From IMG/VR virus record IMGVR_UViG_3300031994_000100: a stretch of DNA of 64,000 bases; one strand, given 5' to 3'. The position numbers were made by a program, and so were the translations under genes. Within the stretch, counting starts at the first letter, position 1; each line of letters starts with the position of its first letter. This stretch comes from an uncultured virus (IMG/VR IMGVR_UViG_3300031994_000100). Its lineage: Duplodnaviria > Heunggongvirae > Uroviricota > Caudoviricetes. The notes beneath the pieces are model-generated. The model worked only from the letters and a program-made list of their open reading frames with translations. It was not told where the DNA came from and searched no databases. Below, piece after piece: positions 1 to 64,000 of the stretch.

Positions 1-190
1 ATTTGGGGAGGGGGTGTTTTGGCGCGGACCCTCCCCCCGGGGTGTCTGAGAGGCGGTTATACCTCTTAGACAACCGTCCGGAGGGAGCCCGGGCCATTTT
101 TATTCATTATTCAGCCCCGCTTTTCTTCAAAGCGTTGCCTTTTTTGGAACGATAAAGCCGTTTTCGGCGCAACAGGATCGTTTTCCACGA

Positions 191-511
191 TCAAGCTGAC
201 GCTTCAACGTTGTCGCGGACCAATGTTGGATCGGCGCGCGGGTCTTCATCGTCTCGTGCGATGTACTTTTCAAAGAATCCGGTCACGTTGAGGTCACAGA
301 TCTCGTCAATCACGGCTTCATGAGTCGCATCCTGTTCTGCAGGAGACGAATCGGAGCTCCATTGTTCCAAAGCTCCAAGCATTGACAAGCACTTGTCAGC
401 TTTGTACTTGTCAAAGCTGTACCATTCGCCAAACTCGGTGATCGGGCTGTAAGGACATGTCTGCAGCTCACCGTTCACCAGCGTTTTGTATGTAAGAGCT
501 ACTCTAGCCAT
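191..511 (-). CDS. hypothetical protein
   Basis: 106-aa ORF with AAAGGA RBS, co-oriented downstream of the RNAP-like gene. Confidence 0.7.
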   Translation of the reverse strand: MARVALTYKTLVNGELQTCPYSPITEFGEWYSFDKYKADKCLSMLGALEQWSSDSSPAEQDATHEAVIDEICDLNVTGFFEKYIARDDEDPRADPTLVRDNVEASA

Positions 512-541
512 TCAATCATCCTTTCTCGATCACGTCGCTCA

Positions 542-3500
542 TCACTCGTTCAAGGCGTTCGACAACGTTGTTGTAGAAACGCCCATGGCTTGCGCTACTT
601 CGGTCAGTGTTGAACCGTTCTTGATCATCTGACGAGCCTTTGAGAGCTTGGCAGGAGACAAACCTTTCCACTGACGAGGCATAGCCTGCTGTTTCAGTGA
701 ATCAACGTCGCACTCCTTAATCAGATCCTTCAAGAAGGTCTTTCTTACAGCTCCAGCCTGAATCGCTTCATACTCTTTTGCTGTAAACTTGACCAAAGGC
801 CGAGATTCTCCCATCTGTTTGCGAGCATACTCGATCAAACGGGCTCTTTCCTTCTTCTTACGGTCTTTGTCGAACTCCAAAGTAGGGTCGTCTTCCAGCT
901 TCATTTGGAATAGACTTGTAGCAAGTGCAACAGCACGACGTTCCAAAGGCTTGTGCTTCAGCGCGTCGTTCAGTTTTGCTTTCAAAGAAGATACTTCGTC
1001 TGCATACCTCTTTGCTGCAGCAGGACTGTAAGGAATGTCTTCTGTGGTGATCTGCTCTTTCCTTGCCTGGTTGGCTAAGCTGTGGAGCCGATTAGCATGA
1101 TCGGCATAGATCGATTCCATGTCCGTCCCGGAAGACAGGTCGTAAGCTCCCTTTCCCCACACAAGGGCCTTCATCATCTTGGTGGTCGTTGTGGAATACT
1201 TCTTATCCGCGGTGCCCTTTACAACGTAATAGACTTTGCCCGGTTGAATAGACGAGTCCTGACTACGACGATACTTATTGCCGACCTGCTCGTAATAGTT
1301 ATTGTCAGAGGGCGAACCGGAAGGGTTCCTCACTTTACCGAAGCTGTCTTTAGGATAAGTCCGGTTGGTGTACTCGAATAAAGGTTCTCCAGTCTCTGGA
1401 TCTGCGTACTGACGATGGCCTTTACCGGTAATAGGATCCTTGATCCACTGTCCCTTCTTTACCTCGTCGACACGCTCTTCGGACTTGGCTCTCGAAATAA
1501 GCGTTGAAGCTCCTTTCACCTGTCCCTTATCGTTTACACCTTGGTACTTCTTCCTAAGTTCCATGATACGATTATCGATCTCGGACTGCTTCCAATCCAA
1601 ATTGTGCTTCTCAGCATCGATAACCGTCATGGAATGCTTAACGGCCCGGCAGATCTCATCCTGATAGTCGGCGCCCTTCAGCGTCATGTCTGTGATTAGA
1701 TTAGACACAACGCCCATCTGCTGCTGCGTATCGAAATTGTCATACAGCTGCTTGCCGGTAACTGGATCAAACATGGGTTCGCCATGCTTCGGCTTACCTG
1801 TCTTGATCTGGTCATCCGACTTGGCATACAGAACCTTCGGTTCGTATCCGGCCAGCCCCTTCAGACTCGGCATCGACTTGATGTCGCCCGAATCATTTGG
1901 AATAACCGTTACTGTGTCTCCATCGAAGTCAGCACCGCTCAGCTTGGCAGCCACACTTGGATGAATACCAATCGCATCGGGTGCACCAGGACCAAGAACC
2001 TTCCGTGCTTCAGCATTCGTGTTGTTAACGGTCAGCTCGGCGATCTCGAATCGTCCGCCATGCGGGTACCGAATCAAGGCGACACGGCTGCCGTTTTCGA
2101 AGTTCGGGGCAAAGCATTCGTTCTCCTTCATGGAGAGAATCGGAATAATAACATGCGAAGCAGAGCCGGGAATGGCGGCAGCCTTCAGATGCACTGCGCT
2201 TGAATCGCAGTCGTCAGCAAAGCCTTCCAAAAGGTGAGCCCGAATAGTCGGATTCGTCAGCCCAAGAATCTCGTTGAACTCGTCGACCTTGCGATCGTAC
2301 ATCATCTTCAGCTGACGCTTGGCTAAAAAAGGCTGTTGTTTGCTCAGCAGCTGCGAGGACAGGGTTCTGCCCCAATCCTTCCAGTTGCCCTGTTCGTTAA
2401 CGATGTTCAGGGCGCTGAGCTCACGCTTTCCGGTCTTGTTGTCGATGTAGTGTCGCTGACAAAGAATCAGATCCGGGTTGTCGCTGGAGTCATCGGTCTT
2501 GATCGTTGCCCCAAACGGGTTGATCAGGTCAATGTTTCCGTCGCGGTCCTTGTTCATTGTCTTGAATACTTTCGACTCCTGGGACCTGGTCTTGTTGGTG
2601 TTATAGACGATGTCATACCCATCAGGAATCTTGTCAGAATAAACTGCCATGCCTTTCATGTACTTGTCGTCTCCAACACGAATTCGAACCTGCGCATAAT
2701 GAGCTTTCCCAAGGCTCAAGTCCTGTACTCCGGGGCGCAGTTCGATCACGCCGTCTTTGAGTATGCCCCCCCCCTTCATGTCGTCAGTGGTATAATTTAT
2801 GAACACTCTCGACATGTCTACAGACTTAGGGGGCTCGACTGATTCCCAGGTATCGCCTCCGTTCTCAGTATAAACGCCAAGATTCGGAATAGCGATCTTG
2901 TCCTTGTTTTCGTAGATCTCCTTCTTCGGAGTATCGACCTTGGTAAGCACCTGCATTCGCGTGCTCTTGTTCTTTCCGCCACGATCCAGATAGATGTCCT
3001 GAATCTTGTACTTTCCACTCTGCACCAGCATCTCAAGGGAATAGCTGAGCTTGGTGGTTGAAATGCCAAGATGCTGCTCAACGCCCTTGCCGACCTCGAC
3101 AAACTTGTACTTGTCAACCTGATCGGCAAGCATGTTGGCCGTGTTGGCAGAGGCATCCTTATGCTGCTGCACCTTCTCGTCGAACCAACCGCGAACGGTC
3201 GATTCGTTCACGCCAAACTTTCTGCCGATCGCCGTTGTAGACCAGCCGGCTTCCTTCAGCTTTCTGGCCACAGCCACGTCGTGATGCCGAATATCGGCGT
3301 TGGCGTTGCTCTTCCGGGCACGAAGCTGATTCAGAGTCAGTCCATCGCCCTTAGCGATCTCCTTATCCGTCAGCCCTGCCTTCTTCAGAGCCTTGTAATG
3401 CGAAATAAAGTCTACGCTGCGCTGATAAGGGGATGCACCAGATCCCCAGGCGTAGCGTCCTGAATGGGGAACGGCGCCTTCATGCGGTTTACCGATATGG

Positions 3501-3595
3501 GCAAGAGATTCTGCGCTGAAATCGTCAAGCTGCTCATAAGCTAAGAGTTCCTCTTCGCTTACGAAGGGGATGATGGGCTCCAGTTCCATATTCAC
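542..3595 (-). CDS. single-chain two-barrel RNA polymerase-like protein (YonO/QDE-1-like) with terminal HTH domains
   Basis: Motifs AQVRI..YMKGM, IRYPHGG and LSGADFDGDTV (DxDGD metal-binding loop); HTH-like segments WSTTAIGRKFGVNESTVRGW and TLTEVAQAMGVSTTTLS. Confidence 0.75.
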   Translation of the reverse strand: MNMELEPIIPFVSEEELLAYEQLDDFSAESLAHIGKPHEGAVPHSGRYAWGSGASPYQRSVDFISHYKALKKAGLTDKEIAKGDGLTLNQLRARKSNANADIRHHDVAVARKLKEAGWSTTAIGRKFGVNESTVRGWFDEKVQQHKDASANTANMLADQVDKYKFVEVGKGVEQHLGISTTKLSYSLEMLVQSGKYKIQDIYLDRGGKNKSTRMQVLTKVDTPKKEIYENKDKIAIPNLGVYTENGGDTWESVEPPKSVDMSRVFINYTTDDMKGGGILKDGVIELRPGVQDLSLGKAHYAQVRIRVGDDKYMKGMAVYSDKIPDGYDIVYNTNKTRSQESKVFKTMNKDRDGNIDLINPFGATIKTDDSSDNPDLILCQRHYIDNKTGKRELSALNIVNEQGNWKDWGRTLSSQLLSKQQPFLAKRQLKMMYDRKVDEFNEILGLTNPTIRAHLLEGFADDCDSSAVHLKAAAIPGSASHVIIPILSMKENECFAPNFENGSRVALIRYPHGGRFEIAELTVNNTNAEARKVLGPGAPDAIGIHPSVAAKLSGADFDGDTVTVIPNDSGDIKSMPSLKGLAGYEPKVLYAKSDDQIKTGKPKHGEPMFDPVTGKQLYDNFDTQQQMGVVSNLITDMTLKGADYQDEICRAVKHSMTVIDAEKHNLDWKQSEIDNRIMELRKKYQGVNDKGQVKGASTLISRAKSEERVDEVKKGQWIKDPITGKGHRQYADPETGEPLFEYTNRTYPKDSFGKVRNPSGSPSDNNYYEQVGNKYRRSQDSSIQPGKVYYVVKGTADKKYSTTTTKMMKALVWGKGAYDLSSGTDMESIYADHANRLHSLANQARKEQITTEDIPYSPAAAKRYADEVSSLKAKLNDALKHKPLERRAVALATSLFQMKLEDDPTLEFDKDRKKKERARLIEYARKQMGESRPLVKFTAKEYEAIQAGAVRKTFLKDLIKECDVDSLKQQAMPRQWKGLSPAKLSKARQMIKNGSTLTEVAQAMGVSTTTLSNALNE

Positions 3596-3627
3596 TTTTC
3601 CTCCGTTCCTGATGTGTCCTTTTGGAC

Positions 3628-4200
3628 CTACTCGTCACGCCTGGCTTCCTGAATAATTTCGTCAGAGTCGACGATCTTATCCATGATGTGTTCAATCTCT
3701 GCTGGCTCGGGAGATTCAACCAGCACTTCGCCACTCTGATAGATGCGAAGCTCGATTGTGGTGTCCTTTGGTTCCACGCCGATTCGGTTTCCGTATTCCA
3801 GAAAGAATAAAGCGGCGTAGATCTTCAGCTGCCACATGTGTGCCGGAATCTCACCGGTCTTCAGATCATGAATCCGAAGCGTCTTCTGCTTTTCGTTAAA
3901 GACAATAGCATCCGCTGTGCCAAAGCAGTTTCCCGAGTACACCAAAGGCTGTTCAGGCTGCATGCCATATCCAATGGCGTCATTGATGTACATGTTGACT
4001 GTGTCACTGTTTCGGGGTTGACGACGCTTCAATCGAATAGCCTGCTCCGCATAAGCGTGGAGTTCGGTTCCTCGAAGAGTTGCCAGGTGTTTCTCGTAGG
4101 TCAGTTTAAGTTTCTCCGGGTCATAGTTCAACCAGTGATACTTGCTGGGACTCAGGAACGCATGTTGGCCATCAAGCTCCAAATGCTTGTTCCAATTCAT
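3628..4200 (-). CDS. PD-(D/E)XK exonuclease (DUF2800/Cas4-like)
   Basis: HAFLSPS, GTELH, FGTADAI, IHDLKTG and QLKIYA motifs; start moved to ATG 4200 after GGAGG. Confidence 0.75.
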   Translation of the reverse strand: MNWNKHLELDGQHAFLSPSKYHWLNYDPEKLKLTYEKHLATLRGTELHAYAEQAIRLKRRQPRNSDTVNMYINDAIGYGMQPEQPLVYSGNCFGTADAIVFNEKQKTLRIHDLKTGEIPAHMWQLKIYAALFFLEYGNRIGVEPKDTTIELRIYQSGEVLVESPEPAEIEHIMDKIVDSDEIIQEARRDE

Positions 4201-4462
4201 CCAAAACCTCCTCTCTGTTTTCCGGGAATACAAAACGGGCGAAGCTCATCTGGTTCATCTTCTCCACGTAGTATTCCTGATTTGGCTGACGGTTTTCGTT
4301 CCGCCCTCGTTTGCATTCAAGGGCTGCCCAGCGTTGTTTATATAAAACGAGAAGATCCGGAATACCCTGAATGTAGTTTGCGTCATTCTTCAGGACAATG
4401 CATCCCGGGAATCGTTCCCGTAAATCGTAAATCAGATTGTGCTGAAAACTTTTCTCCTTCAC
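4172..4462 (-). CDS. VRR-NUC domain nuclease
   Basis: E..FQ, GIPDLLVL, LECKR and PNQEYY pattern. Confidence 0.75.
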   Translation of the reverse strand: MKEKSFQHNLIYDLRERFPGCIVLKNDANYIQGIPDLLVLYKQRWAALECKRGRNENRQPNQEYYVEKMNQMSFARFVFPENREEVLDELEQAFGA

Positions 4463-4530
4463 GGCAGAGCCCCCTGATTGGCAAAAGTAAAAGGAGGCTG
4501 ATTCCGATTAATTGGAAATTTCCCTCCTTC

Positions 4531-4555
4531 TACTATGAGGGCTGTGACGAGCGCG
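4531..4555 (-). promoter_or_regulatory. 25-bp phage promoter-like motif copy upstream of the nuclease/RNAP operon (degenerate)
   Basis: Minus strand CGCG-N15-CATAGTA-like, same 25-bp length as the other 23 copies. Confidence 0.5.
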
Positions 4556-4590
4556 AAAAAAATTTGTCACATGTTCTGATTCAATAATTT

Positions 4591-4905
4591 TTATAGATCA
4601 GCAAATTTATGCGCTTCTTCCTGCATGCACTTGCTGCAAAGAGCCACCGGCGAGATGCCGTTAACATAGGTCCACCGCCACATATACTTGGACTTTCTGT
4701 ATAGTCCCTTTTGCTGGCACTTTACGCATAAAGGATGAGCTTTCAGAAAAGCCTTCTCCTCCTTCAAATCATGAACCAGTTGTTTAACCCATCCAACGAT
4801 AGACCCGCATCCGCTTTCTCCATACAGCACACCGACAGTAAATGCCGCGATCACCGAGAGAATCACAAACGCTGAAAATACGAACACCTCGTAAAACATC
4901 CTCAT
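4591..4905 (-). CDS. membrane-anchored protein with CxxC..CxxC zinc-binding segment
   Basis: N-terminal hydrophobic helix; HPLCVKC and LCSKC. Confidence 0.6.
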   Translation of the reverse strand: MRMFYEVFVFSAFVILSVIAAFTVGVLYGESGCGSIVGWVKQLVHDLKEEKAFLKAHPLCVKCQQKGLYRKSKYMWRWTYVNGISPVALCSKCMQEEAHKFADL

Positions 4906-4943
4906 TCCTCCTTGAATAAAGCAATCCGCTTTTGCCGGAAGTA

Positions 4944-6134
4944 TTACAGCTTTCCGACAAAAGCAGATTCATTGAAGTTCTTCTTTGCGGCCAGTGCCCG
5001 CTTTACAGCCAGATCAATCGGAGCCGACGAGATGAACCGATAGTAGTAAAGCGTCTGATAAGGTGTGTTCAACCGATCGATTCGTCCGGCGGCCTGCTTC
5101 ATGGTCTTGTAGGAATAGTTGAGGCTGAAGAAGATTTCGGTATCCGTTGTAATGCAGTTCCATCCTTCAGCCCCGGCTGTGTACTGAACCAGGTAGACCC
5201 AACTATCGCCTTCCGGCAGCGGTTCGTGCTTATGGCCGTTGTACTCCGCGCATAGAATATCCACTTTGACGGCCCAGGCACGGAGCAGCTCCAGCTCATA
5301 GTCGAAGTTGTAAAAGACGATCGCCTTCCGATGGCGAATCATCAGCTCCGTCATCTTGGACAGTCTGCTTTCATCCGAGTGAACCACCCTGCGCAAGGTG
5401 TAGCACAGCTCGCTGGCGTTCTGAATCGGTTCGCCGGTGTATGGGTTCCATCGGTTCCGGTTCACATCGAGGTACTTGGCCCTGTCATAAACAGGCTGAA
5501 TATCCATGGTCACGCGGCCTGTCTTCTTCTGGTAATCCATGTTAACGAGCACCGCGTCCCGAATCCGCTGCAGCCGCTTGACCGCGACAAAGCGGTCCAC
5601 CTTCGGAAACTTGCTGAATCGGGCATAGATCACATGCTGATTAATAAAGTCTGTCCGGTTTTTAAAATATCCATTGGCCACGAACACCGGAATGTAATCC
5701 AACCAGGTATCGCCGGGTGTCGCGGACAGAAGAATCCACCGGTTGGCTTTGGCAATCTTGATGAAGCTCTTGGCCCAGGTTCCGCTGCCGACAACCCGCT
5801 GCTCATCGAAGATGAAAAAAGCGTTTGTCACGCCAACGTATTTCTTAATGTTGTTCCAACTGTCGATAACCACCTTGATCTGGTAGACGCCGAGATTGAA
5901 TGGAATACATTCCTTCTCCCACTCCAGTGTATCCCGCTTTCTGGCCGTGGTGATGATGTACAGATCCTTCGGATACTGCATCGGAAGATCCTTCTTCAGA
6001 TCGCCCCAGCCTTCCCGAATAAAGTAATAGGCGAGGGAAGTCCGACTCTTGCCGCTCCCGACATCCCCAACGAGGATGCAGCCGTTATGCATTCGACCGA
6101 CTGCATCCCATTGGTGGGGATAAAGGTTAACCAC
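4944..6134 (-). CDS. SF2 (SNF2-like) DNA helicase
   Basis: LYPHQ, GSGKS, FDEQ, LSATPG, GAEGWN and QAAGRIDR motifs. Confidence 0.9.
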   Translation of the reverse strand: MVNLYPHQWDAVGRMHNGCILVGDVGSGKSRTSLAYYFIREGWGDLKKDLPMQYPKDLYIITTARKRDTLEWEKECIPFNLGVYQIKVVIDSWNNIKKYVGVTNAFFIFDEQRVVGSGTWAKSFIKIAKANRWILLSATPGDTWLDYIPVFVANGYFKNRTDFINQHVIYARFSKFPKVDRFVAVKRLQRIRDAVLVNMDYQKKTGRVTMDIQPVYDRAKYLDVNRNRWNPYTGEPIQNASELCYTLRRVVHSDESRLSKMTELMIRHRKAIVFYNFDYELELLRAWAVKVDILCAEYNGHKHEPLPEGDSWVYLVQYTAGAEGWNCITTDTEIFFSLNYSYKTMKQAAGRIDRLNTPYQTLYYYRFISSAPIDLAVKRALAAKKNFNESAFVGKL

Positions 6135-6142
6135 CGTTTAAA

Positions 6143-6643
6143 TCAGAACGGGGCGTCGTCATCGTCGGCGGGACCGGCAGTTTCGTACTCATCAGCAAAC
6201 TCGTCTTCGCTGAGCGTAACGTACATCGTCTTCAGTGCCACGGAATTCTCCGGACCCATGCTGGCACCGTTGGCATACTGGCTCAACACAAGATCGCACT
6301 TCTCAATCTCGGCGCTGTCCAGCATGCCGATAGTTTCCTCCGTAAGCTGGGTGTTGTTCTTCCGGGTCACCAGCACAACCTTGGGGGGAATCATCGGGTT
6401 GCCCTTCCGGTCATGGTATTTCACATGAATCTTCATCTGGGCGCGCAGTTCGCCCTCATTATAGCGATCCGGCTTCCAGCTGATCGGAGCGCCATCGGCC
6501 TCCAGCTGCTGCGCCAGTCCCTTCTCCAGGAATATCACAAAGTTCCGGTCGCCCTTGCGGTTATACTCCGTCTCACGCCCTTCAAAGTTGCGAAACTTGT
6601 AAGGGGCAATCTGCGCGTCACGAATCGTAATCTTCTTATTCAT
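6143..6643 (-). CDS. putative single-stranded DNA-binding protein
   Basis: Lies in the replication cluster; FRNFEG..YNRKGDRNF N-terminus; acidic C-terminal tail ending DDDDAPF. Confidence 0.7.
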   Translation of the reverse strand: MNKKITIRDAQIAPYKFRNFEGRETEYNRKGDRNFVIFLEKGLAQQLEADGAPISWKPDRYNEGELRAQMKIHVKYHDRKGNPMIPPKVVLVTRKNNTQLTEETIGMLDSAEIEKCDLVLSQYANGASMGPENSVALKTMYVTLSEDEFADEYETAGPADDDDAPF

Positions 6644-6649
6644 AAAATA

Positions 6650-6841
6650 TCATTCTCCTTTTATGCTTTCATCTTTGATCTCTTTCAGTTTGCTTGCGGA
6701 AACGAACTCGTTTTCTTCGTAGCTTCGTTTCCCATCCTCGCTTACCCATGACTCGATCGATTCATTCCAGTGAACGATCTCCGTGTCTCCGTACTCGGTC
6801 TTGACAGAGTAGAGATACTTGGTCTTCATTTTCTTCTTCAT
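6650..6841 (-). CDS. hypothetical protein
   Basis: Short ORF coupled to its neighbours. Confidence 0.5.
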   Translation of the reverse strand: MKKKMKTKYLYSVKTEYGDTEIVHWNESIESWVSEDGKRSYEENEFVSASKLKEIKDESIKGE

Positions 6842-7143
6842 GCGTCTTCTTTGTCTTCCTGCTCAAAGCTGGCCAGTTCGCCACCGCAGGCCGCGTAGCC
6901 TGCCAGATCGATCCAGCTGTCCTCGGAATAATTTCCGCTGGCGATGCGGGCGATCTTCAGCAGGGCCATCATCGCCGCCACGTCGCTCGGCGCCAGAGGG
7001 CGGCTGATCGCAGGTCCGAGATATGCGTTCCACATCATCCCGATCCGGCGAAAGTTGTCCTCCGGCTTGCCATAACTCTTCTCCCGGTCCCCGTTCACAA
7101 TGCTGCTTGCTTTTTCCAAAATCGTCTTGCGTAAAGTCGCCAT
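6838..7143 (-). CDS. DUF6378-like phage protein
   Basis: IVNGDREKSYGKPEDNF, LKIARI and DSWIDLAGYAACG pattern; start taken at ATG 7143. Confidence 0.7.
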   Translation of the reverse strand: MATLRKTILEKASSIVNGDREKSYGKPEDNFRRIGMMWNAYLGPAISRPLAPSDVAAMMALLKIARIASGNYSEDSWIDLAGYAACGGELASFEQEDKEDA

Positions 7144-7147
7144 GCTC

Positions 7148-10100
7148 TTACTCAACTTTCTCCTCCTCAACGTCAAGGTTACGGAATACCTCAATGTCTC
7201 CGTACTGTGAAATATCACGGATCGCATCATCCACCAGCCGGTCAAAGTAACGACGGTCAATTGCGTCCTCCATCTTAAGGTTTCCGACAGTCTCGGATTC
7301 CAGCCACCGCTGATCCTTGGTGCCGACTACCGCGTCATACTTGTTTCCGTTCTTCCGCATCAGCCAGCCGCCGCCTCGTCCAGGCAGAATCGGACAGAAT
7401 GCTCCGGCCTTTCCGACAAAGACGTAGTGATGCCCCTTCGCGATCTCTTCCTGAAGAATCCGATAATCCTCCTTCAGATCCTCCAGCTCGGCGATGCACT
7501 TCAGCGCATCCTCTTCTGAAATAGAATACTTTCCGCTCAGATCCTTCTGCGGCTCGGCGATCCACTGGTCGTAGCTTCCGTCATAACCGATGGCCTTCAG
7601 CAGCTCGCCCGTTCGCTTCAGCATCCGGTCCAGATCCCGCTCGCTCATGCTTACATCGGGCAGTTCCTCGTTCATGTCCAGATACATGTTGGTCGTCACG
7701 GTCTTTGTCTGGCACAGATCCTTGAACTCGATCGGCTCCCGCGTAAACAGCGTCTTCTTGACATACGGCTCGGCAAACTGTGCCCCGGTCGTGTTCCACT
7801 CTCCGGCATGCTTACCGCTTTGCACATGGGCAACGTACACCGCGTTGTTCACCAGGCACATCCGGTCATAAACGCTCTCCAGTTCAAAATTGTAGCCGTA
7901 GAGCTTGCCGTAATCCATCACGAACTGAATAATCTCAGGTGTCGCGTTGGGAATCTTGATGGAGTCCGTCTTGATGTGAGCCACCGTGAATCCCTTCTTC
8001 TGCACCAGATGCTTCAGATTCACCATGAATAAAGCCCCGCGCTTGGCCACAATGTTATCCTTGTTCCGCTTATCACGGAAGGGGTTGTCAAACTTGGCGC
8101 TGGTCAGGCCGTATACGCTGTTGATTGCAATCTTCAGCGCTGTGCTCAGGTTGTCGGCCTCTTCCTTCTGCTTCTCCTCGCTCAGCTTCTCAAAGCCTTC
8201 CAGGAATGGTGCCAGCTTGCCATCCAGAATCTGCCGGGCCTTCTCCCATTCCCGGTGCTTGATCAGAATCCGGGCGTCGAGAATATCCTTGAACCGTGCC
8301 GTGTACTCGGGCCCAAAGAGCTCCTCGGCCACGATGCTGCTGGGGTGCATGCTCGCAATATCCAGCAATGCCACGTTCCAGTACATACCCGGCTCTGCAT
8401 ACACATACCCGCCTTCGCCGACCTCTTCACCGCGGTAGATGCTCTTCCCGTGGTCAAAGGTGTATCCGGGGAAGTATGGTTTGCCATCCTTGAATACCGT
8501 GTACTCGGGATCCTCATCCATCGGCAGTGAGTAGGTCTCGGTGCCGTTCATCTCGCCCATAAAACGATAATTGAACGTAGCCTGAGGCTTCTTCTCCCAT
8601 CCGAAGATGATCTTCTGTGTCAGCTGATTGGTGGTGGCGTTCGGGTTCAGCCCTGCCAATCGGGCCAGAATTTTCCTCGCCCGCCAGTCCTCCTGCCTCT
8701 TGTTGAATACCGCTTCCGTCGCAAACACGTCGTTGTCACAGTATTCGGCCACCTTCATCCATAGGCTCTCGTCTACCGGCTCATCCCACGGGAGGCCAAG
8801 CTCCTGGTGGTGAATTCCCAGCTCGATTTCCCACTTCTTCAGGCTCTGCTTCTTGCTGCAGAAGTCGTACACATCCGTATAGCTCAGGTCATACGCCTTT
8901 CCGAAGAAGGCATCCGGGCTTCCGCCTACAATTCGCTGACTCAGCTCGTACAGCTCCAGGTTGCTCTTGCCAAGGTACCTTGCATACACAATGTGGTTGT
9001 CGTACCGCCGGCAGTTGAACCCAACCAGCTTCAGGTGAATAAACTCCTCCAGATCCTGCGGCTTCGGGTTGATCATCCGGTGGCATTTCGGTTCGCCAGC
9101 AAACTTCCAGTTGATCAGGAACAGATTCGGAAAGACTTCCACGTCAAAGAAGGCAATCTTATCTTCATCTGCAACCACGCCGTCGTCCTCCTCCTTCGGA
9201 TCCTCGACATCGTCGCTATGGAATATCATTTTGTTTACCTTCTTCAGACAGTAATCCGCCTGATGTGAGCTGTTAGCCGCGAACAACATTACCTTCTTTT
9301 TCATTTCACGCACGTCGAAATGCCGCCCGCTCTTATAGAACTCCTCCAAATCCTTGGCGATCAGATCGATGCTCTGCCTCGTGCTCGGCAGAATCTCCTT
9401 TCTAAGATTCTTCTTAATCATGTTAAGAAGCATCTTGTCGTCCTTGATGGTTTCAAAGTCGACCACTTTTTCCTCCTTCAGCGGAAGTCCGCTTGAAATG
9501 TGTGCCAGCGGAAGGTTGTTGCACAGGCTGAGCCTCCTCCTCAGACTGTTTCCGCCGGTGGTTGCCTTAATCTCGATGCCAGGAGAATAAACCGATTTCA
9601 GCTTGCTCTGGTCTCCGTCGTAGTAATACTCAAGGTGGATTCCGGATCCGCCCTTTGAATACTCGGCGTAGGTCGGTGTCCACTTCGAAGCCGCTTCGAT
9701 GTTCTTCTCGGCGCTCTTCTTTCCGGTCTCGTCGGTCAGATCAAAGTCGACCGAGATGATTCCCATGGATTCGGGAATGTTGACATAATGTGTCCGCTTC
9801 GTGTCCAGGTCCTTCAGCGTCTTCTTAGCGTTAACCCAGGAGACATAAGGCCCTTCTGTGTCGTCACGGGCATACTGCGCCGGGCAGTCTTTCAGCAGCT
9901 CATCGAACAGGCTCTCCGTCTGGTCCAGCGTCAGCCAGCAGGCCTTAGCCTTCTCCTGGTCCGCCTTCGCTTTCTCCGGTTCGCCGCCATCGTCAATTTT
10001 CTCGTGTTTAAATCCGCTGAACCAGCTCCGAACCTGCTTGCCGTCCACACGGGTAATTGGCTCAAAGTTCTTAAAATAGTTCTTCAGCTCTTCCCGGAAC

Positions 10101-11293
10101 TTGAACATCGGCATGACGCTTCCCTGCGCCCCGGTTTCATCGCAGTACTCCTTATACATGGCATAGGCCTGCTTCAGACTGATGCCGTCCTGCTCCTTGA
10201 AGACGAAATAGTTCTCCTCAACGAAGTTGAAAAACACATCGGTCTTCAACATCATCTTCAGGCTGCGGTAGGAATCGTAATAATGCTTTCCGAGTTTCGT
10301 ATACACGTCCAGACAATGCTTGGCGATCGCGCCGAGCTGGAGTCCAACCCTGTCCATCAGAAGATCGTAGGTCTCGCCATCGAAGGTATTGCCCGTCGGT
10401 TCCACATCGATCAGCCTTCGAATAATTCCGCTCTTCGCATCAGTGATCTTTACAGGATGGTTTGTACCGAGAAAGAGCATGCAGTTAACCCTGGCTGTGT
10501 ATGGAGACTGAAACTTAGCGTTGATGGTCATGCTTTCGTGAGCGACCAGACCGTTCAGCTGTGTATTGTCCTCAATCTTGTCCAGACGTGCATCCCCGTC
10601 AATTGCAACCAGCGGATTCTTTGCGAATACTTCGGCTGCGAACTGGTTGTTATTGCTTGTCAGTGACTTGGCATTGAACGTCGTTGTGTAGCCTTCAAAC
10701 AGCTTCTCGATAATGCTGATGATCGTTCCTTTACCCTTGCCGCCTTCACCGTACAGGACAATGAATTTCTGAATCTTTCTCGCGTCTCCGGAAACAACAC
10801 TGCCGATAGCCCATTCGATTTTCTCCCGTTCCTTCGGCGCGTAGAGTTTCTCCATCAGCGTGTCCCATACGCTGTAGTCACCGTCTTTGAGCTCGTACGG
10901 AAGCCGCCTTGAAATATAATCCGTCTTCTTGCCGGGCTCGGTGTTGGCAAAGGCGAGTTTACTGTCAAGCATAACGTAATTGTCAGGCATGCTTTTTACG
11001 TAATTCAGAAACTTAATCCACGCATTGCTTGAAAAGTTAACCAATGTCTTGGCATGCACTACATAATCGGGGTGTTCTTTCAGTATTCGCTCTTTTTCCT
11101 TGTTCACCGCGGTATCAACCATGCGAATCAGATCGAATTCATTCTGCGACCACATTCCCTTTTCGGAATCCCAGACGGCGTAGAATTTCTTTCCACGAAT
11201 CATCAGATCGGAGGTTTTCCTTGTGGCAAACTCAGGAGTAACCTCCCATTCGTTCTTTTTCACATTGTTCGACGAAACCCAGAAAAAATCCAC
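7148..11293 (-). CDS. fused SF3 helicase / primase / family B-like DNA polymerase
   Basis: Walker A GEGGKGKGT; primase-like SVDFD and SKGGSGIHL; exonuclease FFDVEVFPN; polymerase LDIASMHPS, KIAINSVYG and HIKTDSI. Confidence 0.9.
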   Translation of the reverse strand: MDFFWVSSNNVKKNEWEVTPEFATRKTSDLMIRGKKFYAVWDSEKGMWSQNEFDLIRMVDTAVNKEKERILKEHPDYVVHAKTLVNFSSNAWIKFLNYVKSMPDNYVMLDSKLAFANTEPGKKTDYISRRLPYELKDGDYSVWDTLMEKLYAPKEREKIEWAIGSVVSGDARKIQKFIVLYGEGGKGKGTIISIIEKLFEGYTTTFNAKSLTSNNNQFAAEVFAKNPLVAIDGDARLDKIEDNTQLNGLVAHESMTINAKFQSPYTARVNCMLFLGTNHPVKITDAKSGIIRRLIDVEPTGNTFDGETYDLLMDRVGLQLGAIAKHCLDVYTKLGKHYYDSYRSLKMMLKTDVFFNFVEENYFVFKEQDGISLKQAYAMYKEYCDETGAQGSVMPMFKFREELKNYFKNFEPITRVDGKQVRSWFSGFKHEKIDDGGEPEKAKADQEKAKACWLTLDQTESLFDELLKDCPAQYARDDTEGPYVSWVNAKKTLKDLDTKRTHYVNIPESMGIISVDFDLTDETGKKSAEKNIEAASKWTPTYAEYSKGGSGIHLEYYYDGDQSKLKSVYSPGIEIKATTGGNSLRRRLSLCNNLPLAHISSGLPLKEEKVVDFETIKDDKMLLNMIKKNLRKEILPSTRQSIDLIAKDLEEFYKSGRHFDVREMKKKVMLFAANSSHQADYCLKKVNKMIFHSDDVEDPKEEDDGVVADEDKIAFFDVEVFPNLFLINWKFAGEPKCHRMINPKPQDLEEFIHLKLVGFNCRRYDNHIVYARYLGKSNLELYELSQRIVGGSPDAFFGKAYDLSYTDVYDFCSKKQSLKKWEIELGIHHQELGLPWDEPVDESLWMKVAEYCDNDVFATEAVFNKRQEDWRARKILARLAGLNPNATTNQLTQKIIFGWEKKPQATFNYRFMGEMNGTETYSLPMDEDPEYTVFKDGKPYFPGYTFDHGKSIYRGEEVGEGGYVYAEPGMYWNVALLDIASMHPSSIVAEELFGPEYTARFKDILDARILIKHREWEKARQILDGKLAPFLEGFEKLSEEKQKEEADNLSTALKIAINSVYGLTSAKFDNPFRDKRNKDNIVAKRGALFMVNLKHLVQKKGFTVAHIKTDSIKIPNATPEIIQFVMDYGKLYGYNFELESVYDRMCLVNNAVYVAHVQSGKHAGEWNTTGAQFAEPYVKKTLFTREPIEFKDLCQTKTVTTNMYLDMNEELPDVSMSERDLDRMLKRTGELLKAIGYDGSYDQWIAEPQKDLSGKYSISEEDALKCIAELEDLKEDYRILQEEIAKGHHYVFVGKAGAFCPILPGRGGGWLMRKNGNKYDAVVGTKDQRWLESETVGNLKMEDAIDRRYFDRLVDDAIRDISQYGDIEVFRNLDVEEEKVE

Positions 11294-11309
11294 AAGCTGT
11301 CCGCCTCCT

Positions 11310-11580
11310 TTTTAGGGGTGTTGCATTTTTCATTTTTTTACCCCACTTTTATTAATATATAAATATTTAATTTTTTTTCCTGTAGTTAATATAGTAAAAA
11401 AGTGTAAAAGTGTCACAGAAAACCCTGGAACCGTTGATTTATAAGGGCTAGAGGCTGTTACATTTTTTGTGCAAAAATTTTTTTTGTGACACTTTTTTGT
11501 CACATTTTGTGAGTGTCGTTACATTCAACGCAACGGATCGCTTTTTTAGGGGTAGAAAAGTGTCACAAATGTGACGTTTT
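11310..11580. other. putative replication origin
   Basis: Very AT-rich non-coding tract with repeated TGTCAC/GTGACA/TGTTAC words in both orientations, directly upstream of the replicase. Confidence 0.55.
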
Positions 11581-11910
11581 TTATTTAGCTTTTTTTCGAT
11601 ATTGTATGCCTTTTATGCCGGCTTTTTCGGGTATAAACCACTCATTTCCAACCTTAAAAGCCCGCGGAATTTTGCCCCTTAAAAGGATCGATCGGATTCC
11701 CTGCCTGGAATATCCATGCTGATCGGCGAACTCTCCTGCTGTCAGTACGACCTCATCCTCCGCCAATCCGGCTAATCCATACTCCAGCGCTTTCCTCAAC
11801 TCGCCAGCCTGAATCATCTCAAAGTCCTCCTTTTGAAAATATAACTCGTCCGTACGAGCTGTATGAGCCACACCAGCTGCACTATTCCAACCATCCTCAC
11901 AATATGTCAC
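11581..11910 (-). CDS. HTH DNA-binding protein (excisionase/MerR-like)
   Basis: LTAGEFADQHGYSRQGIRSILLRGKIPRAFKVGNEWFIP. Confidence 0.7.
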   Translation of the reverse strand: MTYCEDGWNSAAGVAHTARTDELYFQKEDFEMIQAGELRKALEYGLAGLAEDEVVLTAGEFADQHGYSRQGIRSILLRGKIPRAFKVGNEWFIPEKAGIKGIQYRKKAK

Positions 11911-12491
11911 ACATGATACCTCTCCATGAGGTACTCATTCATCTGCATCCACAGCTCCGTTTCTCGCATGTCGTAACTCCGCTCCTCTCCGTCATTACGC
12001 CCCGCGTACCTCGATCCGTGACCGAACCCGAAGCACGGAAAGAACCCGCCTTCTCCGTCGGCTCCATACTCCCTGTTCACAATCCTCCTCCCGATCTGAA
12101 TTACTCTCCATCTCGGGGTCTTTTCGTCAATACCTGCATTCGCCAGCAGCTCATAGAACCATCTTTCCGTGCTGGAGTCATAGACCAGGTTTTCCCTCGC
12201 GTATGCCAGAAACATGCACAGATTAATCAGGATCTCCAGCAGCGTCACCGGCTGTGTTGTCATCTTTTCTGCCCTGGAAACATCCCCGTTCGTAAACATT
12301 TCCCGCAGATCCATAGCGTCCATGATCCGGTTTTCATCCATCGGCACCAGCACTTTAAACGGAACCTCATCCAACGACTCGAACAAAGAAAGGGCTGTAG
12401 AGTCCGATCCAGCCCCCAGCTGGCCGTTCGAGCCATCTGAAGGAAGGATCAGACTCATAAGGTATTGGCGATATTCCTGTCGAATATCCAC
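11907..12491 (-). CDS. hypothetical phage protein
   Basis: 194-aa coupled ORF; MDENRIMDAMDLR and ELWMQMNEYL. Confidence 0.7.
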   Translation of the reverse strand: MDIRQEYRQYLMSLILPSDGSNGQLGAGSDSTALSLFESLDEVPFKVLVPMDENRIMDAMDLREMFTNGDVSRAEKMTTQPVTLLEILINLCMFLAYARENLVYDSSTERWFYELLANAGIDEKTPRWRVIQIGRRIVNREYGADGEGGFFPCFGFGHGSRYAGRNDGEERSYDMRETELWMQMNEYLMERYHV

Positions 12492-12498
12492 GCATTAA

Positions 12499-13086
12499 TC
12501 ACCCCTGATTGTCATCCGATGCCCCCTCCTCAATGGTGATGACATAGTCAATATTGTTAAATTCGTCCCGTACGAACATTTCATCCGCGCCGAATTCCCC
12601 TCTGAGCGCGTCATAGTTCTCAATGCCGATCTTCTTCCACGGCTCCAGCACGAGCTCATTGTTCTCATCCAGGATCTGCTGGTCATCCTGATAATAGGTC
12701 AGTCTCCCGTGCGCAAATCCCTCGTCCTCCTCGCTGTGGAACCAGGTTTCCCCGTCGATCTGATAGGGGGCGTTGGCCTTGCTGATCACTTTGACTGTCC
12801 GCGCGGGCGGCTCATCCGGATCGTCTTCCTCATCGTCCTCTTCATCTTCCGCATCGATCTCCGGAACCTCAATCTCATCCATATTCACGTTCGGATCCTT
12901 GCTCGGGTCGTAATAGATTCGATGTCCGTCCTCAACCTTCTTCTTGAAACAGCTCAGCGGATCGATCCCGCGTCCCTCCAGCCAGCGCCAGCCGAGCCAG
13001 GTGAGCCCTCCGCCCACCATGGCTCCGGCACCGTACGCCGCTGCTTTACCGAAATTAAACTTAGGCATTTTGATTTTCATAAGCAT
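12499..13086 (-). CDS. acidic membrane-anchored phage protein
   Basis: N-terminal hydrophobic segment and acidic tract; GGAGG RBS. Confidence 0.7.
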   Translation of the reverse strand: MLMKIKMPKFNFGKAAAYGAGAMVGGGLTWLGWRWLEGRGIDPLSCFKKKVEDGHRIYYDPSKDPNVNMDEIEVPEIDAEDEEDDEEDDPDEPPARTVKVISKANAPYQIDGETWFHSEEDEGFAHGRLTYYQDDQQILDENNELVLEPWKKIGIENYDALRGEFGADEMFVRDEFNNIDYVITIEEGASDDNQG

Positions 13087-13099
13087 CCCTCCTTTGAAA

Positions 13100-14083
13100 T
13101 TATCGGGCGTTGCGAGGCCGCTTCAGCATCGCTTTGATGTTCCCGTCGATATTGAATTCCACCGGGATGCCCTGACCTTCCTTGACGTACTCGTACACCC
13201 ACGATTTGGGCTCTCCGGTCAGCGGGTCGAACAGGTTGAAATCCACTTCGCCGTCCCCGTCTCCGTCAATCACCCAGCCGTTATCCAGTCCTTCCGGAAT
13301 TGCCCGTGCGCCAATAATCTCCCGGGCCTCATTCACTGTCAGATGCCCGTAGATCCGCAGCTTATCGTTGCAGGTATTCTGGCAGCTCTTCAGGTGCGCC
13401 AGATCAGCCAGCAGGTTCGCCTTGTAGAATTCCGGGCAGGTTCCCTGGCTGTAAAGCAGAAATCTCGGATCATCCTCCGGGAATTCCGCAAATCCGCTCG
13501 GTCCCTTCGCCGGTTCCCTGGTAATCTCGCCCGTCTCGGCGTTAATCGTCTCCACCGTTTCAGGCGCAGGCAGGCCATAGCGGTACCGCTTGTCCGCCTC
13601 TTCGCCCAGTTCGGCGATCACGTTCTTACGATACTTGTTCCATCCTTCCAGCGCGCTGCCCAGCGTCGCAATGGCCACCGCATTCCGCTTCCTCAAAATT
13701 CCGTGTCCACCCAGCACGCAGGCTGCTCCGCCGATCAGCAGCGCCGCCGGAATGGCGTAGGTCTTCGCCAGTGCCTTTACGTTGTTCACATGGGCAATTG
13801 CCAGATCCTTCTGGAAATCGTTCTTGGAATAGCTGATCATCGCGGCCGTGCCATTCTCCATACGAACGATCTGGCCATTGTTGGCTTCCGCCTCTTCCTT
13901 GGTCGCTTTAATCACCGCCAGCTGCTGCTTCGTGTCCTCTATGATCAGCACAGCTTTCGGCGTCTGTTTGCAGGCCAGCACCGTGCCGCCGATCATCGTC
14001 ACCAGTCCACCGTAGGTCAGAATCTCCGGCGCGTACCGCTCCAGTACAAACAGTCCTCTCTTCGCAATCACCTTGATGCTCAT
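13100..14083 (-). CDS. DUF6353-like protein (paralog 1)
   Basis: APEILTYGG..TVLACKQTPKA N-terminus; GHLTVNE..GW C-terminal motif. Confidence 0.7.
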   Translation of the reverse strand: MSIKVIAKRGLFVLERYAPEILTYGGLVTMIGGTVLACKQTPKAVLIIEDTKQQLAVIKATKEEAEANNGQIVRMENGTAAMISYSKNDFQKDLAIAHVNNVKALAKTYAIPAALLIGGAACVLGGHGILRKRNAVAIATLGSALEGWNKYRKNVIAELGEEADKRYRYGLPAPETVETINAETGEITREPAKGPSGFAEFPEDDPRFLLYSQGTCPEFYKANLLADLAHLKSCQNTCNDKLRIYGHLTVNEAREIIGARAIPEGLDNGWVIDGDGDGEVDFNLFDPLTGEPKSWVYEYVKEGQGIPVEFNIDGNIKAMLKRPRNAR

Positions 14084-14165
14084 TGGTTACCAATCCCCTT
14101 CCTTTTGGTCATTCAGCATTGAATAAAAAGAAAAAGGCTGTCGACTGTTTCAGCCAATAGCCCTT

Positions 14166-14190
14166 CACTAAGAAAACATTAATTTTCGCG
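14166..14190 (-). promoter_or_regulatory. 25-bp promoter-like motif followed directly by a terminator hairpin
   Basis: CGCGAAAATTAATGTTTTCTTAGTG, then AAGGGCT..AGCCTTT plus T-run. Confidence 0.55.
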
Positions 14191-14193
14191 ATC

Positions 14194-14652
14194 TTACTGC
14201 CGGGCGTCAACATCGGCAGTATTCAGGCTGGCCGAAACGGCATCCATCTGGCCCTCAAGCTGGTTCAGCAGCTCCCTCTGTTCCTTGTAGGAGCTGGCAA
14301 TCGCGTGCACTTCGTCCATCACATTGTGCACCTCTTCCAGGTTGCCTGAGATTTCCTCCAGGTTTTCAATCCGCATGTCCAGCCCGTCAACGAATTCGGT
14401 GATCGCAACTCTAAAATTCAAGACTTCATCTTTGTACCCACGTTCCAGTTCGGCCTTGTTATCCTGCATTTTAAGAATGAGGTCAGTATTCTGCTTCTCC
14501 AGGTCGTGCACATGGTAAAAGCAGTCTCCGACCCGGCTACTGACATTGCTGACCTGTTCCATTATTCTGTTCAGAGCGAACAGCGCATAGACCAGCCCGA
14601 TAACAAGCGCCGCTATAACCACAATTAGGAAAACAATCAATGATTGGCTCAT
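14194..14652 (-). CDS. membrane-anchored coiled-coil protein
   Basis: N-terminal TM helix and heptad-rich remainder. Confidence 0.65.
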   Translation of the reverse strand: MSQSLIVFLIVVIAALVIGLVYALFALNRIMEQVSNVSSRVGDCFYHVHDLEKQNTDLILKMQDNKAELERGYKDEVLNFRVAITEFVDGLDMRIENLEEISGNLEEVHNVMDEVHAIASSYKEQRELLNQLEGQMDAVSASLNTADVDARQ

Positions 14653-14907
14653 TTATTCATCCTCCGCGTAATTCAGCCATGTGTGAACGTGCTCCTCCAG
14701 GTCATGGAACTCCCGGCCGAGCTCTTGGAACTGTGCATCCATCCAGCGGCAACGACTCTCCAGCACTTCCATCCGGATAAGAAAGTCTTTGTGCTCCTTC
14801 CGGCTATTGCGAATCGCCGTCCAGATCATCCGAATCAGAAAGCCCAGCACTACCAGCCCGGCGACGATCGCAGCCAGAATCCAAGCATTCATCTGAATAT
14901 TGATCAT
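14653..14907 (-). CDS. small membrane protein
   Basis: TM helix; GGAG RBS. Confidence 0.6.
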   Translation of the reverse strand: MINIQMNAWILAAIVAGLVVLGFLIRMIWTAIRNSRKEHKDFLIRMEVLESRCRWMDAQFQELGREFHDLEEHVHTWLNYAEDE

Positions 14908-14914
14908 TTTATTT

Positions 14915-15121
14915 TTACTCCTTTATTAAATCGAACATACTGAGTTGCTCATAGCTAACATGCTGACGCTTTTTCTTTTTCAGCGGCAGCTTACCACGCT
15001 CGAGCATTGTGCGATAGACGGCGACGACCTGACGATCCGGCATCAGGTGCATCGCTCTGTCTCTCCATCTGGGGGAGTCGTAAGCCTGTGCAATATGCTC
15101 TCTCATGCAGTTAATCGTCAT
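14915..15121 (-). CDS. hypothetical protein
   Basis: AAGGAGG RBS; 68 aa. Confidence 0.6.
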   Translation of the reverse strand: MTINCMREHIAQAYDSPRWRDRAMHLMPDRQVVAVYRTMLERGKLPLKKKKRQHVSYEQLSMFDLIKE

Positions 15122-15210
15122 GGCCGTCGCCTCCTTATGTGTCGGTCACTCGTTAAAGTATTTATAATACAGGTAAATACCGATGATCATTCCGACAACA
15201 ACGCTCGCGC

Positions 15211-15525
15211 TCACGTGGCATCAACTCCCTTGGGAATCAGCAGACAGCGCATGCCCGTCCACTTATTGTCAACGGGATTTCTCGAGATTTCAAAGAGGAC
15301 GTGGCTTTGCCCTCCGCCCTTGCCGTAGTCGATCAGAATAGACTTCCTGGCATTGTCCCAGTTGAAGGTCTTGTAGCCCCAACAGGCCTTGGATACGTCG
15401 GGGTAGATTCCGACAAAGATATCGTTCAGCTCAGCGTCCGTATCAGCGGAAAAGACGTACGTACCCGCCTGAACGGCCTTAATGAAGTCCTCATAAGTCA
15501 TCATTCGATCGTCCATAAATATCAC
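15211..15525 (-). CDS. hypothetical protein
   Basis: Coupled ORF. Confidence 0.55.
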   Translation of the reverse strand: MIFMDDRMMTYEDFIKAVQAGTYVFSADTDAELNDIFVGIYPDVSKACWGYKTFNWDNARKSILIDYGKGGGQSHVLFEISRNPVDNKWTGMRCLLIPKGVDAT

Positions 15526-15875
15526 TCCACCTTTCCTTCGCCTTCGTAGATCTGATGCCGCATCTTGATCTCCGCCATGTGCTCCTCATGCTGACGCGCC
15601 TCGCGCCGGTCCAGATAGTCGTAATATCCCATCGGCCGGTCGCTCTTGGCTTCTCCGCTTTCCACGTGCATCACGGGCTTGTCGCCGTAGGTAATGTGGA
15701 TGTTCTTCACAGCCTTTTTAGCCTTATCAATCATCCAGTTGCCAACGGCCTCTTCCACCTTCGGTTCGCTCAGCAGATATCCGGCCAAAACGCCGATCAG
15801 GCCAAACTCCGCCGTCACAATCTCCCGGTCATGCCTGTCGATGAATCCGGTTACCTTATCCAAAATCTTTCCCAT
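15522..15875 (-). CDS. hypothetical protein
   Basis: AGGAGG RBS; coupled ORF. Confidence 0.6.
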   Translation of the reverse strand: MGKILDKVTGFIDRHDREIVTAEFGLIGVLAGYLLSEPKVEEAVGNWMIDKAKKAVKNIHITYGDKPVMHVESGEAKSDRPMGYYDYLDRREARQHEEHMAEIKMRHQIYEGEGKVE

Positions 15876-16125
15876 TTTTTCTTTCCTCCTTGAATATTCT
15901 TGTCTTTCTTCCGTCTATATAGCCCTCGGCGGTTACGCCGTTAAGCCCTTCTTTTGTGCGAAACAGCCGGTTCAGACATGCCTCGCAGTAAACATTATAG
16001 TGATCAATATCATCCGCCTTAACTGCGATATGCAGTGTTTTACATCCGCACACAGGGCAGGGGAGTGCTCGTGGATCGCGTTTCGCTCTCCTCCATGCCT
16101 CGCGCTTCTGTTGACGATTGAGCAT
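15856..16125 (-). CDS. zinc-ribbon protein
   Basis: CPVCG..CEAC; start ATG 16125 after AGGAGG. Confidence 0.6.
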   Translation of the reverse strand: MLNRQQKREAWRRAKRDPRALPCPVCGCKTLHIAVKADDIDHYNVYCEACLNRLFRTKEGLNGVTAEGYIDGRKTRIFKEERKNGKDFG

Positions 16126-16199
16126 TCTTTCCTCCTTTGGGCACAACGTATTTCTCATAGAACCACCGTGCCACGGCCTCTCCGGGAATATAATGAATC

Positions 16200-16892
16200 T
16201 CACCGCCTGATGTCACTGTCCAGCACCTCCAGTTTCGGCATACGTACGTGGTATCCGCCATCGTAATACTGGGCGAACATGGTGTTCTCCGGGATCGCTG
16301 TCCATCCAAACGCCTCGTCGTTGAAATCGTATTTCTCGCCGAACGCTTCGTAATAGTTGGCCAGCGTCACCTTTCCGTTATTGCGCAGCGCCCTGTAAAG
16401 CTTGCTCATTACGGCGTAAACGCCCTCCTGAGTCGGTTTGGAGCAGCGCAGGTACTCCTGGTTAGACCGGGCTTCCTGGGTCATTACGCGCTGTCCTGAG
16501 GGCAATGCTGGGGATCCTACGGGCAGTACACTGGTAATCCCCGTGGAGATCTCCCGGTAGGGGGTCTGCCCGCCGCCGTAAAGGCGGTTGGTATTCTGTC
16601 CCCAGATCATCGTCCCGGCAACGTTGGTAAACGTGCCCCATATGTTCCACAGAAAGCCGCGTATTGCCGGGTCAACCACCGTGGCCACAGCGCTTTTAAA
16701 CGCATCCTTCAGCGTTGATTTGAAAAAGCCGTCTTTTTCCGTTTCCACCGTTTGAGGATGTGCAGGCGGTGGCGTCGGCTGTGCCTGCTTGCCAATGCGG
16801 AATTCCCGCTGGCTCCGGTGGCTGTTGGTATAGTCCTTCGGTGGGTGGTTGTAAACCGTGACCTGCTCCGGCGGCTTATTCGGCGTATTCAT
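16200..16892 (-). CDS. hypothetical phage protein
   Basis: 230 aa; C-terminal GKVTLANYYEAFG..FGWT resembles the DUF6353-like C-terminal motif. Confidence 0.65.
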   Translation of the reverse strand: MNTPNKPPEQVTVYNHPPKDYTNSHRSQREFRIGKQAQPTPPPAHPQTVETEKDGFFKSTLKDAFKSAVATVVDPAIRGFLWNIWGTFTNVAGTMIWGQNTNRLYGGGQTPYREISTGITSVLPVGSPALPSGQRVMTQEARSNQEYLRCSKPTQEGVYAVMSKLYRALRNNGKVTLANYYEAFGEKYDFNDEAFGWTAIPENTMFAQYYDGGYHVRMPKLEVLDSDIRR

Positions 16893-17137
16893 GCTTCATC
16901 ATCGCCCTTTCCGATTCGATATTTGTCCCATTTTCCTTTAAAACGATCCAGCTCGTCGTCAAAATAATCAGCCGCCCTGTCGCCAATCCACCAGCCAATC
17001 ACCAGACTGCTGACACCGGCGGCCAGTTTCATCAGCGACGACTGGTTTTTTACCACATTGGCGGTAAAGCTGGTTGTAATGACCTCCGTTCCGATCGGAA
17101 TAACAAACCCGCCGATCGCTTTCAGCAACTCAAACAT
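16889..17137 (-). CDS. small membrane protein
   Basis: Hydrophobic segments; coupled ORF. Confidence 0.55.
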   Translation of the reverse strand: MFELLKAIGGFVIPIGTEVITTSFTANVVKNQSSLMKLAAGVSSLVIGWWIGDRAADYFDDELDRFKGKWDKYRIGKGDDEA

Positions 17138-17408
17138 GCTTCTTATCCCTCCTGAACGACTGCGGACGATTCCCGTAGTAGTAATTGTTAACCGTCATGG
17201 TCCGAACGTCCGGATAATCCGTACGCCTGCCACGTCCGTACCCGCTGGACATCTTAAACGCGCCAAAAGCCATCAGGACAAACGTGCCAATCTTGGCTAC
17301 GTCGCCCCATACGTCCATTTTTTCACTGGTCGCCTTGGCGGCAATGTCCTTCACGATGTCCACGGCGTCGGTTACCGTCTCCTGAACCTTTCGTTTGAAT
17401 AAAGCCAC
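17130..17408 (-). CDS. hypothetical protein
   Basis: AGGAGG RBS with GTG start. Confidence 0.55.
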   Translation of the reverse strand: MALFKRKVQETVTDAVDIVKDIAAKATSEKMDVWGDVAKIGTFVLMAFGAFKMSSGYGRGRRTDYPDVRTMTVNNYYYGNRPQSFRRDKKHV

Positions 17409-17486
17409 GGTATTGTCCCTCCTTTGATTCCCTGTTTTGAGTAAAAATGGGAGGCCTGCTCATTGCAAGTCTCCCTTTGCCGGAAG

Positions 17487-17708
17487 TTAATACTCATCCC
17501 GCAGATAGTAACCTCGTCCGTAGTCCAGGACGACGTCACTTTCGTCATACTCTTCTTCCCACTGTCGCCGTCGTTCGTTTGCCATCCTGTTTTTGCGTAT
17601 AATCCTGCTTCCACAGTACGCAGTCCCGATGCCGCTCAGTCCGAAGAGAGCCCAGTCGCCGAAAGTCGCGCCGCCAAAGTTTTGCCGGTTTCGATTCCTT
17701 CTACTCAT
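17487..17708 (-). CDS. hypothetical cassette gene
   Basis: Lies between motif copy 17723-17747 and a terminator at about 17443-17478. Confidence 0.55.
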   Translation of the reverse strand: MSRRNRNRQNFGGATFGDWALFGLSGIGTAYCGSRIIRKNRMANERRRQWEEEYDESDVVLDYGRGYYLRDEY

Positions 17709-17749
17709 TGGTACTTCACCTCCAATGAGAAAGGTGTTTTTTACGCGAA

Positions 17750-18574
17750 TCAGTGCGTGGTGCCCAGGCGGAATTCGCTCATCGGCGGGTTGTCAAAGGT
17801 GAGAATCTTATACCCGTGCCGGTCGCTGTCCCAGTTCAGGCTGACAACCATCTTGTACGTGCTGGAATATCCCTGGGTATTGCCATTCTGGGCGTTCGGC
17901 AGGTTCAGCAGGTCCCAGAATCCGTTCACCGGAAAGAACGTATCCACGCCGTAGCTAGTGTCCATATTGAATGTCGCTACGGCTTCCATGATCGCGCTCT
18001 CGCTGCAGCGGAAATATCTTGCGTTCCAGCTGTCCCAGATCAGCTCGTCGCCGAATCCCGTGTCAAACACGCCCAGGTCGCCGGATCGCAGGAGCCCCGC
18101 GTGATCCTTGTCGATGCCGTCATGGTAATCCCGATGGTTTGACATCAGACGGTCTGCGTCTTCCCGGCCGAGCTCCCGGCGAACCTCGCGCTCCTCATCC
18201 GTTCCGATCTTTTCCGCAACCTTTCGCCGATACCGGTCGAACATGTTTTCGCCGGCAGTAACCAGACTGATCAGCTCGGCCTGCCGCGTAAGTCCGATAT
18301 GCGTGCCGCACAGGGTGCTCGCGCAGCTGATCACCGTCAGAATCCCTGCGGGAATATAACATTTCCATGCTGTTTTTACCTTTTCTTTCGGTGTCAGCTC
18401 CTCGTGGCGCCGGAAAGTTTCCTCTTCAATCAGCGCAATAGCTTTCGGCGTAGCCTTGGCTGAAAGTATGGTAGCGCCTACGGTGCTTGCAATGCTTACC
18501 CCGGCCAGAATCGTCGGTGCATTGCGGCGGATAACCCTCCACGCGCTGCGGAATGTAGTTTGAATAGAGCTCAT
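17750..18574 (-). CDS. DUF6353-like protein (paralog 2)
   Basis: NAPTILAG..AKATPKA and WKCYIPA; similar to 13100..14083. Confidence 0.7.
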   Translation of the reverse strand: MSSIQTTFRSAWRVIRRNAPTILAGVSIASTVGATILSAKATPKAIALIEEETFRRHEELTPKEKVKTAWKCYIPAGILTVISCASTLCGTHIGLTRQAELISLVTAGENMFDRYRRKVAEKIGTDEEREVRRELGREDADRLMSNHRDYHDGIDKDHAGLLRSGDLGVFDTGFGDELIWDSWNARYFRCSESAIMEAVATFNMDTSYGVDTFFPVNGFWDLLNLPNAQNGNTQGYSSTYKMVVSLNWDSDRHGYKILTFDNPPMSEFRLGTTH

Positions 18575-18759
18575 CGTGGTCTTCCTTTCTCATCCATTTC
18601 GGATGAATGTTGTTCTGGCGGATCAGATCGAAGATCTGCCATTTGTTCCATGAGACTTCTTTTAGTCCGTCGTGTGTCATCCAGCATACGGTTGGTATTT
18701 CCAGCTTGTAAAGGCGTACGAAGGTGCCGATGTGCAGAACATCCTCACCTTCGCCGTAG

Positions 18760-19389
18760 TCAGTTCCCGTCTCCAGGCACTCCCGCAGGGTTTGGTTGAT
18801 CGCCATCATGCGTTTTGCCCTCCTTTATTGCCGACAGATCCCGTTCCACCTGATCGAGGAGCTCGGTTGCCCTGTCGGTAATGTCGTCGCCATCAAAGTC
18901 GTCGCCGAACAACGCGTTCCAGCCATCTTCCGCTATCGGCCAAAAATCAAGCACGGTGGCGTACTCGCTGGCCTCCTTTACAGCGATCTCGTAACCGCGC
19001 CTTGTACCGACAAATAGGAGCCAGTAACCGTCTTTCCTCCCTTCTTCGTTTACGAGATCTGCAACATTCGCGAGTCTCGCCTGTCCGTCGAAAGAAGTTC
19101 GTCCTTCATAGGTGCTAAGCCAGCCGAGAATTTTATCCCGCACCGAGGCATCCCGCTCGCATCCGATGGCAAATTCCATCAGGCCAGCATCTGTATCCGC
19201 ATTGAATTTCCGCAGCGCGATTGCCGCAACAACCGTCCGTACCAGCATAATCGTCGTGCATACCACGGCTACCCACATGGCAATGATCACCGGCTGAGTA
19301 GCGTTCGCCGCCTGCATGCTCATCAGGCATCCGATTGCCGCGAGTAAACAGGCAACACTGGTGAGAATGTTAACGGTACGTGATCTCAT
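18760..19389 (-). CDS. membrane protein
   Basis: Two N-terminal TM helices. Confidence 0.6.
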   Translation of the reverse strand: MRSRTVNILTSVACLLAAIGCLMSMQAANATQPVIIAMWVAVVCTTIMLVRTVVAAIALRKFNADTDAGLMEFAIGCERDASVRDKILGWLSTYEGRTSFDGQARLANVADLVNEEGRKDGYWLLFVGTRRGYEIAVKEASEYATVLDFWPIAEDGWNALFGDDFDGDDITDRATELLDQVERDLSAIKEGKTHDGDQPNPAGVPGDGN

Positions 19390-19655
19390 TTCGACTCCTC
19401 CTCTTCATTCTCTCCGATTTTGGTGTTCAGAACCTGGGCCTTGACGCCGGCATTGATGATCTCCTTGTGGCTGGGTCCAAGCACCGCGTAGAGGTCGGCA
19501 ATCGCATAAACAACCAGCAGTCCACCGGCAACATGGCCGAGCCCGACCGCACCGGCGTTAAGTATGCAGAGCACGCCTGCGATGAACATCACGATGCCCT
19601 CAATCAAATTCCACACGTACACGCCATAGTAAACCGGCTTAGGCATTTCATTCAT
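19386..19655 (-). CDS. membrane protein
   Basis: Hydrophobic; GAGGAGG RBS. Confidence 0.6.
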   Translation of the reverse strand: MNEMPKPVYYGVYVWNLIEGIVMFIAGVLCILNAGAVGLGHVAGGLLVVYAIADLYAVLGPSHKEIINAGVKAQVLNTKIGENEEEESK

Positions 19656-19669
19656 ACAAACGCACCTCC

Positions 19670-19966
19670 TCAGTTGTACATGTCGATCAGCATATTGGTG
19701 TAGATCTTGACAAGGCGACTTTTACCGAAGCAGCTGAGCATCGGCGGTCGTGAGGTCCATCCCCCGTTGTTGAATAAAACCTCGGTCTCGCCATCCAGGT
19801 CCAGCGAAAGGTAGTGGATGTGGCCGTGGTCGCGCTTCTGCCTTGTGCGGAGTGATTTCTTATGTTCAGGCTCTCCGACCGTCACCGTCCAGGTAAGATA
19901 ATGAACTTTTCCGTCCGTATAACCGAAGGTGGCATACCCCTGCTTGGTATCATATGTATTCATCAT
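19670..19966 (-). CDS. hypothetical protein
   Basis: Coupled ORF. Confidence 0.55.
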   Translation of the reverse strand: MMNTYDTKQGYATFGYTDGKVHYLTWTVTVGEPEHKKSLRTRQKRDHGHIHYLSLDLDGETEVLFNNGGWTSRPPMLSCFGKSRLVKIYTNMLIDMYN

Positions 19967-20301
19967 AGCGGAAGCCCCTCCGGTCGCATAATCGTCAGGC
20001 CGTAGATTTTGGCGATCGCGTGTTCAGATGCACAGCCCTGGGATGTCTCCGCCCCCTCGCAGAAGTAAACTATGTCGGCCATGCTCATCACCTGGATGGC
20101 GTGGCTCAGGTAGGCGATCCGCTCATTGCGCCCCTGCTGCAGCTGGCGCGGAAGAATATAATTCCTCGTACTGAGAATCTCGATCGGGTCGTTCGTCATC
20201 GGCGCAATCCGACGGCGAATGTCCGCGGCCGCCTGCTGATATACCTGCTCGATTTCTTCCTTGGTTTTACCGTCCATGGGCTGACTTACGAAAATCTTCA
20301 T
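19963..20301 (-). CDS. DUF4406/nucleoside deoxyribosyltransferase-like protein
   Basis: IFVSQPMDGKT..ADIVYF..SQGCASEHAIAKIYG pattern. Confidence 0.6.
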   Translation of the reverse strand: MKIFVSQPMDGKTKEEIEQVYQQAAADIRRRIAPMTNDPIEILSTRNYILPRQLQQGRNERIAYLSHAIQVMSMADIVYFCEGAETSQGCASEHAIAKIYGLTIMRPEGLPL

Positions 20302-20321
20302 ATTAAATATCCTCCTTTTAA

Positions 20322-21125
20322 TTACAGCATGGCTTCCAGTTTGGCGAGTTCATCCTCAACCAGTGCAATGGCGGCCCTGACCTGGGCAACCTGATCGCGG
20401 AAACGCTGGCTGATCTGCTTTTCGATCATGGAAGCGTCAATTTCGATCGTGATTTTGTTCGGCTCAACGGGTTTGGGCATCGGATAAAGCGGAATACGGT
20501 CGTTCATCGTCCACCCAGCTTCTTTGCCAGGGTCTGCAGCGGGAATCCCGAGCTTTTCAGCCACTTCCGTATACGTCACAGTTCCTCTTTTCTCCAGTTC
20601 CTTGTTAACGGCATCCTGAGCTTCTTTGACTGCTGCCTCCTGCGCCCGGACAACGGCCGAGCTGAGGGAATCGTAATAGGGGTGGTTCTCATCCCTCTTA
20701 GCTTCGGCAGCGGACTTCTGCCCGGTTTTACTGCTCCTCCGCTTGAGGATTCCGCCGTGGCTGACGTAGTATTCAACCTGATTCGACGGGATCATGTAAG
20801 CCGGCGCTCCGGGAGTGGAGCGGTCCAACTCCACGTCGGTAAAGATTCCATTGTGAATAGCCCGGTTCACCGTGTTCCGGGAAACGTTCAGGCGACTGGC
20901 AGCGTTGGCAATGGTGTAATAATTATTCATATCGATTTCCTCCTTATTTTGTCCCTCATGAATGATCTCATCCGTTCCGTGGTAACCGCATTCCGGGCAA
21001 ACATAATGGTAGATGGTTTTATCCGTCCTGTCCTCGCTTGTCATCGCCGTTGGCCGGAAGTATGCGTCGCATCTGTCGCACTGAATCCAGCCTGCACCTT
21101 TGGAGTCCTCCGTCGCCATGATCAT
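20322..21125 (-). CDS. zinc ribbon + HTH DNA-binding protein
   Basis: CDRC..CPEC; YTIANAASRLNVSRNTVNRAI. A second internal RBS precedes MNNYY, so an inner start is possible. Confidence 0.65.
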   Translation of the reverse strand: MIMATEDSKGAGWIQCDRCDAYFRPTAMTSEDRTDKTIYHYVCPECGYHGTDEIIHEGQNKEEIDMNNYYTIANAASRLNVSRNTVNRAIHNGIFTDVELDRSTPGAPAYMIPSNQVEYYVSHGGILKRRSSKTGQKSAAEAKRDENHPYYDSLSSAVVRAQEAAVKEAQDAVNKELEKRGTVTYTEVAEKLGIPAADPGKEAGWTMNDRIPLYPMPKPVEPNKITIEIDASMIEKQISQRFRDQVAQVRAAIALVEDELAKLEAML

Positions 21126-21204
21126 TTTGACCAGTCCGCCTTTCTTCTATTTGTGCCAAAAGAAAAGAGAGCCCGCATTTCTGCGAACTCTCGTTCCCGG
21201 TTCC

Positions 21205-21534
21205 TCAGTAGACTTCCGGTTCGTCATCGGAAGGTCCCACTGATTCGGCAGACGACTGATCCATTGCATCCCATCGCTCGTTGATGAGATCGCCTGTCCA
21301 GCTCAGGTCACGGTCCTCGACGGGAGCCAGCGAATCCTCACTGCCGCCTTCCTTGCTGCGCCTGTAGAGCAGATATCCTCCGCCCACAGCCGCAGCAGTT
21401 CCGACTGCCAGCGGGACCGCGTGGTCCTTCGTCCAGTTCCAGACCATCCTGGCCCGGTGCTTCATCCGAGCGCCGAAGCCCTGAATCTGTGCCTTGTTGA
21501 TCATAGTTTCCTTCATTATCGATTCCTCCTTCAA
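21205..21534 (-). CDS. membrane-anchored cassette gene
   Basis: Lies between motif copy 21548-21572 and a terminator at about 21157-21192. Confidence 0.6.
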   Translation of the reverse strand: MKEESIMKETMINKAQIQGFGARMKHRARMVWNWTKDHAVPLAVGTAAAVGGGYLLYRRSKEGGSEDSLAPVEDRDLSWTGDLINERWDAMDQSSAESVGPSDDEPEVY

Positions 21535-21724
21535 TCTTTATAGGTTCCATTAAGCGATGTGTAATTTTCGCGAATTGATTCTGCGCAGCTGTCGTCTTGA
21601 ACCCTGTTTTCAAGCATCGATGCAAAGCGCTGAGCCTCTTCTATGGTGATCCGTCCGGTCTTAATCGCATTCCATAGCAAACAGACGATGACGGTTCTGC
21701 TTTTTGAAGATCCGTGATTCATGC

Positions 21725-22312
21725 TCATCCTCCAAGTCCGGGGAACGGACATTCCCACACAAAGTCCATATAGGTTCCTCCGCGGAAACTTGTTGCCTCG
21801 ACTAACTCGCCATTCTTGAAGGAATATCCCTGATAAAAGCCGATTCCCTGTTCAACAACATAGATTTTGATGGAGATTTCATATTCCTTAGACCATTCCT
21901 GATAACTTTCCGGTTCAACACTCCACGCAGCCTTAAACGGCAGTACGACCAGCCAGTCCTTACAGTCCTTTCTCAGTGCCGAAAGGGGAATATCTTCTGC
22001 TGCATAGACCGGCAGATGGACAATCCCCTTATTCCAGTGCTCAACGCTCACCAGATGATCGTCATAGTCGTCAAACTCGATGAAATTGCGGTGAGTGTCC
22101 CGAATCCAGATGGTTTCAGCCCGTTCCATCTCGATTTCGTCGTCATCTCTCCAGTCCCACTTGAGCGGGCGTTCCTCGTAATCAGAATCTTCGAGGGGTT
22201 TGCTGGCCGGAACAGGCTTGCGTACCACCGCGACCAGCCGCTCGTTCATAAACCGTCCGATGTTTTCACGCTTTCCTCTCAGCTTGAGACTCCCAACGGC
22301 CCAGTTCGGCAT
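21725..22312 (-). CDS. hypothetical protein (YubB/DUF1281-like)
   Basis: MPNWAVGSLKLRG N-terminus; FKAAWS motif. Confidence 0.55.
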   Translation of the reverse strand: MPNWAVGSLKLRGKRENIGRFMNERLVAVVRKPVPASKPLEDSDYEERPLKWDWRDDDEIEMERAETIWIRDTHRNFIEFDDYDDHLVSVEHWNKGIVHLPVYAAEDIPLSALRKDCKDWLVVLPFKAAWSVEPESYQEWSKEYEISIKIYVVEQGIGFYQGYSFKNGELVEATSFRGGTYMDFVWECPFPGLGG

Positions 22313-22476
22313 GATAAGATCCCTCCTTACTTAAAAAACGATCAGTGTGTCAGATCTTGGATAATGTTTTTGCATATACCGGATGCACCTGGTTCCGATC
22401 CGCCGCCATCGCGCCTTTCGGTAAGCTTTTCTGTAAAAGTTCCAAATAATGTTGCCTTCCAGGTCAATGTGAATCG

Positions 22477-23247
22477 TCATGTCATTGGATACCTCCCCGC
22501 GATCGGCTTGCCTGTGTTGTCCCGTTCGGTTACTTCCTGCCCCAACGGGTAGCAGTCGTCAAACAGGATCTGGATGCGCTTCTGCAGCTCGACGCACAGC
22601 GGGATCATGATCTCGCGGATCTGCGGATGGGCGTCATTGGCGCAGCGTAGCTTGAATACATTGCGCCATTCCCGGTAGTTGGCGGTCATGACGACCTCGG
22701 TTTTCAGGCTGTTTGGCAGCACAGCACGCGCCTCTTGCGGAGTGGCTCCAAGATCGAGAAGCTGGAAATATCTATCTTCCATTATTTTGCAGGTATTGTA
22801 CCAGACGACATACCGCTTCGTGATGTTTGAACTGCTTGGCGCCGCCTGCAGAAATTCGCGGTCTCTGATGCGGATAATATCATCTTCGTTTCGATCCGCA
22901 TAGAAGCACGGCTCAATCACGGTGATTGAGTTACCGAATTTGTCTTTGCCGTAATTGCAATACCTTGTACTCTCCTGAGCGTAGCTTGCAATCCGGTGCC
23001 TCACAAGCTCGTGGCTGACACCCCGATCACAGATGAATTTCACACTCAGACTCCCGTGCTCCAGCATGGCTTCATGCCCGCTTTTGATGAGGTTTTTCAC
23101 GAGCTTTTTTGCGGATTCTCCATCCGGGGAAATTTTGTCCTCGCTTTTGTAACAGGTCCTGGCAGCCAGCTCGATTTTCTGCAGCTCCTCAATACCTCCG
23201 TCGGAGATAGGCGTAAGAATTTCATATCCGGGCTTAATAATATTCAT
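22477..23247 (-). CDS. thyX: FAD-dependent thymidylate synthase
   Basis: ARTCYKS, GHEAMLEH, HELVRHRIASYAQESTRY, ARAVLP and AHPQIRE. Confidence 0.95.
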   Translation of the reverse strand: MNIIKPGYEILTPISDGGIEELQKIELAARTCYKSEDKISPDGESAKKLVKNLIKSGHEAMLEHGSLSVKFICDRGVSHELVRHRIASYAQESTRYCNYGKDKFGNSITVIEPCFYADRNEDDIIRIRDREFLQAAPSSSNITKRYVVWYNTCKIMEDRYFQLLDLGATPQEARAVLPNSLKTEVVMTANYREWRNVFKLRCANDAHPQIREIMIPLCVELQKRIQILFDDCYPLGQEVTERDNTGKPIAGRYPMT

Positions 23248-23250
23248 CGT

Positions 23251-23607
23251 TCAAAGTTCCTCCTTTTCCGTGTCTGCCAAAAACTGCATAATTCTCCCAA
23301 CAGCTCTGCTTGCGCAGTCATACCTCGTAAGTAAAGTTTCGCGGGTCCAGCCAACTTTCTCGCCGTTGTCTATTTTTTGGATCAGATCGTTGCAAATGTC
23401 GGCTTCTTTTTCCTGCCAGGCCAATTCGGCCGACAAAGCCCGTTTGTAGGCGTCGTCACTTACGTCGATTATATGTTCTTCTCCAAGCCAGTCGATCATT
23501 CGAAGCCGTGTGTTAATATCCGACATGCCGATTGTCTGAAAGGCTTTGTACCACACATCATAGAATTTCTCGTCTGACAGGGTTCCGAGCCATTCTTTGT
23601 TTGTCAT
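23251..23607 (-). CDS. hypothetical protein
   Basis: Coupled ORF. Confidence 0.55.
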   Translation of the reverse strand: MTNKEWLGTLSDEKFYDVWYKAFQTIGMSDINTRLRMIDWLGEEHIIDVSDDAYKRALSAELAWQEKEADICNDLIQKIDNGEKVGWTRETLLTRYDCASRAVGRIMQFLADTEKEEL

Positions 23608-24701
23608 AGTTTCTCCATTCTGTCCTTCTGGTCGGACACATAAACGCCGCTTGCAAACTCGGGAATGACGATATCCTCCCGGCCGTTGACTGTGTCGAGC
23701 TTTCCGTCCGTATAGTTCAGCTGGGTGAACACGAGGTTGATCTTCGGATCGATGCGGAAGAGCGAAGCGTCATCCTTAATACGTCCGTACAAGTGGTCAA
23801 GGTCAAGTTTGCCGAATCGAAGAGCTCCCTGAAACTCGTTTTCTCCGTTTGTCGTATCAACAATATCGGGATTGATCTCCGCTTTTTCGCATTCCGCCTC
23901 CATCGGTCCCGCACCGTGGCGCGTGGCATAACTTCGGGATACGTAGAACAGCTCCGGATTCTCTCCGGCCGCGTAATCAGAGAGATGGTATGCCAGATCA
24001 TGAATATAGTCGCTGCCAGTGCAGGAAGGCGTCAGATGTGGATAGGAGTCTATGTTATTCTGACTCAGCATCAGCCCCTGGCCGCCTTCGAATATCATTC
24101 GGTCATAGTTTTTCTCCTGAATAAGTTCGTAAATGTACCTGATTTTGCAATGCTTCATGATCCACTGTCTGGCAGCCAGAAGCATTTCTGCGTTATAGAT
24201 CTCGTCGACAAACGGGCCATATTTCTTTTCGACTGCGAGGAGTTTCGGCATGAGTGCCTGTTCATGGTCAACAAGATCCTTGATCCGAATATCGTATCGT
24301 CCTCCCTGCTTTGACCGCTGAACTGCCTCGTACAGTCCGAATCCGCAGGATCCGTGTCGTTCGTTTCCGCGTTCCCGCTCTTTTTTCCGGTTTGTAATTA
24401 CATCGCAGGGAAGAATTACGCGGCACATCGGGTCGATAATCGGTGTGGCTTGTGTAATCAGGAGTGAAATCGGATCCACCACGAATCGATGATGATAATA
24501 GGTGTCCGATCCGTATTTGGTTCCGGCGGCCATGCACCGGTGGACCTCTCCTTCAAATGTATGCGCTCTCTGGGATGTACCATTGTAAAATACCGTCAGA
24601 ACTTTTTCATTTGAAAGGGATGCCTCACGAGCGAGACATCCCGAAACCAGACCCTTACCTTCATCGCCGTAGTTGGCTCCGATCACTGCCTGAATTTTCA
24701 C
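23604..24701 (-). CDS. divergent adenylosuccinate synthetase-like protein
   Basis: GANYGDEGKG, HGSCGFG, FEGGQGLML, YPHLTPS and TRHGAGP. Confidence 0.8.
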   Translation of the reverse strand: MKIQAVIGANYGDEGKGLVSGCLAREASLSNEKVLTVFYNGTSQRAHTFEGEVHRCMAAGTKYGSDTYYHHRFVVDPISLLITQATPIIDPMCRVILPCDVITNRKKERERGNERHGSCGFGLYEAVQRSKQGGRYDIRIKDLVDHEQALMPKLLAVEKKYGPFVDEIYNAEMLLAARQWIMKHCKIRYIYELIQEKNYDRMIFEGGQGLMLSQNNIDSYPHLTPSCTGSDYIHDLAYHLSDYAAGENPELFYVSRSYATRHGAGPMEAECEKAEINPDIVDTTNGENEFQGALRFGKLDLDHLYGRIKDDASLFRIDPKINLVFTQLNYTDGKLDTVNGREDIVIPEFASGVYVSDQKDRMEKL

Positions 24702-25576
24702 CAGCTGATTCCCTCCTTATTTTCTTTCACGAAGAAATCGTCTTTCTGTGCAAGACAGTCATCCACGATCTGCCCGATGACCTTTGGCAGGTCCTCGCTC
24801 TTGGCAAATAGACATCTCTGGCCAAGCAGCTTGCCCCAACTATCGCGGATCTTATTCTCATAGCAAGAGAAAGACGATTCTTTATCCGTAATAGCAATAT
24901 GATAAATATCAAACTTTTTGAGGGCCTCTTCGTAGAGGGGTTCCGTATCCACATCCTTCAAATCCGACGATCTCTGCCGGTCGAGTGTAGCGTTCAGGGC
25001 CTTTCCGGGAAGATATGGATTCAGAGGTTCGTCGCCCATGGTGATGATGAGTCCCTTTTTTCCGCGCTTCCAGCAATCCAGGTCCGTGTGATGAAGTCCG
25101 AAGTACCATGCAGCCGTATAAGATTCAAATTCGTTTCCACCACCGCCGTGCTCGAACCAAATTTTAGTCGTCTGATCCATGATCCGGACATCGCTTTCAA
25201 ACTGCGTAGCTTGAATCGGCGCCCTGTCATAGGCAAGATCCCCGATTCCCATCATCATGAATTCGATATCGTTTACCTTTCCGTAGAGCTCCGTCATGAT
25301 TTCATCCAGCTTGGCTGCACAGTTCTTGGTCGCAAGCCCCATACTGCCGGTCACGTCCAGCGCCAGAATCACTGGGAAGGTGTTCGGATGCTCCTCTGAG
25401 TCCCGGCACTCGCGAATGACGCCGTTCGGGTCCAGCTCCTTGGCCAGACCCGTGGAATCATAAATCTGAGTCGTGTTGAGTTTCAAAAGATCGTCCAGAC
25501 TTCTGACGTTGAGTGCCGAATATTTTGCTGTGACATAATTGGTTGCCGATGTTGTTGTCCAGGTTCCGCCACCCAT
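24698..25576 (-). CDS. vWA domain protein
   Basis: MIDAS-like LDVTGSMG; QFESD, GGGGNEFESY and TMGDE. Confidence 0.8.
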   Translation of the reverse strand: MGGGTWTTTSATNYVTAKYSALNVRSLDDLLKLNTTQIYDSTGLAKELDPNGVIRECRDSEEHPNTFPVILALDVTGSMGLATKNCAAKLDEIMTELYGKVNDIEFMMMGIGDLAYDRAPIQATQFESDVRIMDQTTKIWFEHGGGGNEFESYTAAWYFGLHHTDLDCWKRGKKGLIITMGDEPLNPYLPGKALNATLDRQRSSDLKDVDTEPLYEEALKKFDIYHIAITDKESSFSCYENKIRDSWGKLLGQRCLFAKSEDLPKVIGQIVDDCLAQKDDFFVKENKEGISW

Positions 25577-26187
25577 TATTCCTCATCCTCCTCTTCTTCG
25601 GTTCCGTCCGTAATATCTTCATCTTCGTCCATATCAAACATACCATCGAAGATGCTGCCACACCCTCCGTTCATCATCATGAGCATCGGGAGCATGCTAC
25701 TTCCGCTTCCGTCCGTACCAGCGCCGAAGCCTTTGCCGCCGAGCATTTCGCTCATCATCATGTATTTGATCATGTTGTTCATGCCCTTGCCCTTGCCGAA
25801 CATGTTTCCGAACACGGAAATGATCTTTCCATAGAAATACTGCTTCCCCATAAACATATGCCGCTCAGGAACCAGCACATCGATCGTCCCATCCTCGTAA
25901 CTAAAGGTCTTGATTTCGTTCTTGTTGACTTCGAGCACGCATCTGGGTTTTCCACCAGCAAGAATAATATCTCCGCGTTCCACCTTGTTCGTCGGGATCA
26001 CGAAGAAGAAATCCTCGCCCACGTCGAAGGCGAATTGGTCGCAGTTAGTCAGCCGTCCGGTATTGACATCGTAGGACTTGTAGCCTGAGCTGGTCTTAAT
26101 CGCGATCTTGCCACTCATAGACACACGGCACATTCCGGGAGCAACCTTACCAAACAATTTGTTCATATCGTTAAAAAGATTCATCAT
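25576..26187 (-). CDS. hypothetical protein with Met/Gly-rich C-terminus
   Basis: Start ATG 26187 after AGGAG; stop overlaps the vWA start. Confidence 0.7.
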   Translation of the reverse strand: MMNLFNDMNKLFGKVAPGMCRVSMSGKIAIKTSSGYKSYDVNTGRLTNCDQFAFDVGEDFFFVIPTNKVERGDIILAGGKPRCVLEVNKNEIKTFSYEDGTIDVLVPERHMFMGKQYFYGKIISVFGNMFGKGKGMNNMIKYMMMSEMLGGKGFGAGTDGSGSSMLPMLMMMNGGCGSIFDGMFDMDEDEDITDGTEEEEDEE

Positions 26188-26231
26188 TTTATTCTCTCCT
26201 TTATTATTATCAATATAGTTAAAATATGTGT

Positions 26232-26816
26232 TCACTTTTCTGTATTGCAAGGCCACTTAAAACCGAAGTCCGATCTTTTGATCTTGCACTGAGGTTCACC
26301 GTCTTTCCAGAACACGATTCCCTCAATTTCATGTTGTTCCAGATAATCACGCAGCCCTTCAAAAGTTCTTGGCACATCAAGTTCTGTTATGCCATGCTTA
26401 ATGAGCGTGTCCTTTTCCAGATGATACGGATTACCTTGAAAATGTGGGCCAACAGCTTCATATGTTCCCCATTCCAGATAGTCCGCCTCGTTCAGTGCAT
26501 TTTTTAGCGCAACAACATGCCAATGAGAAGCCGGGTCTTTGAAATTCACCTTCACCCAATGAGGCCAATGCCCCGTAACCGGGTCCGGGTCACTGCACGG
26601 AATTGCGCCTTCTGGCGGTTTCTTGCCTTTCTTTGCGTCATAACGCTTGTAGAAAAAGCCATCGATGAGTGCACAGCAAGTGCCGTCTATCTTTTCCGTC
26701 GCAGTTCCTTCGCCATCTAATACCCACTGCAATTCCGGTGAAGTCAGCACTGGCTTTATTCCAACCACCTTATGATCCGCATACTCTCTTTCAAAAAGTG
26801 TAGGTATCTTTTTCAT
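26232..26816 (-). CDS. RNA ligase-like nucleotidyltransferase (DUF5565-like)
   Basis: Motif I ATEKIDGT; TYEAVG, EGIVF and CKIKRSDF. Confidence 0.7.
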   Translation of the reverse strand: MKKIPTLFEREYADHKVVGIKPVLTSPELQWVLDGEGTATEKIDGTCCALIDGFFYKRYDAKKGKKPPEGAIPCSDPDPVTGHWPHWVKVNFKDPASHWHVVALKNALNEADYLEWGTYEAVGPHFQGNPYHLEKDTLIKHGITELDVPRTFEGLRDYLEQHEIEGIVFWKDGEPQCKIKRSDFGFKWPCNTEK

Positions 26817-27020
26817 TATTGCTCCCTCCGTTCCTAAAGTGTTATTTAAGTGATTTCATATTTTGTACTCTTTAGAGTGTTTTCAATCCAGTTGCTCCAA
26901 GTGATGCGCAATAGACCGAAGTTCTAACGCAATGCGACAAAGAATGATACTAACGACGATAGCCCCAGAACTAATTATTAAACTGATAAGTGTCATTCTC
27001 ATCTCACTACCTTATGCTAT

Positions 27021-27308
27021 TCAATAATTAAGCTTTGTCCTTGCATAATATTCGGTTATTTCTGATAATGGTACGACTGTTACGTCTTTTACACACGTTT
27101 GTCCTTCGCAAAAATCACTTAAGAAACTTATTGTTTCATAATCAGAATCGCTTTGGCAAAAAACAACCTCTTCAAGCAATTCCCATTCATCATCATAATC
27201 ATAACTATATTTTTGCCGAAAAAATGCTACTACATTTTGTGGAAAAGTATTTTTCCAATATGCTCTAACCGCATCTGCGATATAGTCATAACTATTTTTT
27301 TCAATCAT
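27021..27308 (-). CDS. hypothetical protein (AT-rich block)
   Basis: 95-aa ORF. Confidence 0.6.
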   Translation of the reverse strand: MIEKNSYDYIADAVRAYWKNTFPQNVVAFFRQKYSYDYDDEWELLEEVVFCQSDSDYETISFLSDFCEGQTCVKDVTVVPLSEITEYYARTKLNY

Positions 27309-27448
27309 TTTCGCTTCACCGCCCGTATTAAAGTGTTATTTTAGTTTCAGCCCCGTTTCCGGGGCGATGCTACTGAAACGGGTCATTAACATCGTAATAT
27401 TTCCCGGTCATTTTATATCACCCCTTTCACGATGTAATAAGGTGTTAT

Positions 27449-27823
27449 TTAAATCGTTTTAATTGCTTGAACTATGTAATCGACAACTTCTTTTACTTGC
27501 TGAACTGTCCAAGTAACATTATCAAATGTTGCTGTTTTAGCTATAAGCATTTCAATACTAGTTGATTTTCCTGGAAGAAAGATCGACAATACGATCATAA
27601 GTAATCCAAGGATTCCAGCTATGATAGCCCATTTTTTAAATATTTTCATATAACACTCATTTCTCCTATATACTTCTACTTGATACACATTATACATCCA
27701 TCCAATTGTCAAGCCAACGAAAGTAGCTATGCATACTCCGCCTAAAATTCCAAAAACAGTTTGTGCAATACTTAAAACGTTAATCCAATAAAAGACTTGT
27801 GGGGCAATAATGTAGTTTGTCAT
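27449..27823 (-). CDS. membrane protein (AT-rich block)
   Basis: Two TM segments; stop overlaps a TTAAATAACAC site. Confidence 0.65.
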   Translation of the reverse strand: MTNYIIAPQVFYWINVLSIAQTVFGILGGVCIATFVGLTIGWMYNVYQVEVYRRNECYMKIFKKWAIIAGILGLLMIVLSIFLPGKSTSIEMLIAKTATFDNVTWTVQQVKEVVDYIVQAIKTI

Positions 27824-28016
27824 TTTTCTTCTCTTTCCTTTCTTGACGAAACATACTGGTCGATATATTTTTCAAGTATATCGGATACACATTCGTCTAG
27901 GCTTTGCTCTTTCAATTCCGCCAAATCTCTCAATATGCGAAAACTGCTACACATTAATTCGATTTCCATTGATTCCGTTATTCGTGGCATTGTTTATATC
28001 TCCCTTATGGTGTTAT

Positions 28017-28190
28017 TTATTTCTCGAAGTAAACGTTGAACAAATCTTTTAATTCTTCAACCCACTTTTTAGGGATTGACATATTTGCATCTGTGTACCG
28101 TTCAATTGCATCCAGTATGTCCTTTGCTCGTCTTGAATCATGAACCCATCTTGGCTCTAAACCAAGTGGAGGCTTTTTCAATTCACTCAT
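28017..28190 (-). CDS. small hypothetical protein (MSELKKPPLGLEP...)
   Basis: 57-aa ORF read by hand; GAGAGG RBS; junction sites on both sides. Confidence 0.55.
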   Translation of the reverse strand: MSELKKPPLGLEPRWVHDSRRAKDILDAIERYTDANMSIPKKWVEELKDLFNVYFEK

Positions 28191-28239
28191 CTTATTTACC
28201 TCTCTTGTCGTGTTAATTTAAATCAGAATGAGCACAAAC

Positions 28240-28350
28240 TGGCTGCGCCGGTGAGGATTTGCACCTCACAGTTCGAGATGGACGTGGGCCTGACGTCTCG
28301 AATCACTCCCACTGCTTTGCCATTGCGTTTACCTATTCCGCCACGGCGCA
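28240..28350 (-). ncRNA. tRNA-like RNA 1 (no canonical anticodon arm)
   Basis: 7-bp acceptor TGCGCCG/CGGCGCA + GCCA; D-arm GCGGAATAGGTAAACGC; T-arm GTGAGG-TGCAAAT-CCTCAC. Confidence 0.7.
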
Positions 28351-28419
28351 TGGATTAAGTGTTATTTCGAAAAAGAAATGAGAGTCCGCCAAATAGCGGA
28401 ACTCTCGTCCCGGTTCGTC

Positions 28420-28731
28420 TCACAACCTCGGCCCAGGAATCCATCTTTCAAGACTCTTGGGCAGCACGTGCCCTTTTGCATCGAAGACCATCACCGCGCC
28501 CAGGGCGGCCGCGACGCCGACGATCTTGAGCACCTCGACCCAGACTTCTTTAGGGATCTTCGCGTTACTCCTAAACGTTTCACGCATCTTGATCACCTTG
28601 TCAAGCTGGGATTCGAGCCGATCAAATTCATCACCGTCCGCATCCTCCATCCTGGCTGCCAGTTCAGCAGCCTTTCGATCCAGAGCAGCACAAACCTTCT
28701 GCTTTGCCCACCAGGTTTTCTTCTTTTTCAT
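28420..28731 (-). CDS. hypothetical cassette gene
   Basis: Lies between motif copy 28760-28784 and a terminator at about 28370-28407. Confidence 0.6.
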   Translation of the reverse strand: MKKKKTWWAKQKVCAALDRKAAELAARMEDADGDEFDRLESQLDKVIKMRETFRSNAKIPKEVWVEVLKIVGVAAALGAVMVFDAKGHVLPKSLERWIPGPRL

Positions 28732-28761
28732 ACCTGAATACCTCCTTTGTAATACGTTCCA

Positions 28762-29280
28762 TTAAGAAACCTGATTTTCTCGCGCATTTTCGGTCTCCAT
28801 AAGCTTCTTCTTCCGTCGGTATTCCCGGTTTCTGATCCGGTTGTCCTCGTTTGCTTCCCGTTCGTCGGCTCGCTGCCGAACAATCTCCTTCAGTGCCTTT
28901 ACGCCTCGCTCGCCCATGGCCACCGGTGTGTAATATCCACGCCGGTAAAGGTTTTCCACGTCGTTCATAACCGCGTTTGGCTGCCTGGAATACTGGTTGA
29001 CCGCCAGCGCGCTTTCGTAATCTTTAATTGCGCGTTCGTACACGGCTTTCACCAGGTTAATGGCGCCTTCGGTGCTTATGTCTTCAGGATGTTCAAACTT
29101 TTTATTGATCATTCGGCTGTTTTTGGTAAACCTTTTGTGTTCCCACGCTGATTCCGCCTCCTCCGGTGTGGAATAAAGCCTGGTCGCCAGCATGCATTGG
29201 CCGCATGTAACGAGCCATTTTTCTTTTTCGTATACTGACCTGCTTGCCTCTACAGGCCGTCCGCATTTGCAAAACTTCAT
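28762..29280 (-). CDS. zinc-finger protein (Lar-like N-terminus)
   Basis: CKCG..CGQC..TPEEAESAW. Confidence 0.55.
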   Translation of the reverse strand: MKFCKCGRPVEASRSVYEKEKWLVTCGQCMLATRLYSTPEEAESAWEHKRFTKNSRMINKKFEHPEDISTEGAINLVKAVYERAIKDYESALAVNQYSRQPNAVMNDVENLYRRGYYTPVAMGERGVKALKEIVRQRADEREANEDNRIRNREYRRKKKLMETENARENQVS

Positions 29281-29474
29281 CGCCTTTTCCCTCCTTTTGT
29301 CTTTTGCTCCATGAAAATATCCACCGGTGAGGATGACCGGAGCCGCTCAATTTCCATCACCGCTTCGCCAAAGGTTTTGAAGAAATTTCGAAAGCGCCCC
29401 TGTACATACAGGTCATAAATTTCGGATTTCTCCGTATAGCGGATTTCGAAATCATCAGCCGTCAGGTGATTCAT
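29277..29474 (-). CDS. hypothetical protein
   Basis: AGGAGG RBS. Confidence 0.55.
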   Translation of the reverse strand: MNHLTADDFEIRYTEKSEIYDLYVQGRFRNFFKTFGEAVMEIERLRSSSPVDIFMEQKTKGGKRR

Positions 29475-29487
29475 TTCATTCGCCTCC

Positions 29488-29976
29488 TTATCCGTCGATC
29501 AGACTGTCAAGAGAAACGCTGTTGCATCCGTTCGGATATCTCTTCAGGAAATTGTTCATCAGCTCGACGCCGGGCACGTTGATCCCGCCTAGCTCAGCAT
29601 AGAAAATATAATCTTTGCCGGTGAAGAACTGCCGTACATCCTGCGCGGGTTCCAGACAGAAAACGCGAATCTTGTCGTAGCTGTTGTCCCGGTATTGAAC
29701 CACCTTGCGCCCCCAGTTATCCGTATACTGCTTGAGAACAGTGAAGCGTGGAGATGTTTCCAGCATCTTGAGTGTGCGCTTCTCCTCGCGGATCTGGTCC
29801 TTCAAATCTTTCAGGGCGTTGAATATCACGGCTCTCGCCAGAGCCCGGTATGGCGCGTTCTCCATTTCGCTGCCGGGATTGGCTATAATGCGCGTCGATG
29901 CATCCCGTACGTACCTGTTGGCAGGGGAGTTAAAGTATTCCCAGTTTTTTGTTTTTTCATCTGCAGACGTGTTCAT
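29488..29976 (-). CDS. hypothetical protein
   Basis: AAGGAGG RBS. Confidence 0.6.
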   Translation of the reverse strand: MNTSADEKTKNWEYFNSPANRYVRDASTRIIANPGSEMENAPYRALARAVIFNALKDLKDQIREEKRTLKMLETSPRFTVLKQYTDNWGRKVVQYRDNSYDKIRVFCLEPAQDVRQFFTGKDYIFYAELGGINVPGVELMNNFLKRYPNGCNSVSLDSLIDG

Positions 29977-30020
29977 ACCCGATACCTCCTTATCTGTTGT
30001 AAAAAAGAAGAGAGCCCGGT

Positions 30021-30239
30021 TTACACCAGGTCCTCGACGGTCTGTTTGAACTTGTCTGCATTCTTTTTCATGGCCTCCATGGAAATATCCAGGGCCATAT
30101 CAGTATAGCCGGTCAGTAACTCTTTGGTCATCTTCTTTCCTTTCTCACTGCTCATCAGCTTGATCGCCATGTACCAGCTGAGCAAGGATCCGAGTCCGAT
30201 ACTTACCGCCATAACCACGATAAAGGCCAGAATATCCAT
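30021..30239 (-). CDS. small membrane cassette gene
   Basis: Follows motif copy 30277-30301; ends in a terminator. Confidence 0.6.
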   Translation of the reverse strand: MDILAFIVVMAVSIGLGSLLSWYMAIKLMSSEKGKKMTKELLTGYTDMALDISMEAMKKNADKFKQTVEDLV

Positions 30240-30339
30240 AAAAATCCCTCCTAAAATGTTTTATAGTTCTTGCTTCCATCAAAGGAGGTGTAAATTTCGC
30301 GAATGAAAAATGAAAAGGGGAGCCGAAGCTCCCGGTTCC

Positions 30340-30558
30340 TCAGTACACTTCATCTCTTATGTCCCGAGGTTCCTTTGGCTTCTCTCCCCATGCTTTGGGA
30401 TCGTCCAGCTTAAACAGTTTCCGGACCATACCGTTCACGCAGTTCGCTATTCTTCTGGACAGGTCGAGCATGGTTCCCAGCAGCTTCGGCACTGCTGCCA
30501 AAATTGCTATAAAAACCACGATATCCACCAGAAGTTTTGTAAACCACATAAACACCAC
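30340..30558 (-). CDS. small membrane cassette gene
   Basis: Follows motif copy 30586-30610. Confidence 0.55.
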   Translation of the reverse strand: MVFMWFTKLLVDIVVFIAILAAVPKLLGTMLDLSRRIANCVNGMVRKLFKLDDPKAWGEKPKEPRDIRDEVY

Positions 30559-30659
30559 TCCTTTTTCTGTTTTTAGTTTTCATCCCATTAAGCGAGGTGT
30601 TAAATTCGCGAAAAAAGCAAGACCAGCTTTTTCAGCTAATCTTGCTTTTTGACTTTTAT

Positions 30660-30860
30660 TTACTCATCTCTCAGGTCCTCCTCTTTCAGTCCCAGTTCTT
30701 TAGCTGCCGTCTTATACTGTTTATTTACCTTACACACGTCACACCGGTCCCTGCCTTCCCGGTTGCACATTGCACACCGGATGCAGCAGTTGTCCAGCCA
30801 TGTGTTCAGTTCTTCAACAGAATTAAACTTTGCTTTAAATTCAAACTTCATAGTCCTCAT
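30660..30860 (-). CDS. Cys-rich cassette gene
   Basis: Follows motif copy 30893-30917. Confidence 0.55.
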   Translation of the reverse strand: MRTMKFEFKAKFNSVEELNTWLDNCCIRCAMCNREGRDRCDVCKVNKQYKTAAKELGLKEEDLRDE

Positions 30861-30969
30861 CCTTTCTGACTTTTATGGGGAGTCACCCCTCTCACTATGA
30901 GGGCAGTATTTGACGCGAGGCGTTACATTGAGGCAAAAAGAAAGCGGCCTGTTAAAGCCGCGATCTCTC

Positions 30970-31119
30970 TCAGTTCCATGCGTTGTTCCAATTTTTCCTC
31001 TTTTCAGCGGCCTGCTGGTACTGGAGTTTCTCCAGCTGCCTGTAGGCGTAAATCATCCGCCCGATTATGACAGCCTCGAAAATCAGTCCGAGGCCGATGA
31101 AAATTCCTTCTACGAACAT
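30970..31119 (-). CDS. 49-aa membrane peptide cassette gene (MFVEGIFIGLG...)
   Basis: Read by hand; GGAGG RBS right after motif copy 31132-31156. Confidence 0.55.
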   Translation of the reverse strand: MFVEGIFIGLGLIFEAVIIGRMIYAYRQLEKLQYQQAAEKRKNWNNAWN

Positions 31120-31214
31120 GTTATTCACCTCCATTATGAGGCCGGTAAATGACGCGCCGCGTTACTTTTGGCAAAAAAGAAAAGACCCGCTTTTTCAGCG
31201 AGTCTTTGCTCCGG

Positions 31215-31493
31215 TTAACCCCAAATCTCAAGGTCGTTGTACCGACGTCCAAGGTTTTCTTTGCTGTACTTTTTGGCGAACCTTTTGAACGCGCCATGCC
31301 ATTTTTCTTTGACGCGAACCAGGACCACATCCTGAATAAAAGCTCCGGTCTCCGCCTCATTCATGGTTTCCACCACGTATGAAACGGGCCTTATGCCTTC
31401 TTCTTCCAGATTTTTGGTCCAGTTCGCGAAGATTTTCGGTTCAGATACCGCGTTCGGTCCGTAAATAAGATACACTTCTTTCTTCTCGAACAT
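31215..31493 (-). CDS. hypothetical cassette gene
   Basis: Follows motif copy 31527-31551; GAGGAGG RBS. Confidence 0.6.
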   Translation of the reverse strand: MFEKKEVYLIYGPNAVSEPKIFANWTKNLEEEGIRPVSYVVETMNEAETGAFIQDVVLVRVKEKWHGAFKRFAKKYSKENLGRRYNDLEIWG

Positions 31494-31556
31494 AGAATCA
31501 ACCTCCTCAAATTTTGTGGATCACTCCATTAAAAGAGGTGATTTCTTCGCGAGTCA

Positions 31557-31976
31557 TCAGAAATCGCTCAGTACATCGGTGCGTACGGAGTACATCCGGT
31601 TGGCCACAACATCTTTGACCTTCCGGCAGCTGCCTTTCGCACCGTTCAGAGCGTTGATGCTCCCGGTATTTTTCTCAATCCAGTCATGCACAGGTTTCAG
31701 CATGTCGTTCTCGTTTTTACACTGCCTCCGCTCCTGGCGGATCTTTTCCAGCCGTTTGTACACGTCGGCCCTGCCGCGGGTGGTTCCGCTCATCTCGATG
31801 AAATGCAGAATATCCTGCGTCTCGATATCCAGTTCGCTCACTCGCTCATTGTTGTACTGAAAACGGCGCTTGACATTATTGATGAAATCCACGAAATCGC
31901 TGATTCGCTGATCCGCGTTCAGACTGTCGAAGTCCATTTCGTCCCGTAGAATTACCAGATTATCTCCGCGGTTCAT
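31557..31976 (-). CDS. coiled-coil hypothetical protein
   Basis: QDILHFIE..RQERRQCKNE pattern. Confidence 0.65.
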   Translation of the reverse strand: MNRGDNLVILRDEMDFDSLNADQRISDFVDFINNVKRRFQYNNERVSELDIETQDILHFIEMSGTTRGRADVYKRLEKIRQERRQCKNENDMLKPVHDWIEKNTGSINALNGAKGSCRKVKDVVANRMYSVRTDVLSDF

Positions 31977-32275
31977 TTTTGATCCCTCCCGTATTTCTTC
32001 AGAATTCGGTTCGCTATATGCCGCTTAACCTCCATGATCATCAGCACAACCGGCCACAGGAAGTACGCCAATGACGAAAACAGAAGCAGCGTCAACCCAG
32101 AGTCTACCCGAAGCAGCACGGTACAGCGATTTGCTCGGTGCCAGTCGTACATGCACATAACGGGTGAATATTCGATAATCCGCCGATTCAGTTTTCTATA
32201 GACAAACCGGTCGTACATAAGGATGGCGACGTATCCGGCCGCCATATAGGCAATCATGGCATAAATATAACTCAC
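31973..32275 (-). CDS. membrane protein
   Basis: Hydrophobic segments; coupled ORF. Confidence 0.5.
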   Translation of the reverse strand: MSYIYAMIAYMAAGYVAILMYDRFVYRKLNRRIIEYSPVMCMYDWHRANRCTVLLRVDSGLTLLLFSSLAYFLWPVVLMIMEVKRHIANRILKKYGRDQK

Positions 32276-32678
32276 GTTTTATCATCTCCTAATATTTCTC
32301 GTCGCAATTGGGCCAGCACGTGGATCGCGTACAGCATCCGCGCCTCCTGCTCCGGCGACGGCGTCTGGTCCACTTTGTCCTGTAGTTCTTCAAGTTTCTC
32401 GTCGAAAACACCTAGTACATCGTCGCTCCATACAAGATGATTCATATACATATGTTCATTCCTCCTCAAGTCCGTAAGTTCGTAAGAATTTTCTTGCAGC
32501 AAGATAGACAAACATTTCTTTCTGGGTAATATTGCGGTCCATCATGACGATCGGGTCTTTGGTTTTGTACTTGCTATGAATACCGCGAACGGTACTTCTG
32601 GCCTGTTTGGCAAGTTTTTTCTGCTCGTCCGTCCATTCCGGTTCAACAAATACGAGCATATCGTTGCAGATGTACCCG

Positions 32679-32927
32679 TCAACGATCTTTTCCATTGACT
32701 CTCTTCGCTCCCTCCTCCAGAAATGCGTTGAAGTCAGCGGTACAGTCCGGACAAAGGTCAAAGTAATCCTGCTCGAAGAGGGGCAGTCTCCGGGTGCGGG
32801 TGAACCGGTTTTTTGCGTAATCGCTTGACGTAGTGAAAATGATTTCCTTTATCGACACTGTTTCTCTGTCTGTATCAGCCTGGTGAAAGCATTTTCCGCA
32901 TCGATCGCATTTACAAGCCTTACTCAT
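32679..32927 (-). CDS. zinc-finger protein
   Basis: CDRCG..DLCPDC. Confidence 0.6.
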   Translation of the reverse strand: MSKACKCDRCGKCFHQADTDRETVSIKEIIFTTSSDYAKNRFTRTRRLPLFEQDYFDLCPDCTADFNAFLEEGAKRVNGKDR

Positions 32928-32930
32928 TTT

Positions 32931-33392
32931 TCATTCCTCCCTCGAGTTCGAGGATTCCAGATATGCTATTTTTTCTGGCATGCTTTTGAATCGAACGCCG
33001 AAGACCGGCGTCGTCTGTCCTTCGTAAATAGCATTTTTCTCATCCTCCTTGACCAGCATCGGGTGGTATTCAAGGATTCCATTCGGCTCTGTTTTATTCA
33101 GCACATCCGCGATCTGACAATACTTTTTGAAAATATAATTCTCGTACTTGTTACTCCAGCAGTTTTCTTTCGGGTGTGCTTTTTCGTAGTCGTCGTTCCA
33201 CTTCTGGATGTGCTGATTGACCTCCTCGGCAAAACGTTTGTACATGCGCTGAATGTTTGATGTGAAAAACTTATCCAGATGCTGTTCTATAAGCCATTCC
33301 GGATTTAATCCTTCATAGGTGATCAGGAAGTCGACCTCGTGCGCCTGCCCGTTATCATCCTTCGTTTTTCCTCTTCCGAAGTATCTTTTCAT
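32931..33392 (-). CDS. hypothetical protein
   Basis: AAGGAGG RBS. Confidence 0.6.
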   Translation of the reverse strand: MKRYFGRGKTKDDNGQAHEVDFLITYEGLNPEWLIEQHLDKFFTSNIQRMYKRFAEEVNQHIQKWNDDYEKAHPKENCWSNKYENYIFKKYCQIADVLNKTEPNGILEYHPMLVKEDEKNAIYEGQTTPVFGVRFKSMPEKIAYLESSNSREE

Positions 33393-33859
33393 GCAGAAAT
33401 CCTCCTTATCGTTTATATGGTTTTACATCTTCCGCCCAGGCGATAATGACAAACGGCATTCCGGTCAGCGGGTATTCATACCCCGTTGTAATGTCTTCAT
33501 TGAGCCACAGCCGGTCGTACGCGTCGTATTTAACATCCCGCAGGATCATCCGCATTCCGGATCGCCTGTATTGGATGCTGAGAATATAACCGTAGCCGCT
33601 CTCGCCTGGCAAATCATTCGGATCATCGATCAGATCATGCCACACCACTGTTGTCAGATGTCGGGACATCGCCTTCCGCCACCTCCTTTCGATGTCGAAA
33701 AAGAAAAAACGGGAGGCCTGCTCGTTCGCCCTGCGCATAGGCTACACGAGACCCAGGTCCCTCCCTTTTCATCGGTGCCAAGTCATGTCTTTTAACCTCC
33801 TTTCATGAATTGGCTCGCCATTAAGAGAGATGTATTTTTCGCGAAAAGAAAGAGCCTGC

Positions 33860-34153
33860 CTAATCGACAAGCTCTTCGAGGAGACCTTCCAGATCCGGAG
33901 TGACATTGATAATCCCACGAATATTATTTTTTAGTCTCTTTGCCGCGCTTTCTGACTCTTGACGGATTGCCTCCAGTGCCTGCCGAACGAGTGTAGCGCA
34001 ATAGCTCTTATCCGCAGAGCTGCCGTGCTTATACCGTTCGAGGTAGAACGCAACGTCGTAAGTATAGTAAACCAGGCACCAGTCACGATTCTCGTCTTCC
34101 TTAACTGTCCGTGAGATCCGATTGCCAATCTTCGTCATTCGTATCACCTCCAT
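33860..34153 (-). CDS. hypothetical cassette gene
   Basis: Lies between motif copies 34151-34175 and 33819-33843; true start probably a few codons inside. Confidence 0.55.
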   Translation of the reverse strand: MEVIRMTKIGNRISRTVKEDENRDWCLVYYTYDVAFYLERYKHGSSADKSYCATLVRQALEAIRQESESAAKRLKNNIRGIINVTPDLEGLLEELVD

Positions 34154-34194
34154 TATGAGCGCTGATTATTCGGCGAAAAAAGGAAAGGGCCCGC

Positions 34195-34479
34195 CTACTC
34201 GGCGGACGCCTTCTTCTTGGCTTCTCCGATTTTTTCGTTGAGGTCGATGTACTGCTTGATGTTGTCATAGTCAGCGAGATGCTCTGCGAGGTCATCCCGG
34301 GTAAGACCGGTCATATCCATTAGCTTTTTAGTCATCGCCATCGCCAGCATGTCATTGGCGCCTTCCGCCATCTTGACAAGTGGATCGTCGATGTCGCCTG
34401 AAAGGCTCTTCAGACAGACGGACTTTCCGAGAAGTTCAGCGCAGTTCACAACCTCGATAAGTTCAATTTTGTTTATCAT
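34195..34479 (-). CDS. hypothetical cassette gene
   Basis: Follows motif copy 34513-34537. Confidence 0.6.
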   Translation of the reverse strand: MINKIELIEVVNCAELLGKSVCLKSLSGDIDDPLVKMAEGANDMLAMAMTKKLMDMTGLTRDDLAEHLADYDNIKQYIDLNEKIGEAKKKASAE

Positions 34480-34590
34480 AGCAACGCCCTCCTTAAAAAT
34501 TTATTTGATTGCCATTAAGAGAGATGTATTTTTCGCGAAAAAAAGAGATCGGCGTTTTGCTGTCTCTTTTTGGTGGGGAGCATTGGCTTG

Positions 34591-34944
34591 CTACTCCGCC
34601 ACCGCGAATGACCTACATCCAACGATGCGGCCTGCGCTGTCACGCACAGTCTCGTTGGGCATCAGCAGATCGCTCGCACCACGTCCGTACTGGATCGCAG
34701 CCTTGGCAGTTGCCAGGCTCACAATCAGGTACGTTCCCTCGACAGGTTCCGGTAAATCTACCGGTTCCCCGAAGGACGTCCGTGTGATCCTGTAACCGTC
34801 ATCGGTCACGTGATCCAGCACAGTCGTCTGTGCGGCTCTCGCCACGCCCTGAGACGGGAACGTAACAGACGTTCCGTCATCTCGGATGTAGTTGACGTCA
34901 TGCGGCGTCAGATTGACGAGTTTCATACTCTCACCTCCTTTCAC
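34591..34944 (-). CDS. hypothetical cassette gene (LVNLTPHDV-type phage protein)
   Basis: Follows motif copy 34942-34966; likely start at MKLVNLTPH. Confidence 0.65.
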   Translation of the reverse strand: MKGGESMKLVNLTPHDVNYIRDDGTSVTFPSQGVARAAQTTVLDHVTDDGYRITRTSFGEPVDLPEPVEGTYLIVSLATAKAAIQYGRGASDLLMPNETVRDSAGRIVGCRSFAVAE

Positions 34945-35301
34945 TATGAAACCGGTATCTGACGCGAAGTGTTACTTTGACAAAAAAATATAGAGCGCAT
35001 TGTACACGCGTTCTATATTTCGGCAGAAAGCGTTGGCTTGCCACTTAGCTGCCTTCGTTAGTCATCACAGATGACCACCGACACGACCCATCGGGTCCTC
35101 CACGTACGAGCCAACGTCCCATACGCCCGGAAGTGCCAGTGCAGCACTTTCCGCTTCGTAATAGTCAGTCGTCTCAGTGTGGACTGTCACGAATTCGCGA
35201 CGGTTGCCATACATGATGACTTCAAAAAGCCATTCATACAATTGGTTTTCACCTCCTTTCTTTCTCCTTATAATAGATATGTAAATTTCGCGAGGCAAAA
35301 A

Positions 35302-35430
35302 ATATAATGCTTGTAGGCTTCGAACCTACGTCTCCCATCCGTAGATGGGTATCCTACCATTAGACGATTGTTCTGGGGCTAACGTTCGGCCTAACCGGCG
35401 CCTCCCCTGCGTTTATACCGCGCATTATAT
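35302..35430 (-). ncRNA. tRNA-mimic RNA 3 with cUACGg tetraloop in place of the anticodon loop
   Basis: D-like CGTCTAATGGTAGGAT; CCCATC-TACG-GATGGG; T-arm GTAGG-TTCGAAG-CCTAC; 9-bp closing stem then T-run; own motif copy at 35447-35471. Confidence 0.6.
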
Positions 35431-35491
35431 CATCCTTTAATAGTTCCACTATGAGACTGGTATTTTCAGCGAAAAAAGAGAAGGCCGGGCT

Positions 35492-35788
35492 TTACAGCCC
35501 AAGCCAGTCCCAGTCAATATTGAAGCGCTTTTTTCCAAAGAACTTCCAGTTTGGGTCCTCGACTATATTGGAGAAGTCAAAGCCATCATACTTGATATTC
35601 AGAAAGTCACTGATGATCCTCGTCATGATAAACATTCTCCAGGGATTGATTCTGTCAATCCATCTTGAATGCATTTTCACAAGAGGATAAATGTCGTTTC
35701 TTTCATTCATCCAGCCATAGTACACCGACTGTATTTCTCCATTATAGGCAGGAACATTTGTGCTAAACTTTCCAGCTTGCTCTTTCAT
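35492..35788 (-). CDS. hypothetical cassette gene
   Basis: Follows motif copy 35806-35830. Confidence 0.6.
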   Translation of the reverse strand: MKEQAGKFSTNVPAYNGEIQSVYYGWMNERNDIYPLVKMHSRWIDRINPWRMFIMTRIISDFLNIKYDGFDFSNIVEDPNWKFFGKKRFNIDWDWLGL

Positions 35789-35871
35789 AAAAGCACCTCC
35801 TTTTTCACTAACATAGGTGTTATTTCCGCGAAAAAAGAGAAGGCCCGCAATTTCTGCGAGCCGTATAACTC

Positions 35872-36306
35872 TTATTTGTTTTCAAATACATATACTTCAA
35901 AGTCGCTTTCCGGAAATTCTTTTTCCAGATGTTTCACAAGTTGTTCTACAACCGCAGCAACGTTTTGTGTGCGGCAGACAGCCACCTCCGGGTCAATGTG
36001 CCCGAGAAATCCGTCGTCGACGGCCAAGCCGAATTCGTCCATCTGAACGGCGTACCCATCGTTGTAGTTGCAATCTTCGTCATCTCTGAACCGAATCACA
36101 TTCTTTTCAAACTTGACTTCGTCCATCTTTTCGTCGATTGACACTACAATTTCAAAGTCCCAGCCGTTCTCTTTGAATTCGGTTTCGCCATCGGTAACCT
36201 CGATCCCGGTAACCTTGACATCCCAATTTACAGTGACCTCCGCCGCAGCTATTGCAGCAGTCATCGTCATGATAACCATCATAATAATTCCAATAACCTT
36301 TTTCAT
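35872..36306 (-). CDS. secreted/signal-peptide cassette gene
   Basis: MKK + hydrophobic signal; follows motif copy 36353-36377. Confidence 0.65.
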   Translation of the reverse strand: MKKVIGIIMMVIMTMTAAIAAAEVTVNWDVKVTGIEVTDGETEFKENGWDFEIVVSIDEKMDEVKFEKNVIRFRDDEDCNYNDGYAVQMDEFGLAVDDGFLGHIDPEVAVCRTQNVAAVVEQLVKHLEKEFPESDFEVYVFENK

Positions 36307-36440
36307 AAGAAAACCTCCTAAAAATATAATATTTGTCGAGAGTGTTACCTCTCACTATGAGGCCGGTAATTGACGCGAAGCGTTACATTGAGGCAAAAAA
36401 GAGAAGGACGGCATTTTACGCGCAGCCCTTCACTTCCATT

Positions 36441-36704
36441 TTATGAGTCTCGTTTTCGAGCTCTGCTGGGTTTCTTTCCCTTCGCCAGCATTGCAACGGT
36501 ATCCTCGCGTAGTCCGGTCTCACGGCAAACGACGTCGACAGGCTTTCCGCACTTGATCGCCTCTTCGGCCCGGCGAATGGACTCGTCAATCCTCTTCAGA
36601 TAATTCTGAGCCCATTTGTTGATATCACCCTTTGGATTTGGACCTTTCTTTGAATACTTTCCTCTCGGAGAAGCGATTAACGGATCATTAAGCATGTCAG
36701 CCAT
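36441..36704 (-). CDS. hypothetical protein
   Basis: Coupled ORF. Confidence 0.55.
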   Translation of the reverse strand: MADMLNDPLIASPRGKYSKKGPNPKGDINKWAQNYLKRIDESIRRAEEAIKCGKPVDVVCRETGLREDTVAMLAKGKKPSRARKRDS

Positions 36705-37170
36705 TGAGCTGCTCCTCTCCGTATTCCCAGCTCAGAGTTCCGACGCCGTTCGTAGCCGCAACAAACGCATGCACTCCGTCTGCTTCTTCTATATCGCAGT
36801 CGTTCAGCCAGTTAAGGAATTTTTCCTGGAACCATTTGACATACTTGTAGTCGTCAAACCTGTTCCGAAGCGCTCCATCGATGTGATATTCGTGCAACCC
36901 ATCCGGACGCGCAACGTGCCCCTTATGCTTCAACGATCCTTCGCTCCCGACCGGCAGGTATCTGTCTGGATTTTTCTCGTATTCATCCCAGACTCGCTTG
37001 TTGTTCTCTATAATCCTGTCCGCGTCCTGACGCCATTTTTCCTCATCCTGCTTGTACAGGTTGTATGATGGCCAGTCATCATTCAGCGGCAGTTCTTTTC
37101 CGAATACAGCTTCCATGTCGATCTCAACCGGCGTCGTAACAATACAGGTGACGTGAACCCATGTACTCAT
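36697..37170 (-). CDS. hypothetical protein
   Basis: MSTWVHV..LPVGSEGSL..GALR pattern. Confidence 0.6.
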   Translation of the reverse strand: MSTWVHVTCIVTTPVEIDMEAVFGKELPLNDDWPSYNLYKQDEEKWRQDADRIIENNKRVWDEYEKNPDRYLPVGSEGSLKHKGHVARPDGLHEYHIDGALRNRFDDYKYVKWFQEKFLNWLNDCDIEEADGVHAFVAATNGVGTLSWEYGEEQLNG

Positions 37171-37658
37171 GCGGCAGCACCTCCCATCAGTTTAGCCACG
37201 ACTTCTTCAACCGTGTTGTTCACCCAGCTCCATGAACGGGTTTTGCGGTCATACTTAGATCCGTAGACGACCCTGTACTGCCCGTTAATGAACAGGCAGA
37301 CACAGTTGGCAACGATCGGATCAGACGGAAGCCCGTCGCCGTGGCGGCGCTTCGGTTCGGGAAGATGCCGGCACTGGCACTGGATGTACTTCAGATCCGG
37401 ATTCCTCTTCTGGCTGGTGTACCAGTTCCAGTGATCTGAAAAGCGAAAAGACATCTCCGGTTTGCTGTGATAGGTCACCTGATCCGAAGTTCCTTTCGGG
37501 CAGAGATACATCGAGCATTCCCCGTGCCGGATTTTGCTCGCCATTGCTTCGTAATCGCCCTTCAGCGCTTCAGCCAGGTCAATGAAGAACTGTCTGCAGA
37601 GCTCCTTTTCCTCGTTCCGAAGATAAGCCCAGTACGGATCATGGCTGAGGATCTTCAT
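37167..37658 (-). CDS. hypothetical protein
   Basis: SFRFSDHWNWY motif; AAGGAG RBS. Confidence 0.6.
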   Translation of the reverse strand: MKILSHDPYWAYLRNEEKELCRQFFIDLAEALKGDYEAMASKIRHGECSMYLCPKGTSDQVTYHSKPEMSFRFSDHWNWYTSQKRNPDLKYIQCQCRHLPEPKRRHGDGLPSDPIVANCVCLFINGQYRVVYGSKYDRKTRSWSWVNNTVEEVVAKLMGGAAA

Positions 37659-37674
37659 GCTTTTCGCTCCTTTC

Positions 37675-38715
37675 TTATTTCGTCTGGATGAGCTCGACGA
37701 ACCGGTTCGTATCCCAGCTGCGGATCACGTTGTCTCCACCTGGAAACCGCAATCTGTCATCCGAAACAATCAGGTTCGCATCCTGAGGCCGGTCCACTAG
37801 CTGCACGGCCGAAGCCTTAAGCAGGTCGTAGACATTGAACACCTCGGTTACATTGAGCTTGTCGAGAATAAACGTCAGATCTGTATTACCGGCAACAGCA
37901 TGCCGTCCCTTGCGGGCCATATTCAGCCATACCATCTCCATGGTCTCCAGGTCGATGGCGAACAGATAGCTGAAGGTGCTGTCCGCGTTGAGAATATAAC
38001 TGGTCTGAACCGTCTTCGGCTCGTAGATCTCGCCGCTGCTGACCTCATCCCGCAGCATGAAGCCAGCCCTTGCCACGCAGGTCTTGAAGGTAACGTTCGT
38101 ACTATAGATATTGTCGCAGAAGACAAGATAGCGGAATCCCTCATACTCGTACTTGAATGCAGAGATGTCGATGTCGAAGTATTCGCTTCCGCCCTTATAG
38201 CCGGACGTCTCATCTCCGGAATAAACGACCGCACCACTCTGCTGACGCCACATATTCCGCCAGCTGAACTCATGCGTCTCGCCGTCAGTCGACATGGCAA
38301 AGCAGCTGAGGTCGATGTCGTGCACCTTTTCCCAGTAGGTAAACGCCCGTACGACCTTCCCATTCGGGATCGGAATCCGGCTGCCGGTAGTAAGCGTGCC
38401 GTATCCGCCGTCGCCCGTGTCCGCGTTCAGCGGAACGGCCAGGCGCTTAAGCTGCTCCGGATCCTCGATCCATACACGCCCGAGCCGGCCCAGAAGGCTA
38501 TCCTCCAGAAGCCCGCGCAGCTCTTTTTCTGCGGTTTCGCGTACTGTCTTTGGCACAAAGGATTTCCGGCGCCGGGCCTCGTCCTCCGTCTCCTTATGCA
38601 CCCGCAGCCTGTTGTTTTTGGTAAAGGCGAATGAACGAGGGGCACCCGGGGTTACCCGATAGTTGTGGTAGTGCATCAGCATCTGAAGCAGAATGATCGG
38701 ATTCACTTTAGACAT
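37675..38715 (-). CDS. TerD-like domain protein (C-terminal partner of a split pair)
   Basis: HDIDLSC, YSGDETSG, GSEYFDIDI and AGFMLR resemble TerD-fold motifs; own AAGGAGG RBS. Confidence 0.6.
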   Translation of the reverse strand: MSKVNPIILLQMLMHYHNYRVTPGAPRSFAFTKNNRLRVHKETEDEARRRKSFVPKTVRETAEKELRGLLEDSLLGRLGRVWIEDPEQLKRLAVPLNADTGDGGYGTLTTGSRIPIPNGKVVRAFTYWEKVHDIDLSCFAMSTDGETHEFSWRNMWRQQSGAVVYSGDETSGYKGGSEYFDIDISAFKYEYEGFRYLVFCDNIYSTNVTFKTCVARAGFMLRDEVSSGEIYEPKTVQTSYILNADSTFSYLFAIDLETMEMVWLNMARKGRHAVAGNTDLTFILDKLNVTEVFNVYDLLKASAVQLVDRPQDANLIVSDDRLRFPGGDNVIRSWDTNRFVELIQTK

Positions 38716-39758
38716 GCGAGTACCTCCTTCACTTCTTCGTCCGTGTTACACCGGCTGAGAATATAATCCAGATTGCGGATCAGCGCGCTGGTTCCTTTCG
38801 ACGCGGCAAGATGCGCGGCCGCCTCTACTGGAACGCCCCTGCGCATCTGCCGTTCGAACCCGCTCATGGAAGAGCCGTTGGGGATCCCATCGTCGCGCAT
38901 CATCCTGACCATCCGTTCGCCGATGGTACTGCGTGGCTTGTAGTGGACGTGATGCAGCAGTCCTTTCCAGATTTGCCGCTTTTCGAACATATTTTCAAGC
39001 TCACGGTACACGTGTTCGGACTTGAACAGGTAATCCAGCACCCGTGTGATGAGCTTTCGGTCCTGGTTCTTCAGGTTGAGCTTGTTCAGATCCTCGCTGC
39101 CATACTGGCTGTACTGAATGTACTCAACCAGCTTGATCACGTCCGTAATTGTGATGTAATTAGCAAACAGCATACTCTTCGTATCATAGAGAAGCCGGAT
39201 CGCCGTCTTTTTGCAGGGAATAGTCTTGGGAATAATCTCCTCGTGGAAGTCGTCCCATCCCTGCCGGACAATCGCATAATTGCTTTCGCTCAGCGGCCTG
39301 GAGCCCTTCAGCATGGACTGGATCTCCGCAACCATCGTGACGTTGGCGGTTTTCTCGTCCACAATGGTGAATATCTTCGGCTCAACGTTTTCTTCGAAGG
39401 CGATCCGCTCGAAGTTTTCCTCAAACAGGGAATGCTCGGGGGAGTCAAAATTGCCGAGTCCGTAGGTGCTGAAATAGTGCAGCAACTGATCATACAACAG
39501 CTGCTCCGGCGTAAGCTGCCGCACCGTATCCGGGAATCCGCGGTAAAAAGGCTCGGGAACGTATTCTCCGAGATACTCCGCGGCAACTGGAAGCATGCAC
39601 GGATGCGCCAGCTTATCGCTGTTGACAATCCGAATGCCGAATTTGCGAGCCAGCGTGAAGAGCGTGGCAAAGACCTCGTCCGGACCGATCACGCCTGCGT
39701 CATCCGGCTTCACCAGGACGTTCTTGCTGAAAAGATACTGCACGTAAAGCTTTTTCAT
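38703..39758 (-). CDS. alpha-helical protein, N-terminal partner of the TerD-like gene
   Basis: PFYRGFP, QLLHYFSTYG and LIRNLDYILSR; start ATG 39758 after GAGGAGG; 13-bp overlap with the next gene. Confidence 0.65.
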   Translation of the reverse strand: MKKLYVQYLFSKNVLVKPDDAGVIGPDEVFATLFTLARKFGIRIVNSDKLAHPCMLPVAAEYLGEYVPEPFYRGFPDTVRQLTPEQLLYDQLLHYFSTYGLGNFDSPEHSLFEENFERIAFEENVEPKIFTIVDEKTANVTMVAEIQSMLKGSRPLSESNYAIVRQGWDDFHEEIIPKTIPCKKTAIRLLYDTKSMLFANYITITDVIKLVEYIQYSQYGSEDLNKLNLKNQDRKLITRVLDYLFKSEHVYRELENMFEKRQIWKGLLHHVHYKPRSTIGERMVRMMRDDGIPNGSSMSGFERQMRRGVPVEAAAHLAASKGTSALIRNLDYILSRCNTDEEVKEVLACLK

Positions 39759-39778
39759 TTTTCTTTCCTCCTCATTAA

Positions 39779-40131
39779 TTCGATAGTGCGGGGCTTGTTT
39801 CAATTGCCGTGAAGAAGTAAGCCCCGTTAGCTGAAAAAAGAAGAACGGCGAAGATAGTTCCGAACTGTTTATCTGCTATAAAAGAAGTAAGCCCGGATAG
39901 CTTTCGCCTTGGGGAGACCGCGGAGATAGATCAGAACTGTCATGTTCATTTTTCATATATTTGTAGTAAGTTCTGATAGCTTCCGCGGAAGTAATGTGAG
40001 GGAGGATAGTTCTAAACTGCTTATCCAAAATAAAAGAAGTAAGCCTGGATAGCTCTCCCTCCGGGTGTGGCCGAAAGCGCGCCGCTGCCTTTTATCAATG
40101 TTTAAGAGAAGTAAGCGGCGTTAGCTGGCCA
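39779..40131 (-). ncRNA. tandem array of five structured hairpin RNAs
   Basis: Units 39779-39835, 39847-39908, 39918-39988, 39998-40061 and 40068-40131 share AGCTAW..TTACT(T/A)C..CA(A)G..CTWTC with different but paired stems. Confidence 0.8.
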
Positions 40132-40150
40132 AAGCAAAATATAATTCAGT

Positions 40151-40303
40151 TATGCGGGTGAGGATTTGCACCTCACATAAAGAGCATTTCAACGGCCAAC
40201 TAGAGACAACAGGTGGCAACGTGCCGTAGCTCTTCTTAGAAGATAAGACGTATGTCATATCAACCGGCATAGTGTAAGCGTCTACCTGTTCCGCCACCGC
40301 ATA
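40151..40303 (-). ncRNA. tRNA-like RNA 2 with about 95-nt central insertion
   Basis: Acceptor TATGCGG/CCGCATA; D-arm GCGGAACAGGTAGACGC; T-arm identical to RNA 1. Confidence 0.7.
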
Positions 40304-40312
40304 ATGTCTTAT

Positions 40313-40359
40313 TTTAAATCGTTTTAATTGCTTGAACTATGAAATCGACAACTTCTTTT
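40313..40359 (-). repeat. 47-bp orphan copy of the 3' end of gene 27449..27823
   Basis: Matches 27448-27494 with one mismatch. Confidence 0.85.
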
Positions 40360-40360
40360 C

Positions 40361-40798
40361 TTAGGGTTCAAACCAGGGATAGATACTGATCGTCTCTTCG
40401 TCCTTTGTTTCGCGCACCTCAATGCTTACCTTGTTCCTGGCCGCGATGCTGGCAATCTCTTCGAGCGTGTAATAGTCGTCATCCACCGCGTGATCCTGAT
40501 CGGCTTTTTTCTCGTTCTTTACCTCTACCTTATCAGGCTTGTCGAGTTCCTTTCTGATCATCTCGATGTCGCCCGGAATAAAAGCCCCTCCGCAGAGAAG
40601 GCGCCCGTCCGTATTGGTTCGAATAGAATAAGCATCGCCGGCATACATGTCGAGCAGCGTATCCCATGAACTACGAAGCTCGTCGAACGACTTAAAGATG
40701 TAGCAAAACTTCAGATCTGTATACCCTTCATAATATCTAGGATCCGTGTTATACTTGTCGTTGTAAAACCTCAACACCAGTTCCGTATTCCATGCCAT
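40361..40798 (-). CDS. hypothetical protein
   Basis: AAGGAGG RBS. Confidence 0.6.
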   Translation of the reverse strand: MAWNTELVLRFYNDKYNTDPRYYEGYTDLKFCYIFKSFDELRSSWDTLLDMYAGDAYSIRTNTDGRLLCGGAFIPGDIEMIRKELDKPDKVEVKNEKKADQDHAVDDDYYTLEEIASIAARNKVSIEVRETKDEETISIYPWFEP

Positions 40799-40908
40799 TT
40801 CAAAAATCCTCCTTTTAATTTCAGAAAAAGAAAAGAGAGGCTGTCTTATTCCTCTCCATTACAAGATGTGTAAATTTCGCGAATTCGAAAAGAAAAGGGG
40901 AGCCCCGC

Positions 40909-41253
40909 TTATTCAGCGGGAACTCCTTCCTCGTCGGGCTTACTTTCCTCTTTGCCGATGATCTGATCTGCGATGAACTGGACAGCTCCGTCGATTCCGC
41001 CGGCCTCCTCGAATACTTTCGAGTCGACGAACTTGCGCTCGAGCATCGTGTAGACAACGCCGTCGACCACCTCTCCTTCGGCAAATCCCTTGAGCCCGAA
41101 GATGTAATATTCATTACCTCTCCAGGAATCAAGTTCAATGCTTACGGAAAGGTGCTCGTCGCCGTCTTCATAGACGCTGACCACCTGTTCACCATGCTCT
41201 GCATTCTTGAGAGCCTCGGCGAAATCCCGAACCATCTGTTCCTTCTTGTTCAT
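40909..41253 (-). CDS. acidic hypothetical cassette gene
   Basis: Follows motif copy 41292-41316. Confidence 0.6.
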   Translation of the reverse strand: MNKKEQMVRDFAEALKNAEHGEQVVSVYEDGDEHLSVSIELDSWRGNEYYIFGLKGFAEGEVVDGVVYTMLERKFVDSKVFEEAGGIDGAVQFIADQIIGKEESKPDEEGVPAE

Positions 41254-41345
41254 GGGTCATTCCTCCTTAAAAGAGTTTTTATTTAGTATCCCATAACAAG
41301 ATGTGTAATTTTCGCGAATCTGAAAGAAAAAGGGAAGATCGGCTG

Positions 41346-41603
41346 TTAAGCCGTCTTCTCCTCTTTCATCCACACAGGATGAATCGCTGTGTTGGCAATG
41401 ATCTTCATCATGTCGCTGTCAGTAATCATCTCGTCCGTACCGCCTCCATTGTTCGTAATCCTAACGCCCGCAGTTGGCAGACCCATCGACTTCAGCCGCG
41501 CCCATTCTCCAATATGGAAAACTTTACGCATCGCCGTATCAGAGTAGTCTGTCCCGTAGATAATGGCCATCAGGAACGGATCATTGTCGCAGAAAACGCC
41601 CAT
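41346..41603 (-). CDS. hypothetical cassette gene
   Basis: Follows motif copy 41636-41660. Confidence 0.55.
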   Translation of the reverse strand: MGVFCDNDPFLMAIIYGTDYSDTAMRKVFHIGEWARLKSMGLPTAGVRITNNGGGTDEMITDSDMMKIIANTAIHPVWMKEEKTA

Positions 41604-41654
41604 TCTGATTCCTCCTTCATAATAAAGTTATTACCCATTATGAAGGTAGGTAAT

Positions 41655-42074
41655 TCAGCGAATCTTCTTCAGTTCTTTAATGTTGAGCCAGAATTCGGAA
41701 AAGTCGCCGGCGATCGTGCAGCTTTCCTCCGGGTCGAGGAGAATATAATAGCCGAACTTTTCTTGGTTCTGCGTCACAAGCTCCTCCAGCACCATAGCGG
41801 AAACCAGCGAGTAGGATCGGAAATATTCGTCCTCGTTGTCAGCGTCGGGTTTGCTGTATACCCAATCCGGATGCAGAAGCGTCCATGCGGAGTTAAAACG
41901 GTCAACCAGTCCACTGTTCATGCGTTTGCAGTATAGGTTATAGAGGATCAAAGCACGGGCAAAGAGTTTCTTTTCCTCCTCAGGAGTAATTGGAGTGCTA
42001 CTTATGTTCTTGATCGATCCGTGCATAGGCCTTTCGTAAAGATCTTCCATATACACAAACTCTTCCACGAACAT
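41655..42074 (-). CDS. hypothetical protein
   Basis: AAGGAGG RBS (short spacing). Confidence 0.55.
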   Translation of the reverse strand: MFVEEFVYMEDLYERPMHGSIKNISSTPITPEEEKKLFARALILYNLYCKRMNSGLVDRFNSAWTLLHPDWVYSKPDADNEDEYFRSYSLVSAMVLEELVTQNQEKFGYYILLDPEESCTIAGDFSEFWLNIKELKKIR

Positions 42075-42855
42075 CCCTCCTTTTTATCGAATCCACATTT
42101 CCTCTTTCCGTCCGTAATCGGGGCTGCTTTCGTCCATGATTGTATAGGCGGAGAAATGGAAATATCCCTTGTTCTTCAACGCCTTGATCTCCTCGTCTGA
42201 CGGCTCGATCACAAAGGCATAGTCATTCATCATCACCGGACTCGTCAGATACCGGATCATAGAAATCCTCCTTCTCCGCAGGGTGCTTATCCCGGAATTT
42301 ATGCTTTCGGTTTTCTTCACACCAGGGACATCCGCCGTGGTTCCGGCAGGACATGAAAAATCGTTTGGAGCCTCCGTATGCCTTGCGCTTTTCCTTCCCG
42401 TATTTAATGGCCTTGTCGAGAGACACGAACATCACCTCTTGTTTTGCTTGAGCGTTCTTTATACATTGTAGGTTTCCTGCTGTCGTCATTGGCAGGGTAG
42501 GTGAGACAGTCGTTGCAAGGATCTTCTGTCTCCTTAACCTCATAGTGCTCGCAGGTAGGACAATATTTTTGATAGTCAACAAGATGCTGCATGTTTATTC
42601 ACCTCGGTATTCTCTTTTTTGGTAAACGCCGTTTCCGGGTTAGATACGATGTTTTTTGAACACGAATCTCAGCTTTTTGCGCGTAGACGATAGCTATTTC
42701 TCGTAAATAATTAATAACAGATTCTTTGTCGAGACCGCATTTTTTTATTCCGGCTATGATACTGCAATATGACGCTTTTGTTTGTTCTCGAATTTCTTTT
42801 AGCAATTCATATTCTTGCGGTGTTAATTTACGCGCCATAGCGTCATCTTTATCGC

Positions 42856-43095
42856 TCATTCTACTTCTCTCTTTTCCAACCATTCGTTGACCTCGGACAT
42901 CCAATCGGGATGTAAGCGGCCAAGCTCTTCTGCTTTGGCTTCCTCGGCATCGCACCACTTTTTAAAGGCTTCTGCTTTTTTGCGGTATCTGGCTTTTTTG
43001 TACTGCTTCCGCTTGCGCGGGTTATGCTTGTCCGTCTGGCGAGTAAGTCTGTCTAACCACTTGCTCATGCTTTTCGATCTTCTTTCAGTGTGCAA
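42856..43095 (-). CDS. basic hypothetical protein
   Basis: Likely start at MSKWLDR. Confidence 0.5.
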   Translation of the reverse strand: MHTERRSKSMSKWLDRLTRQTDKHNPRKRKQYKKARYRKKAEAFKKWCDAEEAKAEELGRLHPDWMSEVNEWLEKREVE

Positions 43096-43242
43096 CAGTG
43101 TTATTTAAGTCACGACCACGGTCTATTTCCAATAACCGCTTGTGCTTCCTCATAGCACAGCTTTCGGAACCACTTCCATTTGCTGAAAATCCGGTCGATC
43201 ATTCTATGACGAATGATAAATCTAAGAATACCGCGAATGAAT

Positions 43243-43728
43243 TTATGCATCGTTTACACCTCGGTGCTTATTTGATTCACATTCTTCGCAAACGAACAAC
43301 CGCTTGCCATTAAGTTTCTTCCCGCATACTACACAATTTCCGTTAGCAACGACTTCTGCTGTATCTTCCGGCTTTTCCGGCAACGGCATCCAATGAGTAG
43401 GTTCGTGAATGGCCCCGATAGCACCATATACGTTACCGTCCGTTCCAGCCCAGAATCCTTCTCCGAATGAAGTGTAGTATGCCAGTCCAACATACCCGAT
43501 GTATTCTTCGTTTTCGTCACTATACGGCGGAACATATACGAGGACCGGAGGAAATTGTTTGTCCGGCAATCTTTCCTTGACGCTGATCCATCTGTTTACA
43601 GATAACTCTCCTGCGTTAAATCCATTCGCAAACATCCAATCGCCGAAGCCTTTTATTTGTGGGTCATCCATGAACTTAATAAAGTCAGCGCCACCGACTT
43701 TGTAATGGTCTGGATTGGTATCTTTCAT
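43243..43728 (-). CDS. DUF551-like protein
   Basis: WISVKERLP..PTHWMPLPEKP. Confidence 0.75.
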   Translation of the reverse strand: MKDTNPDHYKVGGADFIKFMDDPQIKGFGDWMFANGFNAGELSVNRWISVKERLPDKQFPPVLVYVPPYSDENEEYIGYVGLAYYTSFGEGFWAGTDGNVYGAIGAIHEPTHWMPLPEKPEDTAEVVANGNCVVCGKKLNGKRLFVCEECESNKHRGVNDA

Positions 43729-43830
43729 GATATAAAACTCCTATTTAAGTTATAAGGCGTTCTCCAACTATTACGCCAGCGACTGTAGTTATAAAACCGA
43801 TCGCTACAATGCATAAACCGATTAGTATGC

Positions 43831-44190
43831 TCACTTTGCATCCCCCTTCGTTTTAATTAAGCGCCGACTCTGAAGGGATATGCGAATACTATCACCTTCG
43901 GCAACGATTTCTTCGCCAGAAACACGAATAATAATGTCGTTTAAAAACGCATCTCTGCGTCTAAGCGCTTCATCATTAGGGTGAATCATATTCTTCACAA
44001 AAGCGGCCGTCTCGTTTTGATCTAAAACCGGCTTTTCTTCTTTCAACGGGCATTCTTTTGGCCGAGCATCGTAATTATACAATTCTTTGTTTGCTGCACA
44101 TGGGCATGCAAGTCCGACCACGTCGGAGAGGCCAATAATGTCACATTCGTGGCAATTGTTTGGCATTGATACATCTGGCAGGCAAACCAT
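43831..44190 (-). CDS. hypothetical protein (MPxxCxxC..RPxxCPL type)
   Basis: GGAGG RBS. Confidence 0.55.
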   Translation of the reverse strand: MVCLPDVSMPNNCHECDIIGLSDVVGLACPCAANKELYNYDARPKECPLKEEKPVLDQNETAAFVKNMIHPNDEALRRRDAFLNDIIIRVSGEEIVAEGDSIRISLQSRRLIKTKGDAK

Positions 44191-44969
44191 GGTTAGACCT
44201 CCATTCTTAACGCTTTCTCAAGGTATTATTTAAGTTATGTTTGTTACGATGCCTAAAGCAACAAGCAATGCTGATTTCCAACCGCGGATATATTCTTCGT
44301 CTTCATTTATAGCTTTATCTGCAGCTGCAATATACTCCTCGATTTCCTTAATGGCTTCGTCTCTAGTCATGTATTAAACTCCTCCACCTTTTTTACTCAT
44401 GGTTCTCTGTCTTTCACCACATCTGTCAGAACTTCAAGCAACTCTGCAATGGTGTGGTTCCGGAGAAAACTGTCGATTTCATCATACAGTTCTTCTTTTG
44501 CATATCCGGTTGATCCGTCCTCGCCATATCTTCTCATTGCGCTGTCTCCCTTCCGCATCGTAGTTAATGTGTTATTTTCCAGTTTTTTTCAAAGCCTTTT
44601 CGTGTGTCATAAGGGATCGCAATCGCATCCATGTCCCTTCTTGAAATGCAAATACGACCTTTGCTGTCGTAAAGCATCCATAAATCGTAACTTTCTCCTT
44701 GCCGGAACCCACATGAACCGTTTTTACCGAGAAAGACAGCTCTAATTTCAACAATCTTAGGCTTTGCCATACGATGCACCTCCTTGCTGCCTTTCCGTGT
44801 TATCTAAGCGACAATCATTTCATCGGAATCTGGATGTTCAACAGTACAGTTCAGCGTTTCGAAATCTGTAGTAAACACTGTTATTTCAGCGTGTTCGATT
44901 CTTGAATTGTCTGGGATTTTCTTGTCGATTTCTTCTAACAATTCGTTTTTACTCATTGTGTTTACGCTC

Positions 44970-46729
44970 CTATTTAATTTTTCCATCTTTGCAGAAAAAT
45001 GTTGGTTCCTTCGGCCGCATTGAATTATTGCACCACGATGTTTCCGACGAATACCATTTGCAATTCTTGCACCGAACAATTGCTTCTGGCGCGTCCTCGA
45101 TCAGTTTCCTCGCGCCGCCCGGAGGCCCCTGATGAGCCTTGTCATACGCTTCAAGTAATGCGGATCGGCTAATTAAATCACCGCCATTCCTCATCGGCGC
45201 AGAATCTTCGGGCTTTTTGTTTGTGTACGAGTTGTACACGGCATCTTCTAAAGCCCATTCATAATTTTCTGGCACATCTTCATTTTCAAACCAATGTCTT
45301 TCTGTCAAGCCCATTTCACTTCACTGCCTTATGTTGCGGGCATCAAAATGCTCTGCATGGGATAATGATTTGCGTAATCCAACAAGCGAAGTCTTTCTTT
45401 TAAGTCTTCAATTGTTTGCGCCTGCTCTTTCAGTAGGGCAAGAGCGTCCGAGCAAAGCTCGTCGTTGCAACTTTGTTCGTCCGGCAGGTTATGATACGGA
45501 CAATCCTCACATTTCGATGGAGGGAAGTAGCATATCTCAAGCCCTTTGATAACCTTTTCCTTGTCCATTCACTTCACCGCCATTCCTGCGTTGGTTTTGC
45601 AACGCAAATCCTCGCTTCTATTTCAGTAACATCTTCTATTGGCGCATACTTATTCTCGCTACTAAAAAATTCCACAAATCCTTCGGCAACGAGTTTTCTT
45701 GCTATCCTGTTCGCCATATCTGCTTTCACAAATTCGATTTTACGAACGAGATAATGTGGAACAGTGTTTCTTATCGCAAGCGTTTCGAAATCTCTGTGAA
45801 TATTTGTAACAGGAACGGGAAATTTTAGTGCTTGTTCTGCTATGATTCGTCTTTTGATTTCTCTATACAAACGATTTTGATTGCGCTTGTATGATTTTTT
45901 GCTCATCTCAACTTCACCGCCTGTCTTTCGTTTCCGGATTCATAAACCAGTTAATATAACTATCTTCGCATTCCGGGCATATATATAGATCATCTCGCGC
46001 AGACCATTCAGCATGCTTTTTCCAGGGTAAAAGTCTTATACTTGCATATAGCGTCCTATGTGTAATCCATCCATATTCTTCCGTTATCTCTTTACCGCAC
46101 CTGTCGCAAAACGTTTTAGTCATTCCTACTCCACCGCCTTTCTTCGCATTACTTCTATTCTTTTCTAAATACGTATTTATATGTTTCCCACAATTTGCAA
46201 AACACTTTACGTAAGCACGCTACGAAAAATATCAAAACATAGCCCGGTAAAAGTAATAACGACATTGCAACAATAACTATAGTTAATCCAGCAGAATTAA
46301 GTCGGTCTTCATTGTTTTCATAGAACACAGTCGTATACCAAAATGCTGTTTTAAGTGACAGTTCGTCATCGTCGCCTAATGCAAACATCATTTGTAAAAA
46401 ACCGCCTATAAAACCACCCATTAAAATCCAAAAAGCTAAGATCCCTGTTTGTAAATCATTCATTTACGCTTTACCGCCCTTCCGCATTCACCACAAAACT
46501 TGCTTATGTAACTGCGTCCGTAGCCGTCATCGTATCCTATAATATTTTTGCACCTCCCGCACAGTAGAATTCCATGATCATTTATACATTCAACCGCTTC
46601 CGGCTCTTTCAACTGGTCGAGAGCATCCTGAGCTATTTGTTTAACCAATTCTGTATCAGAATAACCGTCGAGAATATTGTCGTTACAGTAATTGATTAAT
46701 TTTTCAAGTCGTTCGGCGATTCGTGTCAT
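44970..46729 (-). other. block of short AT-rich Cys-containing phage ORFs (44970-45314, 45329-45568, 45574-45906, 45914-46123, 46155-46463, 46460-46729)
   Basis: Tightly coupled ORFs with CxxC motifs; several starts preceded by (G)GCGGTGAAG/GCGGTAAAG-like sequence. Confidence 0.55.
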
Positions 46730-47147
46730 GTGATTTATCCTCCTTGATCACATTAAAGTGAACACGGTCTTTTTTAATCAGCTCTTCAACCGGCGTGTCC
46801 AAACGGAACACAAGCCCGTCTCCGTCATCCACCCCGGCGACGAGATCCCCGTCGATTACATTATCGCTGTTCAGATAAAAATATAACTCCACAGCGGCGG
46901 CCATCAGCATTACGCCCGTCAGGATAATGATAATTCCGCGTCCGTACACGGCGAAAAATTCAACATATCCGGACAAAACAGCGGCAGCAAGACAAAGTAA
47001 AAGAGACACAATAATTACCGACATGAAAATTCGTCTGTGCCCAAGCATACCGTTAATCTCCTCCTTAAAAAAATGAAAAGGACAGTATTAAGTCCTTTCA
47101 TTAAATGACGTGTAAATTTCGCGAAAAAAAAATAAGGGCAGTCGTTT

Positions 47148-47489
47148 TCACGACCGACCCTCTTTGGAAATTTCTTTACGGACGCGCTTTAGCCACATGT
47201 ACGTACTGCTTATAGAGTACGGTACACTGTACACCCAGGTCAGCCACGATACTGCCGTCCATTTGACTATTTCGAGCCAATGCGTCGAATCTTTTGTCTC
47301 GTCGGGCTCTATCTCCTGAACCACTTGGTTCTGGCGTTCGAGCCGTCCAGTTCCGACAACAATTCCGACGTACATTCCGCTGATAAAGTCAACAGCGGAC
47401 GCCAGTAACACGGCCAAGCCGCCAACAGTAAAGTACCACTCGATAAACTTCAGTAGCATGCTTATCAGTCCTCCTTCCATTATTCCCAT
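47148..47489 (-). CDS. membrane cassette gene
   Basis: Lies between motif copies 47487-47511 and 47099-47123; likely start at MLLKFIEW. Confidence 0.55.
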   Translation of the reverse strand: MGIMEGGLISMLLKFIEWYFTVGGLAVLLASAVDFISGMYVGIVVGTGRLERQNQVVQEIEPDETKDSTHWLEIVKWTAVSWLTWVYSVPYSISSTYMWLKRVRKEISKEGRS

Positions 47490-47516
47490 TAAAGGAGCTG
47501 ATTTTTACGCGAAAAA

Positions 47517-48023
47517 TCACTCTTGCGCTTTCTTTGCGTAATAGGCGTAATTAGGCAAAGGCTGATATATCATTTGGAAACCAGGGTATCTTTCCTTAAA
47601 CAATTCCGGCGTAAGGTCTTCCTGGATGTGTATTTCGTTTCGATTCCCATATGCCGCCCCTTGCCGATAAAGAAAAGGAACAGCTACAATAAGCTCCTTG
47701 CATCTCGGACTGGCATACTCTAGCACCTTTTGAGCATCCTCAACCGTCATGTGCTCGATGACGTCACCGAATATGATAACATCATACCAGTCGTATTTAA
47801 AGTCAAGGATATCAGCGCACCATGTGTTGCGATATCTTGCGCATAGACGGTAGCGATCGATGTTCGGCTGGTAAATCTCAACAGCATTCATCTTCAGCCA
47901 ATCATGAAGATGGTCGTACCATATACCGTCGCACGCACCAACGTCGAGACAGGTAGAACCCTTCGGCACCTTTGCCTGAATCCACCCGGTTACAAATTCT
48001 TTTCCTTCACGAAAACTTCCCAT
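47517..48023 (-). CDS. class I SAM-dependent methyltransferase
   Basis: CLDVGACDG and YDVIIFGDVIEH. Confidence 0.85.
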   Translation of the reverse strand: MGSFREGKEFVTGWIQAKVPKGSTCLDVGACDGIWYDHLHDWLKMNAVEIYQPNIDRYRLCARYRNTWCADILDFKYDWYDVIIFGDVIEHMTVEDAQKVLEYASPRCKELIVAVPFLYRQGAAYGNRNEIHIQEDLTPELFKERYPGFQMIYQPLPNYAYYAKKAQE

Positions 48024-48126
48024 ATTTCCTCCTCAAAAATATAAAACGCACCTCTTGTGCCATCGTTCGTTGCCGTACTATAATAAACAAGCGTCGCCCT
48101 TATTTGATCAAATTGGAGGTGTTTTT

Positions 48127-48396
48127 ATGCGGATCATCGATTGCCAAAAATATAATAAATCGATCGCCGAAGAAAGTGCACCTTCTACAAAAAGTCACGT
48201 AGCGCTTTATTTGACGGTCAACGAACAAAGACAATTGCGAATCCACGAAGTGTTACAAACCTGTCTCGGGTCTGCAAAACCTTTATTCTCCAGTTCGAAT
48301 CTGGATGGCACCTCCAAAGTTATTGAGATTACTGCGTTTCAGCTTGGTCGGCGGGACGCAGTTTTCTCTTTTTTGGCGTTCAGACCTTTACCCTAA
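48127..48396 (+). CDS. small plus-strand protein convergent with the integrase
   Basis: GGAGG RBS and TATAAT at 48079-48084; the only plausible plus-strand gene found. Confidence 0.45.
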   Translation: MRIIDCQKYNKSIAEESAPSTKSHVALYLTVNEQRQLRIHEVLQTCLGSAKPLFSSSNLDGTSKVIEITAFQLGRRDAVFSFLAFRPLP

Positions 48397-48399
48397 AAC

Positions 48400-49326
48400 T
48401 CACAGGCAAAGCGCAGCATACATCTCATCAAAGCCATCTCCGTAGAGGTGAATGTAGGTATTATACGTCACCTGAACGGAACTGTGTCCCATAAGCCGTG
48501 ATAGTATTTTTACATTCACACCCTTGTAGAAGCAATTCGTCGCAAACGTATGTCTGAACGCATGCTCGCCATAGTATGGAACTCCGGCTTCGGAGCAGAT
48601 CTTTTTAGTTTGGTACATCAGCTGCTTATAAGAGTAGCGACGCCCATTATGTTCAAAGACCCACTCCGTTTGCCGGCGTTCCTTCAAAATTTTCAGAATG
48701 GCCATGGCGCGCTTCGTCAACGGTACCAGGCGATTGCTTGACTTTGACTTCGGAGAATCCTGATAAAGCGCCTTCTTATTCGAGGTGGGGAAGACGATCG
48801 TGGCATGTACATGGAGCTTGTTTTTCTCCATCTCCACATCGCTCCATTTCAAAGCGAGCAGTTCGCCCGATCGCAGCCCCGTCTCGATAAGAAAGGCAAC
48901 AGCGAGATAACCAGTTTTGTCAGGGTTACTCAGGACCAGAGAAAGCAGTCTATCCTGATCTTTCTGATCGTAAGCGGCAATGTCCTTGGTCTTCTTCTGT
49001 ATTTTAGTTTCTGTAGGCAGTCTGACACCGATCGACGGGTCCGCTTTAATCAGCTGCATGGCCGCTGCCTGTTTCAAAGGCGAAGTGACAATTCGCAGCT
49101 GCTTTTTCACCCCGCTCATGCTATACCCGGAGTCTACGAGATCGTTAACATACCGTTGGATATCGAAAAAAGTGATAGCGCCAATAGGTTTCTTAGCGAT
49201 CTCGTAAGACTCGAGGGCGGTCCTTGATACTTTCAGTCGCTCGTAAGATGCAGCTTTGATCGTATTGCGTTTGAAAGTATCAAGCCAGGTGTCTATGAAA
49301 TCCAGCAAGATAGTTGATTCGTCCAC
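48400..49326 (-). CDS. int: tyrosine recombinase/integrase
   Basis: TGLRSGEL, PKS, HAFRHTFAT, LMGHSS and TYNTYIH catalytic set; GTG 49326 after GGAGG (ORF open to 49419). Confidence 0.92.
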   Translation of the reverse strand: MDESTILLDFIDTWLDTFKRNTIKAASYERLKVSRTALESYEIAKKPIGAITFFDIQRYVNDLVDSGYSMSGVKKQLRIVTSPLKQAAAMQLIKADPSIGVRLPTETKIQKKTKDIAAYDQKDQDRLLSLVLSNPDKTGYLAVAFLIETGLRSGELLALKWSDVEMEKNKLHVHATIVFPTSNKKALYQDSPKSKSSNRLVPLTKRAMAILKILKERRQTEWVFEHNGRRYSYKQLMYQTKKICSEAGVPYYGEHAFRHTFATNCFYKGVNVKILSRLMGHSSVQVTYNTYIHLYGDGFDEMYAALCL

Positions 49327-49386
49327 TTTGGTTTTTCCCTCCTGCAAAGTGGATTCGCAATTGTCAAGGTGCAAAGGTTCGACCGA

Positions 49387-49416
49387 AGTATAGCTTTTTT
49401 GAATAAACACTGTCAA
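49387..49416 (-). promoter_or_regulatory. sigmaA-type promoter for the integrase
   Basis: TTGACA-N18-TATACT on the minus strand. Confidence 0.55.
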
Positions 49417-49457
49417 CACCTCCTCGTTAAGAAGAGGTGATTTTACGCGAGCGAGAA

Positions 49458-51497
<2,040 letters not shown>

Positions 51498-51533
51498 TTA
51501 ATCACCTCTGTTCCAGGTAAGATAAATTAATCT

Positions 51534-51851
51534 TTATTTCTTCTCCAGATGCTCTTTCCAGAGAATTTCGACCTTTTCCTCGAGCGTAAGCTCTTTGGCA
51601 GCAGGCTTCTCGTCGAGGTTGACGTTGGCGTACTTCAGCAGCTCAGCCCAGGTCTCCGGACCGCACACGCCGTCGATCTCCAAGCCCTTCTCGTTTTGAA
51701 ATTTCAGCAGCGCCGTACGGGTGCCAATATTGAAATGGCCGGAAGGCCGCACGCTGGATCCCCATTTTCCGAGCAGCTGCTGCATCTGGATTACCAGGTC
51801 GCCTTTCGTGCCCATGCAGAGCGTGGGATATGTAATCTTTTTCTTAGGCAT
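51534..51851 (-). CDS. peptidoglycan-binding domain protein
   Basis: GTKGDLVIQMQQLL..FQNEKGLEIDGVCGPETW; similar to the endolysin C-terminus. Confidence 0.85.
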   Translation of the reverse strand: MPKKKITYPTLCMGTKGDLVIQMQQLLGKWGSSVRPSGHFNIGTRTALLKFQNEKGLEIDGVCGPETWAELLKYANVNLDEKPAAKELTLEEKVEILWKEHLEKK

Positions 51852-51986
51852 TTTTGTTACCTCCTGTTTGGTGATTTAAATTATATGTTGCTATGTGAAC
51901 CGTCCCCGCCAACTGTTCAAATCCCGCCGATCCTCTGAGAAGCTTCGTTTTTTCTTTCAGAAGAAGTGACTGCTCCTAAATATAAT

Positions 51987-52199
51987 TTAGGAAATCTTGC
52001 TGTAAGTATCGACGGTCGTGTTACCATTGGTGTAAGTGACAGTGAAGAACTGCACACCGTCGAAAGCAACGCCCTTCTGAACGTCAAGCGCGTTGCTCTG
52101 ATAGATAACCATGATCTTGTCGTCATCTTCAGTAGCGACGGTAGAACGCATCCGAACCTGTTCCATAATCAGCCGGTTGAATTCATCGTAATTAAGCAT
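51987..52199 (-). CDS. hypothetical protein
   Basis: AGGAGG RBS. Confidence 0.5.
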   Translation of the reverse strand: MLNYDEFNRLIMEQVRMRSTVATEDDDKIMVIYQSNALDVQKGVAFDGVQFFTVTYTNGNTTVDTYSKIS

Positions 52200-52222
52200 T
52201 TGTTCAATAAACCTCCTGTAAA

Positions 52223-53836
52223 TTAAATAAATTGAAGAGTTTCGGTCGTCGGGTCGACCGTAAGACTGATAGGGGTGATCAATCCGCTGGAATCAACATA
52301 AAGCAGTTTTCCGGAATTGATAGCCCCTAAATTCTTATCAACTTTTTCATCAATAATATTCGAATCAATGTTTGACTGGATGACTGCCCAATCCAGCCCG
52401 GATGCCTGTGTGCCGTCCGTAACACAGATGATCATATCGCCGACTTCGCAAGCCTGTCCGGCATAGGTTCCGGCGGTTGCGACCTTATAGGTCCACCCGA
52501 CTTCATGTGTATCTGGGAGTGCAGTCACCGTTCCACCGGCACCGAGCGTGCCTTTGAAAACCATCGCGTCATTGGCTGCAAACACTTGATTGACGAAGCT
52601 TTCCGTGGCGAGCTTGTTGCCGGCAGCATAAAAATCTCCGGCCGCCTTAACTTTTCCATCCCATTGCACCGAAAACGCATTATGCCGTACCGTATCGGAT
52701 GCGCCGTTTCCGATAATGAAAGCTTCGGCGCCATCCGAGAGGTTATACCACTTGGAGCTGTTCCATACACTGTCCGAATTGGGCGTTTTACAGCCGTATA
52801 CATTTCCGCTGTTTTTTACAATAGCTCCTGCGACATAACTCTTTCCGGGAATCCAGGCTTCGATATCCGAACCGGCCGCCGGTGTTGCGGCAACGTTGTA
52901 ACTACCATGTGCGGACAGGCCTTTTGTATCAGCAATCGTGTTGTGGCCGCTGGCATGGGAATATTGCCCAGACGCTGTACTGTAGTATCCTTCTGCGTGG
53001 GAATATTGTCCGGAAGCGGTTGTTGCCCCTCCCTCTGCGTGAGAACCCTGACCAGAAGCGGCCGTGCTCATACCCTCCGCATGAGACCCAAAAGCAGTAG
53101 CCGACGTTATGTTTCCTTCGGCATGCGCGGCAGTGGCAGACGCTGTTGTTTGACTTCCTTCAGCGTGAGAGTATCTGCTGGACGCATTCGTATTTGCACC
53201 CTCGGCATGAGCAAAATCACCGGAAACGGTCGTTTGTCCGCCTTCCGCGTGGGCACAATACCCGGATGCAGTAACCTCGTATCCGAAAGCAAAACTGTAA
53301 TCCCCGACATCGGTTGACTCTTTTCGGCCGCAGCTCAATGTCGTGTCGAGAACTGTATTCATTCGGTCCGCTTTACCGGAAATATTCTGATGTTCAGTGA
53401 GAAAACCGCTGTCGTTTGCCAGATCGGATGTTTTTGTCGGAATACTCGGTTTGTCCGTCAGATCGTTGTAGCTGATGATTGGCGCTGACGCGGATGTCCC
53501 GCTCGCACAATTTATAAACCAGGCGGTCCCATCGTAAGTAAAAGCCAGCACCGACCCGGCTGTCCACGAAGAGCTTTCATCAACTCCGACGTGGGTATTC
53601 TCATCCTGATAAATCGGCAAATCGCCGGTTGAATTGACGTTCATGGTCGGGTTTTCGGCCGTGTTGGTATTTGTAAATTTTACCCAGATGGTTACGCCGA
53701 CGATCAACTGATCAAAGTCTGGGCATGATACAACCTTAGCCGCAACGTCGGCCAAGGTTTCGCATGTGCCATAGAGGCTCGACCCAACGGGGACAGGGCT
53801 TCCTCCGTCAATGGAAATCCGAGCTACATAGCTCAT
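52223..53836 (-). CDS. tail fibre with YadA-head-like (xHAEG) repeats
   Basis: About 9 14-aa repeats of type ASGxxSHAEG; SYNDLTDKPSIPTKTSDL motif. Confidence 0.8.
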   Translation of the reverse strand: MSYVARISIDGGSPVPVGSSLYGTCETLADVAAKVVSCPDFDQLIVGVTIWVKFTNTNTAENPTMNVNSTGDLPIYQDENTHVGVDESSSWTAGSVLAFTYDGTAWFINCASGTSASAPIISYNDLTDKPSIPTKTSDLANDSGFLTEHQNISGKADRMNTVLDTTLSCGRKESTDVGDYSFAFGYEVTASGYCAHAEGGQTTVSGDFAHAEGANTNASSRYSHAEGSQTTASATAAHAEGNITSATAFGSHAEGMSTAASGQGSHAEGGATTASGQYSHAEGYYSTASGQYSHASGHNTIADTKGLSAHGSYNVAATPAAGSDIEAWIPGKSYVAGAIVKNSGNVYGCKTPNSDSVWNSSKWYNLSDGAEAFIIGNGASDTVRHNAFSVQWDGKVKAAGDFYAAGNKLATESFVNQVFAANDAMVFKGTLGAGGTVTALPDTHEVGWTYKVATAGTYAGQACEVGDMIICVTDGTQASGLDWAVIQSNIDSNIIDEKVDKNLGAINSGKLLYVDSSGLITPISLTVDPTTETLQFI

Positions 53837-53919
53837 AGTCTCGAACCTCCTTTCGTTTACTCTGTAATCAGCTCATTCATTCCGCTATTTAACAGATTAG
53901 TTATTATTTTGATAAAGGC

Positions 53920-53959
53920 AAGCAGCCCCGCCAACGTATCCCGGAGGCGGGGGCTGCTC
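53920..53959. terminator. GC-rich hairpin
   Basis: AGCAGCCCCCGCC..GGCGGGGGCTGCT-like inverted repeat. Confidence 0.55.
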
Positions 53960-53974
53960 TGAATAAATGCAAAT

Positions 53975-54172
53975 TCAGCCGTTGCTGTCCACCGCGTCAT
54001 TCGCGGAAACCACCAGCATCTCGTTATTTGCATCGTATTCTATTTTCATTGACGATCTGTCGGATGAGCCGCCCTGATGATCCCAGTTTTCTTCCAGGTG
54101 TTGAAGGGCGTCTTCGATGGAACCGCCGGTATTCACACCGGAAAGGGCGTTAATTCTATCAACGATCGGCAT
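53975..54172 (-). CDS. hypothetical protein
   Basis: AGGTGA RBS. Confidence 0.5.
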   Translation of the reverse strand: MPIVDRINALSGVNTGGSIEDALQHLEENWDHQGGSSDRSSMKIEYDANNEMLVVSANDAVDSNG

Positions 54173-54185
54173 CGTATATCACCTG

Positions 54186-54536
54186 TCAAACTGGATGAGG
54201 AAAATCGTAGGGGTAAGGGTAGTGACCGCTCATCTGGCTCATCGCAGCGGAATATCCCTGAGAATAGCCGTCAGCATAGCTCCGACCGCCGTCGCGGCTG
54301 ACGTACCGTCCGGTCATTGGACTACGTCCACGACGCCCGCTGAAGCCTTCTTCAGGCTGTTCATACTCCTCGGCTTCCTTCATCGCCTTATAGGTCGCCA
54401 GGCTCTTCATCGCGTGAGACAGCTTGTCGACCTTATCAAGATCCTGAACAGACATCTCAGAGCCGTTCTTGAACTTCTGTTCCAGAATCTCAAGCTCTTT
54501 GCACATCGCCTTTTCAAGGCTTTCAAACTTATTCAT
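54186..54536 (-). CDS. hypothetical protein of the conserved phage module
   Basis: DKLSHAMKS..RGRSPMTGRYVSRD. Confidence 0.7.
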   Translation of the reverse strand: MNKFESLEKAMCKELEILEQKFKNGSEMSVQDLDKVDKLSHAMKSLATYKAMKEAEEYEQPEEGFSGRRGRSPMTGRYVSRDGGRSYADGYSQGYSAAMSQMSGHYPYPYDFPHPV

Positions 54537-54549
54537 TGTTCATTCCTCC

Positions 54550-55011
54550 TTACGCAATCCTGAGCCTGGTCACCTCAACGTTGAGGTTCCGCAGATTCAA
54601 CGCCGGGGCAGGCGTCGTCTCTGGCGTTGCAGATACGCTTGCGTTCTCAACAGAAACCGTATAGCAACAACAGCTCGGCACATCAATAATGGCGAAGCCG
54701 CTCACGTTCCAGTAATTGTCAACGGCTGCCGGAGTGGCAGCTGAAATGCTGGTGGGAACAATCTCGCCGTCGATTGCCAGAGCAAGCTGAATCTCTCCGA
54801 CGGTTCCGCCGGTAGGCACAGCGATATTGCCGTCATAGGAAACGCGATATCTCGCAAACGGCTGGCATCCCCAATTGGTTCCACGAAGGGTCAGAATCCC
54901 GCTTCCCGGGCGGTGAAGAACCATGCCACAGTTGCAGCGATTCCCGTCGTTCAAAACAGCGGACGCTCCGGGCTGTACCAGCTGCACATCGTTATAAACA
55001 AACTCTGCCAT
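54550..55011 (-). CDS. beta-rich hypothetical protein of the conserved phage module
   Basis: HRPGSGILTLRG, GNIAVPTGGTVG and CCCYTVSVEN. Confidence 0.7.
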   Translation of the reverse strand: MAEFVYNDVQLVQPGASAVLNDGNRCNCGMVLHRPGSGILTLRGTNWGCQPFARYRVSYDGNIAVPTGGTVGEIQLALAIDGEIVPTSISAATPAAVDNYWNVSGFAIIDVPSCCCYTVSVENASVSATPETTPAPALNLRNLNVEVTRLRIA

Positions 55012-55050
55012 GTTTATCCTCTCCCTGTTAAATATCAGTCATAAAGACCA

Positions 55051-55086
55051 AAAAAGAGGCTGCTTCGCCCGAACGAGGCAGCCTCT
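55051..55086 (-). terminator. Rho-independent terminator
   Basis: AGAGGCTGC..GCAGCCTCT followed by a T-run on the minus strand. Confidence 0.7.
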
Positions 55087-55112
55087 AAATGACTAAATTC
55101 CGAGGAATATAA

Positions 55113-55910
55113 TTAAGTTCCGGCGTACCCACCGCATCCGCCATAGCCAAAGCCATTGCCACAGCAGTTGGGATTCTGCACCACGTAAGCAGGCCGCGGA
55201 ACCGGAGCCAGATACTGCTCAAGGGCAGAAGTCTGTGCTTCATTGTTCGCCAGAATCTGCGCAGTCTGCGCGCCCTGAGACGCAGCAAACCGCAGCGCCT
55301 GATTGTCGCTCCTAGCCTGATCCAGCGCGTTCTGCATACCGGCAATGCGATTCTCGTAGTTCTGACGGATTCCGTCGAGCTCCAGCTGGCACAGCTTGTC
55401 CATCACGGCCTTGCTGTTCGCGTCGCAGTTAGCCCGGGTAGCAGCAGCTTCCTGAGCAATGGCAGTATTCAGGCCGGCCGTGGCCAGACGATTCTCGCAA
55501 CAGCAGTTCTGGAAGGAAGACTGCAGTGCAAAATTCTGGTTCATATCAGCCATCTGGCGGTTATTCGCGGAAATTTCAGCCTGAGCGAAACCTCCGGAGA
55601 TCGCCTGATTCACGCCCGCAAACCCGGTGGCCATGCCGTTATTCACACCGGCAAAGCCGTTGCACAGAGCGGTCTGAATACCGTTGATCCCGGTCGTCAC
55701 AGCACTCTGATCGAAACCGCGCTGAATATCCGCGCCAACAAATCCGCCGCCGTTGCCGGCGCCATTCCCACCGAAGCCGTTGCCCCACCCGAGAATAGCC
55801 AGCAGAATAATGATCCACCAGGCGCTGTTGCCGCCAAACATTCCGTCGTTTCCATATCCGCCATAAGCGGGAGCCACGGGCATGTACATTCCATTATTTT
55901 CGGTAGTCAT
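55113..55910 (-). CDS. Gly-rich membrane protein with CCCENR motif (conserved phage module)
   Basis: WWIIILL TM segment, IQRGFDQ, QNCCCENR and PAYVVQNP. Confidence 0.75.
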   Translation of the reverse strand: MTTENNGMYMPVAPAYGGYGNDGMFGGNSAWWIIILLAILGWGNGFGGNGAGNGGGFVGADIQRGFDQSAVTTGINGIQTALCNGFAGVNNGMATGFAGVNQAISGGFAQAEISANNRQMADMNQNFALQSSFQNCCCENRLATAGLNTAIAQEAAATRANCDANSKAVMDKLCQLELDGIRQNYENRIAGMQNALDQARSDNQALRFAASQGAQTAQILANNEAQTSALEQYLAPVPRPAYVVQNPNCCGNGFGYGGCGGYAGT

Positions 55911-56170
55911 CGTTTAAAACATCCTTTCTATATTCGGTAAGTTCTTTTGAGCAATAATCCGACAAAGCTAATTAGCCCAATGGAACCACCGCCTTCCTTA
56001 TAGGTTTTTGCTAGGAAATAGTGTTTTTATGCTAAAATCAGCGTTGCTGACTTAACATCATGAAATTGTCGCTAAGCGACGTAAACAAGTCATCTGCGCC
56101 GTTTACGTAAATAGCGACTCTTCCGTTAAAGCGATTTAGTTTTAGTGATTGATGTGATTTAAAGTGTTAT

Positions 56171-56437
56171 TTAAGTCACAACCTGATTCCAGAACTCAGA
56201 CTTGTCGTGAAGGATCTGAATACCATTTTCCAGACAGTATTCATGCTCTTTGTAGCAATCAACATCGTCTTCCCATTCATCCACAAACCAAGCACAATCA
56301 GCTTTTTCAACGGAATCGACAACAGTGAGCTTCCCTTTTGCTTCCTTTTCCGCTTCTGCAACCGCTTTTTCGGTCTGCTCTTTAATGACCCCATATGTTT
56401 TGTACTTCCGATCAATGCTAACATACAGTTTTTTCAT
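56171..56437 (-). CDS. short DUF4406-like protein, resembling 19963..20301
   Basis: MKKLYVS..ADCAWF..W..C..EH..GI pattern. Confidence 0.55.
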   Translation of the reverse strand: MKKLYVSIDRKYKTYGVIKEQTEKAVAEAEKEAKGKLTVVDSVEKADCAWFVDEWEDDVDCYKEHEYCLENGIQILHDKSEFWNQVVT

Positions 56438-56452
56438 ATCTCATTCACCCCT

Positions 56453-58885
56453 TTATGCGCTGACAACATTCGGCAACCACTTCTTCATTCCAGCCCAGAT
56501 CGTTCTTGCGCTTTGCCTTGCGCCAAGATCGTTCATGTGGATATTGTCCAGAAGGTATTGTGGCGTATTTTCTGAAATTTCACTTTCTTTATTTTCCCAT
56601 ATGATATGCACACCAAGGCTTTCAACACATTTTCCGATTTCCTCATAATATTCAAACTGTGTCTGATTGTTAGTGTTTTTTGCTGTTGATGCAGTGATCC
56701 CTTTGCCATAATGGTCAAGCACAACAAACAAGCTAATATCTGCATTCTGCGAATAGATATAGTTGATTGCAGATCGCACACAGCCGCATACAGATGTTTC
56801 AGCAGTATCATACCAGTTGCCGAGCTTATCATAGTTATGATAGTAATCGTTCACGAAGCCTTCAAGAATACAGACACGTTTGTTGGCAAATGATGCATAC
56901 GATTTAATTCTGGCGAGAATATCAAGTGACGGATAGTCTTCCCGAGCGAGAATTGTCGCGGAACCGATACCCTGATTGTCAAACGTAATCCCGGAAAGCG
57001 CAGGAAGATATTGCAGATAACCGCCTGTTGTCTGCGCCCGATATGTCAAACTTGTGCCGAAAGCTACGCCTTGCAACCAATACCATTCTGAACTACTGTC
57101 TATATCGCTTTCGATATCTGCAAGCCTTTCGCTCAGAGTGTTAAACTCTCCACGGGCATTAACAACTTCTTGAACATTAAATGTAAACGGAGCATCAACT
57201 GAATCGAGCGGCTCATAACTTGAATCAGTTTCATACACGGTAAATTCAGTGTATGTTGCAATGCCGAATATAAATCTTGCGTAGTGTGCATTTATCGGCA
57301 TCAAAAATTTCGCTGTACGGTCGCTTTGATACGATATTTGTCCGCCATAAGATTCATCTTCGTTGTACCACAGCGCGAAAACGTTGTTGAAGTTCGTCTT
57401 GTAATAGTGAGCTCCTTCTACTGGAATCAGTTCAGTTTGCCCTAAAGTCGCCGATTGGTGAAAGGTTGTTCCATCACTGTAATAACCATTCATCAGGTTA
57501 TCTTCGCTATTTTTATTGAAAAGATTTAACGGCTGATAATACTGATAAAGTCCGGTCAACTTGGACAGATCATAAACACGCAGTTCCTCACAGTGTACAT
57601 AAAATGATCCAAGGATCGAAAGCACTATCGGAATCCTACAGTAAACTGCTCCATCCAGCGGAATATAGTATCCAGCCTGTTGAGGATCAATGTACCCGAT
57701 AAAATTCTTGTTTTCGTCATACCACAAAGAGAATGCCGTAGATACATTATTTGTGGTAATTTTCATAACACCGTTTATCCAGATGTAATCGGTCATGCCA
57801 ACAGTTGAGGATGAAACAAAGGTATTTGTTCGATCATAATACCCGTTGTAGACATTCCCTTCGGCATCCGGATCAAACATATTGTAGTATTCGGAACCAT
57901 CTATACTTAACAGCCCAAACTTCTTAAGCAATTCCTGACTTTTCCGAAATACTTGTTGTGTCATTTCAAGGGGAATCTGCGGATTATACGGGACATAAGG
58001 TAGCAATGTTGTTCCTTCGTTGACCATAAAGGAATTTAGAATTTGCTTATTAAACGGTATCCGAACGAAGTATGCCCCATCGGGTGCTGTTATATACCCG
58101 TCAACAGTAAAATCTGTGTATTTGATAAAGGAATCGTTTGAGTTTTTAGAATACCAAAGCACATAGCCGTCTGACGATTTGTTGAAGTTGTAATTCCTTC
58201 CGGGAGAAACGCTGATAAAGCCTGAGCTTCGTATGCTGTTACTAGGTACAAGTGTGTTGGTATGATTATAATATCCAGTAGTTGTAATGTCTGGATCGTC
58301 TTTATTGAATAAATTTGTTACGCCATCGAAAAACGTTGTTCTCTCAGGGTCGATTTTTAACTGTGCATTGTCATTTAATGCGCTCTTTAAATCACTAATC
58401 TCATCCTCAAAACTCACAGCATCCCAATGCGCCGCAGTCCACGCTTCCGACGTGGTAATCTCCTGGTTTGCCACGTACGGCTTATCAGCATAAAGGCAAT
58501 AAGTCCCTTCAGCAACCGGATAGGTCAAATCCTCATACTTGGTAGCGATAATAACCGTATCTCCGCGATCGCCCTTTTCTCCGGTCGCTCCCGTCGCACC
58601 GGTGGGAATGCCAAAAGTAAGCTTCGGAGCTCCGCCGACAAGTGCAGAAGTGACTGTCGGAGAACTGCCTTCGGGAAGTTGAGTAGCGTCGGCAGATACC
58701 TGAACCATATTCGTCCACACCGTCCCGCCATCGCCATCCGAAGCCAGTACCTGACCTTCCGTACCATCCGTGCTCGGCTTATCTAGCTTTACGCTGTCAA
58801 GTTCTGTGATCGACTCGCGGGCAGTTTCATCCTTAAAGTTATAAACCGTTCCCGACAAAAGTCTGATTTTACTAATATCTGCCAT
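56453..58885 (-). CDS. tail/receptor-binding protein with repeated beta-domains and C-terminal SGNH hydrolase
   Basis: Short collagen segment; three NLF..GYY..WY..YxR repeats; SGNH blocks FGTSLT, NQGIGS, GFVND and DNIH. Confidence 0.75.
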   Translation of the reverse strand: MADISKIRLLSGTVYNFKDETARESITELDSVKLDKPSTDGTEGQVLASDGDGGTVWTNMVQVSADATQLPEGSSPTVTSALVGGAPKLTFGIPTGATGATGEKGDRGDTVIIATKYEDLTYPVAEGTYCLYADKPYVANQEITTSEAWTAAHWDAVSFEDEISDLKSALNDNAQLKIDPERTTFFDGVTNLFNKDDPDITTTGYYNHTNTLVPSNSIRSSGFISVSPGRNYNFNKSSDGYVLWYSKNSNDSFIKYTDFTVDGYITAPDGAYFVRIPFNKQILNSFMVNEGTTLLPYVPYNPQIPLEMTQQVFRKSQELLKKFGLLSIDGSEYYNMFDPDAEGNVYNGYYDRTNTFVSSSTVGMTDYIWINGVMKITTNNVSTAFSLWYDENKNFIGYIDPQQAGYYIPLDGAVYCRIPIVLSILGSFYVHCEELRVYDLSKLTGLYQYYQPLNLFNKNSEDNLMNGYYSDGTTFHQSATLGQTELIPVEGAHYYKTNFNNVFALWYNEDESYGGQISYQSDRTAKFLMPINAHYARFIFGIATYTEFTVYETDSSYEPLDSVDAPFTFNVQEVVNARGEFNTLSERLADIESDIDSSSEWYWLQGVAFGTSLTYRAQTTGGYLQYLPALSGITFDNQGIGSATILAREDYPSLDILARIKSYASFANKRVCILEGFVNDYYHNYDKLGNWYDTAETSVCGCVRSAINYIYSQNADISLFVVLDHYGKGITASTAKNTNNQTQFEYYEEIGKCVESLGVHIIWENKESEISENTPQYLLDNIHMNDLGARQSARTIWAGMKKWLPNVVSA

Positions 58886-58887
58886 TT

Positions 58888-59157
58888 TTATCGTCCTCCA
58901 TGAAACGGAAATTGTCCGAGAATCTGCTGAATCTGACCGTTGTCAATCCCTCGGGTCTGCTGAATGTATCCAAGAATCTGCTGCGGATCATTCATCATAC
59001 TGTCCGGAACATCCGGAAACTGCTGCTTTACAAACGCCGCCGGATTGGTCAGCGTCCGTAAAATATAATTCGCTTTTTGAAGCGGGTTATTAAACGCCGG
59101 TCCGCGACCGGACTGCTGCATCGCTCCCGCAAGCAATTGCTGATATAGCGGATTCAC
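58888..59157 (-). CDS. Gln-rich hypothetical protein (conserved phage module)
   Basis: MNPLYQQL..DPQQIL. Confidence 0.65.
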   Translation of the reverse strand: MNPLYQQLLAGAMQQSGRGPAFNNPLQKANYILRTLTNPAAFVKQQFPDVPDSMMNDPQQILGYIQQTRGIDNGQIQQILGQFPFHGGR

Positions 59158-59163
59158 TCGCCG

Positions 59164-59664
59164 TCACCCCCGGCCGTTTCCGTTTGCGTTATTATTTCGA
59201 TTTTGATTTTTCTGCGCATTTTCCGCATTCATCCTGGCGATCTCCTGCTTCAGCATGTCAAAATCCTCTTTCGTAACATACTGACTCATGTCCGCGCCCG
59301 ACTGCTGCGTACCAGACTGCCCACTCATCAGCAGCGGATTCGGCTGCTCCTCAATCGTGTAATGCAGCTTCTGCATCGGATTGGGAATCCCGTTCTGGTT
59401 CACGCTTTTCAAATAAATTACTTTATCGGTGCTGTCCCACAACGCAATCGGACTGTTCGCCGGCCATCCGGCAGGAATCTGAAATGCTTTGGCGCCGATC
59501 TCACCGTCAACCCACTCCATTGCCTTTACCTGCGGAGCGGCGGCGTAAGAGGCCTGGCCGACATAGTTCCCGCTCATATACTGAGGACTCTGCGGAACGA
59601 TAGGGGCCGCCTGAGAATAATTCGGCTGCTGATAAAAATTGTAAGGATTGTAATAATTCGGCAT
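59164..59664 (-). CDS. Gln/Pro-rich hypothetical protein (conserved phage module)
   Basis: EWVDGEIGAKAF..LWDS..IYLKS..YVTKEDF. Confidence 0.7.
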   Translation of the reverse strand: MPNYYNPYNFYQQPNYSQAAPIVPQSPQYMSGNYVGQASYAAAPQVKAMEWVDGEIGAKAFQIPAGWPANSPIALWDSTDKVIYLKSVNQNGIPNPMQKLHYTIEEQPNPLLMSGQSGTQQSGADMSQYVTKEDFDMLKQEIARMNAENAQKNQNRNNNANGNGRG

Positions 59665-59689
59665 AAACGTAACACCTTCCTCAAAAAGT

Positions 59690-60088
59690 CTATTTCACTC
59701 GCCAGAAAAAGCTCGGAATCTCGTCTCCGGAATCCCAGCTGTCGTAGTAATCTCCATCGATAACTGCAACGGCATGACTTCCGGTTCCGACAATGTAAAC
59801 ACCAATCGGATGCATTTGACTGAAGAGCCGGATGGTTACACAGCTGGGGCAGCTTTCCGGCAGAAGAAACGGCTCAAAGCCCTGCTGATAAAGATACTTG
59901 CCCCACACTGCGTCTGCACTCGGCATGTTGTATTCCTTCCGACCCAACGCGCATAAATCGTCATACACGTCAAGCCACTTCCGGTTTAAAGCCAAAGAAA
60001 TAGCCCGGACCACACAGTCCGGGACTTCTTTATGGCCGGGATTCGGATTACTTCTCATCCACATTTCAGATGTTCGCCACCCATGCAC
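59690..60088 (-). CDS. hypothetical protein with DCVVRAI / H..V.DG.YYDSWDS (papain-like Cys-His-Asp candidate)
   Basis: Motif order Cys, His, Asp; likely start at MWMRSNPNP. Confidence 0.65.
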   Translation of the reverse strand: MHGWRTSEMWMRSNPNPGHKEVPDCVVRAISLALNRKWLDVYDDLCALGRKEYNMPSADAVWGKYLYQQGFEPFLLPESCPSCVTIRLFSQMHPIGVYIVGTGSHAVAVIDGDYYDSWDSGDEIPSFFWRVK

Positions 60089-60329
60089 ATGCGGCCCAGT
60101 CCATCAGCTGCTCGCTGACTTCGACCGGGTTTCCTTTTTTATCCAGATACGCGTACGCTTTGTCCGTCGTCGAAAGACAGGGCCCGCCGTTGATAATACA
60201 TCCGGTTTTCTGGCAGGCCCCGTTCCTGCGAATGTCACACAGCCAGCATTTCTTCTGCGGCCTGGTTACAATGCTGTTTTCTTCGATCCTTTCGGTAACG
60301 AAGTCTTCAAGCTCCTGCTCGGTGATCAT
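60066..60329 (-). CDS. Cys-rich hypothetical protein
   Basis: Coupled to the holin. Confidence 0.5.
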   Translation of the reverse strand: MITEQELEDFVTERIEENSIVTRPQKKCWLCDIRRNGACQKTGCIINGGPCLSTTDKAYAYLDKKGNPVEVSEQLMDWAACAWVANI

Positions 60330-60604
60330 TCCTCCACATCCTCTGTGGGAGGATCCTGCCAGGGCTCGTCATATCCGAGCGCACGGTCGCTGTCCCCAAT
60401 GCCGGCCGTTGTCGGGTCAACCAGCACACCGATCAGGCCGAGGAAGGTCAAAACCTGACTGATCACACTCATGATGGTGTTTTCAGTAACTACGGGCACC
60501 ACGTCAAACAGCTTCAGGATGTTGAACGCAAAGCCAACGATAATGCTGATAAACATCGTCAACCAGGTCTTGTTCTTAAAACGTACTTTCCAATTGATTT
60601 TCAT
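60326..60604 (-). CDS. holin (phiLC3-like)
   Basis: MKINWKVRFKNKTW..VDPTTAGIGDS..YDEP. Confidence 0.9.
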   Translation of the reverse strand: MKINWKVRFKNKTWLTMFISIIVGFAFNILKLFDVVPVVTENTIMSVISQVLTFLGLIGVLVDPTTAGIGDSDRALGYDEPWQDPPTEDVEE

Positions 60605-60626
60605 TTTGATTTATCCTCCCATCGTG

Positions 60627-61064
60627 TCACAGCCGTTCCGCAAGATACTTCTGCAGCTCGACCTTCGCGTCTTCAACTTTCTCGTTGTTACCGATATTTC
60701 CATAGGTGCTGATCACGAGCATGAATTTACAGATGGCGGCCAGCCCATCCCGGATCTCTTTACTGTTCTGGCGCATGTCGGCGATGAATGACTCATGGTT
60801 ATCCAGCCGTTTCTTGTCCTGCGCCAGGTTCTTCTCAATCTCCTTGAATCGCGGTTCCAGCTTATCAATGACTTTTTGACTTACTTCTTCCGCAAAGCTT
60901 GGCTGTTCCGACTCTTTCTTCTTATGCCGTCTCTCAATAATGGTATGTATGGCATCGTATACCTTATACCCAATCATGAATAAAAGGCATAACGCCAGCA
61001 TCCCATAAATGGTGGTCCACAGCACTTGTGGCGTAAAGTTCTCAACCGTTGGCAAGTTACCCAC
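60627..61064 (-). CDS. membrane protein of the lysis cassette
   Basis: Single TM plus coiled coil, between endolysin and holin. Confidence 0.65.
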   Translation of the reverse strand: MGNLPTVENFTPQVLWTTIYGMLALCLLFMIGYKVYDAIHTIIERRHKKKESEQPSFAEEVSQKVIDKLEPRFKEIEKNLAQDKKRLDNHESFIADMRQNSKEIRDGLAAICKFMLVISTYGNIGNNEKVEDAKVELQKYLAERL

Positions 61065-61082
61065 CGACCTTTCTACTCAACT

Positions 61083-61871
61083 TCAGGCATACTTGACAAG
61101 TTCAGCCCAGGTCAATTTTCCAACAATGCCGTCGGCTTTAAGTCCATGCGTAGTCTGAAAATGTTTCACTGCTTTCAATGTTTCGTTCCCAAAATCCGCG
61201 TCCGCGCCGTATTTCGGCAGGCTCTCTCCGGCCTTCAGCAACAGCTCCTGCATATACTGCACGGTATTTCCTTTGCTGCCCTTGCGTACCGTCTCGTAAA
61301 CCGTGATCGGTTCTGCCGGTGTCGGATTGGCAGGGGATACCGGCTCGGTCTGCCCAGGAATGAAGTCATACTGAACGCCCTTATAGAGCCCCCAATAAGT
61401 CCATTTCTTATTGCTCAGCGGGGTGTGAACCACGCCTGAGATCGTCCCCTTGGCCTCCGTCACGCAGGTCTCCGTGGTAAGCGTGCCGATGTGCGGATGA
61501 TCGCTTTCCGTGCCAGTAAAGATGGCGGCGCCGATCGGAAGCTTCAGGCCCGGGGTAATCTTCCCCTTGTGGGAAAGATAGCCCTTGCTCCAGATGGAGT
61601 TGGATCCGTGCGGAATCCTGATGCCCAGCTTTTTCAGCATTTTGTAGGGGAGTCCGCTGCAGTCCGTCACGGTACGGCCGATCCACTTGCTGCCGTACTT
61701 CGACGCCATATCGTAGTTGTGATATTTCACAGGATCGCTGGCATAATTTCGCTCAACCTCTTCCTGCTTTGCCTTTGTCCACTGGGTTCCGGATGTTCCC
61801 CAGATGTAGCCCCATTTTTCAGCATATGCCTGCTCAACGAGCTCGACCAGCTCTGCGGCTTTTGCCATCAA
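61083..61871 (-). CDS. endolysin (NlpC/P60-like + PG-binding domain)
   Basis: YIWG, DCSGL, HIG and EAKG; C-terminal FQTTHGLKADGIVGKLTW. Confidence 0.88.
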   Translation of the reverse strand: MMAKAAELVELVEQAYAEKWGYIWGTSGTQWTKAKQEEVERNYASDPVKYHNYDMASKYGSKWIGRTVTDCSGLPYKMLKKLGIRIPHGSNSIWSKGYLSHKGKITPGLKLPIGAAIFTGTESDHPHIGTLTTETCVTEAKGTISGVVHTPLSNKKWTYWGLYKGVQYDFIPGQTEPVSPANPTPAEPITVYETVRKGSKGNTVQYMQELLLKAGESLPKYGADADFGNETLKAVKHFQTTHGLKADGIVGKLTWAELVKYA

Positions 61872-62302
61872 GCACCACCTCCTGCAATGGTCCGATTGAT
61901 GAATAGAGTTCCGTTGCGTATTGTCATGTCTCTTCCGGACTCAATCTTTTCAAGTGTTTCTTTGTGATAATCGGTAAAGTCATTGGACGACAGACCTTTT
62001 GCATGGTTGGCAAGAATTTCATCGATTTCCTCAGCCGTCAGCGTACGGGCCACGTTGATTAAATTGGTCCACATGGGCTTCGATAAGCTGTCGACGTAAA
62101 GGAGTTGTCCGGGAAGACCGGCGTTACCAGGAGCAAACTGGTTCGCTGTCAGTCGTTCAACCTCTTGCTGTATCCTGGCACTGCTCCATGTGCGATCCGT
62201 CCGTAGCGACTCATCGTCAATAAATTTGATAGGATTCACCGGAGACGATGAGCCTTCCGATTGATCGTCGTTCAGAAAAATAGGCTCGTAAGGATCGCTC
62301 AT
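61868..62302 (-). CDS. tail-associated hypothetical protein
   Basis: TWSSARI and KGLSSNDFT motifs typical of phage fibre proteins. Confidence 0.6.
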   Translation of the reverse strand: MSDPYEPIFLNDDQSEGSSSPVNPIKFIDDESLRTDRTWSSARIQQEVERLTANQFAPGNAGLPGQLLYVDSLSKPMWTNLINVARTLTAEEIDEILANHAKGLSSNDFTDYHKETLEKIESGRDMTIRNGTLFINRTIAGGGA

Positions 62303-62332
62303 GAGATCACCTCATTTTTCTTTCGATTTTGA

Positions 62333-63340
62333 TTATTTCTCGTTTTCCAGCTCTTCATGGTGTTTGACCCACAGCGGCAGCCAGTCCTTGTACGCCATCG
62401 GGAACTGATCGAAGGCGAGAGTTCCTATAAACTCATTACGCGTCGCGGTGAGCGTTTCTCTGAGGATGTCATCGCCGGCAGTATCGATGTAACAGCGATG
62501 CGTTTTGTAAAACTCCCAGACTTCCTCGTCGAATTCGCTTCGATCGTCGGGCAGGTCCGTTCTGCAAAGCGTAAAGTACGCATCCGTCATGGCGCGCACT
62601 GCAAACGGAGCGCTCTCCTCGCCGAATCCTCTTCGCTGCAGCTCATCCAGCATATACAGTTCTTTCCGGAACACGCCAACGGCGTTATGGAACCGGTTCT
62701 CATATTTATGAGTAACGCTGTCCACATATGGAACAACCGTATACAGCGGGGAGCTTACTTCAATTTCTCCGATTTTGTATCGGCCATTGCTTCGGGATAT
62801 AGTTTTCAGCACAAGCGCCATGAAGGCCATATCTTCTCCAACCCACAGATCCTCGCAGAAATGGAAATCGTTTTCGAGAAGGAAATCTCGCCGGAATACC
62901 TTTCCGACAAGACGAATCACATCGAATGTGTTGGCGAGAAAGCGCTTATGCTTTTCGATTCCGACTTCCATATAGAACGGAGCCCATAGGATCTGGTAGT
63001 CGTAATTGTCAAGTGCAGTAATGTACTCAGAAAGGGAGTGACGGTTGGCAAAGCTGTCGTCACAGTCGCAGAACATGATCCATTCGGCATCGCTGTAATA
63101 CATTCCGGCGTTCCTGGCCGCGCTGACACCTTTGTGATGAATGTTGATCTCGACAAACTCGAAAGGGAAGGACGGGGACCGCTCCGAGAGCTCAGGCAGG
63201 GAGCAGTCCATTCCGTCATTCACGAGAATGACCCTGAAGTCGGAAAAGTCAATCATTCGCTGAAGCTCCAGCATATCGAAGAATGGCTTGACGACCTCGT
63301 AGGGCTCGTTGTAATGGGTGACGATGATATCAAGAATCAC
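62333..63340 (-). CDS. glycosyltransferase family 2
   Basis: IIVTHYNE, VILVNDG, GVSAARNAG, FCDCDD and GED. Confidence 0.88.
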   Translation of the reverse strand: MILDIIVTHYNEPYEVVKPFFDMLELQRMIDFSDFRVILVNDGMDCSLPELSERSPSFPFEFVEINIHHKGVSAARNAGMYYSDAEWIMFCDCDDSFANRHSLSEYITALDNYDYQILWAPFYMEVGIEKHKRFLANTFDVIRLVGKVFRRDFLLENDFHFCEDLWVGEDMAFMALVLKTISRSNGRYKIGEIEVSSPLYTVVPYVDSVTHKYENRFHNAVGVFRKELYMLDELQRRGFGEESAPFAVRAMTDAYFTLCRTDLPDDRSEFDEEVWEFYKTHRCYIDTAGDDILRETLTATRNEFIGTLAFDQFPMAYKDWLPLWVKHHEELENEK

Positions 63341-63728
63341 GGTCGATCAACCACCGAATCTTAAAAACCTCCGAAGTCGGAAGCTTGATAGCGTCCATGT
63401 CATCAAGGGTGAAGGGTTCGACATCAATGTCGACTTCGGTTTTGCGAATCTCGATGACCTTGTCAATGAACTCCTTGGTCTTTTCCTCGTTCACGCTTCC
63501 GTCAGCATTCTTCACAACCATCCTGGAATCGTTGTTCTGCGGATCCATGGCGGTCGCGCCATAATGATCAACGATCTTTCGAACTTCCTTGTCGAGGAAA
63601 TTGCTCTTCTTGGTAATCGCGTCAAGCATGTCACAAATTTTCAAGGACAGCCGTCCGTTAAAAATCTGTTCCCCAAGTTTGTCAATAACCCTGATGGATT
63701 CGGATGCTTCAAATAAAGTAGTTTTCAT
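63330..63728 (-). CDS. hypothetical protein (post-tail)
   Basis: AGGAGG RBS. Confidence 0.6.
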   Translation of the reverse strand: MKTTLFEASESIRVIDKLGEQIFNGRLSLKICDMLDAITKKSNFLDKEVRKIVDHYGATAMDPQNNDSRMVVKNADGSVNEEKTKEFIDKVIEIRKTEVDIDVEPFTLDDMDAIKLPTSEVFKIRWLIDRDS

Positions 63729-63762
63729 GTTTTTATTCCTCCTGATTGTTTCCGAAACGTTG

Positions 63763-64000
63763 TCAGTTTATAGTAATATGGTACTTTTTTCCTCCGACCG
63801 TGAAGTACAGGTATGAGTTTTTCAAATCTGCCGCCTTGCATGTCAAAATACGCGTACTATCATTTGTTTGATAACTTGAACTATGTGCTGCTCCAGTCGG
63901 AGCCGGATTGGGTATCCATAGTCTGGCAATGAGTTTGCCTTTATCGTCGGTCAACCTTGCGTTCACGGCGATTTTACCGCTGGTCCATGTGCCTTTTGTC
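63763..64000 (-). CDS. C-terminus of an upstream (probably tail) gene, truncated by the window edge
   Basis: Reading frame appears open to the window end. Confidence 0.5.
   Translation of the reverse strand, partial: TKGTWTSGKIAVNARLTDDKGKLIARLWIPNPAPTGAAHSSSYQTNDSTRILTCKAADLKNSYLYFTVGGKKYHITIN

Follow-up and report, generated by a model that had tools for sequence, protein, structure and literature searches.

A short repeated site and the probable exchange of gene cassettes among phages of gut and rumen Clostridia

A 16-bp motif recurs at gene junctions of an uncultured virus of the Caudoviricetes (IMG/VR record IMGVR_UViG_3300031994_000100; the window, i.e. the whole stretch of DNA that was analysed, is 64,000 nucleotides long), and we hold with high confidence that its copies are points of genetic exchange. 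Taken as a whole, the sequence evidence makes it probable that the motif, TTAAA-N6-TTTAA, is the crossover site (a 5-bp arm, a 6-bp centre and a 5-bp arm) of a cassette exchange system, with a XerA-like enzyme supplied in trans. Such a system would be common to unrelated phages infecting Clostridia of the gut and rumen. Each cassette would begin with a site's centre and end with the left arm of the following site. That arm would often give the upstream gene its stop codon, while the centre would belong to the downstream piece and provide it with a ribosome site in the case of TAGGAG, an additional stop in that of TAACAC, or an open frame in that of GAGCGC, GGAAGA and others in fibre genes. The window phage would be a recipient, carrying two arrays (26834-28369 and 43093-44977), a stray cassette (40301) and a tail-fibre tip cassette (56159-58390; Table 1).

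All 12 places at which the original prediction had put the motif carry it or a variant, always on the minus, i.e. coding, strand. The core AAATAACAC has nine matches in the window, all on the minus strand, against a mean of 0.42 and a maximum of 3 in shuffled sequence, and a mean of 0.61 and a maximum of 3 in 500 shuffles of 300-nt blocks that preserve the local AT content; TTAAATAACAC, with up to one mismatch, is found eight times against 0.89 in shuffles. The motif is thus in excess over an AT-rich background in both types of shuffle. The conserved stretch comprises the 16 bp and a weak 'taac' to their left, and all sites of the window are in direct orientation. They belong to the wider TTAAA-N6-TTTAA family and fall into three centre classes: TAACAC, TAGGAG, which is the ribosome site of the following gene, and GAGCGC, which lies in frame within the tail-fibre gene. 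The predicted layout of inverted AT arms around an asymmetric 6-bp centre is present; the arms are within two mismatches of TTAAA/TTTAA in only five of the 12 copies, so that many must be regarded as worn. As had been claimed, the motif often overlaps the upstream stop codon, which occupies bases 2-4 of the left arm in five of the 12 (56159, 44792, 44218, 28005 and 27437), and in one case each lies in the right arm (44564) or immediately before the site (43093). The blocks concerned are indeed AT-rich, with G+C of 0.367 (26850-28353), 0.431 (42815-44977) and 0.408 (56175-58374) against a lowest value of 0.441, 0.454 and 0.455, respectively, in the equally long backbone windows compared. The claim that the motif is unrelated to the 25-bp motif of this phage holds only in part: the middle of the latter reads AAA(T/A)(T/A)ACAC, and one of the nine exact cores (35817-35825) falls within a copy of it. 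The corresponding place (35812..35827, minus strand) was rejected as a site: it is one of the copies of the promoter-like 25-bp motif, with AAATAACAC inside it, and differs at 6 of the 10 arm positions. Two weak matches inside genes, at 42815 and 44873, were also excluded.

Table 1. Sites, cargo and associated features in the window
Position	Strand	Feature	Remark
26834..26849	-	Last site of array 1, TTAAA TAACAC TTTAG	
27328..27343	-	Site TAAAA TAACAC TTTAA	Behind a 93-base mini-cassette with hairpin
27437..27452	-	Site TTAAA TAACAC CTTAT	Holds stop of 124-aa gene
28005..28020	-	Site ATAAA TAACAC CATAA	Holds stop of 57-aa gene
28205..28221	-	Worn site	
28244..28350	-	tRNA-like RNA 1	Cargo between sites 28354 and 28205
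28354..28369	-	First site of array 1, CGAAA TAACAC TTAAT	
40147..40302	-	tRNA-like RNA 2	Cargo; acceptor, D and T arms, long insert
40301..40316	-	Worn site	Precedes tRNA-like RNA 2
43093..43108	-	Site TTAAA TAACAC TGTTG	
43733..43748	-	Site TTAAA TAGGAG TTTTA	Not in original prediction
44218..44233	-	Site TTAAA TAATAC CTTGA	Closes 46-aa cassette
44374..44389	-	Right half-site (..GGAG TTTAA)	Not in original prediction
44564..44579	-	Worn site GAAAA TAACAC ATTAA	
44792..44807	-	Worn site TTAGA TAACAC GGAAA	With stop TAG
44962..44977	-	Site TTAAA TAGGAG CGTAA	Not in original prediction
48262..48315	+	tRNA 3' half, found by eye	GCA anticodon loop; just behind integrase
48400..49410	-	Local tyrosine integrase	Catalytic residues intact
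56159..56174	-	Site B, perfect TTAAA TAACAC TTTAA	Closes tip cassette
56171..56437	-	88-aa gene inside tip cassette	Stop codon in left arm of site B
56453..58885	-	810-aa tail-fibre-like protein	~165-aa anchor and exchangeable tip; PHROG 5240 tail fibre, E 5e-10
58375..58390	-	Site A, TTAAA GAGCGC ATTAA	Not in original prediction

The 180 bases upstream of the last site of array 1 (26834) are 90% identical to those of G002 and G003, where a different gene follows the site, and a variant contig of run X1 terminates at 26834. The left side of the first site (28354) resembles the start of the 25-bp motif, and its sequence makes it a possible entry point of the array. The 45 bases upstream of the stray site at 40301 are a copy of the cassette end at 27437. 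Each of the two tRNA-like RNAs begins within 4 bases of the end of a site, in agreement with the original prediction; neither ARAGORN nor Rfam called them, and their folds are of ordinary stability (z about -1). A search for relatives of the gene at 28420-28731 found none, and the record nearest to the window overlaps only its end. In array 2, the centre of site 44962 is the ribosome site of a 50-aa gene (44804-44956) and also holds the upstream stop. The gene after site 44564 (44401-44553) is 91% identical to one in L076, and in L527 and L551 the cassette found here behind the half-site at 44374 opens with a TAGGAG site that is complete or nearly so. At site 44218, L527 has upstream DNA that is 92% identical, a TAGGAG centre and a different gene downstream; L516 shares the upstream cassette at site 43093 (81%), the likeness ending at the site, and a contig of run X1 departs from the window exactly at 43733-43748 into a different gene. 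PHROGs or Pfam named three of the 15 scanned small genes at sites, none with a function. A read joint in X2 couples the TAGGAG sites 44964 and 43735 in register, with one extra base and a depth of 8.7, but may stem from another phage (likeness was set to 88) and is not counted as a circle. No exact one-cassette deletion was present among the joints listed (15 of 31), and the reads of X4 and X5 gave identical rows with short pieces only; X1 and X2 are possible sources of the window.

What the original prediction missed is that one site family also swaps the tail-fibre tip, with several centre classes. Site A is translated as D-L-K-S-A-L-N in the reading frame of the 810-aa fibre gene, where it separates anchor from tip, and in four other loci (L319, L320, L325 and L341) the DNA likeness spans the anchor and ends at this site; G+C is 0.515 before it and 0.408 after. 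The tip probably ends in an SGNH/GDSL hydrolase, the Atlas neighbours of the fibre protein being GDSL (score 0.94, a lead only). Other phages have a site at the place equivalent to site B, behind their fibre genes. A constraint at the level of DNA is indicated in fibres because the leucine codon at the joint is TTA in 32 of 38 cases, against 377 of 2822 Leu-Lys pairs.

Comparison between phages, for which most loci were fetched by the motif itself, bears out that breakpoints in relatives fall within the motif, with homology ending at the sites; genes, tRNA-like RNAs and fibre tips are shown by this comparison to be exchanged at sites. Fifteen pairs are homologous on only one side of a site. 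The single structural difference between G002 and G003 (99.2% identical over 46.7 kb) begins at a site and has its other end at a ribosome site or half-site. Differences between L295 and L316 (96% identical) are confined to the interval between sites A and B, L013 and L299 (99.9% identical) break at site A, and L357 and L441 break 89 nt beyond it. Counted by cluster, since the pooled count (19/305) is dominated by one family, 10 of the 68 separate breakpoint places are no more than 8 nt from a site, where about 1.6 are expected from per-cluster values; the remaining 58 lie away from sites. Whole site-to-site cassettes, each between differing neighbours, form eight clusters, and 56 of the 86 site-to-site segments (median 195 nt) are filled by one ORF. 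In many cassettes just one of the two ends is a site, and those of the window at 27016 and 44383 have the other end at a ribosome site or half-site. Polarity is strong: 123 of 124 sites in 29 loci are on the majority strand.

The distribution of centre classes bears on the position of the crossover. With the analysis oriented by the centre, mixed classes occur in 8 of 17 clusters that share the upstream side and in 2 of 22 that share the downstream side (p 0.011; 0.021 after removal of one same-contig pair). In these alignments the centre thus mostly travels with the downstream gene; this would place the crossover in TTAAA-TA and makes recombination between unlike centres rather likely. Differing classes have only seven bases (TTAAATA) in common, and TAACAC is the last centre in 21 of 26 mixed arrays (11.9 expected). 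The closest fibre pairs have centres that are identical or 1-2 bases apart, which is compatible also with ordinary centre identity. The enzyme would require identity in no more than the left arm and the two leading bases of the centre, as IntDOT does. Transfer of cassettes may involve circles, or double crossover when two genomes co-infect a cell. Free circles are possible, though we put them at slightly below even chances, and none was seen among the read joints listed.

As the enzyme acting on the sites we favour, with good confidence, a patchily spread family of armless XerA-like tyrosine recombinases of about 330 aa, carried by other phages and prophages. The 76 viral loci fetched by the protein contain 27 perfect sites against 3-4 in shuffles, and control loci contain 2 against 3.8; these loci were ordered by similarity to a protein that had originally come to notice next to a site, four seed loci were excluded, and the viral and metagenome sets overlap. 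The loci of the RNA-ligase gene found behind site 26834, which mostly lack the motif, were used as a control. A site lies within 700 nt upstream of the XerA-like gene in 26 of 65 loci (3.7 in shuffles; 19 of 552 control windows), and beside the gene the centre has a length of 6 in 45 cases, against 1-13 for other lengths. In 34 genome loci TAAA-N6-TTTA occurs 46 times beside the gene, against 11.8, many copies alternately inverted, which suggests stored tips there. Between L491 and L493, which are 99.96-100% identical, the segment bounded by two such sites adjoining the gene is inverted. The catalytic R, K, H, R, H and Y are invariant in all six XerA-like proteins compared, and the closest solved relatives of the candidate enzymes are XerA and XerD. 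The family, with 1-3 copies in 30 of 151 sampled genomes of one family, is thus, in this sample, not a core gene. It is absent from the window, which is part of a genome, and from six complete site-bearing records, and therefore would act in trans.

The original prediction had named the local integrase or a host Xer enzyme as the driver; extended to the small catalytic-domain-only recombinases of some site-bearing phages, we judge this explanation quite improbable. The local integrase does have complete catalytic residues, some tyrosine recombinase is present in every site-bearing record searched, a second, short one occurs in two of five, and action in trans is required in any case. Yet the integrases of site-bearing phages are 22-43% identical where alignable, the local one being 24-27% identical to four of eight and without a match to the other four, while the site is identical in all. 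Five of the eight have a tRNA-like T-arm word directly downstream, and the local enzyme scores 53.6 bits against the XerA-like profile, where family members outside the profile reach 260. It is probably the lysogeny integrase, with the tRNA 3' half behind it (no match in Rfam or ARAGORN) as the likely attP; the enzyme tied to the sites is XerA-like. Against host Xer, whose dif occurs once per chromosome, stand the 101 scattered exact 17-mer matches in the genome collection, mostly single and in AT-rich genomes, with a second site in only six loci, and the patchiness of the XerA-like family itself.

Somewhat less remote, but still unlikely, is that the sites are linkers spread for their stop and ribosome site, and swapped by homologous or microhomology recombination with no dedicated enzyme. 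Site-free shuffling at ribosome-site microhomologies does occur, accounting for 28 breakpoint places in one gut phage family, and both the cassettes with one ribosome-site or half-site end and the records lacking the recombinase agree with it. The seven bases shared by differing classes speak against it, as do the retention of inverted arms and a 6-base centre in all three settings, the in-frame fibre sites, which provide neither stop nor ribosome site, and the gathering of sites, with inversions, beside one recombinase family. Least probable is a transcription or RNA signal, be it the operator of a recombinase-fold repressor, a phage promoter box or a processing site of tRNA-like RNAs, although strand polarity, placement before ribosome sites and the AAA-T-A-ACAC look common to the sites and the 25-bp motif would suit one, and the available text on MrpR and SPBRE (PMC10516654) offers a precedent. 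There is no conserved promoter-like flank within 50 bases upstream (66 and 75 sites) and no hairpin shared by 15 window sites (6 of 90 fold tests gave z of -2 to -2.5, most beside terminator-like hairpins). Copies stand 100-250 bases apart and also within fibre genes, a recognisable site is directly ahead of only 4 of 18 listed tRNA-like RNAs, and a signal leaves breakpoints, inversions and class order unexplained. The reading as recombinase-type cassette junctions is thus upheld by the enrichment, the breakpoints in relatives and the lack of such a flank or hairpin.

The system was originally likened to an integron, which is apt as an analogy, the polar arrays of mostly one-gene cassettes moving as units, and fails on the integron's defining features. 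As far as the available text of PMC9892861 goes, integrons likewise have polar one-gene arrays with a stop codon in the site, the downstream piece likewise brings most of the site, little identity is needed at the crossover, and attC clusters occur in phages. Integron attC sites are hairpins of 55-140 nt with GTTRRRY cores, whereas the site here is of 16 bp, symmetric, functions also in frame inside a gene, and has neither such a hairpin nor GTTRRRY in its consensus. IntI, the integrase marked by a specific insertion in its catalytic domain, is lacking since all candidate enzymes (51-88 bits; local integrase 37) fall below the TIGR02249 cut-off of 265, and no attI/Pc platform was found beside an integrase gene, the family gene itself being absent from the six complete records.

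Host Xer/dif sites measure 28 bp, of which the XerC and XerD arms take 11 bp each; by comparison, arms of five bases are short for an enzyme of the tyrosine recombinase class. Conservation here spans 16 bp, and the enzyme is no core host gene in the sampled genomes. In the mobile XerC-like/dif-like systems of Acinetobacter the element reportedly bears the Xer-like enzyme. The accessible account of Acinetobacter modules (PMC11014353) has Xer-type core sites with a 6-bp centre flanking mobile modules, with long asymmetric XerC/XerD arms and host XerD, in contrast to the short symmetric arms and direct arrays in phages seen here. IntDOT of CTnDOT, as portrayed in the available part of PMC2817482, recombines mismatched overlaps given 1-2 matching bases at the first cleavage point, a tolerance equal to the rule we infer. 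MrpR of SPbeta is described in the corresponding part of PMC10516654 as a repressor with the tyrosine-recombinase fold that binds a repeated intergenic motif and is without catalytic residues; the two enzymes considered here retain such residues, and the motif marks breakpoints.

The closest parallel in arrangement is the Rin shufflon of Bifidobacterium and Eggerthella prophages, where, in the available portions of PMC6109161 and PMC8778435, an armless Xer-like recombinase adjoins a receptor-binding gene with a constant N-terminus and variable tips, one site lying in the gene and one past its end, as do 58375 and 56159 here. Rin, by the same portions, acts by inversion on tips kept in a single genome, at an asymmetric repeat of 8-11 bp, whereas the present sites are direct, with unlike centres, tips from other genomes, small-gene arrays and an enzyme often absent in cis. 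Gut contigs L491-L498 and the 34 genome loci are arranged Rin-like, and in related phages an armless tyrosine recombinase adjoins the receptor-binding gene; the window has neither this neighbour nor spare tips between inverted sites, which L491-L498 do have.

The literature search found no description of this cassette system, which would be separate from integrons. The usual account of phage mosaicism is recombination of the homologous or illegitimate kind. In the present case the places at which unrelated phages exchange accessory genes and tips for host recognition are marked by a site that is short and can be counted. With an enzyme family named, a site-specific origin of mosaicism and of changes in host range becomes open to direct test with one gene and two 16-mers. 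There is about an even chance of a phage-wide cassette economy, in which one family of XerA-like recombinases from some Clostridia phages would act in trans on minimal 16-bp sites with unlike centres, enzyme-less, unrelated phages would draw genes, tRNA-like RNAs and tips from a shared pool, and the same family would invert in human-gut prophages; this would offer a possible job for the common 'second integrase' of Clostridia prophages. If true, the centre would double as an expression signal, leaving each joint ready for translation. A small recombinase able to accept mismatched centres and to join pieces in frame would also have practical use.

The site has the form TTAAA-N6-TTTAA, two 5-bp arms around a 6-bp centre, and the observation behind the original prediction is confirmed: 12 of the 12 listed copies are present in the window, and the core AAATAACAC occurs nine times, on the coding strand only, against 0.42 and 0.61 expected under two types of shuffling. 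The blocks that hold the sites are, as described, AT-richer than every compared backbone window of equal length. Besides TAACAC, identical arms surround two further centres in the window, TAGGAG and GAGCGC. One exact core lies within the phage's 25-bp promoter-like motif and is not a site; this motif stands mostly directly behind terminator-like T runs and ahead of ribosome sites, and because its TTCGCG is only about 14 bases from a -10-like hexamer, an activator box followed by a -10 may be the better description than a standard -35/-10 promoter.

The window belongs to a tailed phage, presumably Oengus-like, with almost every gene on the minus strand. Among the products are a primase-polymerase with 49-51% identity to Arthrobacter and Gordonia phage counterparts, those of three DUF6353 genes, ThyX, collagen fibres, a holin and an endolysin. 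The sequencing runs that contain the window are catalogued as sheep gut metagenomes and are its possible sources. In run X2 one contig appears to jump from 45556 to 46158, between two small genes of a block without a site.

Positions of sites, arrays and neighbouring features (window coordinates; L numbers are fetched loci)
Feature	Position	Remarks
Array 1	26834-28369	
Second array	43093-44977	
Fibre sites A and B	58375..58390; 56159..56174	two-site fibre layout, 810-aa gene
Local integrase	48400..49410	minus strand
Genes adjoining array 1	23604-26816	adenylosuccinate-synthetase-like gene, two unnamed genes, RNA-ligase-like gene
25-bp motif	17718-49450	TTCGCG AAA.T.ACAC ... TTAATG; about 15-20 copies, minus strand
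Small low-G+C genes	45329-46463	GGCGGTGAAG-type linkers between them, no site
65-bp repeat, 97% identical	49456-49520; 52221-52285	each copy at the 3' end of a tail-associated gene, of 679 and 537 aa
Short non-coding repeats	39813-40140	AGAAGTAAGC..., each 33-56 nt long; they follow tRNA-like RNA 2
tRNA-like RNAs 1 and 2	28244-28350; 40147-40302	
tRNA-like RNAs elsewhere	L037, L043, L061, L085, L297, L337, L360, L401, L414, L527, L536, L551, L559	
Fibre joints with two in-frame sites	L369:7896-7944, L036:1865-1913, L313, L417, L438	different class, 33 bases apart
Gut-prophage shufflons	L491, L492, L493, L495, L498; L590, L599, L600, L602, L605, L606	multi-segment inversion of fibre tips; XerA-like gene within invertible segment; sites in frame, L-N-x-N-L
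Short tyrosine recombinases	L588, L589, L089:3435-4145, L154, L156	several large rumen-type phages; apparently no N-terminal DNA-binding domain
Gut family shuffling without sites	L010, L016, L018, L020, L023, L026, L040, L044-L046, L055, L066, L078, L080	

The proposal that the sites border recombinase cassettes is supported by breakpoints in relatives: comparison of near-identical contigs gave 68 distinct breakpoint places, of which 10 fall at sites against about 1.6 expected, although one of the ten, in an AT-rich pair, is likely to be fortuitous. The other 58 lie away from sites, 28 of them in a gut phage family that gains and loses genes very frequently; its 28 distinct places lie within about 10 kb, and the exchanges use ribosome-site microhomologies (GGAGG). 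In 15 site pairs DNA is common to one side only, non-coding bases up to the site included. A 150-kb phage of 39% G+C matches window positions 26835-27016 at 90% identity; the match stops at the site, after which the genes differ. The site-bearing phages G002 and G003 (99.2% identity over 46.7 kb) show a single structural difference. It starts at a site, and its other end is a ribosome site that in one of the two phages is a worn site. Whole site-to-site cassettes recur with different neighbours in eight clusters, and one ORF fills 56 of 86 site-to-site segments. The exact 16-mer is found in 86 stretches of viral contigs, many by chance and some in polar arrays.

Exchange at linker words without an enzyme certainly forms the second end of many cassettes, and as an account of the sites it is unlikely. 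That the motif is a transcription or RNA signal is very improbable, since conserved flanks were not found around the sites and such a signal accounts for no breakpoint. Action of the local integrase, a host Xer or small recombinases on the sites fits more poorly and is very unlikely. The integrase, originally named as a possible driver, is intact, with at most 27% identity to integrases of other site-bearing phages and an apparent tRNA half behind it, read by eye and unmatched in Rfam; the role of driver probably falls to a XerA-like recombinase.

This second kind of recombinase, which came out of a search of all loci, is 325-347 aa long and armless and directly adjoins fibre-tip cassettes, its best match being XerA (NF040815: 210-221 bits, cut-off 220). 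In loci fetched by this protein alone, with four seed loci left out, 27 perfect sites occur in 76 viral loci (3-4 when shuffled) and 18 in 80 metagenome loci, a set overlapping the viral one (0.8); 80 control loci hold two against 3.8. A site lies within 700 nt upstream of the gene in 26 of 65 loci, and among 151 genomes sampled from a single family, 30 have a member of this recombinase group. TAAA-N6-TTTA adjoins the gene 46 times against 11.8, other centre lengths being no commoner than chance predicts, and successive copies often point in opposite directions. In the prophages L491 and L493, whose sequences agree at 99.96-100%, the stretch between two such sites adjoining the gene has opposite orientations, and this links enzyme and site in a Rin-like shufflon. 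Since the gene was not found in the window or in the complete records G003, G005, G007, G008, G009 and G011, it must be assumed that the enzyme would act on the window phage in trans.

The GAGCGC pattern has 28 matches, 23 of them in frame as L-K-S-A-L within long ORFs, with G+C mostly lower behind the site; in 12 of the 23 the stop codon coincides with a second site or has one no more than 40 bases away. The other five are one unrelated gene. At the fibre joint of loci fetched by protein a TTA codon is used in 32 of 38 cases versus 377 of 2822, and L295 matches L316 at 96% except for the segment enclosed by the two sites, where the two are unrelated. The paired in-frame sites seen in some joints could serve as an adapter, or they could reflect a coiled-coil repeat of 11 residues.

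When the centre itself is used to orient each site, mixed centre classes occur in 8 of 17 upstream-sharing versus 2 of 22 downstream-sharing clusters (p 0.011; 0.021 without one same-contig pair), and identity in upstream-shared pairs is 1.00, 0.96 and 0.64 at the first three centre bases. TAACAC is the last site in 21 of 26 mixed arrays (11.9 expected), as expected if TAGGAG cassettes enter ahead of a resident TAACAC site. Of 118 TAGGAG centres, 98 have an ATG no more than 10 bases behind them, and this centre is therefore a ribosome site. Together these patterns point to a crossover within TTAAA-TA that would join unlike centres, a point on which the most similar fibre pairs are uninformative. 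IntDOT (PMC2817482) is a precedent.

A widespread family of tRNA-like RNAs, 102-185 nt as measured, keeps the acceptor arm, the D arm and a T arm with the loop TGCAAAT, whereas an insert of variable sequence or length replaces the anticodon arm; ARAGORN and Rfam call none of them, and part of them move as cassettes. The window may contain part of a third copy, with its start near 35410, where Rfam gives a tRNA match (35313-35365, E 0.24). The repeats downstream of tRNA-like RNA 2 may form a structured RNA or act as an origin.

The description as integron-like holds as an analogy: the array works as an integron array does (PMC9892861), but it lacks the integron's defining attC and IntI. Likewise the fibre resembles half of a Rin shufflon (PMC6109161, PMC8778435), but the window stores no inverted tips. 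No earlier description of the site or system was found in the literature searched, which included few subscription papers. Ribosome sites and the places where cassettes recur point to Clostridia as hosts of the window phage, and there is an even chance that the sites belong to a distinct phage-wide cassette system.

Follow-up and report, generated by a model that had tools for sequence, protein, structure and literature searches.

Five consecutive hairpin RNAs encoded by an uncultured phage are probably divergent Y RNAs, and the two genes behind them would encode their non-canonical Ro60 partner, with a role in RNA repair or decay; we give this reading a probability of roughly 0.7. The window (the whole 64,000-nt stretch that was analysed) is phage DNA: a scan of 31 open reading frames (ORFs) returned DNA polymerase/primase, helicase, integrase, tail fibre, endolysin and RNA ligase families. 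The sequencing runs containing 96-99% of its words are sheep gut metagenomes, two of them possible sources, and its minus strand carries the array and nearly all of its long ORFs. The ORF at 23604-24701 on the minus strand matches the PHROG named 2-aminooxy adenylosuccinate synthetase (PurZ-like; E 3.9e-40), so the DNA of this phage may contain a modified purine.

Five hairpin units on the minus strand

The core motif AGCTAW-N-TTACTWC starts at 40126, 40054, 39981, 39902 and 39832, always on the minus strand; neither strand of the 64 kb has a further copy. We built a covariance model, R1, from 76 plain units, all from other genomes, which were picked from 313 by insert length and <80% identity and placed in an alignment selected for pairing. 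Searched against the whole window up to an E-value of 1, R1 returned exactly five matches, all on the minus strand, at 39-53.7 bits; its calibration was short, so the E-values below are rough. Hence, the five covarying minus-strand units of the original prediction are confirmed by both the motif and the model.

40066..40133, minus strand: unit 1, the most 5', a plain Y-like hairpin RNA (R1 45.5 bits, E 2.5e-8)
39998..40061, minus strand: unit 2 (R1 39.0 bits, E 8.5e-7)
39918..39988, minus strand: unit 3 (R1 42.6 bits, E 1.2e-7)
39846..39909, minus strand: unit 4, followed by a U-rich tract (R1 53.7 bits, E 3e-10)
39775..39839, minus strand: unit 5, with a weak outer stem (R1 41.8 bits, E 1.8e-7)

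From the 5' end, a unit consists of an outer stem, AGCUA, a 7-nt stem plus U, and UACUUC (UACUAC in unit 3), followed by an AU-rich loop of about 18-25 nt, A plus the stem partner, a 6-nt box and the other side of the outer stem. The inner stems vary among the five units, each with 6 or 7 of its 7 positions paired; that of unit 2 has two G-U pairs and one C-A mismatch. An outer stem had been claimed for every unit, and this holds for four, but unit 5 has only about 3 outer-stem pairs.

Rfam gave nothing relevant on the window, at threshold or by E-value. The units are therefore uncatalogued, as had been proposed, but the class to which we assign them below, Y RNAs, is already known. A CRISPR- or TIGR-like guide array lacks support, as there is no constant repeat with unique spacers and the stems vary and covary; the idea that the units act as guides is unsupported.

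Covariation and strand

To measure pairing without requiring it, we used motifs to anchor the two sides of 129 distinct units, taken from 310 motif hits. We found 94% of inner-stem cells paired versus 64.5% with partners swapped, and mutual information was highest on the diagonal. In the alignment of 76 units, where pairing was a selection criterion, double changes occur in 7 of 8 pairs (201 cells versus 55 shuffled), and RNAalifold found both stems.

G-U pairs that work only on the minus strand had been offered as a sign of orientation. This argument fails in the window, where the five inner stems have 4 G-U versus 3 A-C cells and 3 of 5 units have a lower folding energy on the plus strand, but it holds family-wide, with about 94 G-U/U-G versus about 11 A-C/C-A cells in the 129 units (among the pair types listed, 8 per position). 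Hence, the family-wide excess settles the orientation, for which the window is insufficient by itself.

These results also bear on whether the array could lack an RNA function altogether and be a set of DNA-level repeats, terminators or an assembly artefact. U-rich tracts follow some units, and there is one terminator-like call, on the plus strand, within unit 1. Against this stand the compensatory changes, the G-U bias, units that differ except in their boxes, a DNA-run contig that spans 37519-40179 without a gap (the run is possibly the source sample) and contigs from RNA libraries, and we regard such an origin as almost certainly wrong.

Relationship of the units to Y RNAs

The available part of Chen et al. 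2014 (PMC4201824) gives YUAY as a defining element of bacterial Y RNA. All five window units have it after the stem, as UUAC; because UUAY was part of the search pattern for relatives, its frequency among them is no test. The long end-paired stem with an internal loop, another Y RNA feature, is also present, weakly in the outer stem of unit 5. The motif GNCGAAN0-1G occurs in 2 of 313 related units, the box here being AGCUA; in the window, the letters GNCGAA were found by eye in unit 4 only, within its paired outer stem. RNAs linked to Bacillota Ro60, described below, deviate from this motif too, with a CGYYA-like box.

Among the 313 related units, 71 have a T arm, a closed acceptor hairpin and a D arm in that order, 38 have a T arm only and 192 are plain. 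The order seen in the 71 is the YrlA layout, as far as the accessible portions of PMC4201824 and bioRxiv 10.1101/312249 describe it; this permuted tRNA domain is absent from the five window units. Judged by sequence, the counterparts of the window units are plain hairpins such as YrlB and Yrn2, which the former source, in its available part, describes as processed from shared precursors. The Rfam YrlA model (RF02553, threshold 69 bits) has no match in the window; the best family unit reaches 47 bits (L012), and units of the cultured phages RcXuper and S-CRM01 score 40.7 and 35.9 bits, respectively.

As a control for canonical Ro60, we used 7 TROVE loci out of 401 Bacillota genomes. The 4 control proteins tested match TROVE and vWA_Ro60, and one matches Rsr (E 7e-21). 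In 5 of the 7 loci (two of the RNAs being identical), upstream RNAs have an outer stem, a 5-nt CGYYA-like box, a stem of the same length and UACUUC, with inserts that are plain (23 nt), branched or permuted-tRNA (81-83 nt). R1 did not match these Bacillota Ro60-linked RNAs, whose boxes differ; scaffold and spacing are common to both sets. This shared scaffold beside canonical Ro60 is the strongest argument for a Y RNA subfamily over a mere analogue, and the scaffold looks homologous to Y RNAs.

The Bacillota Ro60-linked Y RNAs (L399-L404) reach 39.9 bits with RF02553 in 2 of 7 loci, or are missed by it. They fall below the YrlA threshold; hence, Rfam undercounts them. Together with the array family, this suggests that Pfam TROVE and Rfam YrlA miss part of the Ro60-like systems.

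One protein in two halves

39767..39773, minus strand: Shine-Dalgarno sequence of the N-half gene, 8 nt ahead of the ATG at 39758
38703..39758, minus strand: N-half gene, 351 aa; N-terminal domain and most of the helical Ro60-ring-like region
37675..38715, minus strand: C-half gene, 346 aa; last ring-like helices, TerD domain and C-terminal tail

As predicted, unit 5 ends within a few bases of the Shine-Dalgarno sequence. The TerD-like gene pair described behind the array is present as two ORFs, but they are not two proteins; they are one family split in two. The N-half ORF has 785 fused relatives among proteins of 616-2000 aa, typically about 680 aa, and it aligns to residues 1 to about 340 of the ~680-aa form, the C-half matching the other half. 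The C-half gene has its own Shine-Dalgarno sequence (38722-38729), and its start overlaps the N-half stop.

Thirteen other representatives, at <50% identity, terminate at the same EVLxCLx-like position (two further rows of the split-site alignment are one longer form and one fused reference), and 49 C-half proteins, chosen from 186 matches, begin at the corresponding methionine. Moreover, 4 of the 175 homologue loci introduced below, all phage, have the gene overlap and a Shine-Dalgarno sequence before the second start, like the window. Given the recurrent split position, the matching C-half starts and the overlaps in phage loci, we rejected a frameshift or assembly error, and by all these sequence signs the split is natural. 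Complex prediction gave a weak signal for binding of the halves (0.38 versus 0.00); since binding is expected for the halves of any split gene, this prediction says little.

A TerD domain is present at residues 451-618 and has the TerD fold, and a vWA profile found no match in the protein. Pfam gave no significant family for either half, PHROGs placed the C-half in an unnamed family only, and sequence comparison with Ro60/TROVE (PF05731), including HHalign, found no similarity. In structure prediction, the best whole-length fold matches of the protein are Ro60 rings, with modest scores, and 3 of 3 Ro60 structures align collinearly over the whole helical part of the predicted protein; the full-length Ro60 alignment extends to residue 682, past the TerD domain, so a vWA remnant may be present. 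Ro60 was not listed by Foldseek for the helical part, and an ESM Atlas search, from a poor model, gave scores <0.8.

Convergence would mean that the protein is unrelated to Ro60, that the Y-like layout arose independently and that the function is another, e.g. Ter-type stress signalling. The missing sequence link, the modest fold scores and the clear TerD domain agree with this, but the identical spacing and UACUUC element in canonical-Ro60-linked RNAs and the collinear alignment to all three structures do not, and convergence is in our view very improbable.

Some homologues' gene calls run into the RNA array (e.g. the N-terminal 70 residues of P0102). Such calls read the permuted tRNA domain as coding and add a spurious N-terminal extension.

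Linkage of the RNA units and the protein family

We collected 175 homologue loci: the 80 best of 335 genome hits, 15 of 15 viral hits and the 80 best of 244 metagenome hits. A unit lies within 800 nt in 142 of the 154 loci with at least 400 nt upstream; among the 12 loci without one, 2 carry a longer-stem unit and the array is detached in 2-3. There are 3-6 units in 13 of the 15 phage loci, and bacterial genomes outnumber phages among the sampled carriers. In five whole genomes, all 15 R1 matches are at the gene (150 candidates scored per bacterial genome), and PF05731 is absent from 5 of 5 carrier genomes. Across 151 genomes of one family, RNA and protein matches coincide in 3 (33 candidates scored per genome), of which one is the seed genome and one has gene fragments only, 2.8 kb off; TROVE was found in none of the 151. 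The postulated co-occurrence of the RNA with homologues of the genes is thus borne out both across loci and in the same 3 genomes. On contig C278 of genome G111 (L396, L397), the array is accompanied by only two protein-gene fragments, about 2.8 kb downstream.

Distant homologues in cultured phages (21-29% identity) are accompanied by 2-6 units of stem plus U(A/C)CUUC type with other boxes, recognised by pattern and by eye. These unannotated arrays are in Weasels2 (L309), RcXuper (L310), WXIN (L311), LpeD (L312), XacN1 (L313) and S-CRM01 (L315), and also at L314, and R1 gives them at most 18.7 bits. The Weasels2 array is downstream of the gene. The RcXuper array directly follows a permuted tmRNA.

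The commonest neighbours at the 175 loci, which are not independent, are a metallophosphoesterase (14), RtcB (12) and an RNase H-like protein (11), and no ter operon is among the common neighbours. At least two tRNAs are present at 22 of 175 loci, the genes often being among tRNAs. At L081, tRNAs and long tRNA-like or unexplained structured RNAs are densely packed at 7100-8640, directly downstream of the split pair.

Among viral contigs, a single-sequence search with the locus found no match, and the closest virus record among those searched does not cover the array region. A 14-base motif scan of viral contigs gave 10 of 115 listed matches that pass a loose stem filter and 0 that are unit-like; these look like chance, so the scan neither tests nor supports exclusivity.

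The inserts and the phage loci raise the possibility of decoy display, in which the ring would hold tRNA-elbow, T-arm or anticodon-loop mimics, or plain loops, against host tRNA-targeting nucleases or toxins, as counter-defence rather than RNA quality control. An anticodon-like stem-loop is found in 43 of 242 distinct inserts versus a mean of 9.2 (maximum 19) after mononucleotide shuffles, on which this excess rests, with UUU, GUU, GUC and UAA the commonest triplets. Several units per phage locus and genes among tRNAs also fit decoys, as does the Ro60-like phage protein Bas63 gp130, which countered the ppl defence system according to the available part of bioRxiv 10.1101/2024.10.10.617714. However, no such stem-loop is in the window's five loops, and most sampled hosts are bacterial genomes rather than phages; we consider decoy display quite unlikely.

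The neighbouring tRNA-like RNA, expression and leader features

40313..40359, minus strand: 47-nt promoter-like repeat just upstream of the tRNA-like RNA; near-identical copy at about 27448-27494, before a small ORF
40150..40303, minus strand: tRNA-Leu-shaped RNA in which a 101-nt insert replaces both the anticodon arm and the variable arm
about 28244-28351, minus strand: second tRNA-Leu-shaped RNA, with an unrelated insert replacing the anticodon arm

The tRNA-like RNA that had been noted upstream of the array is present at about 40150-40303, but it belongs to a separate, dispersed family. It retains acceptor, D and T arms, with the insert between the D and T arms; ARAGORN called 0 genes there, Rfam made no call and no cloverleaf with an anticodon arm forms. 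Its exact T arm and acceptor recur at 78 viral loci with unrelated inserts, and the family is widespread in gut phages. We rejected it as a regular part of the system: no array unit follows any of 68 distinct copies elsewhere within 700 nt, and the near-identical insert at L367 comes without an array. RNA libraries contain relatives of these tRNA-like RNAs. In this phage it may share the array transcript, and tRNA-type processing could generate a 5' end of the array; co-transcription with a tRNA is described for D. radiodurans Yrn2 in the accessible text of PMC4201824.

Among the matches listed from two metatranscriptome studies, one contig covers 39823-40122 (300 nt, depth 12) and another 39873-40118 (246 nt, depth 7), both without mismatch; the contigs are strandless and may include DNA carry-over. 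Both end inside unit 1 (at 40122 and 40118), where the DNA contig continues, a weak hint of an RNA end there. As they span several units, unit ends are not readable from them. Coding flanks have almost no cover in both RNA runs, and contigs cannot rank expression.

At 70 of 144 loci of relatives, a -10-like hexamer precedes the first unit by 8-36 nt, versus 24 of 167 units further along. A search from 40360 to the array gave no sigma-70 consensus site, and the 47-nt repeat is a candidate phage promoter. Stretches resembling this repeat are also in other contigs of the DNA runs. At 542-3595, the window encodes a large protein whose PHROG bears the name RNA-dependent RNA polymerase; it may be the phage's own RNA polymerase. 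At L086, L087 and L091, a minimal HDV-like (theta-type) ribozyme-like sequence, recognised by pattern and by eye, lies about 340-400 nt upstream of the gene and about 60 nt before the first unit; it has no Rfam match at threshold and may process the array transcript.

The original prediction had also offered a multi-site autoregulatory leader, in which the protein binds its own 5' hairpins and controls its own translation or termination with no role in trans. The last unit ends at most 25 nt from the start codon in 60 of 142 loci, and at least 4 U follow 49 of 146 last units versus 20 of 167 others. In the window, pairing is predicted between the U-rich 5' flank of unit 5 and the Shine-Dalgarno sequence, whose seven bases have an unpaired probability of 0.01-0.50. 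However, the gene precedes its array in L018 and Weasels2, and in L047 and L055 the array is 2-2.7 kb away on the upstream side; these placements weaken autoregulation as the main role. Further, 41 of 142 loci have gaps of more than 60 nt, a leader would not need the permuted tRNA domains (71 of 313 units), and the same scaffold is a Y RNA beside canonical Ro60. Hence, a pure leader is unlikely, and feedback could be a side role of unit 5.

Proposed role

The prediction that the RNAs are ligands of the downstream protein, by analogy with Ro60 and Y RNA, emerges stronger from the Y-like scaffold, the Ro60-ring fold matches and the co-occurrence, with the correction that the two genes are halves of one protein. 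In the Ro60/Y RNA reading that we prefer, which follows the analogy of YrlA/YrlB and Yrn1/Yrn2, a single transcript of the array would be the precursor from which 60-70-nt RNAs are trimmed. Each RNA would bind the outer face of the helical ring via its AGCUA box and flanking stems, and the variable loop would face away as the effector end: a permuted tRNA, a T arm, an anticodon-like stem-loop or, as here, a plain AU-rich loop. This end would tether a nuclease or repair enzyme, or gate the entry of damaged RNA to the ring. In this non-canonical Ro60, a TerD domain would take the place of a recognisable vWA domain and contribute metal or small-ligand sensing, and the two halves would be translationally coupled and assemble into one ring. 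By analogy, such a Y-type RNA-protein particle probably handles damaged or attacked RNA, and in this phage its most likely purpose would be RNA protection or clearance under host nuclease attack.

More tentatively, and with the odds against it, the family may be a second, parallel Ro/Y system of gut Bacillota and large phages of several phyla: a TerD-gated ring with swappable RNA cargoes on a constant handle and lineage-specific boxes that co-evolve with the protein. In phages it would serve as an RNA-based counter-defence or repair platform, and the two-gene form would separate RNA binding from sensing.

Chen et al. state, in the part of PMC4201824 available, that interactors of bacterial Y RNA domains are unknown. 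The array bears on what tRNA-like and plain Y RNA domains do and on why phages carry Ro60: its branch supplies hundreds of natural variants with a constant handle and differing cargoes, and a partner whose vWA domain is apparently replaced by a sensing domain, with a natural two-piece protein separating the parts. The related arrays in the six named cultured phages make binding, processing and counter-defence testable. To these, the window contributes the protein in its natural two-gene form, an array whose five units are all plain, RNA-library cover and a direct scaffold match to Ro60-linked Y RNAs.

Comparison with known systems

Unlike TerD/SCP2 stress proteins (2qz7, 2kxt), TerD is here a domain of a larger RNA-associated protein. 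The MXAN_6230/SCO0854 RING-domain family (NF041916) matches the late helical region and TerD, with E-values of 1e-34 to 6e-23 for five fused proteins and 3e-25 for the window's C-half, but the scores are 80-120 bits against a cut-off of 600 and the first ~380 profile positions are unmatched. The Pfam entry Prok-RING_4 (PF14447) describes such proteins as helical with ROT/TROVE-like repeats and TerD, with a possible RNA-processing role. In the papers searched, we found no RNA partner for this family and no link of an RNA to a TROVE-like/TerD protein. The accessible part of PMC7824862 mentions, in general terms, ROT/TROVE proteins with tRNA-like partners in jumbo phages.

Compared with Ro60/Rsr (PF05731 plus PF25045 vWA_Ro60; 1yvp, 2nvo), the array's protein has no detectable sequence similarity, about 120 extra N-terminal residues, TerD in the vWA position, and ~680 aa or two genes split after EVLxCLx. 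Like Ro60/Rsr, its predicted helical region aligns along the whole ring, it has conserved basic residues in this region and Y-like RNAs upstream, and it occurs in phages; the phage phiLo Ro60 structure 9l5y includes Yrl1/Yrl2 (PMC12135203).

The array differs from YrlA/YrlB (RF02553; Chen et al. 2014) in its box, AGCUA / RAUAUC rather than GNCGAA with both box strands conserved, in arrays of up to six units, the window's five being without a tRNA domain, and in a partner outside Pfam TROVE. It shares with YrlA/YrlB, as described in the available part of PMC4201824, several same-strand RNAs in a row beside a protein gene (here a putative Ro60-like orthologue), an end-paired stem with an internal loop and the YUAY element, and a permuted tRNA domain on one member (here in relatives) with the others plain hairpins. 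On this comparison of sequences, the array probably belongs to an uncatalogued branch of the Y RNAs.

Follow-up and report, generated by a model that had tools for sequence, protein, structure and literature searches.

The window analysed here, a stretch of 64,000 nucleotides, makes up almost the entire 64,574-bp virus record from which it derives, and it carries genes for phage polymerase and lysis, fibre-like genes and small genes, nearly all of them on the minus strand. Sheep-gut runs were the best carriers of this stretch and may be where it came from; we infer that it belongs to a phage of the ruminant gut, with a Clostridia-like host as the presumed one. The record may be incomplete, and a recombinase gene could lie outside the contig; the 810-aa protein discussed below is also encoded on a contig of 92.9 kb. 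The region under study consists of a gene encoding an 810-aa protein (56453-58885), a small ORF behind it, and two short palindromic sites, A and B. These features, together with the only tyrosine recombinase gene of the contig, are as follows:

58391..58885, minus strand: constant N-terminal part of the 810-aa protein (165 aa), with collagen-like triplets plus a small domain that terminates in EAWTAAHW; GC 0.515
56453..58390, minus strand: variable C-terminal part of the same protein (645 aa), with apparent degenerate repeated domains and an SGNH hydrolase domain
56171..56437, minus strand: passenger ORF of 88 aa, assigned to no family, carried inside the putative mobile unit
58369..58396, minus strand: site A, an 11-bp arm, the spacer GAGCGC and a second 11-bp arm, in frame with the gene
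56153..56180, minus strand: site B, an arm, the spacer TAACAC and an arm; the best-scoring site in the window
56170..58385, minus strand: putative mobile unit of 2,216 bp, GC 0.407, from just after the TTAAA of site A to the end of the TTAAA of site B
48400..49419, minus strand: tyrosine recombinase, the contig's sole one, 21-26% identical to the site-associated family and outside that family; probably a phage integrase

The 810-aa protein is likely a tail part, as suggested by a weak PHROG match, the collagen-like triplets and the gene neighbourhood. The match in question, to phrog_5240 (tail fibre), falls on the SGNH part (E 4.8e-10), and comparison of the protein with GenBank phages gave no match. 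The first-pass annotation had described the C-terminal region as a repeat followed by an SGNH module. The latter reading is borne out by several lines of evidence. Approximately residues 600-810 contain the four characteristic blocks (Ser in GTSL, G, GFVND and DxxH), which are invariant in 40/40 aligned sequences; the model of this domain reaches a pLDDT of 95; Foldseek returned many GDSL/acetylesterase structures, with TM values of 0.80-0.84 for the top matches; and PF13472 was matched on relatives. A Pfam search with the 810-aa protein itself gave no direct SGNH match, and a sequence search of the PDB returned nothing. The last 210 residues of the protein form an SGNH hydrolase domain. The repeat fared less well: three degenerate N[LM]F..GYY stretches can be recognised by eye, whereas self-BLASTP gave no repeat.

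Both sites have the general form TTAAA-N6-(T/A)TTAA and were found where they had been placed before. The core of site A, TTAAA-GAGCGC-ATTAA (58390-58375, minus strand), encodes L-K-S-A-L, its first Leu being residue 166 of the protein, and the longer TTTAAA-GAGCGC-ATTAAA (58391-58374, minus strand) reads D-L-K-S-A-L-N in the frame of the gene. The core of site B, TTAAA-TAACAC-TTTAA (56174-56159, minus strand), lies within CTTAAA-TAACAC-TTTAAA (56175-56158, minus strand), which had been named as the end of the block, and its left arm contains the stop codon (TAA) of the 88-aa ORF. The arms are palindromic and the two spacers differ at 4 of 6 positions. A pattern derived from these very sites, GAYTTAAA-N6-WTTAAAT, gave 4 matches in 3 places with one mismatch allowed, compared to 0.04 expected. 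When all window positions were scored with an arm profile, trained on 40 downstream sites among which the window's own site B was included, sites A and B took the two top ranks; they also form the top inverted repeat within 50-64 kb. The conserved stretch measures 16-28 bp, with conservation ending within about 11 bp of the spacer, and among the candidates the right arm of site A is often decayed. Further partial arms had been proposed behind site B, to about 56124. These were rejected due to their weak profile scores, which place them at ranks 149 and 427 among 127,978 half-sites, and their wrong spacing, as they are separated by 9 bases and not 6.

The shift in base composition noticed at site A was confirmed. 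The GC content of the gene is 0.515 before the site and 0.405 after it (Fisher p 1e-5), and the best change point is at nt 473 of the gene, with a support interval of 447-508, site A being located at 495. Low GC persists for about 250 bp beyond site B (0.38) and is followed by a gene with a value of 0.57.

The 2.2-kb block is a cassette which has moved between phage genomes and whose ends coincide with the two sites. We compared positions 54000-61000 of the window with the contigs of 4 of 24 runs, leaving aside those with a small share; in this comparison, confined to contigs, neither a circle nor a joint appeared. In run X4, which comes from another study, a 4,463-bp contig matches the window only at 56170-58394, with 9 differences in 2,225 bp (99.6% identical), and the matching unit is flanked by 1,742 and 496 foreign bases. 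There, a different N-terminus is joined to the unit in frame, and the spacer right after the TTAAA of site B is GGACAC instead of TAACAC. The 88-aa ORF, already proposed as a passenger of the block, travels inside the unit. In a contig of run X7, the beginning of the unit is preceded by another N-terminus and an altered left arm, the match stopping at 58389, and in run X5 the unit is present in short pieces, with the spacer TAACAC retained.

A homology break at DLKSA is seen in both directions, and the homologues are not collinear across the site. Of the 12 non-self homologues, 11 resemble the protein in its N-terminus only, with alignments ending at 170-201, and their C-termini vary (PF03629, PF12708, PF00149, PF13472 and PF12218); the twelfth, P0002, has a common C-terminus (83%) and a different N-terminus. 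The break is also visible in two other phages, L178 and L200. Along the 2,516 bp that lead to site A their identity is 97.7%, falling to 84% in the final 200 bp; inside the unit they are unrelated, and behind site B the identity is again 86%. Empty alleles were not found: of 111 in-frame candidates of the B type, none looked like an N-side, and a search for homologues of the N-terminus of 90-289 aa gave none. A C-side search returned only the window's own twin in viral contigs and one weak match in metagenome contigs. Among 118 proteins chosen by their C-side, LKS[AQEDH] is carried by 33 (shuffles 4.4, maximum 11). By the strict count, the motif is absent in 85 of these SGNH-side relatives, which indicates that other swapping routes exist.

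The LKSAL motif is constrained at the DNA level. We assessed its codons in two sets of protein-fetched loci (72 and 29, after removing 10 preselected or duplicate ones). The Leu of LKS[AQEDH][LIFMVT] is encoded by TTA in 14/17 motifs of the first set, against a background of 6.3%, and in 7/7 of the second, against 8.4% (21/24 in total); the Ser codon is AGY in 15/17 and 6/7 of the same motifs. The three motifs without TTA sit in unrelated contexts, and TTA usage in eight backbone genes of the window is 2%.

In the codon counts and in the following surveys of the sites, shared ancestry among the cases means that p-values overstate their independence. In 80 viral loci chosen by site B, an A site lies upstream on the same strand in 20, the other three arrangements occurring in 1, 3 and 0 loci, whereas 80 bacterial loci gave 2, 1, 1 and 3 across the four arrangements; the site-B scan of bacterial genomes consists mostly of chance matches and serves as a control only. 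The scan with site A likewise returned mostly chance matches, with about 17 of 80 belonging to this class. From 67 candidate A sites, 13 were removed by eye as unrelated genes, and the 54 retained were grouped into 27 clusters by N-side and 49 by C-side. A B-like site lies at or behind the gene end for 40/54 of the retained sites. The A spacer is GAGCGC in 44/67 candidates, the B spacers are TAACAC in 30/56 and GGACAC in 8/56, and site B holds the stop codon in 11/25 sites near a gene end.

The same kind of site is also found in rows of small genes elsewhere in the window. The sequence TAAATAACAC, with one mismatch allowed, has 13 matches in the window compared to 3.0 expected, 12 of them on the minus strand, and these cluster at 26.8-28.4 and 43.1-44.8 kb, where they mostly end small AT-rich ORFs. 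The two rows are:

26834..28369, minus strand: second site row, of the TAACAC type, with TTAAA at 26849 and 27452 and weaker sites at 27343, 28020 and 28369
43093..44806, minus strand: third site row, with TAACAC at 43108, TAGGAG at 43748 and TAATAC at 44233, and weaker sites at 44579 and 44806

Sites of the second row separate small AT-rich ORFs and a tRNA-like unit, and those of the third row are located at the ends of small ORFs. For the tRNA-like units, there was no ARAGORN match in 17 loci and no Rfam match at the gathering level. A 46-aa ORF of the third row (44230-44370) recurs in another locus, L199 (92%), with the match stopping at the site; the next spacer is TAATAC in the window and TAGGAG in L199. 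In relatives, units of 130-200 bp were observed between tandem B sites.

In related phages the sites are linked to one clade of recombinases. A tyrosine recombinase scoring above the Pfam cut-off is present in 19/50 site-bearing records. Among these enzymes, an armless group of 9 was distinguished (326-347 aa, 29-67% identity to the first member), in which the catalytic residues R, K, H-x-x-R, H and Y are invariant in 9/9. Their best family is NCBIfam NF040815 (XerA-like), with scores of 223, 216, 201, 206 and 202 bits against a curated cut-off of 220, so that one of five lies above it, while TIGR02249, the integron integrase, gave 48-80 bits against a cut-off of 265 for 5/5 candidates. Eight of the nine genes are found directly behind the cassette gene, outside the unit, and one is 12 kb off. 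Neither these nine loci nor the window contain inverted spare tips, and in none of the nine was the active cassette followed by a spare large one.

The link was also apparent when loci were chosen by the recombinase. A perfect site occurs within 700 bp in 12/80 such loci (8/73 of those not preselected), whereas the 329 kb lying more than 3.5 kb away contain a single site. With a spacer list taken from earlier sites, 27 of the listed sites are oriented towards the recombinase gene and 1 away from it. Sites were found beside 20/48 close homologues of the recombinase and beside 0/24 distant ones. The other 28/48 close homologues have no listed site within 4.5 kb; several of them are surrounded by small genes or have sites of a variant form. 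Relatives of the recombinase in GenBank phages reach 32-40% only. In bacteria, homologues were detected at E 1e-100 in 14/401 genomes from a single family and at E 1e-110 in 0/401 genomes of a class sample, and no listed spacer was present within about 1.5 kb in 16 bacterial recombinase loci.

The contig itself carries no member of the armless group. The integrase at 48400..49419 was considered as the acting enzyme; it is not of the associated clade and is an unlikely, though conceivable, candidate. The absence of any tyrosine recombinase in 5/13 near-complete site-bearing records fits action in trans. Judging from the sequences, an XerA-like tyrosine recombinase is the likely candidate for moving the cassette. 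The homology break, the X4 unit, the constraint on the motif at the DNA level and the recombinase tied to the sites in relatives together support the earlier proposal that C-termini are swapped by site-specific recombination. The change of host range which that proposal had attached to the exchange would be its likely benefit.

We consider, with moderate confidence, that the exchange is driven by a recombinase and that the junction lies just after TTAAA. The enzyme would bind the 11-bp arms (consensus AGTGAYTTAAA) that flank a 6-bp spacer on both sides, and the mobile unit would comprise spacer, right arm, body and left arm. The left arm would supply the stop codon of the upstream gene or, at site A, the codons for L-K, and the spacer with the right arm would arrive together with the downstream piece. 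Full identity of spacers would be dispensable, so that a unit could be released, either in circular form or through a double crossover, and inserted wherever a site is present. In the case of site A, a new enzyme or binding tip (SGNH, pectate-lyase-like, metallophosphatase or acetylesterase) would be fused to the constant tail anchor, whereas sites of the B type would gain small genes one by one; the phage studied here would borrow its recombinase from a co-infecting phage or a prophage. This model relies on comparison of pairs that share a unit (23 and 19 raw pairs, many of them redundant or reversed, or having nothing to do with the system). In about six pairs and in X4, a common upstream unit is followed by different spacers, two of the differing pairs being readable as one-base slips. 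Five common downstream units all retain the spacer and the right arm, although the downstream-shared pairs were mostly selected on TAACAC and so could hardly differ. Different spacers after a common upstream unit, with the spacer kept downstream, suggest a crossover just after TTAAA for which full spacer identity is not needed.

The same enzyme could, however, join like spacers only (A with A and B with B), as in a natural recombinase-mediated cassette exchange. In such a case the tip would be replaced by a double crossover and would not be excisable, and B-B mini-units would move between identical spacers. Xer/Cre-type enzymes are usually homology-dependent. The spacers are position-specific, and in one locus, L137, a single rare spacer recurs at three junctions; both observations favour a homology requirement and speak against free exchange between A and B, as does the lack of an empty allele. 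Each locus has one large cassette, while free insertion at any site predicts large cassettes pushed aside, and none were seen, which counts against our preferred explanation, as do the frequent decay of the right arm of site A and the 28 close recombinase homologues that have no listed site nearby. In addition, the pairs showing a swap at site A have equal spacers or a one-base difference. What speaks against a like-spacer rule is that the same unit is followed by TAACAC in the window and in X5 and by GGACAC in X4, that the 46-aa unit is likewise followed by two different spacers in the window and in L199, and that further upstream-shared pairs differ in their spacers. We find this alternative unlikely.

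It is also conceivable that the sites are merely hot spots for general phage or host recombination by short-homology annealing, or for a host Xer-type enzyme, with the recombinase gene as a hitch-hiker. Motif-bounded swapping with no dedicated recombinase has precedents in two reports. Around the receptor-binding domains of E. coli tailspikes, conserved DNA motifs of 20-95 nt, loosely conserved, were read as hot spots of homologous recombination (PMC10408124), in a paper whose main text never uses the word recombinase. The PeSL cassettes of T4-type phages (PMC2839356) are similar to our case in that a short common element bounds ORFan units shuffled between phages; those elements are promoter and stem-loop sequences of about 100 bp, intergenic only and with no dedicated recombinase identified, whereas here the conserved stretch spans 16-28 bp and site A lies in coding sequence. 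Enzyme-free exchange would agree with the contig and 5/13 near-complete records having no enzyme, and with the many recombinase homologues that have no site nearby. On the other hand, the sequence held in common is just 5-11 bp, the arms are palindromic in an 11-6-11 layout, the sites are enriched, polarised and clade-specific around the recombinase, and units join across unlike spacers, all of which makes general recombination quite improbable. The view that DLKSAL is a structurally conserved protein linker (a coiled-coil neck) at which swaps survive selection, with the palindrome as a by-product, could draw on the heptad-like stretches preceding the motif and on the hydrophobic residue kept when the right arm decays, but it is contradicted by the TTA preference (21/24 compared to 6-8% in the background and 2% in backbone genes) and by the X4 unit ending at the second site, is at odds with the matching site at or behind the gene end, and is hardly credible.

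If the exchange is driven by a recombinase, these phages probably swap tail tips and small genes by way of one common system of site-specific recombination, with this phage borrowing the enzyme. A wider version of this idea is possible, and we put it forward tentatively: a community-wide plug standard of ruminant-gut phages, in which one non-integron Xer-like clade and one 11-6-11 site would join unlike spacers, attach new enzyme tips in frame to a wide range of unrelated tail anchors, assemble small genes and RNAs into rows, and act in trans on phages that carry sites only. Precise swapping of tail tips at the anchor boundary is usually ascribed to chance or to short-homology recombination. 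In the present case the site is defined, there is a candidate for the enzyme, and a nearly identical transferred unit is available, so that the mechanism lends itself directly to a plasmid assay. If true, this would be a second, integron-independent cassette system, working inside coding sequence and common to unrelated phages, and possibly a compact tool for in-frame domain exchange.

A literature search, with supplements and subscription papers outside its scope, found no description of this system. Among known systems, the locus is Rin-like at the protein level and integron-like at the array level, and belongs to neither. In the Rin shufflon of Bifidobacterium and Eggerthella prophages (PMC6109161, PMC8778435), local spare C-termini are inverted at identical asymmetric 11-bp rix repeats. 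The resemblance lies in the armless tyrosine recombinase beside a receptor-binding gene (in relatives, not on this contig), in the position of the sites, one in the gene and one just past its 3' end in direct orientation, and in the constant N-terminus with a variable C-terminus. Unlike in Rin, no inverted spares were seen, the arms are palindromic with differing spacers, and the unit travels between genomes and carries passengers. With integrons and phage-borne attC arrays (PMC9892861 and, for IntI-specific insertion, PMC8138268), our system shares small units of one gene each that stand in rows and are joined at a short fixed crossover point, a site that often gives the stop codon, and, in relatives, a recombinase next to the terminal site. 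It differs from them in an enzyme far below the integron-integrase cut-off and in a site which is a 16-28-bp palindrome, one copy of which is in frame in a structural gene. Integrons further have a cassette promoter (Pc) and an attI with accessory repeats; the putative extra arms behind site B are weak. Hairpins of the attC type at sites A and B were rejected as well: only the 28-bp arm pairing was found and no long hairpin, with fold z values of -2.0 to +0.6 for six stretches on both strands.

Two further comparisons concern the enzyme and the ends of the unit. Tn916-type elements have their own integrase with an arm-binding domain, and conserved element ends, whereas the unit described here encodes no integrase, the candidates of 326-347 aa are Xer-like, and conservation ends within about 11 bp of the spacer. 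The Xer/dif system has sites with the same 11-6-11 layout and an enzyme of the family to which the candidates are closest (XerA-like, NF040815); the differences are that the enzyme is phage-borne here, that the spacers are variable, and that the sites serve as cassette joints.

Two palindromic sites of the TAACAC type often directly enclose tRNA-like units, both in the window and in five site-bearing loci of related phages (L150, L178, L181, L200 and L584), where units of the same build occur. Each unit in the window has a D-arm-like start, a variable middle and a T-arm-like end:
28247-28345, minus strand, tRNA-like unit
40154-40300, minus strand, tRNA-like unit
The units were not recognised by ARAGORN, which was run on the relatives, or by Rfam. 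A row of hairpin RNAs (39779-40131) lies just behind one of them.

A 59-bp direct repeat (93%; 27437-27494 and 40301-40359) has TTAAA as its end. Through this repeat, a 124-aa ORF has its 3' end duplicated 13 kb away, where a different spacer follows the copy. The same 65 bp (97%; 49456-49520 and 52221-52285) closes two fibre-like genes, encoding 679 and 537 aa, and both read the same 18 protein letters there. Other dispersed repeats of 45-75 bp, probably regulatory, are located between small genes:
30275-31195, intergenic repeats
34931-35009, intergenic repeats
36347-36423, intergenic repeats
40855-41337, intergenic repeats
47095-47144, intergenic repeats

The third-best palindromic site of the window (30817-30844, spacer CTTTGC on the plus strand) overlaps the start of a 63-aa ORF, and no link of this site to a unit was found. 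The spacer TAGGAG, present at 43748 and in the related locus L199, is likely to serve also as the ribosome-binding site of the next small ORF.

Just behind site B, the palindromic site at one boundary of the putative tail-tip cassette, a long imperfect hairpin (56040-56130; fold z of about -2) precedes a 265-aa gene. In the related locus L544 (approximately 9900-10100), a remnant of an SGNH hydrolase C-terminus lies between the stop of the present gene and the site B of that locus, possibly as a trace of an earlier cassette.

Elsewhere in the window, most of a 1017-aa protein (542-3595) is covered by a match to phrog_4291, a family that carries the label RNA-dependent RNA polymerase.
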